A stretch of DNA of 27,249 nucleotides from positions 1 through 27,249 of the forward strand of contig JBKJLC010000128.1 in NCBI GenBank assembly GCA_046597055.1. Reading direction: 5' to 3'. This DNA is from Kofleriaceae bacterium. GTDB taxonomy: Bacteria; Myxococcota_A; Polyangia; Haliangiales; Haliangiaceae. The position numbers were made by a program, and so were the translations under genes. Under the pieces are notes generated by a model. The model was not told the origin of the DNA. It searched no databases and was given only the letters and a program-made list of their open reading frames with translations. Shown in pieces: positions 1 through 27,249 of this stretch. Positions within the stretch are counted from its first letter, which is position 1; each line of letters starts with the position of its first letter.

Positions 1-118
1 CGGGCAGCGTGTACGGCCGGTCGATGTCGCGGGTGGGATAGGTGGCGAGGCCCTGGGGGGCGCGACAGGCCAGGGTGGCGAGCAGGGCGAACGCCGGCCA
101 GGCGGGGTGGATGCGCAT
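1..118 (-). CDS. 5' end of a probable secreted protein or lipoprotein (partial, runs off window)
   Basis: Manual translation from ATG at 118: MRIHPAWPAFALLATLACRAPQGLATYPTRDIDRPYTLP. Hydrophobic stretch ending in TLAC (lipobox-like), GC3-rich codons, divergent from the gene at 254. Confidence 0.55.
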   Translation of the reverse strand, partial: MRIHPAWPAFALLATLACRAPQGLATYPTRDIDRPYTLP

Positions 119-230
119 ACGGCCGGCCTTATCGCAGGGTCGCGCCGCCGGTTGCGGATAAATCGACCCTGGTGCCGCCGTCGGGCCCGCCGGGGCGCCG
201 AGCGGGGCGTGCCCGCGCTGGACAGCCTCG

Positions 231-246
231 CTAGAACATGTTCTAG
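231..246. promoter_or_regulatory. KstR-like TetR operator, site 1 (CTAGAACATGTTCTAG, perfect 16-bp palindrome)
   Basis: Core 232-245 TAGAACATGTTCTA fits TnnAACnnGTTnnA. Ends just upstream of the ATG at 254 and is preceded by a -35-like TGGACA at 219-224. Confidence 0.85.
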
Positions 247-253
247 TTCGGGC

Positions 254-1222
254 ATGGAAGACGACGTCCTGGCGGCGCCGTATCGGCTGGAGTACACGTA
301 CCAGCGTTCGACCGGCCCGGTGATCGGGCGCTTTCTCGGGGCGCTGCGCGACCGCCGCCTCGAGGGCGTACGCACCGCGGCCGGGGGCGTGATGGTGCCC
401 CCGCTCGAGTACGAGCCCGACGGCACCGCGACCGGCGAGCCGGCCCCGGTCGGCCCCGGCGGGGTGGTGACGACCTGGGCCTGGGTCGCCGAGCCGCGCC
501 GCTTCCACCCGCTGACGAAGCCGTTCGCGTTCGCGCTGGTCAGGCTCGACGGCGCGTCGACCGCGATGGTGCACGCGGTCGATGCCGGCTCGCCCGACGC
601 GATGCGCACCGGCATGCGGGTGCGGCCGCGCTGGCGGCCGGAGCGCACCGGTTCGATCCGCGACCTCGAGTGCTTCGTGCCCGGCGACGCGCCCGAGGCG
701 TCTGGCGAGCCGCCGCCCGACCCGACCGCCGAACCGGGGCCACCGGTGACGCTGTTTCCGTCGCCGGTGCGGCTCGACTACACGGTCACCGCCAGCCGCA
801 ACCTGTCGACCTACCTGCGGGGGCTGGCCGAGCGCCGCATCATCGGCGGCCGGTGCGGCACCTGCACCAAGGTGTATCTGCCACCGCGCGGCGCGTGCCC
901 GACCTGCGGCGTCCCGACGACGACCCAGGTCGACGTGGCCGACCACGGGGTGGTCACCACCTTCTGCATCATCCGCATCCCGTTCGACGCGGCGCCGTTT
1001 CCGCCGCCGTACGCGGCGATCGCGGTCCTGCTCGAAGGCGCGGACATGCCGATCTTCCACCTGCTGCGCGGGATCCCACCCGAGGAGGTCCGCATGGGCA
1101 TGCGGGTCCGCGCGGTGTGGGTCCCCGATGCCGAGCTGGCCCCCACCCTCGCCAGCATCCGCTGGTTCGAACCGACCGGAGACGCCGACGTGAGCTTCGA
1201 CGACTACGCGAGGCACCTGTGA
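254..1222 (+). CDS. Tandem DUF35 (Zn-ribbon/OB-fold) acyl-CoA-binding protein, Rv3521-like partner of Ltp3/Ltp4
   Basis: Two DUF35 repeats. The first has lost its cysteines (RLEGVRT...VMVPPLEY). The second keeps CGTC...CPTC plus the OB-fold RMGMRVRAVW. Directly upstream of the ltp4/ltp3-like genes. Start taken as ATG 254 (MEDDVLAAPY). Confidence 0.85.
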   Translation: MEDDVLAAPYRLEYTYQRSTGPVIGRFLGALRDRRLEGVRTAAGGVMVPPLEYEPDGTATGEPAPVGPGGVVTTWAWVAEPRRFHPLTKPFAFALVRLDGASTAMVHAVDAGSPDAMRTGMRVRPRWRPERTGSIRDLECFVPGDAPEASGEPPPDPTAEPGPPVTLFPSPVRLDYTVTASRNLSTYLRGLAERRIIGGRCGTCTKVYLPPRGACPTCGVPTTTQVDVADHGVVTTFCIIRIPFDAAPFPPPYAAIAVLLEGADMPIFHLLRGIPPEEVRMGMRVRAVWVPDAELAPTLASIRWFEPTGDADVSFDDYARHL

Positions 1223-2241
1223 GAGACGTCGCGATCATCAGCTTCGCGCAGCTGCCGCCGACGCGCCGCGACACCGCGCGCGACGAGGTCGAGCTGGTCC
1301 AGCCGGTCGTGGTCGACGCCCTGCGCCAGGCCGGGCTCGATCGACGCGAGATCGGGTTCACCTGCTCGGGCAGCTGCGACTACCTGCTGGGCCGGCCGTT
1401 CTCGTTCGTGTTCGCGCTCGACGGGGTCGCGCCGTGGCCGCCGATCGCCGAGAGCCACGTCGAGATGGACGGCGCGTGGGCGCTGTACGAGGCGTGGGTC
1501 CGCCTGCAGCAGGACGACATCGAGACCGCGCTGATCTACTGCTACGGCAAGTCGTCGCTCGGCGACCTGAACGAGATCTTCACCCAACAGCTCGACCCGT
1601 ACTACCTGGCGCCGCTCGGCCTCGACGCGACGAGCCTGGCCGCGCTCCAGGCCCGCGCGCTGCTCGACACCGGGCGGGTCACCGAGCGCGACCTCGCCGT
1701 GGTCGCCGCCGCGCGGACCGGCGGCGAGCTCGCCGACCTGCTGGCGTCGCCGTACCTGGTCGCCCCGCTGCGCGCCCACGACTGCCCGCCGATCTCCGAC
1801 GGTGCCTGTGCGGTGGTGCTCGCCGCGGGAGACCGCGCCCGCCGCTACCCGCGACCGGCCTGGATCCGCGGCATCGATCACCGGGTCGAGCCGCACCAGC
1901 TCGGCAGCCGCGACCTGTCCCGCTCGGTGTCGACCCGGCTGGCCGCCGAGCACGCCGGTCTCGGGCGGGTCGGACCGATCGACGTCGCCGAGCTGCACGC
2001 GCCGTACAGCCATCAGGAGCTGATCCTGCGCGACGCGCTCGATCTCGAGGACGGCGTGGCGATCAACCCGTCGGGCGGCGCCCTGGCCGCCAACCCGGTG
2101 ATGGTCGCCGGCTTGAGCCGCATCGGCGAGGCCGCCGCGCGGATCCACGCCGGCACCGCGCGGGCCGCGGTCGCCCACGCGACCAGCGGGCCCTGCCTGC
2201 AACAGAACCTGGTGTGCGTGCTCGCCGCGGAGGCGTCATGA
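1219..2241 (+). CDS. ltp4: Thiolase-fold (SCP-x type) protein, Ltp4-like sterol side-chain aldol-lyase subunit
   Basis: GTG start overlaps upstream stop (GTGA). Motifs FTCSGSCDYLLGRPFSF, ESHVEMDGAWALYEAW, NPSGGALAANP, HATSGPCLQQN. Same order as Rv3521-ltp4-ltp3. Confidence 0.8.
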   Translation: MRDVAIISFAQLPPTRRDTARDEVELVQPVVVDALRQAGLDRREIGFTCSGSCDYLLGRPFSFVFALDGVAPWPPIAESHVEMDGAWALYEAWVRLQQDDIETALIYCYGKSSLGDLNEIFTQQLDPYYLAPLGLDATSLAALQARALLDTGRVTERDLAVVAAARTGGELADLLASPYLVAPLRAHDCPPISDGACAVVLAAGDRARRYPRPAWIRGIDHRVEPHQLGSRDLSRSVSTRLAAEHAGLGRVGPIDVAELHAPYSHQELILRDALDLEDGVAINPSGGALAANPVMVAGLSRIGEAAARIHAGTARAAVAHATSGPCLQQNLVCVLAAEAS

Positions 2242-3395
2242 AGAAGCGTTGCGCGATCGTCGGCATCGGCCAGACGCATCACAAGGCCAAGCGTCAGGAC
2301 GTCTCGCTGGCCGGGCTGGTCCGCGAGGCCGCCACCCGCGCCCTGGCCGACGCCGAGCTCGACTGGCGAGACATCGACGCCGTCGTCCTCGGCAAGGCGC
2401 CCGACATGTTCGAGGGCGTGATGATGCCGGAGCTGTACCTGGCCGACGCGCTGGGCGCCTCCGGCAAGCCGATCATGCGGGTCCACACCGCGGGCTCGGT
2501 CGGCGGCTCGACCGCCGTCGTCGCGGCCCAGACCGTGATGGGTGGCGTCCACAAGCGGGTCCTCACCGTCGCCTTCGAGAAGCAGTCGGAGTCGGACGCG
2601 ATGTGGGCGCTGTCGCCGTCGATCCCGTTCCAGCCCCAGCTCACCGCGGGCGCCGGCGGCTACTTCGCGCCGCTGGTGCGCGCGTACATCCAGCGTAGCA
2701 AGGCACCCGACGACGTCGGCATCGCGGTCGCGGTCAAGGACCGCGTGGCCGCGCTGCGCAACCCCTACGCCCACCTGCGCATCAAGGGCATCGACGCGGC
2801 GATGGTCCGCGACTCGCCGATGCTGTGGGATCCGATCCGCTACCTCGAGACCTGCCCGTCGTCCGACGGCGCCTGCGCGATGGTGCTCACCGACGAGGAC
2901 GGGGCCGCGCGCGCGCCGCGACCGCCGGCGTGGGTGCATGGCCTGGCCACCCGCAGCGAGCCGACCGTGTTCGCCGGCCGCAACCAGGTCGACCCGCAGG
3001 CCGGGCGCGACTGCGCCAAGGACGTCTACGCCCAGGCCGGCATCAGCGACCCGCGCCGCGAGATCGACGTCGCCGAGATCTACGTCCCGTTCTCGTGGTT
3101 CGAGCCGATGTGGCTCGAGAACCTCGGGTTCGCCGCCCTGAACGAGGGCTGGCGCATGACCGCCAGCGGCGCGACCGAGCTCGGCGGCGCGCTGCCGATC
3201 AACCCGTCGGGCGGCGTGCTGTCGTCGAACCCGATCGGCGCCAGCGGCATGCTGCGCTTCGCCGAGGCCGCGATGCAGGTCCGCGACCAGGCCGGCGAGC
3301 ACCAGGTGGCCGGTGCCCGGCGCGCGCTCGGCCACGCCTACGGCGGTGGTTCCCAGTTCTTCGCGATGTGGGTCGTCGGCCGCGATCGGCCCTGA
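2238..3395 (+). CDS. ltp3: Thiolase-fold protein, Ltp3-like sterol side-chain aldol-lyase subunit
   Basis: ATGA overlap. Motifs GKAPDMFEGVMMPELYLADALG, RVHTAGSVGGST, ETCPSSDGACA, SSNPIGASGMLRFAEAA, HAYGGGSQFFAMWVV. Confidence 0.85.
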   Translation: MKKRCAIVGIGQTHHKAKRQDVSLAGLVREAATRALADAELDWRDIDAVVLGKAPDMFEGVMMPELYLADALGASGKPIMRVHTAGSVGGSTAVVAAQTVMGGVHKRVLTVAFEKQSESDAMWALSPSIPFQPQLTAGAGGYFAPLVRAYIQRSKAPDDVGIAVAVKDRVAALRNPYAHLRIKGIDAAMVRDSPMLWDPIRYLETCPSSDGACAMVLTDEDGAARAPRPPAWVHGLATRSEPTVFAGRNQVDPQAGRDCAKDVYAQAGISDPRREIDVAEIYVPFSWFEPMWLENLGFAALNEGWRMTASGATELGGALPINPSGGVLSSNPIGASGMLRFAEAAMQVRDQAGEHQVAGARRALGHAYGGGSQFFAMWVVGRDRP

Positions 3396-3405
3396 GGAGA
3401 CACGC

Positions 3406-4581
3406 ATGTACCTCGACTACACGCCTGACGAGAAGGCGCTGCGCGATCAGCTCCGCGCGTACTTCGACGAGCTCATCACGCCCGACGTCCTCGCCGAGGT
3501 CGCCGGGACCGACGGCGGTGGCCCGCGCTACACGAAGGTCATGCGCCGGCTGGGCGTCGACGGCTGGCTCGGTGTCGGCTGGCCGCGCGAGTTCGGCGGC
3601 CGGGCCCGCCCGGTCATCGAGCAGTTCATCTTCTTCGACGAGGTCCAGCGGGCCGGCTTCCCGATCCCGTTCCTGACCCTGTGCACGGTCGGCCCGACCC
3701 TGATGAAGTTCGGCACCGAGGAGCAAAAGGCCGCGCTGCTGCCGCGCATCCTCCGCGGCGAGCTGCACTTCGCGATCGGCTACTCCGAGTCGGGCGCGGG
3801 CACCGATCTGGCGTCGCTGACGACCCGGGCGGTGCGCGACGGCGACCACTACGTGGTCAACGGCCAGAAGGTGTTCACCTCGCTGGCCGAGTACGCCGAC
3901 TACATCTGGCTGGCGGTCCGGACCGACCCGGCCGCGCCCAAGCACAAGGGCATCTCGATCCTGATGGTCGACCGGACGGCGCCGGGCGTGACGATCACGC
4001 CGATCCACACGCTGGGCGGCAACCGGACCAACCTGACGATCCTCGAGGACGTCCGGGTCCCGGTCGCCAACCGGGTCGCGCGCGAGAACGACGGCTGGAA
4101 GCTCATCACCACCCAGCTCAACCACGAGCGGGTCGCGTTGACTGCGCCCGGGCCGGTCGCCCGCTTCGTCGAGGAGACCGTCGCGTGGGCGCGCGAGACC
4201 CGACGCGGCGACGGCAGCCGCGTGATCGACCAGCCGTGGGTGCAGCTGGCGCTGGCGCGGGCCACCCAGCGAGTCGAGGCGCTGCGCCTGATGGTGTGGC
4301 GACAGGCCTGGAACGTCGGGCTCGACCGGCTCGACCCGGCCGAGTCGTCGGCGGTGAAGGTGTTCGGCAGCGAGTCGTTCGTGCTGATCTACCAGTGGCT
4401 GCTGGAGGTGCTCGGACCATCGGGCGCGCTGAAGTCGTCGTCGCCCGGCGCGCTGCTGCGCGGACGCCTCGAGACCTACTACCGGACCACCCTGGTGCTG
4501 TCGTTCGGCGGCGGCACCAACGAGATCCAGCGCGACCTCATCGCGATGCTCGGGCTCGGCATGCCGAGGGCGCCGCGATGA
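3406..4581 (+). CDS. fadE26: Acyl-CoA dehydrogenase, FadE26/FadE29 (ChsE4/ChsE2)-like catalytic subunit
   Basis: RBS GAGGAG. Motifs HFAIGYSESGAGTDLASL, NGQKVFTS, LNHER and C-terminal SPGALLRGRLE...FGGGTNEIQRDLIA. FadE26 versus FadE29 cannot be fully resolved by eye. Confidence 0.8.
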   Translation: MYLDYTPDEKALRDQLRAYFDELITPDVLAEVAGTDGGGPRYTKVMRRLGVDGWLGVGWPREFGGRARPVIEQFIFFDEVQRAGFPIPFLTLCTVGPTLMKFGTEEQKAALLPRILRGELHFAIGYSESGAGTDLASLTTRAVRDGDHYVVNGQKVFTSLAEYADYIWLAVRTDPAAPKHKGISILMVDRTAPGVTITPIHTLGGNRTNLTILEDVRVPVANRVARENDGWKLITTQLNHERVALTAPGPVARFVEETVAWARETRRGDGSRVIDQPWVQLALARATQRVEALRLMVWRQAWNVGLDRLDPAESSAVKVFGSESFVLIYQWLLEVLGPSGALKSSSPGALLRGRLETYYRTTLVLSFGGGTNEIQRDLIAMLGLGMPRAPR

Positions 4582-4616
4582 CCGCGAGCCCCGGCCCGAG
4601 CACGACAGGAGCGGCC

Positions 4617-5666
4617 ATGGACTTCTCACTCACCGACGAGCAGCAGGAGATCGCGGCCCTGGCCGCCAAGATCTTCGCCGATCACCCGGCCCGAACCGAC
4701 GAGGACGCGCTGTGGACCGCGCTCGCCGGCGCCGGCCTGCTCGGCGTCGCCGTGCGCGATGACGTCGGCGGCGCCGGGCAGAGCCTGCTCGAGCACTGCG
4801 CGCTCCTGGTCGCGGCCGGCGCGGCCTGCGTCCAGGCGCCGCTGTGGGCGGTGACCACCGCGGCGATGGTGATCGACCACGCCGGCACCCCGGCCCAGCG
4901 CGCGCTGCTGCCCGACGTGACCCGCGGCGCGAGCCTGGTCACGGTCGCGCTCCACGAGCCCGACGGCGGCGATCCGTTCGCACCCTACACGGTGGTGCGC
5001 GCCGGTCGCTTGCACGGCGTGAAGACCTGCGTCCCGGCGGCGCATCGCGCCAGCCGCTTCGTGGTGTCGGCGCGGACCGAGGCCGGCGAGCTCGGCCTCT
5101 ACCTGGTGGACCCGACCGGGCCCGGCGTGACGGTGGAGCGGCAGACCGCGACCACCGGCGCGCTGCACGGCCTGGTCACGCTGCACGACGCCCCGGGCGA
5201 GCGGCTCGGCGACGCCGACACCCTCGGCTGGCTGCTCGACCGGGCGTCGGTCGGCCTGTGCGCGCTCGAGCTCGGCATCGTCGAGAAGGTGCTGCGCATG
5301 ACCGCGACCTACACGACGCAGCGCGTGCAGTTCGACCGGCCGATCGCGACCTTCCAGGCGGTGGCCCAGCGCGCGGCCGACGCGTACATCGACGTCGAGA
5401 CGATCCGGCTCACGATGTGGGAGGCGACCTGGCGACTGGCCGAGGGCCGCCCCGCCACCCGCGAGATCGCGATCGCCAAGGCGTTCGCGGCCGAGGCCGG
5501 CCAGCGCGTCACCTACGCCGCCCAGCACCTGCACGGCGGCATCGGCTTCGACCTCGACTACCCGCTCGCGAAGTACTACCCGCTGTCGAAGTGGATCGAG
5601 CTGAACCTGGGCGGCGCCGGCGCGCACCTGGCTCGGCTCGGCGCCCTGCTCGCCAGCGGCGACTGA
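4617..5666 (+). CDS. fadE27: Acyl-CoA dehydrogenase partner subunit, FadE27/FadE28 (ChsE5)-like
   Basis: MDFSLTDEQ start with AGGA RBS (alternative ATG at 4578 overlaps the upstream stop). Motifs RVQFDRPIATFQAVAQRAADAYID and QHLHGGIGFDLDYPL. Short ACAD adjacent to a long ACAD, as in alpha2beta2 steroid ACADs. Confidence 0.78.
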   Translation: MDFSLTDEQQEIAALAAKIFADHPARTDEDALWTALAGAGLLGVAVRDDVGGAGQSLLEHCALLVAAGAACVQAPLWAVTTAAMVIDHAGTPAQRALLPDVTRGASLVTVALHEPDGGDPFAPYTVVRAGRLHGVKTCVPAAHRASRFVVSARTEAGELGLYLVDPTGPGVTVERQTATTGALHGLVTLHDAPGERLGDADTLGWLLDRASVGLCALELGIVEKVLRMTATYTTQRVQFDRPIATFQAVAQRAADAYIDVETIRLTMWEATWRLAEGRPATREIAIAKAFAAEAGQRVTYAAQHLHGGIGFDLDYPLAKYYPLSKWIELNLGGAGAHLARLGALLASGD

Positions 5667-5692
5667 CCAGCGCCGCGCCAACCGCGGCTGCG

Positions 5693-5716
5693 GTAGCGCC
5701 GCGAGCCGGCGCGGCG
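5693..5716 (+). repeat. REP-like element: GTAG followed by hairpin CGCCGCG-AGCCGG-CGCGGCG
   Basis: GTAG tetranucleotide directly 5' of a 7-bp stem, intergenic, about 0.9 kb from the RAYT gene. A related GCCGCG/CGCGGC stem lies just upstream. Confidence 0.35.
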
Positions 5717-5863
5717 GTGCGTCCAGTATGGTCGCCGGCCAGGCCCTGGTCGCGACGTGAACCGGACGACCGCTCGGGGCCGGGCGTTGCGCCGGCCGGC
5801 CAACCACGGCATGACAGCGGCGCGACCCGGGACGGCGCCGCACCGCTCGTGGCAGCGTTGGCC

Positions 5864-6415
5864 ATGGACTTCCCGAAGAATGGGATCCGCCTCGCCACAC
5901 CCGCGGACGCCGGCGCGCTCGCGGCGATCTACGCGCCCAGCGTCGCCGACACGACGAGCTCGTTCGAGCTCGAGCCACCCGACGCGGCCGAGATGGCGCG
6001 GCGGCTGGCCGTGGTGCTCGCCCACGCGCCATGGCTCGTGCTCGAGCGTGCCGGCGAGCTGGCCGGCTTCGCCTACGCATCGCGCCACCGCGAGCGGGCC
6101 GCCTACCAGTGGTCGGTCGACGTCAGCGTCTACGTCGCCGCGACCCACCACCGCACGGGCGTGGCCCGCACGCTGTACGCGCAGCTGTTCACACGGCTCC
6201 GGGCCCAAGGCTTCTACGTCGCACACGCCGGCATCACCCTGCCCAACGACCCGAGCATCGGGCTGCACGAGTCACTCGGCTTCACGCCGATCGGCGTGTA
6301 CCCGGCGGTCGGCTACAAGCTCGGTGCGTGGCGCGACGTTGGCTGGTGGCGGCTGGCCCTGCGCGCTCCGGACGGCGCGCCAGCCCCGCCGCGGGGGCCG
6401 GACCTCGGCGCATGA
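5864..6415 (+). CDS. GNAT N-acetyltransferase, phosphinothricin/arsinothricin (Pat/YncA/ArsN1)-like
   Basis: IRLATPAD...IYAP...SFELEPP, YASRHRERAAYQWSVDVSVYV, HRTGVARTLY, GITLPNDPSIGLHESLGF, VGYKLGAWRDVGWW. Confidence 0.85.
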   Translation: MDFPKNGIRLATPADAGALAAIYAPSVADTTSSFELEPPDAAEMARRLAVVLAHAPWLVLERAGELAGFAYASRHRERAAYQWSVDVSVYVAATHHRTGVARTLYAQLFTRLRAQGFYVAHAGITLPNDPSIGLHESLGFTPIGVYPAVGYKLGAWRDVGWWRLALRAPDGAPAPPRGPDLGA

Positions 6416-6590
6416 GGACATGCCGTGCGCAGGTCCGAGCGCTCGGCCGCCTCGGCACGCAACACCTCGTCGCCGTGCTCCCGGTCTACCGGGGTCTACC
6501 GGCGTCCGCTCGTCGAGGACAGGTGCTCAGGTTGACGGCGCCGGTCTCCGCGGCCGCGACCGGCCGCTCACCCGCATCGGGCCCGCCCGG

Positions 6591-7337
6591 TCACTCGACG
6601 GGCCCGGGCACCTCGCGCAACCCGATCGGCCCATGTCGCCGCCAGCCGGTCGTCAGCATCCAGCTGGCGGCGGCCGCGACCGGTAGCGGCTGGTAGCCGG
6701 CGGGCGCCGCGAACGGCGCGGCCACGCCGCTCCAGCCGTCGAACCGGATCCCGCTCGAGTACGGATCGACCTGGGCCCGTCGCTGCGCAACGCCCGCGAC
6801 GTCCTCGCGATGTCGGCGCCAGTTGTTCAGGACGTACGCCAGCGCGTGACGGGCCTGGCGCGGGGACCGGATGATCTCGGCGTGGTAGCGGGTGACGAAG
6901 ACCTGGCCCGTGCGTGGCTTCGATTGCCGGCGATCGACCGCGACGGCCCGGTTGAGATGGCGCGCCGCGGAGATCTGGAGTCCTTGCATCCCACTGGCCA
7001 GCAGCTGCTCGCTCGCGGCCTCGACGATGAGGTGGATGTGGTTGCGCTGGATGCTCACGTGGATGACGCGGATGGCGTCCTTCGCCAGCGCGGTCAGGAG
7101 CGCGCGCCGGATCGCCTGGTAGGCGCGCCGGCGGCGCAGCCGCCCGACCTGGTTCGTGACCCGCAAGACCACGTGCACCGGCTCGCGGGCGGTGACGCGC
7201 GGCCGCTTGGCGACCCGTCGGTGCAGGCGCTTGCCGGAGGCCATCAGGATTGGCTTGCGGCCGGCCCCGTCGCGGGCGCCGCCGCGCTTGCCGGGCTTGG
7301 TCCGGTAGACGATGTCGAGCTGGCGTGGCGCGGCCAT
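6591..7337 (-). mobile_element. REP-associated tyrosine transposase (RAYT, IS200/Y1 HUH family)
   Basis: PVHVVLRV, HUH motif in QRNHIHLIVEA, GQVFVTRYHA, candidate catalytic Tyr in LAYVLNN, DPYSSG. Basic N-terminus (RGGARDGAGRKP). Start taken as ATG 7337. Confidence 0.85.
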
Positions 7338-7449
7338 TGAAATTACCGATAACATCGACAGGGCCCTGACTGCAAGGCTTCCTGGGTCCCGTTCGATGGC
7401 GGTGACACCGGGCTGCGGGCTGCGGGGTGCGGCCGCGCGTAATGCGCCA

Positions 7450-7660
7450 TGCCGCGGAGGGCACGCAGCATGCCAGGGGCGTCCGCGGCAGGCTGTGGGC
7501 TTGACGCGCCTGTGGAGAGCGCGCCCTACGCGTCGGGTGCGGCTACAGGACAGCGGGCACGTGGCGCGACTCACCACAGGGCGCTTGGAAAGCCGCGCCT
7601 CCGGGTCGTGGAGGCGGGACGCACGGGCGATGGGCGCGCCTTTCCACAAGGCCCGCAGCC
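7450..7660. repeat. Cluster of GC-rich hairpins and REP-like inverted repeats upstream of the RAYT gene
   Basis: TGCCGCGGA/TCCGCGGCA (7450-7490). Minus-strand GTAGGGCGCGCTCTCCACAGGC (7529-7508) resembles plus-strand GATGGGCGCGCCTTTCCACAAGGC (7629-7652). CGCCTCC/GGAGGCG stem (7596-7616). Confidence 0.45.
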
Positions 7661-7683
7661 GAGCCGACCCCGGACCCTGATCT

Positions 7684-7706
7684 AAAAAAACTTCCGGATC
7701 CGGAGG
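7684..7706 (-). terminator. Possible intrinsic terminator for the Rieske gene
   Basis: Minus strand CCTCCGGATCCGGAAG followed by T7. Long A/T runs are rare in this window. The stem is short. Confidence 0.4.
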
Positions 7707-7764
7707 TGACGCGGCCGTCCCGGCACGGCATCCCTGCCGGGGCTGGCTCCACGTCTGCCGGCAC

Positions 7765-7872
7765 TGCCGCTGCCGCTGCGGATGCTGGTGCGGATGCCGC
7801 TGCGGATGCGGGTGCGGGTGCTGGTGCGGATGCCGCTGCCGCTGCCGATCCCGCTGCCGCTGCCGATCCCGC
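7765..7872. repeat. Degenerate hexamer tandem repeat, 18 units
   Basis: Perfectly phased units TGCCGC, TGCGGA, TGCTGG, TGCGGG, TGCCGA, TCCCGC, ending 10 nt from the Rieske stop codon. Confidence 0.9.
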
Positions 7873-7882
7873 GACCGCGGCG

Positions 7883-8920
7883 CTACGAGGCGGGCGACGG
7901 CGCGGTCGGCGACGGTGACGACGGTGCGGGCGCGGGCGCGGGCCCGGCGGCGGTCGCGAGCTCGACGACCTCGGGGGGCGCGGCGGGCTCGCCGTAGAAC
8001 TGCTTGGACCAGCGCCGGAACAGGCCGATCGGTCCGTCGCCATCGACCAGGACCGGCGGGTTCACGTAGATCTTGTTCTCCCAGATCGGGATGTCCTGCT
8101 CGAGCTGGCGGCCGATCTCGCGCTGGAAGGCGGCGCCGACCGTGCTGGTCACGCCCTCGTTCACCATCTTGCGGACGCTGAAGGCGAACCGCAGCTCGAC
8201 GTAGTCCTCGTCGATGGTGGTGGCCGAGCTCACCAGCAGGGTCTCGACCAGGCCCCGGAACCGGCTGGTGGTGAAGCCGAAGCCGTGGGCGTACACCTCG
8301 ACCTCGCCCTTGACCTTGCCCTGCGGCGTCTTCATCGCCGTGGTCGAGGTCGCGTGGAGGATGTGGCCCAGCGTCTCGGCCCTGGTCGCCGGCATCTCCT
8401 GGGTACCGTGCAGGTACAGGAAGTGGGCCGAGTCCACCGAGTTCTCCGCCATCTCCTGGTTGTGCGTGCGGATTTTCCAGCTGCGCTTCTCGTACGTCGT
8501 CCAGTCGGCGTGGCCGAACTCGGGGAGCACCGGGACCTCCCAGCTCGGCGCGGCGCCGTCGGGGTGGAACCAGGTCATCAGCAGGCCGTTGACCTCGCGC
8601 AGCGGCCAGGTGCCGAGCTGCGCGCGCGGCGGGATCTTCTTGCCGTACGGGATCTCGCGGCACGCGCCGGTGCCGTCGAACTTCCAGGCGTGGAACGGGC
8701 ACTCGATGCAGTCGCCCTTGACCTTGCCGCCGTGCCCGAGGTGGGCGCCGAGGTGAGGACAGTGGGCGTCGAGGAGACGGGCCTCACCGCCCTCGGTGCG
8801 GAACAGGACCAGGTCTCGTCCGAAGTAGCGCAGCGGGCGCACGGCGCCGGGCTGGAGCTCGTCGGCGTAAGCAACCTGGAACCAACCGGTCGGGTAGCGC
8901 GGCATCGGGAAGCGGCTCAT
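7883..8920 (-). CDS. Rieske [2Fe-2S] non-heme iron oxygenase, KshA / Neverland (cholesterol 7-desaturase) family
   Basis: RBS AGGAG before ATG 8920. Rieske ligands CPH...CPFH, mononuclear Fe motif ENSVDSAHFLYLH, C-terminal QDIPIWENK...DGPIGLFRRWSKQFY. Confidence 0.88.
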   Translation of the reverse strand: MSRFPMPRYPTGWFQVAYADELQPGAVRPLRYFGRDLVLFRTEGGEARLLDAHCPHLGAHLGHGGKVKGDCIECPFHAWKFDGTGACREIPYGKKIPPRAQLGTWPLREVNGLLMTWFHPDGAAPSWEVPVLPEFGHADWTTYEKRSWKIRTHNQEMAENSVDSAHFLYLHGTQEMPATRAETLGHILHATSTTAMKTPQGKVKGEVEVYAHGFGFTTSRFRGLVETLLVSSATTIDEDYVELRFAFSVRKMVNEGVTSTVGAAFQREIGRQLEQDIPIWENKIYVNPPVLVDGDGPIGLFRRWSKQFYGEPAAPPEVVELATAAGPAPAPAPSSPSPTAPSPAS

Positions 8921-8943
8921 CGCGACTCCTTTTCGTTGCTGAC

Positions 8944-8957
8944 TGAAACATGTTTCA
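8944..8957. promoter_or_regulatory. KstR-like operator, site 2 (TGAAACATGTTTCA)
   Basis: Perfect 14-bp palindrome fitting TnnAACnnGTTnnA in the 70-bp divergent gap between the Rieske gene and the acyltransferase operon. Confidence 0.85.
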
Positions 8958-8990
8958 CTCGCACAGGCAAGCAGGTAGGCTCCGAAGGCC

Positions 8991-9884
8991 ATGTCGACCT
9001 CGACCAAGGAAGCCGGCCGCCTGCTGCAGTGGCTGCACCGGAGAGCGGGCGCGCCCGTCGCTGCCAGCGACCCGGGCGAGCACGATCCGATCGCGGTCGC
9101 GCAGGTCCTGCGCTTCGCCAGCAAGTTCTTCGGCCCGCGCCGCTACTTCGATCTCGACGCGCAGGGAATGGAACATGTTCCACCTACGCCCACGATGATC
9201 GTCTCGAACCACTCGGGCGGCACCAGCATCCCCGACGTGTGGGGCTTCGGCTACACCTGGTACACCCACTTCGGGCTCGAGCGCGTCATCCACCCGATGG
9301 CCCACGAGATCATCCTGTCGACCCGGATCACCGCGCGCTTCTTCGGCCGCCTGGGCGTGCTGCGCGCCGGGCGCGGCGTCGCCGCCGAGGTGCTGACCCG
9401 CTGGAAGCGCGACCTGCTGGTGATGCCCGGCGGCGATGTCGACACCTGGCGGCCCTACCGGGATCGCTACAAGGTCCAGTTCGGCGGCCGCACCGGCTAC
9501 GCGCGCTCGGCGATCACCGCCGGCGTGCCGATCGTGCCGGTCGCCAACGCGGGCGCCCACGAGACCCTGATGGTGCTCAGCGACGGCCGCGCGCTGGCCC
9601 GCCGGCTCCACCTGCACGAGCTGACCCGCGCCAACGTGTTTCCGATCCACCTGTCGCTGCCGTGGGGCCTGACCATCGGTCCGTGGCCGCACCTGCCGAT
9701 CCCCGGCAGGTTCCGCTACCGGTTCGGCAAGCCGATCGCGCCGCCGCCGCTGGCGCCGGGCGAGCTGCCGTCCGACCAGGCGGTGCGCGATCTCGACGCG
9801 ACCGTGCGGGCCGCGGTCCAGGGCCTGCTCGACGGGCTGCGCCTCGAGTCCGACGACGCGGCCAGCGCGCGGAGGGCGGCGTGA
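8991..9884 (+). CDS. Lysophospholipid acyltransferase family protein (PlsC/DGAT2-like)
   Basis: VSNHSGGTSIPD (catalytic H...D), LLVMPGGDVD, GYARSAITAGVPIVPV, RYRFGKPI. Confidence 0.85.
   Translation: MSTSTKEAGRLLQWLHRRAGAPVAASDPGEHDPIAVAQVLRFASKFFGPRRYFDLDAQGMEHVPPTPTMIVSNHSGGTSIPDVWGFGYTWYTHFGLERVIHPMAHEIILSTRITARFFGRLGVLRAGRGVAAEVLTRWKRDLLVMPGGDVDTWRPYRDRYKVQFGGRTGYARSAITAGVPIVPVANAGAHETLMVLSDGRALARRLHLHELTRANVFPIHLSLPWGLTIGPWPHLPIPGRFRYRFGKPIAPPPLAPGELPSDQAVRDLDATVRAAVQGLLDGLRLESDDAASARRAA
9169..9182. promoter_or_regulatory. KstR-like operator, site 3 (TGGAACATGTTCCA), intragenic
   Basis: Perfect 14-bp palindrome encoded as ATG GAA CAT GTT CCA, four consecutive A/T-ending codons in a GC3-rich gene. 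Confidence 0.7.
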
Positions 9885-10639
9885 CCGCGCCCGCGTATCC
9901 GCCTGGCCGGCAGCTGCTGGCCGGCAAGACCGTGCTCATCACGGCCGCGGCCGGCACCGGCATCGGCTTCGCGGTGGCCAAGCGCGCGGTCGAGGAGGGC
10001 GCGCGCGTGATGATCAGCGACGTCCACGAGCGCCGGCTCGGCGAGGCGGCCAAGGAGCTGGGCGTGCCGTTCGCGCGCTGTAACGTCGGGGTCGAGGCCG
10101 ACGTCCAGGCGCTGTGGGAAGCCGCCGGCCGCGAGCTGGGTGGGGTCGACGTGCTGGTCAACAACGCCGGCCTCGGCGCCACCGCGCCGCTGGTGGAGAT
10201 GACCGACGAGCAATGGAGCGCGGTCCTCGACGTCAGCCTCACCGGCACGTTCCGCATGATGCGGGCCGGGCTGCGCCACATGATGCCGCGCAAGACCGGC
10301 GTGATCGTCAACAACGCCTCGGTGCTGGCGTGGCGGGCCCAGGCCGGCCAGTCGGCCTACGCGGCGGCCAAGGCCGGCGTCATGGCGCTCACCCGCTGTG
10401 CCGCAGTCGAGGCGGCCCCGGCCGGCGTGCGCGTCAACGCAGTGGCGCCCAGCCTCGCGATGCACAAGCACCTGGTGAAGGTGACCAGCCAGGAGCTGCT
10501 CGACGAGCTGACCTCGCGCGAGCTGTTCGGCCGCGGCGCCGAGCCGTGGGAGGTCGCCAACGTGATCGTGTTCCTGGCCAGCGACTACGCGTCGTACATG
10601 ACCGGCGAGGTCGTGTCAGTGTCGAGCCAGCACCCGTAG
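9881..10639 (+). CDS. ipdF: Short-chain dehydrogenase, IpdF (Rv3559c)-like HIP-CoA pathway reductase
   Basis: Diagnostic TAAAGTGIG N-terminus, ISDVHERRL, NNASVLAWRAQAGQSAYAAAK (YxxxK), C-terminal GEVVSVSSQHP. GTGA overlap. Confidence 0.88.
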   Translation: MTAPAYPPGRQLLAGKTVLITAAAGTGIGFAVAKRAVEEGARVMISDVHERRLGEAAKELGVPFARCNVGVEADVQALWEAAGRELGGVDVLVNNAGLGATAPLVEMTDEQWSAVLDVSLTGTFRMMRAGLRHMMPRKTGVIVNNASVLAWRAQAGQSAYAAAKAGVMALTRCAAVEAAPAGVRVNAVAPSLAMHKHLVKVTSQELLDELTSRELFGRGAEPWEVANVIVFLASDYASYMTGEVVSVSSQHP

Positions 10640-10673
10640 CGCATCCCTCACGCATCCACGCAGGAGTCGTTCC

Positions 10674-11138
10674 ATGATCGACAAGACCGCGGTCGGCGCC
10701 GTCGGTGAGCCGTTCGAGCTCATCGTCGAGCGCGGCAAGATCGGCGAGCTGGCCCGCGCGATCGGCGCGGTGCACGCCGACCACCTGGCGACACCGGCGA
10801 TCCCGCCGCCGACCTTCTTCACCACGATGTTCCACTGGGAGCACCACCGCGCCGGCGCCAACCCGTGGCACCGGGTCGGCATGAGCGAGGAGCGCGGCAT
10901 GCACGCCGAGCAGGAGTACGTGTTTCACGGTCCGCCGCCGGCGGCCGGCACCCGGCTGACCGCGACCTCGCGCATCGCCGAGATCACCGAGAAGCAGGGC
11001 CAGCGTGGCGGCGTGCTGACCTTCGCCGTGATGGTGACCGAGCTGCGCGACGAGACCGGCCGGCTGGTCGCCGAGGCCCGGATGACCGGGGTCGAGACCG
11101 AGCGGGCGCCCGACGCCGCGCCCGAGGCGACTCGATGA
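10674..11138 (+). CDS. MaoC-like dehydratase N-terminal-type (HadA-like) hotdog protein
   Basis: VERGKIGELARAIG, PPTF, MHAEQEYVFHGPPPAAGTRL. RBS AGGAG. Confidence 0.8.
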   Translation: MIDKTAVGAVGEPFELIVERGKIGELARAIGAVHADHLATPAIPPPTFFTTMFHWEHHRAGANPWHRVGMSEERGMHAEQEYVFHGPPPAAGTRLTATSRIAEITEKQGQRGGVLTFAVMVTELRDETGRLVAEARMTGVETERAPDAAPEATR

Positions 11139-11551
11139 CGCTGGCCCCCCCGCCGCCGCGGGTGTTCGGGCCGATCACGCGCACCGACGTCGTGCGCTAC
11201 CAGGGCGCGTCGGGCGATCTCAACCCGGTCCACCACGACGAGCCGTTCGCGCGCGGCGCCGGCTATCCGGCCCCGCTGGTGGTCGGCATGTTGCCGGCCG
11301 GCGCGATGTTCGCGTGGGCCAGCGACTGGCTGGGGCCGGCCAACGTGCGGCACGTCCGGTGCCGGTGGCAGGCGCCGGTGTTCCCCGGCGACGTCCTGAC
11401 CACGACCGGCAGGGTCGCCCGCGACTACCTCGAAGCCGGCGAGCGCCGGATCGATCTCGAGCTGGCGTGCACGAAGCAGGACGGCGCGATCGCGGTACGA
11501 GGCTGGGCGACCTTCGTCGCCCCGGGTGTTCCAGATCAGGAGATGCGATGA
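11135..11551 (+). CDS. MaoC-family (R)-enoyl-CoA hydratase/dehydratase, catalytic (HadB-like) subunit
   Basis: Hydratase motif [18 protein letters not shown] (D-x4-H) and PVFPGD. ATGA overlap with the preceding hotdog gene. Confidence 0.85.
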
Positions 11552-12570
11552 AGCTCGGCTTGATGGTCGGATATTCGGGCGCCAAGGTCGCCCTCGACAT
11601 GGCGACGATCCTCGAGGCCGAGCGCCTCGGCTACGACTCGGTGTGGACCGCCGAGTCGTGGGGCTCCGATGCGGTCAGCCCGCTGGCGTGGATCGGCGCG
11701 CAGACCACGAAGATCCGGCTCGGCACCGCGATCATGCAGCTGCCGGGGCGGTCGCCGGCCAACGCGGCGATGACCGCGATGACGCTCGACGGGCTCAGCG
11801 GCGAGCGCTTCATCCTCGGCCTCGGCACCAGCGGGCCCCAGGTGGTCGAGGGCTGGCACGGCGTGGCCTGGCACAAGCCGCTGACCTGGCTGCGCGAGTA
11901 CATCACCATCGTGAAGGCGATCCTGGCCCGCGAGGCGCCGCTGGCGTTCCAGGGCGAGCGCTACCGCATCCCGTACGACGGCCCCAACTCGGCCGGCCTC
12001 GGCAAGTCGCTCAAGAGCATGGTCCACGGCCGCCGCGACATCCCGATCTACTCGGGCGCGATGGCGCCGCTCGGCCAGGAGCTGTGCGGCGAGCTGTGCG
12101 ACGGCATCCTGCTCACGTGCATGAACCCGGAGCGGCCCGAGGTGATCCTCGACCGGGTCGCCGCCGGTCGCGCCAAGGTCGGCAAGACCCTCGACGGCTT
12201 CGAGGTCGCGCCGACGGTGGCGGTCGCGGTCGGGCCCGACGTCGAGGCGCTGCGCCGACCGTTCAAGGAGCAGCTCGCCCTGTACATCGGCGGCATGGGC
12301 GCGAAGGAGAAGAACTTCTACCGCGAGTACCTGAGCCGGGTCGGCTACGAGGCCGAGTGCGCGCGCATCCTGGAGCTGTTCATGGCCGGCCAGCGCAAGG
12401 AGGCGGTCGCCGCGGTGAGCGACGCCATGGTCGACACGCTGTACTTGATCGGCCCGCCCGCGCGGATCAAGGAGCGGTTCGCGGCGTGGAAGGACGCGGG
12501 CGTGACCACGATGATCATCGGCAGTCACCAGCCCGAGGCGATCCGGCTGATGGCGGAGCTCGCGCTGTGA
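11548..12570 (+). CDS. LLM-class F420-dependent oxidoreductase, Rv3520c family
   Basis: [59 protein letters not shown]. Confidence 0.88.
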
Positions 12571-13166
12571 AGATCGGCCTGGTTGGCGGCACCGGCAAGG
12601 AAGGACGCGGCCTGGCGGCGCGCTGGGCCCGGGCCGGTCACGAGATCGTGATCGGCTCGCGCGACCCGGCGCGCGGCGACAACGCGGCCGCGGCCGACGC
12701 CGAGGTGGTGGTGCTGTGCGTACCCTACCCCGCCCACGCCACGACGGTGCGCGAGCTGGCGCCCCGGCTCGAGGGCAAGATCGTCATCGATCTGGTGGTG
12801 CCGCTGGTCCCGCCGCGCGTGACCAGGGTGGTCATCCCCGAGGGCGGCGCGGCCGCGCTCGAGGCCCAGCGCCTGGCGCCAGGCGCCCGGGTGGTCGGCG
12901 CGCTGCACCACGTCAGCTCGGTCCATCTCGGCGACCTCGAGCACCGCATGACCGGCGACGTCCTGATCTGCGGCGATGACCCGGCCGCCAAGGACACGGT
13001 GATCGCGCTGATCGCCGACCTCGGCATGCGCGGCCTCGACGCCGGGCCGCTCGCCAACGTGGTCGCGCTCGAGGCGATGACGCCGGTGCTGCTGTACCTC
13101 AACCGGCGCTACCAGCGGACCGGGCTCGGGCTGCGCATCGAGGGTCTGCCCGACGAGGCCACATGA
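12567..13166 (+). CDS. npdG: NADPH-dependent F420 reductase (F420H2:NADP+ oxidoreductase)
   Basis: [49 protein letters not shown]...[18 protein letters not shown] overlap. Confidence 0.88.
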
Positions 13167-13951
13167 TCGCGTGCGCGCCCCGGCTCGAGGCGATCGCCCT
13201 GCCCGGCCTGCCGATCGTCGGGCCCGGCGACGATCTCGCCGCGCTGATCGCGGCCGGCCTGGCGCGCGCCGCGCTCACCCTCGACGACGGCGACGTCCTG
13301 GTGGTGGCGTCGAAGCTGGTGTCGCGCGCCGAGGGTCAGTTCGTCGACCTCGGGACGATCGAGCCCTCGGCGCGTGCCCACGAGCTGGCCGCGCGCACCG
13401 GCCACGATCCGCGTCACGTCGAGCTGGTCCTGCGCGAGTCGGTCGCGCTGTCGCGCACCGGGCCCGGCGTGCTGATCGTCCGGCACCGGCTCGGCTTCGT
13501 GGTCGCCAACGCCGGGATCGACCTGTCGAACGCGGCGCCGCCGCGCGCGCTGGCCGCGGGCCGCCCCGGTCCCTGGGCCCTGACCCTGCCGCGCGCCCCC
13601 GACGCCACCGCGCAGCGGCTGTGGGCGGCGCTCGTCCCCGGGCGGCCGATCGGCATCGTCATCAGCGACTCGTTCGGACGGCCGTTCCGGCTCGGCACCG
13701 TCGGCACCGCGATCGGCGCGGCCGGGGTGCCCGCGCTGTGGGATCAGCGCGGCCGGCGCGACCTGTTCGAGCGGCCGCTCGAGCGCACCGTCACCGCGCT
13801 CGCCGATCAGGTCGCCGCGGTCGCCGACCTGGTGGCCGGTCAGGCCGCCGAGGCGCGCGGCGTGGTGCTCGTGCGCGGCCTGCGCTTCGCGGCGACCGAC
13901 GGCGGCGCCGCGGCGCTGATCCGTCCCGCGACCGAGGACATGTACGCATGA
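13163..13951 (+). CDS. cofE: Coenzyme F420-0:L-glutamate ligase (stand-alone, no nitroreductase domain)
   Basis: [56 protein letters not shown]. Confidence 0.92.
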
Positions 13952-14886
13952 CGGCCCCTCGCATCCCGCGGGTGGTCGCGCTGTCGGGCGGGATCGGCGG
14001 CGCCAAGCTCGCCGCCGGGCTGGCCGCGGCCCTGCCCGCCGGCGCGCTCACGGTCATCGTGAACACCGGCGACGACTTCGTGCACTGGGGCCTCCGGATC
14101 AGCCCCGATCTCGACACGGTGATGTACACGCTGGCCGGGCTCGCGCACCGCGAGCAGGGCTGGGGCCTCGCCGGCGAGACCTTCGCCGCGCTCGCGATGG
14201 TCGAGCGCCTCGGCGGCCCGGCCTGGTTCCGGCTCGGCGACCAGGACCTCGCGACGCACCTGATGCGCACGACCCGGCTGGCGGCCGGCGCCAGCTTGAC
14301 CGCGGTCACCGCCGAGCTGTGCGAGAGCCTGGGGGTCACCACCCGCATCCTGCCGATGTGCGACTCGCCGCGGCCGACGCTGCTCGACACCGACGACGGC
14401 ACGCTCGAGTTCCAGGACTGGCTGGTGCGCCGCCGCGGCGCGCCCATGGTGACCCGGGTGTGGTCGGCCGGGCCCGCCACGCCGACGCCGGCGGTACTGG
14501 CCGCGATCGCCGAAGCCGACGTCGTGGTCATCGGGCCGTCCAACCCCTACGTCTCGATCGATCCGATCCTCAATCTCGACGGCATGGGCGCCGCGCTCGC
14601 ACGTCGGCCGGTGGTCGCGGTCAGCCCGATCGTCGCCGGGCGTGCGATCAAGGGGCCGCTCGCCGCGATGATCCCGCGGCTGGCCGGTCGCGCCCCGAGC
14701 GCGGCGGCGATCGCCGATCACTACCGCGGGCTGATCACCGGGCTGGTGCTGGAGCACGGCGACGAGGCCCCCGCCGACCTGCGGGTGCTGACGACCGCGA
14801 CCGTCATGGCCAACGACGACGACCGGATCCGGCTCGCGCGCGAGGTGCTCGGGTTCGCCGGCGTCGCGACCGAGGTTCGGCCGTGA
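13948..14886 (+). CDS. cofD: 2-phospho-L-lactate/phosphoenolpyruvate transferase (CofD/FbiA)
   Basis: [17 protein letters not shown]...[57 protein letters not shown]. Confidence 0.93.
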
Positions 14887-15575
14887 TCGGCGGCACCTGG
14901 GCGCTGGTCCCGACCCGGTCGTTCCGGACCGGCAAGTCGCGCCTGACCGAACGCCGCCTCGGGCGTGATCGCGCGGCGATCGCCCGCGCGCTGTTCGAGG
15001 GCACCGCGGCCGTGCTGCGCCGACACGGCGGCCTCGCCGGCGTTCTGGTCGCCACCGACGGCGATGACGTCGTCACTGCCGCCCGCGGTCACGGCGCCGA
15101 GATCCTGCGCGACCCGGCCCGGCCCGTGGCAAGCCACACGACCCTGCTGGCGTCGATCATCGACCGCGGGCTGGCCGAGCTGGCCAGACGCGGCGCGGCG
15201 GCGGTGGTGGTGGTGATGGCCGACCTGCCGAGGCTCGCGGGCAGCGACCTCGACGTGCTGCTGAGCGCGCTGGCCGGCGCCGAGCTGGTGCTCGCACCCG
15301 ACCGGGCCGCGCTGGGGACCAACGCGCTCGCGATCCGCTTGCCGACGCCGATCGCGACCGCCTTTGGCAACCGCGACAGCTACCCGCGCCACCTGGCGAC
15401 CGGGCGCCGGGCCGGCGTGCGCACCGCGGTGGTCACCACCCCCGGCCTCGCGTTCGATCTCGACCTGCCCGCGGATCTCGAGGAGCTGATCACGGCGACG
15501 GGCGCGGCGCGAGATCGATCCCGCGGTGCAGCGGTGGATCGCGGTCGGTCATCCCCACCGGGAGCGCGAAGGTGA
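14883..15575 (+). CDS. cofC: 2-phospho-L-lactate/phosphoenolpyruvate guanylyltransferase (CofC/FbiD)
   Basis: LVP...[41 protein letters not shown]. The C-terminal tail overlaps the convergent gene by 86 nt. Confidence 0.88.
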
Positions 15576-16902
15576 TCGCCGCGGTGGGCGCGGTGGTTGT
15601 GTTCCGGAACCAGACCGCGTTCCGGTACTCGGGCACGATCGCCAGGTCGAGCTTACCGTCGCCATCGATGTCGCCGATGTCCATGCCGTTCCCGTTCACC
15701 GCGGCCGACGTCCACACCGGCGTCGGCGCGAAGGTGCCGCCGTCGTTGCGATAGATCTCGTTCGAGGTGCCGAAGTTGCCGCCGACCAGGATATCGAGGT
15801 CGCCGTCGTTGTCGAAGTCGCCACAGTGGGTCTCGGTCCGGTGGTGCTCGGTCTGCGGCGCCGGGTTGACCGCGAGCAACGGCGTCGGCGCGAACCCGCC
15901 GTTGCTGTTGGCGTAGATCCGCAGGAAGTCGTGGCCCGCGGTCACCAGCTCGGGCAGCGGCGAACCGGCGAGCTGGCACAGCCGCAGGCCTTCGGAACCG
16001 ACGAAGGTCGGGGTCGCCAGCGAGGTCGACGTGAAGCCCATGGTGCGATCGTTGCGGTGGACCCGGAGCCGGCGGCTGTTCACGACGTCGCCGGTGATCA
16101 GATCGAGATCGCCATCCCCGTCCAGGTCGCCCCAGTCGGCGGTCATGATGTCGTCCCCGGAGACCAGCGCCGACTGCGCCACGAAGGTGCCGCGATCGTT
16201 GAGGACGATGAAGCCCGCGGTGCCGGCGCCGAGGCGCGCGGCGACGAACACGTCGAGATCGCCGTCGAGATCGTGATCGGCCCACGCCACGTGGGTGCCC
16301 CAGAACTGGTTCACGCCGGTCTGGCTGCCGGCATCGACCAGCCCCTCCGCCGTCCGGTTGAGCACGCCCCAGCCAGAGTCGGTGACATAGGCGAGATCCC
16401 CATCACCGTCGCCGTCGTGATCGGCGACCGCCGCGTAGTTCAGGCCGGTGCGCAGGACCTCGAACACGATGTTGGTGGTGCCGTCGGACGGCACGGCGAG
16501 GAGGCCGACCGACGTCGGGAAGACCGCCATCGCGCTGCAGCCGCGGCTGGGTGTGCACGAGGTCTCGACGGCCTGCACGCAGGCGCGATCCCAGCCGAGC
16601 GCGCAGCACGCCGGGTTGGCGGCGCACACGGTCGCGACGCAGGCATCCGGGTGGGGTCCCATCGCGGGGCCCTCCAGGCACAGGCTGCGGGGGCTCGGCG
16701 GCGGGGCATCGATCTCGAGCACGTCATCGGCGTCGATGTCGCGCGCGTCGGTCTCGCCCGGGTAGCTGCAGGTGGAGTCCGCGCCGCAGACGCCGGCCAC
16801 ACCGCCTCGTTCGCAATCCTCGTCCTGCTCGCAGCGGTACTGCGCGGGACTCGGACAACCCGTGAGTGAGAGAAGCCCCAGGGCGAACCAGATCTTGCGC
16901 AC
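15490..16902 (-). CDS. Cys-rich FG-GAP/VCBS-repeat lipoprotein, copy 1
   Basis: Signal VRKIWFALGLLSLTG-C (lipobox). Two Cys-rich modules separated by an acidic linker. Five DxDxDGxxD repeats plus one degenerate repeat. The start codon (GTG 16902) is uncertain. Confidence 0.85.
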   Translation of the reverse strand: MRKIWFALGLLSLTGCPSPAQYRCEQDEDCERGGVAGVCGADSTCSYPGETDARDIDADDVLEIDAPPPSPRSLCLEGPAMGPHPDACVATVCAANPACCALGWDRACVQAVETSCTPSRGCSAMAVFPTSVGLLAVPSDGTTNIVFEVLRTGLNYAAVADHDGDGDGDLAYVTDSGWGVLNRTAEGLVDAGSQTGVNQFWGTHVAWADHDLDGDLDVFVAARLGAGTAGFIVLNDRGTFVAQSALVSGDDIMTADWGDLDGDGDLDLITGDVVNSRRLRVHRNDRTMGFTSTSLATPTFVGSEGLRLCQLAGSPLPELVTAGHDFLRIYANSNGGFAPTPLLAVNPAPQTEHHRTETHCGDFDNDGDLDILVGGNFGTSNEIYRNDGGTFAPTPVWTSAAVNGNGMDIGDIDGDGKLDLAIVPEYRNAVWFRNTTTAPTAAITFALPVGMTDRDPPLHRGIDLAPRPSP

Positions 16903-17034
16903 GAGACACTTCCACACGGCGGCCGGCCGTGCTGCCAGGGCATTCGCCGGCAACCGCCGGAAACCGGCGCGGTGCGGCCGGGAGTGGCGCCGGCCGCGCG
17001 CCTGGCCGTCGAATTGCTGAGGGCGTTCCGCCGA

Positions 17035-18438
17035 TCACGGCCGGGGCGCGAGCTCGATCCCTCGATGATGCGCCGGATCCCGGTCGGCCAGCCCGATCCC
17101 GGCCCCGAAGGTGATCGCCGCGGTGGGCCCGGCGGTCGTGTTGCGCAGCGCGAGCGGGTTGGACTGCTCTTGCGCCACGACGAGGTCGAGCCTGCCGTCG
17201 CCGTCCAGGTCGCCGATGTCGAAGGTCATCCCTGCGAGCTGGTCCCAGCTCCACGCCGGCGTGGACGGGAACACGCCGCCGTTGTTGCGGTAGATCTCGG
17301 TCTTGGTGCCGGCCCAGCCGCCGACCAGGACGTCGAGGTCGCCGTCGCCGTCGAAGTCGGCGCAGTGGGTCTCGGTGCGAAAGGCCTCGGCCGGCGCGAC
17401 CGGGTTGACCGCGAGCAGCGGCGTGGGCAGGAAGCCGTCGGCGCCGTTGGCGTAGATCCGCAGGAAGTTGCGGCCCGCGGTCACCAGCTCGGGCCGCGGC
17501 GAGCCGGCGAGCTGGCACAGCCGGAGGCCGTCCGCGCCGACGAAGGTCGGGGTCGGCAGCGCGGTGGTCGTGAAGCCATCGGTGAGATCGTTGCGGTGTA
17601 CCCGCAGGCGGTTGCCGTTGAGCACATCGCCGGTGATCAGATCGAGGTCGCCATCGCCGTCGAGGTCGCCCCAGTCGGCGGTCAGGATGTCGTCGCCGGT
17701 GACCAGCGGCGACAGCGCCACGAAGGTCCCGGCGTCGTTGCGGACCAGGCGTGACGGGCCGGCCCCGATCCCGAGGCGCGCGCTGACGAACAGGTCGAGG
17801 TCGCCGTCGCGGTCGTAGTCGGCCCAGGTGACGTGGGCGCCGTGGAACTGGGCGATGCCGGACTGGCTGCCCGCGTCAACCCAGCCCTGCGGGGTCGCCG
17901 TGCGCACGCCCCAGCCGGTCTCGCCGACGTAGGCGAGATCGCCGTCACCGTCGCCGTCGTGATCGGCCACCGCCGCATAGTTCACCTCGGTCAGCGGGAT
18001 CTCGAACAGGATGCTGGTCGCGCCGTCGGAGGGCACCCCGATGATGCCGCCCGGTGACGGGAACACCGCCATGCCGCTGCAGCTGTGCGCGGGCCCGCGC
18101 TCGCAGGAGGTCTCGACCTGCTGCACGCACGCGCGATCCCATCCCAGCGCGCAGCACGCCGGGTTGATCGCGCACACGGTCGTGACGCACGCGTCCGGGT
18201 GCGGGCCCATCGCCGGGCCTTCGAGGCAGACGTTGCGGGGATTCGCCTCGGGTCCGTCGATCGGGACCTCGACGTCGCGACCATCGGTCTCATCCGGGTA
18301 GCTGCAGGTGAGGTCGGCGCCGCAGACACCCTGGACCTCGCCACGCTGGCAGTCGCGGCTCTGCTCGCAGCGGTACGGGTCGGGGACGGGGCAACCCGCG
18401 AGTGACACGAGCATCAGGACGAGCACGTTGTTGCGCAC
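17035..18438 (-). CDS. Cys-rich FG-GAP/VCBS-repeat lipoprotein, copy 2 (tandem paralog)
   Basis: Signal VRNNVLVLMLVSLAG-C. Collinear with copy 1, sharing CLEGPAMGPHPDACV, NPACCALGWDRACVQ, ADWGDLDGDGDLDLITGDV, LRLCQLAGSP, RTETHC, HRGIxLAPRP. Confidence 0.85.
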   Translation of the reverse strand: MRNNVLVLMLVSLAGCPVPDPYRCEQSRDCQRGEVQGVCGADLTCSYPDETDGRDVEVPIDGPEANPRNVCLEGPAMGPHPDACVTTVCAINPACCALGWDRACVQQVETSCERGPAHSCSGMAVFPSPGGIIGVPSDGATSILFEIPLTEVNYAAVADHDGDGDGDLAYVGETGWGVRTATPQGWVDAGSQSGIAQFHGAHVTWADYDRDGDLDLFVSARLGIGAGPSRLVRNDAGTFVALSPLVTGDDILTADWGDLDGDGDLDLITGDVLNGNRLRVHRNDLTDGFTTTALPTPTFVGADGLRLCQLAGSPRPELVTAGRNFLRIYANGADGFLPTPLLAVNPVAPAEAFRTETHCADFDGDGDLDVLVGGWAGTKTEIYRNNGGVFPSTPAWSWDQLAGMTFDIGDLDGDGRLDLVVAQEQSNPLALRNTTAGPTAAITFGAGIGLADRDPAHHRGIELAPRP

Positions 18439-18518
18439 GAGACACTTCCACACGCCGGCGGGTCACGCGGCCAGTGCATTCGCTGGCACTCGCTGGAAAC
18501 CCGCGCGATTATTGAAGA

Positions 18519-18571
18519 AGTGCGGACTCCAGTCCTCGCAATCACCAGCGAGTGTGGACTCCAGTCCTCAC
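18519..18571. repeat. Two 21-bp palindromic direct repeats (REP-like doublet)
   Basis: AGTGCGGACTCCAGTCCTCGC (18519-18539) and AGTGTGGACTCCAGTCCTCAC (18551-18571), 19/21 identical, each with a GGACT-CC-AGTCC dyad. Directly after the cofH stop. Confidence 0.85.
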
Positions 18572-18573
18572 TT

Positions 18574-19851
18574 TCAGTCGTCGATTCTCTGAGCGACACC
18601 GCGCTCGACCGCCGCCGGTCGCCGGAGCGGGATCAGCTGGTCGCCGCCCCGCCGGGCCCGCTGGAAGCGGAACCGGGGATCGCGGGTGAGCGCGTCGTAG
18701 GTGCCGAAGGTGGCGGCCGCATCGGTGAGGCCATCGAGCGGATCGCCGGCCTGGGTCGCGTCCGCCGGCGGCACCAGCTGGTACAGCGTGGTCCGCTGGG
18801 CGGCGATCCGACCGGCGCCGCGCGCGACCCGCCGCAGCTCGGCCGGGGTCGCGACCTGACCGTGGCGGGCGCCCGCCGAGGTCGAGATGCTCTCGTTCAT
18901 CAGGGTGCCGCCGAGGTCGTTGACGCCGCACGCCAGCAGGTGCTCGGCGCCGCGCAGCCCTTCCTTTACCCACGACACCTGCAGGTTGGCGAGGTCGGCG
19001 CCGAGCATCAGGCGCGCGAGCGCGTGCGTGCGCACCACGTCGATGCCGCCCGGGCCCGGCTGCACGCCGGGCTCGGCCGCGAACAGCGGCGCCTCGGTGT
19101 GCACGAACGACAGCGGCACGAACTCGGTGAAGCCGCCGGTGTCGCGCTGGAGATCGCGCAGGCGCTCGAGGTGGCGCAGGCGATCGGCGGGCGACTCGAC
19201 GTGGCCGTACATCATCGTCGCGGTGGTGGGCAGGCCGACCTCGTGGGCGGTGCGGACCACGTCGAGCCACTCGGCGCTGGTGATGCGCCCGGGCGCGATG
19301 CGATCACGGATGGTGTCGTCGAGGATCTCGGCCGAGGTGCCGGGCAGCGAGCCAAGCCCGGCCTCGCGCAGCGCGAGCAGGTACTCGCGGATCGACAGGC
19401 GGGCGCGGTGGGCTCCGTACTGCACCTCCTCCGGCGAGAACGCGTGCAGGTGGAGCTCGGGCGCGGCCCGCTTCACCGCGCGGGTCAGCTCGACGTAGAG
19501 CATGCCGTCGATGCCCGGCGCGAGCCCGGCCTGCAGGCACACCTCGGTGGCGCCGAACGCGCGCGCCTCCAGCGCGCGGCGCACGATCTCGTCGACGCCC
19601 AGGAAGTAGCCCTGGTCGGAGCGAACGCCGCGCGAGAACGCGCAGAACTTGCACTTCTTGATGCAGACGTTGGTGAAGTTGATGTTGCGGTTGACCACGT
19701 AGGTGACGCGATCGCCGGCCTGGCGCGCGCGCAGCTCGTCGGCGGTCGCGCACAGCGCGTGGAGGTCGCCGCCGGTCGCCTCGGTGAGCGGCAACAGCTC
19801 GCGCCACGACGGTGTGTGGCCGGCCAGGCAGGCGGCGAGGATCGCTCTCAC
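18574..19851 (-). CDS. cofH: FO synthase subunit 2 (radical SAM)
   Basis: VTYVVNRNINFTNVCIKKCKFCAF (CxxxCxxC), GATEVCLQAG, HAFSPEE, PGTSAEILDD, TATMMYGHVE, FTEFVPL, QVSWVKEG, NDLGGTLMNESI. GTGA overlap with cofG. Confidence 0.93.
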   Translation of the reverse strand: MRAILAACLAGHTPSWRELLPLTEATGGDLHALCATADELRARQAGDRVTYVVNRNINFTNVCIKKCKFCAFSRGVRSDQGYFLGVDEIVRRALEARAFGATEVCLQAGLAPGIDGMLYVELTRAVKRAAPELHLHAFSPEEVQYGAHRARLSIREYLLALREAGLGSLPGTSAEILDDTIRDRIAPGRITSAEWLDVVRTAHEVGLPTTATMMYGHVESPADRLRHLERLRDLQRDTGGFTEFVPLSFVHTEAPLFAAEPGVQPGPGGIDVVRTHALARLMLGADLANLQVSWVKEGLRGAEHLLACGVNDLGGTLMNESISTSAGARHGQVATPAELRRVARGAGRIAAQRTTLYQLVPPADATQAGDPLDGLTDAAATFGTYDALTRDPRFRFQRARRGGDQLIPLRRPAAVERGVAQRIDD

Positions 19852-20945
19852 GCGCGACCGCCCGGCACCGCCGCCGCGTGCCCGGCGAGGAGCCGCGGCG
19901 CCAGCTCGGGCGCGACGAACGCCGGGCTGCGCCAGCCGTCGTGGATGGGCAGCCGCGGCGCGAGCGTGAAGCCGGCGGCGGCGCAGCTGGCGGCCAGCTG
20001 CTCGAGGTGCGGCCAGGCGTAAGCCAGGTTGATGTAGTCGGGCGTCAGCGGCGAGATGCCGCCGAGGTCGTTGATGCCGGCGGCGAGCAGCGGCGCGAGG
20101 TCGGCCGACAGGTTGGGCGGCGCCTGCACGGTGATGTCCTCGTCGAGCACCAGGCGGGCCAGCGCGATCGCGCGGGCATGCTCGTCCTCGCCTGGCTCGG
20201 GCGCGTCGGCCATGGGGGTCGCGGCGTGCGCGCGGAACCGCTGCACGATCACCTCCTGGATGTGACCGTGGCGCTGGTGCAGCGCGCGGATCGCGAGCAG
20301 CGCGTCGAGGCGCTCGGCCTCGGTCTCGCCGATCCCGATCAGGAGCCCCGACGTGAACGGGATGTGCAGCGCGCCGGCCTCCTCGATCATCGCCAGCCGC
20401 ACCGCTGGTCGCTTGTCGGGCGCGCGGTGATGAGGCTGGCCGCGCTGGCACAGCCGCGCGCTGGTGGTCTCGAGCATCAGCCCGAGGCTGGCGTTGACCG
20501 GCCGCAGCGCCGCCATCTCGTGCTCGGTGAGGATGCCGGCGTTGGTGTGCGGCAGGAGCCCGGCGGCCAGCGCCGCGCCGCACGCCCACACCAGGTACTC
20601 GACCGTGCTGGCGAAGCCCCAGCTCGCGAGCAGGGTCTGGTACGAGGGAAACACCGACTCGGGACGATCGCCCAGGCAGAACAGCGCCTCGGTGCAGCCG
20701 AGCTGACGCGCGCGCGCCAGCGATGCGGTGACCTGGTCGGGCGACATCGTGAGCGCGCCGAGATCCTTGGGCGACCGGCGAAACGCGCAGTAGTCGCACA
20801 CGTCGCGACACAGGTTGGTCAGCGGCAGGAACACCTTGGGCGAGTAGGTGATGCGGCGGCCCCACCCATGATCGCGGCGTTCGCCGGCAGCGGCGACCAG
20901 CTCGGCGGTCGACAGCGCCAGGAACGCGTGGGCCGCGTCGCTCAC
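19848..20945 (-). CDS. cofG: FO synthase subunit 1 (radical SAM)
   Basis: ITYSPKVFLPLTNLCRDVCDYCAF, GCTEALFCLGDRPE, GLLPHTNAG, SLGLMLE, PFTSGLLIGIGET, HIQEVIVQ, QAPPNL, GGISPLTPDYIN. Confidence 0.93.
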   Translation of the reverse strand: MSDAAHAFLALSTAELVAAAGERRDHGWGRRITYSPKVFLPLTNLCRDVCDYCAFRRSPKDLGALTMSPDQVTASLARARQLGCTEALFCLGDRPESVFPSYQTLLASWGFASTVEYLVWACGAALAAGLLPHTNAGILTEHEMAALRPVNASLGLMLETTSARLCQRGQPHHRAPDKRPAVRLAMIEEAGALHIPFTSGLLIGIGETEAERLDALLAIRALHQRHGHIQEVIVQRFRAHAATPMADAPEPGEDEHARAIALARLVLDEDITVQAPPNLSADLAPLLAAGINDLGGISPLTPDYINLAYAWPHLEQLAASCAAAGFTLAPRLPIHDGWRSPAFVAPELAPRLLAGHAAAVPGGRA

Positions 20946-21724
20946 GCGCCACCCGCGGTGGCGGCGGCGTCGAGAAAGGCCGGGCGCTCACCGCCGCCAT
21001 GCACGACCAGCGCGGTGCCGCTGACCCACGCCGCCAGCGGCGAGGCCAGGAACAGGCACGCGCCCGCGACGTCGTCGGGCGTGCCCATGCGCCCGAGCGG
21101 GATGGTGGCGCCGACCGCCGCGATCCCGGCCTCGCTGCCGTAGTGCAGGTGGGCCTGCTCGGTGCGGATCGGACCGGCCACGATCGCGTTCACCCGCACC
21201 TTCGGCGCCCACTCCACCGCGAGCGACTGGGTCAGGTTGATGAGGCCAGCCTTGGCCGCGCCGTACGCGGCGGTCCCCGGCGACGGGCGCAGGCCGCTGA
21301 CGCTGGCGATGTTGAGGATCACGCCCCCCCCGGCCTGGCGCTGCATCACCGCGTTGGCACGCTGGGCCAGCCACAGCGGCGCGATCAGGTTGAGCTGGAT
21401 GATCGACGCCGAGAACCGCGGCGACACCGTGGCCGCGACCACCGGCGGCGAGCCGCCCGCGTTGTTGACCAGCACGTCGAGGTGACCGTGGCGATCCATC
21501 GCCGCCGCGATCACGCGATCGAGCTGCTCGACCTCGCGCACGTCGGCGTCGACGAAGCTGGCCTGACGGCCGCCCGCGGCCGGCAGCTCGGGCGGCGTGG
21601 TGCGTCCACACACGACGACCTCGGCCCCGGCGGCGAGGAAGCGCAGCGCGATCCCGCGCCCGATGCCACGACCACCGCCGGTGATCACCACCACCTTCCC
21701 ACTCAGGTCGAGACCGTCGGCCAT
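20942..21724 (-). CDS. Short-chain dehydrogenase, Rv3549c-like (C/D-ring cluster)
   Basis: RBS AAGGAG. TGGGRGIG, NNAGGSP, SVSGLRPSPGTAAYGAAKAG, AVEWAPKVRVN, VHGGGERP. Divergent from echA20 as in M. tuberculosis. Confidence 0.85.
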   Translation of the reverse strand: MADGLDLSGKVVVITGGGRGIGRGIALRFLAAGAEVVVCGRTTPPELPAAGGRQASFVDADVREVEQLDRVIAAAMDRHGHLDVLVNNAGGSPPVVAATVSPRFSASIIQLNLIAPLWLAQRANAVMQRQAGGGVILNIASVSGLRPSPGTAAYGAAKAGLINLTQSLAVEWAPKVRVNAIVAGPIRTEQAHLHYGSEAGIAAVGATIPLGRMGTPDDVAGACLFLASPLAAWVSGTALVVHGGGERPAFLDAAATAGGA

Positions 21725-21753
21725 GGAAGCTCCTTCGCGCTGGACACCTAAAG

Positions 21754-21767
21754 TGGAACATGTTCTA
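21754..21767. promoter_or_regulatory. KstR-like operator, site 4 (TGGAACATGTTCTA)
   Basis: Fits TnnAACnnGTTnnA with one break in dyad symmetry, in the 59-bp divergent gap. TGGACA at 21741-21746 has the same spacing as at site 1. Confidence 0.85.
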
Positions 21768-21783
21768 GTCCGACCCGCAAGCG

Positions 21784-22551
21784 ATGAGCACGGGTCCAAG
21801 CATCCGCCACGCCGTCGACGACCGCGGCATCGCCGAGGTGGTCGTCGCCCGCCCTCCGGTCAACGCGCTGCGCATCGCCGACTGGCAAGGCCTCGCCGAT
21901 ACCGTCCGCGCGCTCGGCATCGATCCGCGCGTGCGCGTCGTCGTGCTCGCGGCCGAGGGCCGCGGCTACAACGCCGGCGTCGACATCAAGGAGATCCACG
22001 GCGCGGCCGACACCCACGCCGCGCTGGTCGCGGTCAACCGGGCCTGCGCGGCCGCGTTCGCCGCGGTCTACGAGTGCGAGGTCCCGGTGATCGCCGCGGT
22101 CCACGGCTTCTGCCTCGGCGGCGGCATCGGCCTGGTCGGCAACGCCGACGTCGTGATCGCATCCGACGACGCCAGCTTCGGGCTGCCCGAGGTCGATCGC
22201 GGCGCGCTCGGCGCGGCCACCCACCTGGCCCGCCTGGTCCCGCAGCACCTCATGCGCGCGCTGGTCTACACCGGCCGCCGCATCGCGGCGACCGAGCTGC
22301 ACCGGTACGGCTCGGTGCTCGAGGTGGTGCCGCGCGACCGCCTGCTGGCCGCGGCCCGCGCGGTCGCCGCCGAGATCGCGGCCAAGAGCCCGATCGCGAT
22401 CCGCGCCGCCAAGCAGTCGCTCAACGGCATCGACCCGATCGATGTCCGTCGCAGCTACCGGTACGAGCAGGGCTTCACCTACGAGCTCACGCTCGCCGGC
22501 GTCGGCGCCGAGCAGCGCGCCGCGTTCGCCGAGAAGCGGACCGACAAGTGA
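21784..22551 (+). CDS. echA20: Crotonase-family D-ring hydrolase, EchA20-like
   Basis: PPVNAL, EGRGYNAGVDIKE, AVYECEVPVIAAVHGFCLGGGIGLVGNAD, FGLPEVDRGALGAATHLARLVPQH, SYRYEQGFTYEL. Confidence 0.9.
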   Translation: MSTGPSIRHAVDDRGIAEVVVARPPVNALRIADWQGLADTVRALGIDPRVRVVVLAAEGRGYNAGVDIKEIHGAADTHAALVAVNRACAAAFAAVYECEVPVIAAVHGFCLGGGIGLVGNADVVIASDDASFGLPEVDRGALGAATHLARLVPQHLMRALVYTGRRIAATELHRYGSVLEVVPRDRLLAAARAVAAEIAAKSPIAIRAAKQSLNGIDPIDVRRSYRYEQGFTYELTLAGVGAEQRAAFAEKRTDK

Positions 22552-22594
22552 TGGACGGGGCTGATCGGAACGGCATGCGTTCGGCCCAGGTCAG

Positions 22595-22752
22595 CCCGGT
22601 TCGCCCTGAGCGCAGCGCGAAGCGCGGAATCGAAGGGTGCCCTTCCTCCGGTGTGGCGGGCGTCCTTCGACGCCGCCCGTCGCTTCGCGCCGGGCTGCGC
22701 TCAGGACGAACGGGGGAGACGGGTCGCACCGGTACTTCGGGTCAGTCTCCCC
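22595..22752. repeat. Long imperfect palindromic repeat element between echA20 and ipdA
   Basis: GTTCGCCCTGAGCGCAGC (22599-22616) pairs with GCTGCGCTCAGGACGAAC (22694-22711) with 1 mismatch. Nested GCGAAGCG/CGCTTCGC and TCGAAGG/CCTTCGA. Adjacent GGGGAGAC/GTCTCCCC stem (22713-22752). Confidence 0.85.
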
Positions 22753-22795
22753 AGGGACGACGGGCCATGACGCGGACTCTCTGCGCAGGACATCC

Positions 22796-23617
22796 ATGAA
22801 GGACAAGCGGATCCCGGCCGAGGAGGTCGTGGCCGAGCTGCGGCCGGGCATGACGATCGGGATCGGCGGCTGGGGCTCGCGCCGCAAGCCGATGGCGCTG
22901 GTGCGCGCGATCCTGCGCTCCGACCTGAAGGACCTCACGATCGTTACCTACGGCGGCCCCGATGTCGGGCTGCTGTGCGCGGCCGGCAAGGTGCGGCGCC
23001 TGATCACCGGCTTCGTGTCGCTCGACTCGATCGCGCTCGATCCCTGCTATCGCGCGGCGCGGCAGCGCGGTGACCTCGAGGTGGTCGAGTACGACGAGGG
23101 CATGCTGCAGTGGGGGCTGTACGCGGCCGCGCTGCGGCTGCCGTTCCTGCCGACCCGGGCCGGCCTCGGCAGCGACGTGCTGACGCTGTGCCCCGAGCTG
23201 CGCACGGTCCGCTCGCCCTACCGCGACGCGCACGGCGACGGCGAGGAGCTGGTCGCGATGCCCGCGATCGAGCTCGACGTCGCGCTGTGTCACCTCAACC
23301 GCGCCGACATGGCCGGCAACGCCCAGTTCCTCGGGCCCGACCTCTACTTCGACGACCTGTATCTCGGCGCCGCGAAGCGCCGCTTCGTCTCGGTCGAGCG
23401 GGTGGTCGCCACCGAGGAGCTGCTCGCGGCCGGCTCGGTGCACACGCTGCGCATCCATCGCGGCATGGTCGACGGCGTGATCGAGGCGCCCCGCGGCGCC
23501 GCCTTCACCGAGTGCACGCCCGACTACGGCCGCGACGAGGAGCTGCAGGCCCGCTACGCCGCGGCGGCCGCCGATCCAGCCGCGTGGAACGCGTTCTACC
23601 AGGAGTACGTCGCGTGA
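22796..23617 (+). CDS. ipdA: C-ring-cleaving hydrolase subunit alpha (CoA-transferase fold)
   Basis: GMTIGIGGWGSRRKPMALVRAILRS, YGGPDVGLLC, GFVSLDS, EYDEGM, PFLPTRAGLGSDV, GPDLYFDDL. Confidence 0.92.
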   Translation: MKDKRIPAEEVVAELRPGMTIGIGGWGSRRKPMALVRAILRSDLKDLTIVTYGGPDVGLLCAAGKVRRLITGFVSLDSIALDPCYRAARQRGDLEVVEYDEGMLQWGLYAAALRLPFLPTRAGLGSDVLTLCPELRTVRSPYRDAHGDGEELVAMPAIELDVALCHLNRADMAGNAQFLGPDLYFDDLYLGAAKRRFVSVERVVATEELLAAGSVHTLRIHRGMVDGVIEAPRGAAFTECTPDYGRDEELQARYAAAAADPAAWNAFYQEYVA

Positions 23618-24351
23618 CGCTGCCCGCTGCCCGTCACGAGATCTGCGCGGTCGCGCTGGCCGAGACCTTCCGCGGCGACGGCGAGATCCTGGCCAGCCCG
23701 ATGGGCGTCCTGCCCGGCATCGCCGCCCGCCTGGCCCGCGCCACGTTCGCGCCCGACCTGCTGCTGTCCGACGGGGTCGCGTCGCTGGTCAGCGCCACCG
23801 GCGCGGTCGAGGGCTGGCTGCCGTATCGCACCGTGTTCGACGTGGTGTGGTCGGGGCGCCGCCACGTGATCATGGGCGCGTCGCAGATCGACCGCCACGG
23901 CAACCAGAACATCGCGTGCATCGGCGACCCGCGGAAGCCCAAGTCCCAGCTCCTCGGCATGCGCGGCGCACCCGGCAACACGATCAACCACACCACCAGC
24001 TACTGGGTTCCGGTCCACTCGCGCCGGGTGTTCGTGCCCAGGGTCGACGTGGTGACCGGCGTCGGCTACGACCGCGCCGCCGCGCTCGGCCCGCGCGCCG
24101 CGCGCTTCCATGAGATCCGCCGGGTGGTCACTGATCTGGCGGTGCTCGACTTCGGCACCGTCGATCGCACGATGCGGCTGGTCTCGCTGCATCCCGGGGT
24201 GGCGCTCGCCGACGTGGTCGAGAAGACCGGCTTCCCGCTCGGCTTCGTCGAGCCGGTGCCGACCACCCGTCTGCCGACCGCCGACGAGCTCGATCTGCTG
24301 CGCCGGGTGATCGACCCGCGCGGCGCGGGCCAGAAGGAGGTCGCGGCCTGA
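23614..24351 (+). CDS. ipdB: C-ring-cleaving hydrolase subunit beta
   Basis: EICAVA...FRGDGEILASPM, EGWLPYRTVF, GRRHVIMGASQIDRHGNQN, GMRGAPGNTINHTTSYW. GTGA overlap. Confidence 0.92.
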   Translation: MTLPAARHEICAVALAETFRGDGEILASPMGVLPGIAARLARATFAPDLLLSDGVASLVSATGAVEGWLPYRTVFDVVWSGRRHVIMGASQIDRHGNQNIACIGDPRKPKSQLLGMRGAPGNTINHTTSYWVPVHSRRVFVPRVDVVTGVGYDRAAALGPRAARFHEIRRVVTDLAVLDFGTVDRTMRLVSLHPGVALADVVEKTGFPLGFVEPVPTTRLPTADELDLLRRVIDPRGAGQKEVAA

Positions 24352-25442
24352 TGTCGGCGCTCCACACCCGCATCTGCGATCTGTTCGGCATCCGCTATCC
24401 GATCATCCAGACCGGCATGGGCTGGGTGTCGGGCCCGATCCTCACCGCCGCGACCAGCGCGGCCGGCGGCATGGGCATCCTCGGCGCGGTCACCATGACC
24501 CTCCCCGAGATGGAGGCCGCGATCGCGACGGTCAAGGCCGCGACCGATCGCCCGTTCGGCGTCAACCTGCGCCCCGACCAGGCCGACCTCGACGCGCGCA
24601 TCGCGATCCTGGTGCGCGAGCGGGTCAAGCTCGCCAGCTTCGCCGGCCCACCCGGCAAGGACGTCATCACCCGGCTGCGCACCGCCGGCATCCTGACCAT
24701 GCCCACGGTCGGCGCCCGGCGCCATGCCGAGAAGATGGCCGGGCTCGGCGTCGACGCGATCATCGCCCAGGGTGGCGAGGGCGGCGGCCACACCGGCGAG
24801 GTGCCGACCTCGCTCTTGCTCCCCGACGTGTGCGACGCGGTCAAGATCCCGGTGCTCGGCGCGGGCGGCTTCCACGACGGCCGCGGGCTGATCGCGGCGC
24901 TCGCGTTCGGCGCCAGCGGCATCGCCATGGGCACCCGGTTCCTGCTCACCCGCGAGAGCACGGTGCCGGGCGCGGTGAAGGACATCTATCTCAAGACCAA
25001 CGTGATGGGCACGGTGGTCACCCGCCACATCGACGGCGCACCCCAGCGCGTGATCCGCACCAGCGTGATCGACGGGCTCGAGCGGGCCGGCTCGCTGCGC
25101 CGGCTCTGGCGCGCGCTCGGCAACGCGTTCCGCTTTCGCCGGGCCACCGGCGGCACCCGGCTCGGCCTCTTGCGCGAGGCGCGGGCGATGAAGCAGCGCC
25201 AGGAGCTGCCGCTGGCCCAGCTGCTGATGGCGGCCAACGCACCGATGATGACCCGCGCCACCATGGTCGAGGGTCGGCCCGACGTCGGCATCCTGCCGAC
25301 CGGCCAGGTGGTCGGCGTGGTCGACGAGCTGCCGACGGTCGCCGAGCTGATCGCGCGCATCGTCGCCGACGCCGAGGCCACCCTGGCCCGGCTCCACCCC
25401 GACGCGGCCGCGCCGGCGGCGCGCCAGAGCGGGGCGGCGTGA
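24351..25442 (+). CDS. ipdC: Nitronate monooxygenase/FabK-family flavoprotein, IpdC (Rv3553)-like
   Basis: YPIIQTGMGWV, TDRPFGVNLR, AQGGEGGGHTG, AGGFHDGRGL, AMGTRFLLT, LMAANAPM, GQVVG. TGATG overlap with ipdB. Confidence 0.88.
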   Translation: MSALHTRICDLFGIRYPIIQTGMGWVSGPILTAATSAAGGMGILGAVTMTLPEMEAAIATVKAATDRPFGVNLRPDQADLDARIAILVRERVKLASFAGPPGKDVITRLRTAGILTMPTVGARRHAEKMAGLGVDAIIAQGGEGGGHTGEVPTSLLLPDVCDAVKIPVLGAGGFHDGRGLIAALAFGASGIAMGTRFLLTRESTVPGAVKDIYLKTNVMGTVVTRHIDGAPQRVIRTSVIDGLERAGSLRRLWRALGNAFRFRRATGGTRLGLLREARAMKQRQELPLAQLLMAANAPMMTRATMVEGRPDVGILPTGQVVGVVDELPTVAELIARIVADAEATLARLHPDAAAPAARQSGAA

Positions 25443-26314
25443 CCGAGCCGACCGCACCCGCGCCCGCGCCCGAGCTCGAGACCGACCTCGTCCTCACCGA
25501 GCGCCGGGGTCCGGTCGCGATCGTGACGATCAACCGCCCGCGCTACCGCAACGCGCAGAACGCGGCGATGACCTTCGCGCTCGACGCCGCGTTTGGCGCG
25601 GCGGTTGCCGACGACGCGGTCCACGTCATCATCCTGGCCGGCGCCGGCGATCACTTCTCGGCCGGCCACGACATCGGCACGCCCGGCCGCGACATCCACC
25701 AGGACTTCGCCCGGGTCGCGACCCAGTGGTGGCCGCACCAGAACAAGGCCGGCGCCGAGGCGATGTTCGTGCGCGAGGCCGAGCTCTACCTCGGCATGTG
25801 CCGGCGCTGGCGTGAGCTGCCCAAGCCGACCATCGCGATGGTGCAGGGCGCCTGCGTCGCCGGCGGCCTGATGCTGGCGTGGGTGTGCGACCTCATCATC
25901 GCCGCCGATGACGCGTTCTTCGCCGATCCGGTCCTGCGCATGGGCATCCCTGGCGTCGAGTACTTCGCGCATCCGTTCGCGATGAACCCGCGGCTGGCCA
26001 AGGAGTTCCTGTTCCTCGGCGATCGGATGCCGGCCGAGCGCGCCGCGCAGATCGGGATGATCAACCGGGTGGTGCCGCGCGCGAGCCTGCTCGCCGACAC
26101 CCTCGCGATCGCCGACCGGATCGCGGCGATGCCGCGGTTCGGCCTGGCCCTGGCCAAGAAGGCGATCAACCAGGCCGAGGACCGTATGGGCCTGCGCGAC
26201 GTGATGGACGCGACCTACGCGCTCCATCATCTCGCCCACGCGCACAACACGCTGACGTCGCCGGATCACCTCGCCGGCCAGGACGCGAAGTCGATGGCCA
26301 AGGGGCTGAAGTAG
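25439..26314 (+). CDS. Enoyl-CoA hydratase, EchA13-like
   Basis: NRPRYRNAQN, HFSAGHDIGTPGRD, YLGMCRRWRELPKPTIAMVQGACVAGGLMLAWVCD, DPVLRMGIPGVEYFAHP. Confidence 0.85.
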   Translation: MTEPTAPAPAPELETDLVLTERRGPVAIVTINRPRYRNAQNAAMTFALDAAFGAAVADDAVHVIILAGAGDHFSAGHDIGTPGRDIHQDFARVATQWWPHQNKAGAEAMFVREAELYLGMCRRWRELPKPTIAMVQGACVAGGLMLAWVCDLIIAADDAFFADPVLRMGIPGVEYFAHPFAMNPRLAKEFLFLGDRMPAERAAQIGMINRVVPRASLLADTLAIADRIAAMPRFGLALAKKAINQAEDRMGLRDVMDATYALHHLAHAHNTLTSPDHLAGQDAKSMAKGLK

Positions 26315-27249
26315 TGGAGCTGAGCTACTCGGACGCCGAGGAGGCGTTCCGGGCCGAGGCGCGCGCCTGGCTCCGCGCCCACGTGCCGCGCGAGCTGCCG
26401 CCGTCGGGCAGCAAGGACGGCTTCGCCGCGCACGTCGCGTGGGAGCGCGAGCTCCACGCCGCCGGTTGGTCGGTGGTGGCCTGGCCACGCGCGTTCGGCG
26501 GCCGCGACGCCTCGATCATCGAGTGGCTGATCTTCGAGGAAGAGTACTACCTCGCCGGCGCGCCGCCCCGGGTCACCCAGAACGGGATCTTCCTGCTGGC
26601 GCCGTCGCTGTTCGAGTACGGCACCCCCGAGCAGCAGCAGCGCATCCTGCCGGCGATGGCCGCCGCCGACGTGCTGTGGGCCCAGGGCTGGTCCGAGCCC
26701 GGCGCCGGATCGGATCTCGCGGCGGTGACCAGCACGGCGGTGCGCGTCAACGGTGGCTGGCGCCTGCACGGGCAGAAGACCTGGAGCACGCGGGCGTCGT
26801 TCTGCCACGCGATGCACGGGCTGTTCAGGACCGATCCGTCGGCGCCGCGGCACAAGGGCCTCACGTACTTCCTGGTGCCGCTCGATGCGCCGGGCGTGCG
26901 GGTGAATGGCTTCCGGCGGCTCGACGGCGATGAGGACTTCGCCGAGATCTTCTTCGACGACGTGTTCGTCGCCGATCACGACGTGGTCGGCCCGGTCAAC
27001 CAGGGCTGGAAGGTCGCGATGTCGACCACCGGGTCGGAGCGCGGGCTGACGCTGCGCAGCCCGGGCCGGTTCCTGGCGTCGGCGGGCCGGCTGGTCGAGC
27101 TGTACCGGCGGGTGCGGGCGCCCTCAGGATCTCGCACATCTTTCCCGGTGGCCCTGAGCCAGGGCGAGCGCAAGCGAGCCCGCCGTCGAAGGGCAGTCCG
27201 TCGAAGATCACGTGCGGCACCTTGGCGCTCTGCCCTTCGACACGGCGCC
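26314..27249 (+). CDS. fadE31: Acyl-CoA dehydrogenase, FadE31-like (partial; homology appears to stop near 27120; frame stays open to window end)
   Basis: Manual translation from GTG 26314: ...EWLIFEEEYYLAGAPPRVTQNGIFLLAPSL...WAQGWSEPGAGSDLA...GQKTWSTRA...HKGLTYF...AMSTTGSERGLTLRSPGRFLASAGRLVELYRR. Absent from the ORF track because it has no stop in the window. Confidence 0.85.
   Translation, partial: MELSYSDAEEAFRAEARAWLRAHVPRELPPSGSKDGFAAHVAWERELHAAGWSVVAWPRAFGGRDASIIEWLIFEEEYYLAGAPPRVTQNGIFLLAPSLFEYGTPEQQQRILPAMAAADVLWAQGWSEPGAGSDLAAVTSTAVRVNGGWRLHGQKTWSTRASFCHAMHGLFRTDPSAPRHKGLTYFLVPLDAPGVRVNGFRRLDGDEDFAEIFFDDVFVADHDVVGPVNQGWKVAMSTTGSERGLTLRSPGRFLASAGRLVELYRRVRAPSGSRTSFPVALSQGERKRARRRRAVRRRSRAAPWRSALRHGA
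27145..27249. repeat. Second copy of the palindromic repeat family, inside the fadE31 frame
   Basis: CCGGTGGCCCTGAGC resembles CCGGTTCGCCCTGAGC at 22596. TCGAAGGGCAG pairs with CTGCCCTTCGA. Truncated by the window end. Confidence 0.75.

Follow-up and report, generated by a model that had tools for sequence, protein, structure and literature searches.

A KstR-like repressor is predicted to control sterol degradation, including the C/D-ring genes, in a Myxococcota bacterium

Within a 27,249-nt stretch of DNA (the window) from an uncultured, Kofleriaceae-like myxobacterium, we describe four 14-bp palindromes that are probably the operators of a KstR-like TetR protein encoded on contig C1 of the same genome. 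By our prediction, this repressor silences the entire pathway of sterol degradation, including the genes for the C/D rings, so that in Myxococcota one operator type and one KstR-like protein would run the complete pathway. The arrangement resembles the KstR regulon (Rv3574 / MSMEG_6042) of Mycobacterium and Rhodococcus, for which the passages of PMC1995591 describe a 14-bp operator with the mycobacterial consensus TnnAACnnGTTnnA, control of uptake, side-chain and A/B-ring genes, and a site at the Rv3521-like gene. It differs in its host, which belongs to Myxococcota and not to Actinomycetota, and in taking in the C/D-ring operons and F420 synthesis. In mycobacteria, deletion of KstR is reported to have no effect on the C/D-ring genes (passages of PMC3068626 and PMC5380842).

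All four 14-mers were located where an earlier note on this DNA had placed them. Operator 1 (232-245, 28.5 bits) lies 8 bp upstream of a chsH-like gene. Operator 2 (8944-8957), in the divergent gap between a Rieske oxygenase gene and an acyltransferase gene, has the top score of our position weight matrix (PWM), 36 bits. Operator 3 (9169-9182) is dual-coded in the acyltransferase gene by the codons of M-E-H-V-P, and operator 4 (21754-21767, 33.7 bits) occupies a 59-bp gap between an SDR gene and echA20. The note's description also holds in that three of these putative operators are perfect palindromes, with 21754 imperfect, and that the called genes leave only three divergent gaps, each holding one of the three intergenic sites. 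With up to two mismatches, TnGAACATGTTCnA matches five times in the window, against a shuffle mean of 0.12, and none of 100 shuffles reaches five. The expectation of 0.03 copies of the AACATGTT core per window stands for a base-composition model, but the observed background exceeds it about 3-fold (43 copies in 8.38 Mb, about 26 of them, by subtraction, outside the operator set). This higher background leaves the verdict on the sites unchanged. The fifth consensus match, at 23585-23598 within ipdA, scores only 19.3 bits, below a gap in the score list. It is written in modal codons (P=0.41 given the peptide); of 17 aligned IpdA homologues, 6 share it, and a synonymous change destroys the match in one. 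We regard it as probably coincidental and do not count it as an operator.

The earlier note had placed a KstR-like TetR repressor outside the window. A candidate is found on contig C1 (G000:C1:10076-10735), with a site at C1:9994 in its own promoter gap. Among solved structures, M. tuberculosis KstR is its closest relative in both sequence and fold: it is the best PDB match in a sequence search (E 3e-19) and takes ranks 1-10 in a fold search with a single-sequence AlphaFold model (pLDDT 66; the helix-turn-helix is poorly built, and the model served the fold search only). The protein is the sole TetR_C_20 match in the genome, and three named actinobacterial KstRs each match it first. The comparison of TetRs that the note proposed singles out the same protein: in a quick tree, 1 of 23 TetRs groups with 3 actinobacterial KstRs (SH-aLRT 99), and the remaining 22 fall outside this group. 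Its helix-turn-helix reads VALGTLY, against VAVGTLY in KstR. The TetR_C_20 domain, the near-identical recognition helix and the autoregulatory site are thus shared with KstR as described in passages of PMC1995591. The autoregulatory site is also present beside kstR in close relatives; it was not found beside the most distant homologues, such as L066, L068 and L070-L074. Unlike KstR, the protein is encoded divergently from a kstD-like gene and not from fadE34. It is 31-33% identical to actinobacterial KstRs and scores 109.4 bits against the KstR equivalog NF033703, below the cut-off of 280. We therefore refer to it as KstR-like and not as KstR proper, and the low score and identity suggest that its ligand may differ.

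A genome scan and PWM had also been proposed. The PWM, for which relatives supplied all 51 training sites, finds 19 sites at 22 bits or more in this assembly (94% complete, 7.6% contaminated), 18 of them intergenic, and the motif is confined to a steroid-associated set, not scattered. Thirteen sites lie on contigs C48, C298, C1 and C117, which form the predicted sterol-catabolism cluster, and adjoin kstD-, kshA-, hsaA-G-, fadD3-, fadD19-, echA19- and Mla/mce-like genes; KstR sites also stand in the gaps from which the ipdF-like and fadD3-like gene runs of this genome start. Exact matches to TRRAACRYGTTYYA number 18 genome-wide, against 0 for the reversed pattern. The other six sites (on C70, C31 and C161) precede genes without a known sterol role, which would fit a general lipid or acyl-CoA regulon, in which fatty or terpenoid acyl-CoAs, not steroids, would be the signal for the KstR-like protein and the sterol-like genes would serve a different substrate. 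The same reading could draw on an insertion in the ligand domain relative to KstR, and on HsaA, HsaC, HsaD and KstD, which score below their NCBIfam cut-offs, HsaC scoring better against a biphenyl dioxygenase model. However, FadD3 and FadD19-family synthetases score above their cut-offs, the fold search returns KstR first, and the steroid-specific C/D set is present, 54-71% identical to its actinobacterial counterparts and in the same gene order. We consider a general lipid regulon very improbable.

Of 60 relatives, 15 have a KstR orthologue, and every one of the 13 that carry at least 8 sites per strand belongs to these 15; the remaining 45 have 0-4 sites. The other two genomes with an orthologue, G011 and G021, have at most one exact site. 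IpdA is present in 12 of the 13 site-rich relatives, and kstR and the sterol cluster share one contig in 3/3 contiguous relatives.

We propose that a repressor dimer would bind each 14-bp palindrome. The palindrome would be flanked by a conserved -35-like hexamer, which starts 13 bp upstream, and by the -10 region, and the bound dimer would block RNA polymerase. For mycobacterial KstR, the operator is described as lying between -35 and -10 (passages of PMC1995591), an arrangement that the sites here may share. The ligands of KstR are early sterol acyl-CoA thioesters, according to PDB titles and review passages. Release of the repressor would come from an early sterol acyl-CoA (3-oxo-cholest-4-en-26-oyl-CoA, by analogy), which would turn on the genes for uptake, the side chain, the A/B and C/D rings and F420 synthesis together in a single step.

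The earlier note had assigned all six outward units of the window to the repressor; five are supported. The side-chain unit (254-5666, + strand) encodes a ChsH2/OB-fold protein, two thiolase-like proteins and two acyl-CoA dehydrogenases, the last four of which we take to be ltp4-, ltp3- and fadE26/27-like, and its gene order is identical in 3 relatives. Operator 1 has a -35-like TGGACA on its left side only and likely represses rightwards only. A KstR site also occurs at the Rv3521-like gene of Nocardia and Tsukamurella, and in M. tuberculosis it is placed in the Rv3520c/Rv3521 gap (passages of PMC1995591). The sixth unit, a leftward gene at 1-121, drops out: it has no family match and no homologue in any fetched locus, it is missing at that place in 3/3 contiguous relative clusters, and no -35-like hexamer points towards it.

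The leftward unit of operator 2 is a Rieske oxygenase with a KshA_C domain (7883-8920, - strand), whose promoter has a -35-like TTGCCT at a conserved offset. The rightward unit (8991-15575, + strand) encodes an acyltransferase, an IpdF-like SDR, two MaoC proteins, an LLM oxidoreductase, Fno, cofE, cofD and cofC; its intergene gaps are at most 35 bp, and we infer that these genes form one operon. Operator 2 is identical in 9/9 orthologous loci, where a -10-like box, TAnnnT, is conserved 18-19 bp to the right of it; a sigma-70 consensus scan returned nothing at 8700-10000. No RNA holder emerged for 8700-11500, which weighs in neither direction. The leftward unit of operator 4 comprises an Rv3549c-like SDR, cofG and cofH with overlapping stop and start codons (18574-21724, - strand), and its promoter has a -35-like TTGCGG. 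On the other side, the C/D-ring unit (21784-27249, + strand) contains echA20-, ipdA-, ipdB-, ipdC- and echA13-like genes and an acyl-CoA dehydrogenase gene interrupted by a repeat at the contig end. The IpdA-like product matches IpdA-type structures (E 4e-101).

A conserved operator within coding sequence, as at 9169, is a further difference from the KstR regulon. The site sits in the acyltransferase ORF (8991-9884) and is spelled in rare codons (P=4.7e-6). It is kept in 9/9 orthologues, at a spacing of 225-226 bp, and in 0/21 distant homologues; of the 19 EHVP peptides that the predicted proteome contains, only one is encoded with the codons of this site. If a different regulator, or none, used the palindromes, the site would merely reflect a G-x-E-H-V-P protein motif, which is common in the acyltransferase family. 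Yet the distant homologues and the 18 other EHVP peptides use GC-ending codons, the orthologues retain the rare codons even where M is replaced by L, and the number of sites follows the KstR orthologue across the 60 genomes. This alternative is hardly credible to us. No -35-like hexamer stands on either side of the site in 10/10 copies checked, which speaks against an internal promoter. The site is therefore treated as a putative auxiliary or roadblock operator, the likely role by sequence. It would tighten repression of the long ipdF-LLM-cof operon and of the divergent Rieske gene. With its dual coding and fixed spacing, the site lends itself to testing whether a TetR protein can act through an auxiliary operator.

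The prediction also departs from mycobacteria at the C/D-ring promoter. In the KstR2 (Rv3557c) regulon, as here, an Rv3549c-like SDR is divergent from echA20-ipdA-ipdB-ipdC across a gap of about 60 bp (passages of PMC3068626 and PMC5380842), and the gap has a KstR2 site in M. tuberculosis, M. smegmatis as well as R. jostii (passages of PMC3068626). Unlike in the KstR2 regulon, the gap here has the KstR motif and not AnCAAGnnCTTGnT, and a kstR2 gene was not found. Of 12 near relatives, 11 have an exact KstR site upstream of echA20/ipdA (one locus ends at a contig edge), and the site persists after gene rearrangement in 6 Polyangiaceae/Polyangiales loci. Among the 29 best-scoring loci of the phylum, 8 of them from one genus and the relatives not being independent samples, the SDR/echA20 gap has an exact site in 27, a one-mismatch site in one and no site in one. 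No exact site occurs in the echA20 gap of four actinobacterial comparator loci; that of Tsukamurella has a one-mismatch KstR-like site beside a KstR2-like site. T(T/G)G(A/C) is found at exactly -13 in 29 of 41 echA20 promoters, and in at most 2 at any other offset, a geometry also described for mycobacterial KstR (passages of PMC1995591). An orthologous promoter with a different operator in two phyla is a clean natural case of regulon rewiring. Blocked C/D steps are described to drain CoA (passages of PMC5380842), and given this drain, why mycobacteria need a separate HIP-CoA switch becomes testable.

It is possible, though unlikely, that KstR binds these sites while the C/D-ring operon has a second layer, for example a HIP-CoA sensor that has diverged and either recognises another motif or is encoded on a contig absent from the assembly, and that two-tier logic survives in another form. 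The assembly is incomplete, and KstR itself is about 32% identical across the two phyla; hence a 30% match to KstR2 is compatible with orthology, and such full-length matches occur in four Polyangiaceae genomes. One further TetR also lies in or beside each of three contiguous relative clusters. However, these further TetRs differ between clusters; in the tree, two of them do not join the KstR2 pair, and the alignment of the third with KstR2 covers less than half of its length. Six weak KstR2-like matches in relatives have neither steroid-cluster neighbours nor the motif, and in 23 of 27 genomes the KstR2 motif is no more frequent than its reversed control. Most of the 59-bp gap is also occupied by the operator and two -35-like hexamers. 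AnCAAGnnCTTGnT has three matches in this genome, none on the cluster contigs, and none upstream of echA20 in 30 loci.

Two actinobacterial KstR2 queries found no kstR2 gene, which in the KstR2 regulon adjoins fadA6/ipdF, in this assembly at its 94% completeness. The best full-length match (26%) is a FadR-type protein beside ETF genes, and two TetR_C_24 proteins, considered and rejected as KstR2, neighbour ETF and phospholipase D-like genes. A KstR2 as diverged as the KstR here could hardly be distinguished from other TetRs. We dropped the statement that the phylum has no KstR2 anywhere: KstR2-like proteins, 31-35% identical and adjoining a P450, occur in 4 of 70 phylum genomes, one with KstR2-type sites.

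Returning to control by the KstR-like protein, the cofC, cofD, cofE, cofG and cofH products all score above curated NCBIfam cut-offs, as do the LLM oxidoreductase and Fno. By these assignments, the full F420 pathway is encoded within the putative KstR-type operons. The LLM oxidoreductase belongs to the Rv3520c family and is predicted to be F420-dependent, and the F420 genes in the regulon point to a substrate class for this uncharacterised family. A second LLM gene lies on C247. TIGR03618 gives three matches, all below cut-off; PF04075 gives no match in the genome, and its positive control likewise gave none. F420 may therefore serve more than this one step.

Proteobacterial clusters, such as that of Comamonas with TesR/TeiR, are similar in their Gram-negative host and in having A/B- and C/D-ring genes in one cluster, and differ in regulator family and gene order (passages of PMC6678751). 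IpdA is 50-60% identical to proteobacterial records, against 61-67% to actinobacterial ones. At a Novosphingobium locus, a loose pattern matched once, and we noted no exact copy of the tight operator consensus. Published surveys (passages of PMC4810484 and PMC5790920) assign aerobic steroid degradation to Actinobacteria and Proteobacteria and take the KstR/KstR2 split as the actinobacterial rule. Passage searches for Deltaproteobacteria or myxobacterial names gave no match in these two and PMC8498797, whose supplements could list such genomes; our searches of the open-access literature turned up neither KstR nor a steroid regulon reported from Myxococcota.

KstR wiring of the C/D genes, judged from predicted sites, is not phylum-wide. 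Among 14 loci of a second group, with the order ipdA-ipdB-ipdC-echA20, one has an exact site directly before ipdA and two carry one at about 2 kb upstream; in the other 11, no such site is as near as that. Rooted on three proteobacteria, an IpdA+EchA20 tree places four actinobacterial sequences within the KstR-operated Myxococcota, and a constraint that keeps the Myxococcota together is rejected (AU p 0.007 and 0.002). We tentatively raise, as a history that is rather unlikely, that one-repressor control may be the older wiring of bacterial sterol catabolism surviving across many Myxococcota families, with the actinobacterial C/D genes derived from within this diversity and later rewired to KstR2. 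If so, these Myxococcota would form an extensive guild of sterol degraders that has been overlooked, and, with the F420 pathway co-regulated, the Rv3520c-family enzyme would carry out a dedicated F420-dependent step of sterol breakdown. An echA20-like gene is present in 81 of 300 sampled Myxococcota genomes.

The four KstR-type 14-bp palindromes claimed in an earlier note are all present, at positions 232, 8944, 9169 and 21754 of the window, which holds five matches with at most two mismatches against a shuffle mean of 0.12. As the note had proposed, the intergenic sites at 232, 8944 and 21754 occupy the only three divergent gaps. Site 9169 lies within an acyltransferase gene, and the loose KstR consensus also has a fifth match, at 23585, within ipdA. 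Genome-wide, TRRAACRYGTTYYA gives 18 matches against 0 for the reversed control. With a weight matrix trained solely on 51 sites from relatives (threshold 22 bits), 19 genomic sites were found, 18 of which are intergenic, the remaining one being 9169. Thirteen of the 19 fall on four cluster contigs (C48, which is the window, C298, C117 and C1), and the scatter that the note had named as its refuting case is not observed. The other six (C70:5330, 11614 and 22445; C31:22425; C161:16572 and 16594) lie upstream of a GMC oxidoreductase that is a candidate sterol oxidase, of a thioesterase and of uncharacterised genes, either surface-related or hypothetical. On sequence evidence, the four palindromes are probably genuine operators for a KstR-like repressor; the switch is a well-known one, placed here in a new phylum and wired differently.

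A candidate for the KstR-like TetR that the note expected outside the window was located at C1:10076-10735. It is the only one of the 23 TetR genes in the genome with a TetR_C_20 domain, and its own promoter gap contains a site. By sequence its closest solved relative is Mycobacterium tuberculosis KstR (E 3e-19), which is again the best solved relative in a fold search with a low-confidence model, and a quick tree clusters it with three actinobacterial KstRs (SH-aLRT 99). Its closest named homologues, 81-86% identical, are from Kofleriaceae or Myxococcales bacterium. The protein behaves like KstR in every sequence test, yet it is classed as KstR-like, not full KstR, because it scores 109 bits under the NCBIfam KstR model, whose cut-off is 280 bits. 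Orthologues (at least 56% identity) occur in 15 of 60 relatives. Of these 15 genomes, 13 carry at least 8 sites per strand and two no more than one; the 45 genomes without an orthologue carry 0-4. L109 (G021, 66%) and L110 (G011, 56%) are the orthologues of the two site-poor genomes, which have one exact site or none. IpdA was not found in either genome, and these orthologues are possibly remnants following pathway loss.

Of 41 echA20 promoters, 29 have a T(T/G)G(A/C) word starting exactly 13 bp upstream of the operator, with at most two at any other offset. At this fixed distance, the operator would cover the spacer and -10 region, and the repressor would sit there; such a position is reported for the mycobacterial KstR operator (PMC1995591). 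The word points rightward at 232, leftward at 8944 and in both directions at 21754, and the rightward 8944 promoter instead has a TAnnnT box conserved in 10 of 10 copies. These signals support five of the six outward units that the note had put under the repressor. The sixth, leftward gene 1-121, is not supported: no such signal points to it, none of the retrieved loci holds a homologue, and three relatives lack the gene at this place. By analogy, the inducer would be that of KstR (PDB titles; reviews). Only 8 bp separate operator 1 from the start codon to its right (window 232-256), and close relatives have 8-17 bp here, a distance which suggests that the rightward transcript is leaderless.

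The window's divergent SDR/echA20 pair, where mycobacteria have a site for KstR2, the C/D-ring repressor, holds a KstR site. Of 12 near relatives, 11 also have a KstR site at this pair, one locus being truncated, and so do six Polyangiaceae/Polyangiales loci with rearranged gene order. An echA20-like gene occurs in 81 of 300 sampled genomes of the phylum; among the best-scoring 29 of these loci, eight of them from one genus, 27 have an exact KstR site, one a one-mismatch site and one none, and no KstR2 motif was found upstream of echA20. None of four actinobacterial comparators has an exact KstR site at echA20; two have a one-mismatch KstR2 site, one of them together with a one-mismatch KstR-like site. 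In Tsukamurella (L145), the one-mismatch KstR-like site adjoins the KstR2-like site, 41-60 bp before echA20, and may represent a rewiring intermediate or vestige. A KstR2 gene was not found in the window's genome (94% complete assembly). In 23 of 27 genomes the KstR2 motif does not exceed its control level. The wiring has limits: of 14 loci in a lower-scoring group with the order ipdA-ipdB-ipdC-echA20, only one has a site directly before ipdA and two have one about 2 kb upstream. KstR2-like genes adjoining a P450 were found in four of 70 phylum genomes (L201-L204, divergent from the P450); the same four genomes have a second echA20-like copy, and L204 has KstR2-type sites on the flanks of the KstR2-like gene.

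Four codons, with genome frequencies of 0.06, 0.12, 0.02 and 0.04 (joint P 4.7e-6), make up site 9169. The predicted proteome contains 19 EHVP peptides, 18 of which are encoded by other codons. The site is conserved in all nine orthologues (70-77% identical) versus none of 21 distant homologues. Across the orthologues it keeps a distance of 225 bp (226 once) from the intergenic site; this fixed spacing could also reflect no more than an indel-free protein N-terminus. No -35-like word was found at site 9169, and we infer that it is an auxiliary or roadblock operator. In contrast, site 23585 uses modal codons and is destroyed by a silent change.

CofC, CofD, CofE, CofG, CofH, Fno and an Rv3520c-family LLM oxidoreductase score above NCBIfam cut-offs, and all of them sit in runs beginning at operators 2 and 4 (8944 and 21754). 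Rv3520c in M. tuberculosis carries a KstR site. Within the genus, a CofD-family gene is present in six of seven IpdA-positive versus none of nine IpdA-negative genomes. Among all relatives, it was not found in three of the 12 that have IpdA; nine of the 48 others carry one, and in these the family may include non-F420 proteins. The F420 module is linked to the sterol cluster, not obligatory.

IpdA is 61-67% identical to actinobacterial records and 50-60% to proteobacterial ones. In a tree of IpdA+EchA20 (LG+G4 without a mixture model, 23 of 32 rows, rooted on three proteobacteria), the four actinobacterial sequences nest within the Myxococcota that have KstR operators. A constraint that keeps these Myxococcota in one group is rejected (AU p 0.007; with a second group, p 0.002), for groups defined after a first tree and only four actinobacteria. 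The KstR tree gives sister groups, not nesting. Several transfers of genes out of Actinobacteria are possible, and an actinobacterial origin is argued in PMC4810484, whose main text names no myxobacteria. In searches of the open-access literature we found no report of KstR or steroid regulons in Myxococcota.

The assembly spans 8.4 Mb (72% GC, 94% complete, 7.6% contaminated). The mycobacterial names of window genes follow in part general usage and in part PMC5380842. In the window lie side-chain genes (one ChsH2-like, two thiolase-like and two for acyl-CoA dehydrogenases), a Rieske protein with a KshA domain, the F420 genes and, for the C/D rings, the run echA20-ipdA-ipdB-ipdC-echA13; kshA-, kstD-, hsaA-G-, fadD19-, fadD3- and Mla/mce-like genes are on C298, C117 and C1. 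In three relatives a single contig carries most of the cluster, including kstR. The window shares a unique overlap of 117 bp with C298. Its overlap with C117, also 117 bp, runs through a repeat that is flanked by the two halves of one gene. This fadE31-like acyl-CoA dehydrogenase has its first 267 residues in the window (26314-27249) and its last 110 on C117 (33162-33491), numbered after a relative's full-length protein. Its break coincides with a palindromic repeat of about 112 genomic hits; a genuine insertion of the repeat, or else an assembly broken at this repeat, would account for it.

A Y1/IS200-like transposase (6591-7337, minus strand), with related copies across the genome, lies inside the cluster, and the gap between echA20 and ipdA, two genes that abut in relatives, is occupied by a REP-like repeat (22552-22795, about 65 hits); transposase and repeat may form a REP-associated transposase system. 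Between cofC and cofH lie two tandem proteins (15490-18453, minus strand) that have FG-GAP repeats and cysteine-rich N-termini; the pair is missing at the equivalent place in three relatives and has no operator. After kstR, with two upstream operators, lies an Mla/mce-type ABC set of two ATPases, two MlaE and two MlaD (C1:11175-16259, L001), a candidate sterol importer of a Gram-negative cell, which two extra unannotated genes precede in relatives.

Follow-up and report, generated by a model that had tools for sequence, protein, structure and literature searches.

F420 biosynthesis genes and a Rv3520c-family oxidoreductase within steroid operons of a soil myxobacterium suggest an undescribed F420-dependent reaction in steroid breakdown

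Introduction

Mycobacteria carry their fbi genes, which include the fused FbiC/FbiB forms, away from the cholesterol locus, and they have numerous further F420 enzymes. Ney, in 2017, is reported to have described Gram-negative F420 operons (Paracoccus, Oligotropha) with a stand-alone CofE, a split or adjacent FO synthase, Fno and an LLM oxidoreductase. We know of no physiological role for these operons. Gram-negative F420 biosynthesis operons are also covered in a review (PMC8498797), and by the title of one reference fbiD is Rv2983. In Mycobacterium tuberculosis, Rv3520c and Rv3521 share a bound KstR operator, with the consensus TnnAACnnGTTnnA (Kendall 2007, PMC1995591). The passages on Rv3520c list it as a KstR regulon member and give no substrate, the latter in agreement with the first-pass annotation of the DNA analysed here.

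The KstR2/HIP cluster for rings C and D comprises ipdAB, ipdC, ipdF, echA20 and Rv3548c/49c (Crowe 2017, PMC5380842); in that paper the pathway contains a 5-oxo reduction without explained purpose, later reversed by IpdF, and the Rv3548c/49c steps are left unassigned. In the anaerobic betaproteobacterial degrader Sterolibacterium denitrificans, a figure legend places cofC, cofD and cofE (SEDNCHOL_10763-10765) directly beside ACS3, a steroid isomerase, ECH, SDRs and ACADs (Olivera and Luengo 2019, PMC6678751). The legend lists no LLM, Fno or cofGH, and it contains the sole mention of F420 in that article. Our literature search found no paper describing an F420 cassette within steroid operons.

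Results

Gene content and organisation

The analysed stretch of 27,249 nt (the window) is the entire contig of one MAG of an uncultured soil myxobacterium (Myxococcota; 8.38 Mb, 94% complete, 7.6% contamination). Gene identities were set with Pfam and NCBIfam models, and scores were compared with curated cut-offs. The genes are:

2-1222, plus: Rv3521-like DUF35/ChsH2-type protein (Pfam, NCBIfam)
1219-2241 and 2238-3395, plus: two Ltp-type thiolase-like proteins (PRK07937 and PRK08313)
3406-4581 and 4578-5666, plus: two acyl-CoA dehydrogenases
7883-8920, minus: KshA-type Rieske 3-ketosteroid 9-alpha-hydroxylase oxygenase (PF19298 KshA_C, 131.8 bits, and a Rieske domain)
8991-9884, plus: PlsC-type acyltransferase, first gene of the plus-strand chain (PF01553, weak, 30.6 bits)
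9881-10639, plus: IpdF-like SDR, the IpdF label following from synteny (PRK07831, 412 bits, cut-off 336)
10674-11138 and 11135-11551, plus: MaoC/FAS1_DH hot-dog hydratase subunit pair, MaoC1 and MaoC2 (Pfam)
11548-12570, plus: LLM of the Rv3520c subfamily (TIGR03559 F420_Rv3520c, 362.9, cut-off 335)
12567-13166, plus: npdG/Fno, NADPH:F420 oxidoreductase (TIGR01915 equivalog, 163.9, cut-off 149.8)
13163-13951, plus: cofE, stand-alone, 262 aa (TIGR01916, 239, cut-off 181)
13948-14886, plus: cofD (TIGR01819, 280.5, cut-off 257)
14883-15575, plus: cofC (TIGR03552, 120.5, cut-off 105)
15490-16953 and 17035-18453, minus: two tandem FG-GAP repeat genes, 67% identical, between cofC and cofH
18574-19851, minus: cofH, 425 aa (TIGR03551, 464, cut-off 374)
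19848-20945, minus: cofG, 365 aa (TIGR03550, 410, cut-off 213)
20942-21724, minus: SDR, first gene of the minus-strand chain (PRK07856, 382 bits, cut-off 255)
21784-22551, plus: EchA20-like ECH (PRK07938)
22637-23617, plus: ipdA
23614-24351, plus: ipdB
24351-25442, plus: ipdC-like NMO
25439-26314, plus: ECH (PRK08290)
26314-27249, plus: ACAD, truncated at the contig end

All 12 chain genes (nine on the plus and three on the minus strand) had the identities expected from the first-pass annotation, and reading of the junctions showed all ORFs to be open. The overlapping chains that it had described were equally apparent: 4-nt overlaps occur at 9 of the 10 pooled junctions, namely at seven of eight in the plus chain (ATGA/GTGA) and at both in the minus chain, the one remaining junction being a 34-nt gap from ipdF to MaoC1. 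On the opposite side of the acyltransferase spacer, KshA starts with an ATG at 8920 preceded by AAAGGAG. cofC and the first FG-GAP gene are convergent and share 86 nt. No FG-GAP genes were found at the cofC/cofH junction in any of the eight related loci covering it, and the pair is an insertion specific to this genome, outside the F420 cassette.

KshA, IpdAB and the IpdC-like and EchA20-like proteins mark the cluster as probably one for aerobic 9,10-seco steroid catabolism, and family-level matches to KstD, HsaA/D/E/G, FadD and Mce-type uptake genes occur elsewhere in the genome. NCBIfam places the LLM and Rv3520c of M. tuberculosis in one subfamily, TIGR03559. Rv3520c adjoins ltp4/ltp3 near kshA, and in the window Rv3521-like, Ltp, Ltp and KshA genes similarly stand beside the LLM operon; the difference is that here the cofactor pathway and Fno share the operons of the LLM. 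The window has the gene set of the Gram-negative F420 operons in the same non-actinobacterial forms, but those operons stand alone, whereas this cassette is split over two steroid operons under KstR-type operators. As in the KstR2/HIP cluster, ECH-ipdA-ipdB-ipdC diverges from an SDR, with an IpdF-like SDR nearby; unlike that cluster, this one is in a myxobacterial host and has F420 genes and an LLM interleaved.

KstR-type operators

The window contains five sites of the TnnAACnnGTTnnA type against 0.02 expected, and there are 50 in the genome, where base composition predicts about 8. Those in the window are:

232-245: TAGAACATGTTCTA, at the start of the Rv3521-like gene
8944-8957: TGAAACATGTTTCA, a 14-bp palindrome without mismatch, in the 70-bp spacer between the divergent KshA and acyltransferase genes
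9169-9182: TGGAACATGTTCCA, inside the acyltransferase gene
21754-21767: TGGAACATGTTCTA, in the 59-bp SDR/ECH divergent spacer
23585-23598: TGGAACGCGTTCTA, at the 3′ end of ipdA

The two spacer sites head the two chains, as the first-pass annotation had claimed, and the F420 genes are indeed arranged in one operon with steroid genes behind each. An identical TGAAACATGTTTCA is found at the same position in six related loci (L014, L017, L019, L022, L024, L035), in which the TAGAACATGTTCTA site also recurs, and the SDR/ECH spacer has an operator in 10 related loci. By their motif we take the window operators for KstR-type sites, as opposed to KstR2-type ones. The sites at 232, 9169 and 23585 are additional to the two heading the chains; the one inside the acyltransferase gene is kept in six related loci.

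Across the genome, T[AG][AG]AAC..GTT sites cluster on three contigs (C1, C117, C298) that carry KstD-like, FadD, Mce-type transporter, P450 and HsaA/D/E/G-like genes and a second KshA. The best NCBIfam match of a TetR protein on C1 (TetR_N and TetR_C_20) is KstR NF033703, at 107 bits vs. a cut-off of 280, and this KstR-like gene has operators on both sides (n = 2). Judged from sequence, the KstR-type regulon of this genome appears to be real. A search of RNA runs did not return the locus.

F420 supply and F420 clients

All five F420 biosynthesis enzymes (CofC, CofD, CofE, CofG, CofH) score above curated equivalog cut-offs. Their genes, npdG and the LLM gene occur once each in the 8.38 Mb genome, with no further cof copies. 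The actinobacterial Fbi form (fused FbiC; FbiB as CofE with a nitroreductase domain) was ruled out, since cofG and cofH are separate and the 262-aa CofE is unfused; the bifunctional models PRK09234 and PRK13294 gave only partial matches below cut-off.

The cof genes could instead feed F420, or FO for photolyase, to enzymes elsewhere, the position in a steroid cluster being irrelevant to its use. Some F420/FO users may escape genome searches, the genome is 94% complete, and the lack of PF04075 matches is uninformative, as none of 14 control genomes had one either. However, besides the cassette, the genome-wide family search found no protein above an F420-specific family cut-off. The sole other PF00296 protein is of the MsnO8 type, the PNPOx/Pyridox_ox_2 matches are PdxH, FMN types or proteins also present in cofD-less relatives, and two ambiguous flavoproteins likewise persist in such relatives. 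Moreover, the cof, LLM and ipdB markers are all missing from 9 of 17 members of the genus, indicating that F420 is dispensable for the core metabolism of the lineage. We therefore regard general provision of F420 as quite improbable; on these searches, the Rv3520c-family LLM appears to be the only recognisable F420 client, the search for others that the first-pass annotation had proposed having yielded none.

The superfamily of the LLM contains both FMN and F420 users, and the score of the LLM is only 28 bits above the TIGR03559 cut-off. An FMN enzyme merely adjoining unrelated cof genes is nevertheless very hard to reconcile with the evidence: the closest solved structures are the F420-dependent Mer (E 1e-26) vs. 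FMN luciferases (6e-9), the LLM is translationally coupled to Fno, and among 301 genomes of the phylum the family occurs only in F420-capable ones (89/89 LLM-positive genomes are also cofD-positive). The best 120 homologues of the LLM are all environmental. In Actinocorallia, the gene of an LLM with 47% identity is preceded, at a distance of 36 bp, by a perfect KstR operator.

Conservation, insertion site and co-occurrence

Linkage of the F420 and steroid genes, on whose conservation in relatives the first-pass annotation had made its proposal depend, is kept in seven relatives and L035. Synteny is complete in G003, G004, G008, G009, G012, G023 and the public MAG contig L035 and partial in G007. 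The Rv3521-like/Ltp/ACAD block (2-5666) and the ECH-ipdA-ipdB-ipdC side (21784-27249) are likewise kept in relatives. Within the genus, ipdB is found in 8 of 17 genomes, and LLM and/or cofD in those same eight. In the cassette-less G029, ipdF-MaoC1-MaoC2 faces the SDR across 54 bp and the operators are retained, which indicates that a ready-made cassette (LLM-npdG-cofEDC facing cofH-cofG) was placed in the convergent junction.

For the phylum sample (n = 301), counts are per genome and ignore shared ancestry. cofD was found in 92 genomes, LLM in 89 (all within the cofD set) and ipdB in 85; 77 genomes have both ipdB and cofD, 8 have only ipdB, 15 have only cofD, and 201 lack both.

Such a self-sufficient mobile cassette might only be hitch-hiking, its LLM acting on a non-steroid substrate (another lipid or a xenobiotic) while it is inherited and lost with an accessory steroid island that it does not serve. 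The convergent junction would then be a neutral landing site, and the whole island is accessory in the genus (8/17 genomes). The cassette also occurs in genomes that gave no ipdB match (G039, G138, G267, G331), in the first three with unrelated flanks. Eight Pseudomonadales MAG loci have a comparable operon (npdG-cofEDC-cofGH, then three LLMs) with no steroid genes nearby, and ipdB is absent from one of these genomes. Against this stands, first, the 4-nt coupling to MaoC2 and the SDR, which implies selection for co-expression. Second, KstR-type operators precede the LLM or the cof operon in each of three different arrangements (f1, f4, f12). Rearrangements that arose independently preserve this regulatory connection: in G032 and G207 an operator lies directly upstream of LLM-npdG-cofEDC, and in G124 one lies upstream of P450-LLM2-cofG-cofH. 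Third, actinobacterial LLM relatives also lie behind KstR operators, and cofD accompanies ipdB in 77 of 85 genomes. Even G039, with no KstR-type operator at its cassette locus, retains KshA and Ltp genes within a KstR-type regulon. Taken together, we consider hitch-hiking unlikely, though clearly less so than the two preceding alternatives.

The proposal that F420 is made for steroid metabolism stands as regards operon linkage, single copy, conservation and sole client, but not as strict steroid specificity. Against the latter speak the cassettes in G039, G138 and G267, without detected ipdB, the Pseudomonadales operons, and G026 and G029 (same order), whose ipd clusters lack LLM and cofD. Together with the eight ipdB-positive genomes missing cofD, G026 and G029 indicate that C/D-ring degradation can proceed without the step. 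The gene content of G039 (LLM, KshA and the Ltp/ACAD block present, no ipd genes detected) speaks against a ring-C/D role in particular.

Discussion

The only F420-making and -recharging genes of this genome, and their sole apparent client, lie inside steroid operons. This placement suggests that steroid degradation includes an F420-dependent reaction not yet described. The reading that we favour, and hold to be probable, is that two KstR-operator steroid operons hold a portable F420 cassette at their convergent junction, with the LLM acting on a steroid intermediate. One half (Rv3520c-family LLM, Fno/NpdG, CofE-CofD-CofC) and the facing half (CofH-CofG) each close a steroid operon at its 3′ side, in translational coupling with it. 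A steroid-derived ligand would release the KstR-like repressor, and KshA, the C/D-ring genes, the F420 biosynthesis enzymes, the NADP(H)/F420 hydride exchanger and the LLM would be co-expressed; the gene order and operators are consistent with such co-transcription and repressor control, and the gene set with F420 production.

The LLM, as the proposed client, would then transfer hydride on a steroid-derived intermediate, either in the 9,10-seco ring pathway or in the breakdown of the side chain. Most likely, the LLM would use F420H2 to reduce a ketone or an activated C=C, and Fno would make this F420H2 from NADPH. In the reverse direction, the LLM might oxidise an alcohol with F420, and Fno would pass the hydride to NADP+.

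More tentatively, hydride transfer by this LLM may be an accessory step of bacterial sterol catabolism that is widely conserved but has been overlooked. Myxococcota and Actinobacteria would share it, and the orphan gene in the KstR regulon of M. tuberculosis would belong to it; we rate this broader view as possible, not as likely. Its partners would most likely be the Rv3521/Ltp3/Ltp4/KshA part, for example in the breakdown of unsaturated or C24-branched sterol side chains; alternatively, the LLM could be the missing reductase of the HIP 5-oxo group. If true, these non-actinobacterial lineages would retain F420 at all in large part because they use steroids.

Organisation of the F420 genes

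Genes of the window were called from the GC3 frame signal and named with Pfam and NCBIfam, and every gene listed in the first-pass annotation was found. The luciferase-like oxidoreductase (LLM) gave 362.9 bits against TIGR03559 (F420_Rv3520c; cut-off 335), and is a divergent member of this family. The npdG, cofE, cofD, cofC, cofG and cofH products each scored above the respective equivalog cut-off. The chains of overlapping genes noted earlier could also be seen on both strands. In the plus-strand chain (8991–15575; acyltransferase, IpdF-like SDR, MaoC1, MaoC2, LLM, npdG, cofE, cofD, cofC) neighbouring genes overlap by 4 nt (ATGA/GTGA) at seven of the eight junctions and are separated by 34 nt at the remaining one; in the minus-strand chain (21724–18574; SDR, cofG, cofH) both junctions are 4-nt overlaps. 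The cofG and cofH genes are separate and cofE is a stand-alone gene of 262 aa, an arrangement of the non-actinobacterial form. Three further features lie outside the chains:

15490–18453, minus strand: two tandem FG-GAP/VCBS-repeat genes between cofC and cofH, 67% identical to each other
within 5717–7500, between the ACAD pair and KshA: GNAT acetyltransferase gene, above the ArsN1b (arsinothricin-resistance) cut-off (224 vs. 210 bits)
within 5717–7500, between the ACAD pair and KshA, minus strand: weak match to an IS200-type Y1 transposase (29.7 bits)

The FG-GAP pair is private to this genome; in all eight related loci covering the junction cofC directly meets the convergent cofH. The cofC 3′ end and the first FG-GAP gene overlap convergently by 86 nt, and a third paralogue (42–43% identical) is found on contig C65 of the same genome. 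No homologue of the GNAT gene was detected by tblastn at the ACAD/KshA position in any related locus. The genes flanking this spot are just ~120–150 bp apart in the relatives G003 and G023.

The window is the entire contig C48 (27,249 bases, GC ~73%) of an 8.38-Mb MAG of 303 contigs, 94% complete with 7.6% contamination. We considered whether C48 could be an actinobacterial contaminant and rejected this, as the same cluster is present on 87-kb, 88-kb and 355-kb contigs of relatives. An actinobacterial origin is also opposed by the occurrence of the regulon motif and of steroid genes on other contigs of the genome, alongside sigma-54 activator and WD40 genes; elsewhere the genome encodes sigma-54 activators with FHA domains and giant WD40 proteins. 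The nearest public contigs and proteins are labelled as Myxococcales, Kofleriaceae, Polyangiaceae or Myxococcota MAGs. Among 7996 LLM homologues, the top 120 were without exception environmental, and those with a name come from Kofleriaceae or Myxococcales MAGs.

KstR-type operators and the steroid regulon

The KstR core operator TnnAACnnGTTnnA, taken from Kendall et al. 2007 (PMC1995591), occurs in five copies in the window, as compared with 0.02 expected from shuffles:

232: operator
8944: operator in the divergent KshA/acyltransferase spacer, heading the plus-strand chain
9169–9182: operator inside the acyltransferase gene, ~180 nt in
21754: operator in the divergent SDR/ECH spacer, heading the minus-strand chain
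23585–23598: operator at the end of ipdA, 16 nt ahead of the ipdB start

The sites at 8944 and 21754 bear out the earlier statement that each chain starts at a KstR-like operator, and the positions of all five sites are conserved in relatives. The two within coding sequence (9169 and 23585) might act as second sites for the repressor or mark regulated internal promoters. A promoter and terminator scan of 8700–22000 returned one promoter-like and one terminator-like site, both in the FG-GAP insertion, which is about the chance level and uninformative on internal promoters.

Genome-wide, we counted 50 operator matches vs. ~8 expected from base composition. Sites of the T[AG][AG]AAC..GTT type cluster on contigs C1, C31, C70, C117, C161 and C298, and three of these contigs (C1, C117, C298) carry KstD-like, FadD, ACAD, Mce-type transporter, P450, HsaA/D/E/G-like and second KshA genes. 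A TetR protein gene on C1 (TetR_N and TetR_C_20 domains) has an operator on either side; its best NCBIfam match is KstR, at 107 bits against a cut-off of 280, and the protein is probably a distant relative of KstR. Its surroundings are as follows:

C1, ~8300–16300: KstD-like gene divergent from the KstR-like TetR gene, then an Mce-type transporter (ABC ATPase, two MlaE permeases, MlaD proteins)

This transporter is a candidate for steroid uptake in a myxobacterium. The clustering of operators, the steroid genes and the KstR-like TetR together argue that the genome has a KstR-like steroid regulon, of which both F420 chains would be members by position.

Other F420-dependent enzymes in the genome

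Following the earlier suggestion to look for other cof copies, we searched the genome with all window proteins by tblastn; LLM, npdG and each cof gene proved to be single, and a cofD family search likewise gave one copy. Only one other luciferase-like protein is encoded (contig C247), and it belongs to the MsnO8 type rather than the F420 type. Four PNPOx_N matches correspond to PdxH, a Pyrid_ox_like protein, an FMN-type protein and a 145-aa protein below the F420 PPOX cut-off, and there is one Pyridox_ox_2 protein, on C158. No FrhB-type protein was found in the genome. PF04075 (Ddn-type F420H2 reductases) also gave no match, but the controls were all equally silent. Two flavoproteins were ambiguous. 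That on C5 is present in G011, G026 and G029, and that on C158 in ten relatives, in all of which cofD was not found; given this distribution, neither protein can depend on F420. As far as a MAG of 94% completeness allows, the operon's own LLM is, apart from Fno (the npdG product), the sole F420 client that can be recognised.

Conservation and arrangement of the cassette in relatives

Of the 41 related genomes searched, from the genus up to the class, 10 contain cofD, 10 contain LLM and 12 contain a close ipdB. Within the genus ipdB is present in 8/17 genomes and LLM and/or cofD in the same eight; the two single misses fall in an assembly of 1,770 contigs and at a contig end. None of the three markers occurs in the remaining 9/17 genomes, and thus the whole cluster is an accessory island in the genus. 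The proposed linkage of the F420 and steroid genes is conserved: both sets are fully syntenic in G003, G004, G008, G009, G012, G023 and the public contig L035, as well as in the assembled part of G007.

Two genomes of another family in the same order (G029, G026) have the ipd cluster and operators, while LLM and cofD are absent; there ipdF-MaoC1-MaoC2 meets the convergent SDR gene over 54 bp. In the window LLM-npdG-cofE-cofD-cofC facing cofH-cofG occupies exactly this junction, and a cassette with identical internal architecture is free-standing in G138, G267 and G039. From this comparison, a ready-made cassette occupies the junction in one state and is missing in the other, and each of its halves forms the coupled 3′ end of one steroid operon. 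Different arrangements with the same regulatory logic are found in other families. An operator stands immediately upstream of LLM-npdG-cofEDC in G032 and G207, and at the head of P450-LLM2-cofG-cofH in G124. In G124 and G207 the cassette is ~3 kb from an IpdF-like SDR gene and ~20 kb from ipdAB, and in nine further genomes of their family cofD and ipdB lie 17–22 kb apart on the same contig.

Distribution across and outside the phylum

In an evenly drawn sample of 301 genomes of the phylum, cofD was found in 92, a TIGR03559 LLM in 89 (88 above cut-off) and ipdB in 85; all 89 LLM-positive genomes contain cofD. Of these genomes, 77 have both ipdB and cofD, 8 have only ipdB, 15 have only cofD and 201 lack both. 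The resulting odds ratio of 129 is overstated, as relatives are not independent, and the co-occurrence of cassette and steroid genes is confounded by ancestry. In four genomes of other classes that were inspected, the cof genes are not adjacent to ipdAB. In eight other-class genomes we found no ipd, Ltp or KshA orthologues beside the best TIGR03559 matches (37–49% identical); since the best LLMs there are without steroid neighbours, we rejected inferring the same role from family membership. From both sets of genomes, the physical linkage is a feature of the window's class.

The ipdB orthologues of the 85 genomes are 50–74% identical, and several families have one in every sampled genome. This suggests that steroid ring degradation is far commoner in the phylum than the searched literature indicates. 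A 2018 metagenome survey assigned the pathway to Actinobacteria and Proteobacteria, and its main text, as far as available, mentions neither myxobacteria nor F420.

Outside the phylum, eight Pseudomonadales MAG loci (L056, L064, L068, L071, L077, L081, L086, L101) have the conserved order npdG-cofE-cofD-cofC-cofG-cofH and then two or three distinct LLM genes, the last of which is 50–52% identical to the window LLM. No steroid genes were found near these eight operons, and ipdB is absent from one such genome. On an Actinocorallia sp. contig (L095, 9952–11977) a perfect KstR operator precedes an LLM gene (47% identical) by 36 bp, and this LLM gene is followed by an alpha/beta hydrolase gene. This locus otherwise lies outside any steroid cluster, and the pair resembles a small satellite belonging to a KstR regulon. 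For M. tuberculosis, the motif table of Kendall et al. 2007 (PMC1995591) marks the KstR site in the Rv3520c/Rv3521 spacer as positive for experimental evidence. In Sterolibacterium denitrificans cofC, cofD and cofE are placed beside ACS3, a steroid isomerase and beta-oxidation genes in a figure legend of a 2019 review (PMC6678751), the one mention of F420 in the available text of that review.

Proposed function

We propose that the cassette serves an F420-dependent step of steroid catabolism under KstR-like control. Upon release of the repressor each chain would be transcribed as a single message. CofG/H would build FO and CofC/D/E would turn it into F420, which Fno would connect to NADP(H), with LLM made alongside. 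The closest solved relatives of LLM are F420-dependent Mer reductases (E 1e-26); no solved structure from its own family was found. A hydride route from NADPH via F420H2 to the substrate would be the simpler direction, because, in the families searched, no F420-reducing enzyme other than Fno was recognised. F420 and NADP form a nearly isoenergetic couple, and hydride may therefore run in reverse, from the substrate toward NADP.

Two leads concern the substrate. One is the ring part of the pathway of Crowe et al. (PMC5380842), the available text of which offers no purpose for the 5-oxo reduction that IpdF later reverses and gives the Rv3548c and Rv3549c steps as still to be characterised; LLM and the IpdF-like SDR share one operon. 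The other is the side-chain and early-ring part. G039 combines the cassette with KshA (63% identical), ACADs, an Ltp pair (75%) and many KstR-type operators, and no ipd genes were found in it; in M. tuberculosis LLM is described as adjoining Rv3521-ltp4-ltp3. A role in the side-chain and early-ring part seems somewhat more likely than the IpdF-linked one. Against an F420-dependent steroid step as a whole stands the presence of the cassette in genomes where no steroid genes could be detected. The converse also occurs, steroid clusters that lack the cassette, so the putative F420 step would be an accessory one.

Each component is already known: steroid clusters, KstR operators and F420 operons of the Gram-negative type. 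What appears to be new is their fusion, in which a cofactor pathway, its recycling enzyme and a single recognisable client are placed in steroid operons. In the literature searched we found neither an F420-dependent steroid step nor F420-steroid gene linkage described, and the terms 'steroid', 'cholesterol' and 'Myxococc' do not appear in the available text of a 2021 F420 review.

With ipdB in 85/301 genomes, the 9,10-seco gene set is widespread in the phylum. Here, outside Actinobacteria and methanogens, the cofactor is tied to one pathway by a genome in which a single F420 client can be recognised. Rv3520c-type LLMs have been placed in KstR regulons since 2007 with no substrate assigned, and the window offers a natural 'minimal system' of LLM, Fno, cof genes and steroid operator, pointing to an enzyme worth carrying a whole cofactor pathway for steroid use. 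The same system would serve as a clean expression set for assays, and the fusion makes two questions bench-testable: the job of F420 in non-actinobacterial bacteria and the function of Rv3520c-type enzymes.

Follow-up and report, generated by a model that had tools for sequence, protein, structure and literature searches.

Why should genes for the breakdown of the steroid C and D rings carry a KstR box at a place where mycobacteria have a box for KstR2? The question is raised by a 27,249-nucleotide stretch from a Kofleriaceae bacterium of the phylum Myxococcota (contig JBKJLC010000128.1; hereafter the window), in which an SDR gene is divergent from echA20-ipdA-ipdB-ipdC. In the literature, sterol catabolism is presented as being under two repressors (PMC3068626, PMC7807495): KstR, with the operator consensus TnnAACnnGTTnnA (PMC1995591), and KstR2, with the consensus AnCAAGnnCTTGnT (PMC3068626), whose effector is HIP-CoA (PMC5380842). 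For the aerobic pathway, Actinobacteria and Proteobacteria are the sole phyla given (PMC4810484). The initial annotation had assigned the corresponding M. tuberculosis genes to the KstR2 regulon, in agreement with the published binding of KstR2 to the Rv3549c/Rv3550 gap (PMC3068626), and had proposed for the window either a regulatory rewiring or an ancestral state in which one repressor and one signal serve the whole route.

The divergent arrangement is borne out by gene identity. The products on both sides of the gap are 52–62% identical to those of mycobacterial-type loci, which were fetched via the published KstR2 site, with genes named by order and the repressor confirmed against PDB KstR2 (E 1e-100) (Table 1). 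IpdA matches the IpdAB structures 6CO6/6CON at 1e-97 to 1e-101, and the echA13/scdN-like gene is 58–67% identical to genes of Streptomyces, Burkholderia and Novosphingobium C/D clusters. Each of the 11 HIP-pathway enzymes queried, a set that excludes fadE32, fadE33 and aspB, has a clear best match in the genome at 52–65%; SDR, echA20, ipdA, ipdB, ipdC, ipdF and fadE31 lie in the window, the Rv3548c, fadE30 and fadD3 equivalents on contig C1, and fadA6 on contig C117. The end of C117 holds the rest of fadE31 in frame, followed by a fadE32-like gene and fadA6, and shares with the window end 117 bases of a dispersed repeat. The two contigs are thus likely to join at fadE31; because the join passes through the repeat, it is likely rather than proven. 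This palindromic repeat (window 27133–27249 and G000:C117:33509–33818) has more than 100 BLAST hits in the genome and leaves the fadE31 frame open for about 100 codons. Upper-pathway gene names are inferred from family and gene order: KshA, KstD, HsaA-D, the side-chain P450 and the ligases match at family level plus operon order only. Mycobacterial-type ChsH1/ChsH2 have no match in the genome and Ltp2 has weak matches only, so the side-chain set differs from the mycobacterial one.

Table 1. Positions of the features discussed; coordinates refer to the window unless a contig or locus is named.
Feature	Position	Strand	Remarks
Perfect KstR-type box	232..245	.	22 bp upstream of side-chain operon
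Predicted side-chain operon	254..5666	+	double ChsH2-C/DUF35 protein, two thiolase-like genes, acyl-CoA dehydrogenase pair
KshA-like Rieske oxygenase	7883..8920	-	PF19298 + PF00355
KstR-type box, kshA-like gene versus acyltransferase-ipdF-F420 operon	8944..8957	.	consensus match
Acyltransferase-family gene	8991..9884	+	heads operon; PF01553
TnnAACnnGTTnnA match inside acyltransferase gene	9169..9182	.	consensus match
ipdF	9881..10639	+	NF005880 above cut-off; 61% identity
Two MaoC/hot-dog genes	10674..11551	+	PF13452, PF01575
F420-dependent LLM oxidoreductase, Rv3520c family	11548..12570	+	TIGR03559 362 bits vs 335
npdG, cofE, cofD, cofC (F420 reduction/synthesis)	12567..15575	+	TIGR01915, TIGR01916, TIGR01819, TIGR03552, all above cut-off
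cofH	18574..19794	-	start approximate; TIGR03551 above cut-off
cofG (FO synthase subunit)	19848..20945	-	TIGR03550 above cut-off; overlaps SDR stop
SDR, Rv3549c type	20942..21724	-	NF005893 382 bits vs cut-off 255; 55% to mycobacterial-type gene
-35-like hexamer TGGACA	21741..21746	+	conserved bases in 40 aligned loci
KstR-type 14-bp palindrome TGGAACATGTTCTA	21754..21767	.	mid-gap; first base 30 bp from both divergent starts
echA20, ring C/D crotonase	21784..22551	+	NF005925 389 bits vs 260; 62% identity
ipdA	22796..23617	+	PF01144; 62% identity; PDB 6CO6/6CON
TnnAACnnGTTnnA match in last ipdA codons	23585..23598	.	follows peptide W-N-A-F-Y
ipdB	23614..24351	+	52% identity
ipdC	24351..25442	+	PF03060; 53% identity
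Second crotonase, echA13/scdN-like (name inferred)	25439..26314	+	NF006140 above cut-off
fadE31, 5' part	26314..27249	+	53% identity; enters dispersed repeat at contig end
KstR-like TetR repressor	contig C1, 10076-10732		own box at C1:9994, 82 bp upstream
TetR_C_11 gene (group 2)	L379:10147-10746	-	site at L379:10800; also L367, L369, L373, L382

Between the start codons of the SDR gene (ATG, minus strand, 21724) and of echA20 (21784) lies a gap of 59 bp (21725–21783). The palindrome in its middle, TGGAACATGTTCTA, conforms to the KstR consensus TnnAACnnGTTnnA, as the initial annotation had read it. The window holds five matches to this consensus against 0.02 expected, a number reached in 0 of 100 shuffles; the match at the end of ipdA is present in 4 of 6 same-genus relatives, gone from the 4 more distant ones, and probably incidental. 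The KstR2 pattern AnCAAGnnCTTGnT is not matched with 0–1 mismatch at any position of the window, nor within the gap when two mismatches are allowed, and the claim that the gap lacks a KstR2 site is thereby upheld. Over the whole window, two mismatches yield 11 matches, an excess over the 1.74 expected, of which one overlaps the KstR box at 232 and ten lie within called genes. Upstream of the box in the gap, a -35-like element is conserved in 40 aligned loci (T at -13 in 82%, G at -11 in 80%). Because this T[TG]GAC element stands 13 bases ahead of the box on the echA20 side only, the arrangement points to an operator that overlies the spacer and the -10 region of the echA20 promoter. The hexamer TCTAGT (21764–21769), 17 bp past TGGACA and overlapping the box, would be a weak -10 candidate; a promoter scan of the gap gave no sigma-70 site under the rule of the scan.

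The protein that would bind this palindrome is encoded on contig C1. TetR_C_20 occurs in one of 22 scanned TetRs (23 TetR genes were found in the genome), namely the C1 protein, whose best PDB match, over the full length, is M. tuberculosis KstR at E 2e-19, with the next family at 2e-8. When its model, a single-sequence prediction with a mean pLDDT of 67, is compared by fold, each of the 10 best matches is a KstR, and its recognition helix VALGTLY is of the actinomycete KstR type, where KstR2 has ILSGSLY. The C1 repressor is about 30% identical to mycobacterial KstR and scores 109 bits on NF033703, the NCBIfam model of KstR, well under the cut-off of 280. This cut-off is exceeded in 0 of 80 echA20-positive genomes, and the KstR-like proteins of Myxococcota therefore form a separate subfamily. 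The alignment places Leu at the position of KstR Arg158 and retains Trp164, both of which we take to be effector-binding residues in KstR; the Arg158 position is kept in none of 15 aligned rows from the phylum. The nearest relatives of the C1 repressor (72–86% identity) come from Kofleriaceae, Myxococcales or Deltaproteobacteria MAGs and then from Polyangiaceae, which indicates a host within Myxococcota and not an actinomycete. In a quick tree of KstR, a single clade (SH-aLRT 98), separate from actinomycete KstR, takes in 30 of the 31 rows that belong to the phylum, which argues against a recent import of the C1 repressor from mycobacteria. The box in the repressor's own promoter is retained at six related loci (L031, L032, L040, L041, L045 and L049). 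Cluster look-ups of 20 distant KstR-like proteins gave three named ones, from Acidimicrobiales, Marmoricola and Actinomycetota.

An orthologue of KstR2 was not found in this genome (8.4 Mb, 72% G+C), where tblastn returned HTH-only or 23–30% matches; completeness of the assembly is 94% and contamination 7.6%, so a single gene can be missing. Two TetRs with weak TetR_C_24 scores were discarded as KstR2 candidates, the one on C17 being FadR-like and neither match full-length. A profile built from 4 KstR2 sequences and run on 80 of 119 echA20-positive genomes, all MAGs, gave 4 matches at E 1e-14 or better, none of them in the 13 closest genomes (this one and 12 relatives). Since KstR2 of Streptomyces and Nonomuraea still shares 45–50% identity with the query type, a true orthologue would be expected to show up; in these MAGs KstR2 is nevertheless 'not found' rather than 'absent'. 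The three exact AnCAAGnnCTTGnT matches genome-wide all lie within unrelated coding sequence. One genome of the phylum, G237, encodes a KstR2-like TetR (5e-36) and has a KstR2-type box two genes away from it; this box adjoins a P450 gene and an amidohydrolase-like gene, not the ipd genes. The same genome (L229, which is G237:C11, and L264) has no KstR-like match, and its C/D genes branch next to those of proteobacteria.

Which other genes the repressor might control was read from a position weight matrix derived from 52 sites of related loci, the window's own included; a tighter pattern likewise comes from these sites. Scores above 24 bits occur 18 times in 8.4 Mb, 16 of them intergenic. Boxes head kstR and kstD-fadD3, the ACAD-fadE30-flavin reductase unit and Rv3548c, SDR/echA20 and kshA/ipdF, so that the equivalents of all three KstR2 promoters are KstR-boxed. 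They are likewise found ahead of genes for acyl-CoA ligases, an SCP2 protein and a GMC oxidase, ahead of a P450 gene that stands with hsaA-C-D-E-G-F-like genes, and ahead of another kshA-like gene and a yrbE-mce operon. Side-chain, ring A/B, ring C/D, uptake and F420 genes, as predicted, are thus all preceded by a box. The boxed ABC-yrbE-yrbE-ABC-mce-mce operon lies directly behind kstR (G000:C1:10952–16256), is retained in close relatives and is a candidate sterol importer. Strong boxes without steroid-labelled genes were seen at G000:C70:5330, 11614 and 22445 and at C31:22425, where they precede an SPFH pair, a small gene accompanied by lipoprotein-like and SDR genes, a Dus-family gene and one for an unannotated protein.

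Comparison of the intergenic region across relatives extends the picture to much of the phylum. We found echA20 in 13 of 61 relatives and, over the phylum, in 108 of 401 genomes. Loci where echA20 heads its operon, the window among them, are called group 1; other families make up group 2. After one of 28 phylum loci, with echA20 inside the operon, had been reassigned to group 2, a box stands just ahead of echA20 in 40 of 40 group-1 loci examined, which come from many families and include the window, and in 0 of 800 shuffles. Gene order differs among these loci and the divergent partner varies (SDR, fadD3, ipdA itself or unrelated genes), and the box remains; outside it, the -35-like element alone is conserved in these 40 promoters. 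The KstR-like gene is present in 13 of 13 echA20-positive against 4 of 48 echA20-negative relatives and, across the phylum, in 72 of 80 echA20-positive genomes, with no match in the other 8. The distribution of cofG is similar: it occurs in 9 of 13 echA20-positive relatives and in 4 of the 48 others, and among genomes of the same genus in 7 of 8 and 0 of 9, respectively; no test was applied to such co-occurrence counts because kin are not independent. Of cofG, cofH, cofD, cofE and the LLM gene, one copy each was found in the genome.

On the basis of these data we consider it probable that one KstR-like repressor controls the whole predicted steroid route. In the mechanism we propose, TGGAACATGTTCTA is the likely operator of the single KstR-like TetR of the genome, which would shut both divergent operons, SDR-cofG-cofH and echA20-ipdA-ipdB-ipdC-echA13-fadE31, the latter likely continuing to fadE32-fadA6, with the repressor dimer presumably lying over the spacer and the -10 from which echA20 would be transcribed. 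The repressor may then be released by an early steroid-CoA ester, as for mycobacterial KstR; the titles of PDB entries 5CW8 and 5CXI name such esters as KstR ligands. Release by an early ester would mean that uptake, side-chain, ring A/B, ring C/D and F420 genes are induced together in one step. The route would have no HIP-CoA checkpoint, provided that the repressor does not sense HIP-CoA as well. F420 synthesis would be tied to the steroid signal.

An alternative concerns the nature of that signal. The repressor might respond also, or instead, to HIP-CoA or to acyl-CoAs in general, so that the roles of KstR and KstR2 are merged in one protein. Its C-terminal pocket region is about 30% like that of mycobacterial KstR, Arg158 is not kept and the Myxococcota KstRs stand as a clade of their own, all of which would favour another ligand; yet the protein agrees with KstR in its fold, its operator and the retained Trp164, a KstR2-type C-terminal domain is lacking, and the regulon begins with P450, kstD and uptake genes, which should need an early signal. 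We regard a wider or different signal as possible but doubtful. A second regulator, KstR2 or another, that also acts on the C/D genes and leaves the KstR box as one layer of control is improbable. MAGs are incomplete and fragmented, and in Tsukamurella a near-KstR box adjoins a KstR2-type box in the SDR/echA20 gap (L311:7123–7138; one core change, 17 bits), an arrangement that may be a relic or dual control and so suggests that the latter may exist; it was seen in none of 80 mycobacterial-type loci or 4 other actinomycetes. Against a second layer, none of the 40 group-1 promoters holds the KstR2 pattern at 0–1 mismatch or the palindrome of group 2 described below at 0–3; neither KstR2 nor the TetR_C_11 regulator of group 2 turned up in near-complete group-1 genomes of 4 and 6 contigs, and the KstR2 profile gave one weak match (8e-18) in 44 group-1 genomes. 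A chance match, or an actinomycete contig misbinned into a myxobacterial genome, could appeal to the contamination estimate but has a negligible probability: the shuffle controls are empty (0 of 100 for the window, 0 of 800 for the group-1 loci), the contig end bears the high-copy repeat of this very genome, and the same genes recur at 81–88% identity in 7 of 16 same-genus genomes. Conservation in relatives rules it out.

A different solution is found in group 2, where the C/D genes have the order ipdA-ipdB-ipdC-echA20 and side-chain operons are marked by KstR boxes. None of 18 group-2 ipdA promoters carries a KstR or a KstR2 box. A palindrome with the core ACGATAC-GTATCGT, derived from the same promoters (L267–L283), is present in 13 of the 18 at 0–1 mismatch and in 16 at 0–3, with none at 0–2 mismatches in 360 shuffles. 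It also stands ahead of fadE30, fadD3 and further acyl-CoA dehydrogenases, and often lies in the spacer between TTTACA and a TATtAT-like -10. TetRs adjoining the group-2 ipd operons were rejected as its regulator, which was traced instead via further copies of the motif: the palindrome recurs 50–81 bp ahead of a conserved TetR_C_11 gene in G198, G207, G281, G242 and G141 (Table 1). A strong match to this protein (E below 1e-70) is found in 33 of 36 group-2 against 0 of 44 group-1 genomes, which hold two weak matches (38%); membership was read from the inspected locus in 20 of the 36 and 42 of the 44 genomes, from the motif in G424 and G121, and from the family code in the rest. The protein is 24% identical to KstR2, has different Pfam domains and has 2FQ4 as its closest structure (E 5e-32); it is likely an analogue of KstR2 that derives from an unrelated protein. 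Two genomes, G237 and G315, lack both the third motif and a strong TetR_C_11 match. In G315 a different TetR is divergent from ipdA (L279:12983–13573), perhaps a fourth wiring.

In five actinomycete records, KstR2-like variants were read by eye in the SDR/echA20 gap (Nonomuraea, two Streptomyces, Nocardia and Tsukamurella), and PMC7807495 assigns the Nocardioides C/D genes to KstR2. With KstR boxes in group 1, a third operator in group 2 and KstR2 in actinomycetes, one gene module would therefore be under three regulators.

How this came about was addressed with quick trees, which carry SH-aLRT values without bootstrap and 8 actinomycete rows without Acidimicrobiia or Thermoleophilia. In a tree of EchA20+IpdA+IpdB (45 rows and 709 columns, after 24 of 69 rows had been excluded as near-duplicates), group 1 falls with actinomycetes and group 2 with proteobacteria (SH-aLRT 100), and a single clade of both groups is rejected (p 0.00014), so modules have moved. 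One history is that the echA20-first module arrived without, or lost, a dedicated repressor and was put under the resident KstR. This derived origin has slightly less than an even chance in our estimation. Beyond the rejection of a joint clade, it is compatible with an actinomycete root (p 0.47) and with a place of group 1 next to Mycobacteriales (p 0.11), neither of which is rejected; group-2 rows are, weakly, basal in the KstR tree, and an origin in Corynebacterineae has been published, termed speculative there (PMC4810484). It fits less well that a branch (SH-aLRT 95 and 89) separates the actinomycete rows from the rest and that group 1 is never nested within actinomycetes in the best trees.

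When the IpdAB tree is rooted on six distant CoA transferases, the lineages with a KstR box become paraphyletic around the actinomycete and group-2 clades, and under that root one repressor would be ancestral. KstR would then have governed the whole route of aerobic steroid degradation first, KstR2 and the TetR_C_11 protein being recruited later and separately as checkpoints. That the two dedicated repressors are unrelated in sequence and domains, and that KstR is common to all three groups, speaks for such an order, but internal branches are short, outgroups are long, SH-aLRT values are 85–92 and the alternatives are not rejected; we hold it to be a rather unlikely history, if a tenable one. 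The remaining probability belongs to more complex scenarios. Of the two options in the initial annotation, the shared single signal is thus supported by sequence, while the trees do not separate rewiring from ancestry (actinomycete root p 0.47, group-1 monophyly p 0.34; neither rejected).

Set beside the KstR (Rv3574/MSMEG_6042) regulon of Mycobacterium and Rhodococcus (PMC1995591), the system described here shares the TnnAACnnGTTnnA operator, the TetR_C_20 fold, the recognition helix, the box in the repressor's own promoter, the position in divergent gaps and the side-chain and ring A/B targets; it differs in a repressor of low identity that scores under the NCBIfam cut-off, in its Myxococcota host and in boxes that also head C/D-ring and F420 synthesis genes. 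With the KstR2 (Rv3557c) regulon (PMC3068626, PMC5380842) it has the target genes in common, including the SDR divergent from echA20-ipdA-ipdB-ipdC and the matches to ipdF, fadE30, fadD3, fadE31, fadA6 and Rv3548c, whereas no KstR2 orthologue was found, the equivalent promoters are without a AnCAAGnnCTTGnT site, and the operons also incorporate an echA13-like gene and cofGH. The proteobacterial HIP clusters (Comamonas scd; Novosphingobium, Burkholderia, Vibrio) contain homologous C/D enzymes, the echA13/scdN-like crotonase included, but have the order ipdA-ipdB-echA13-ipdC-echA20, lack a KstR-type box in front of the cluster in the 3 loci with called genes, and group with group 2 and not with the window.

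We found no account of KstR or of steroid degradation in Myxococcota in a literature search that covered few subscription journals; the term 'Myxo' is absent from PMC5790920, PMC4810484 and bioRxiv 10.64898/2026.09.18.752586, and PMC13277303 names Myxococcota for a sterol reductase only. A third phylum carries the predicted route in many families, with the C/D-ring module apparently wired in two other ways and a candidate regulator and operator named for the group-2 system. The purpose of the HIP-CoA checkpoint becomes testable by comparison, with predicted one-step induction set against two unrelated two-step systems. As to local architecture, the echA20-ipdA gap of the window (22552–22795) is, at 244 bp, longer than that of most relatives, and the steroid cluster is interrupted by an IS200/Y1-type transposase-like gene (6594–7337, minus strand) and by two tandem FG-GAP repeat genes (15490–18453, minus strand).
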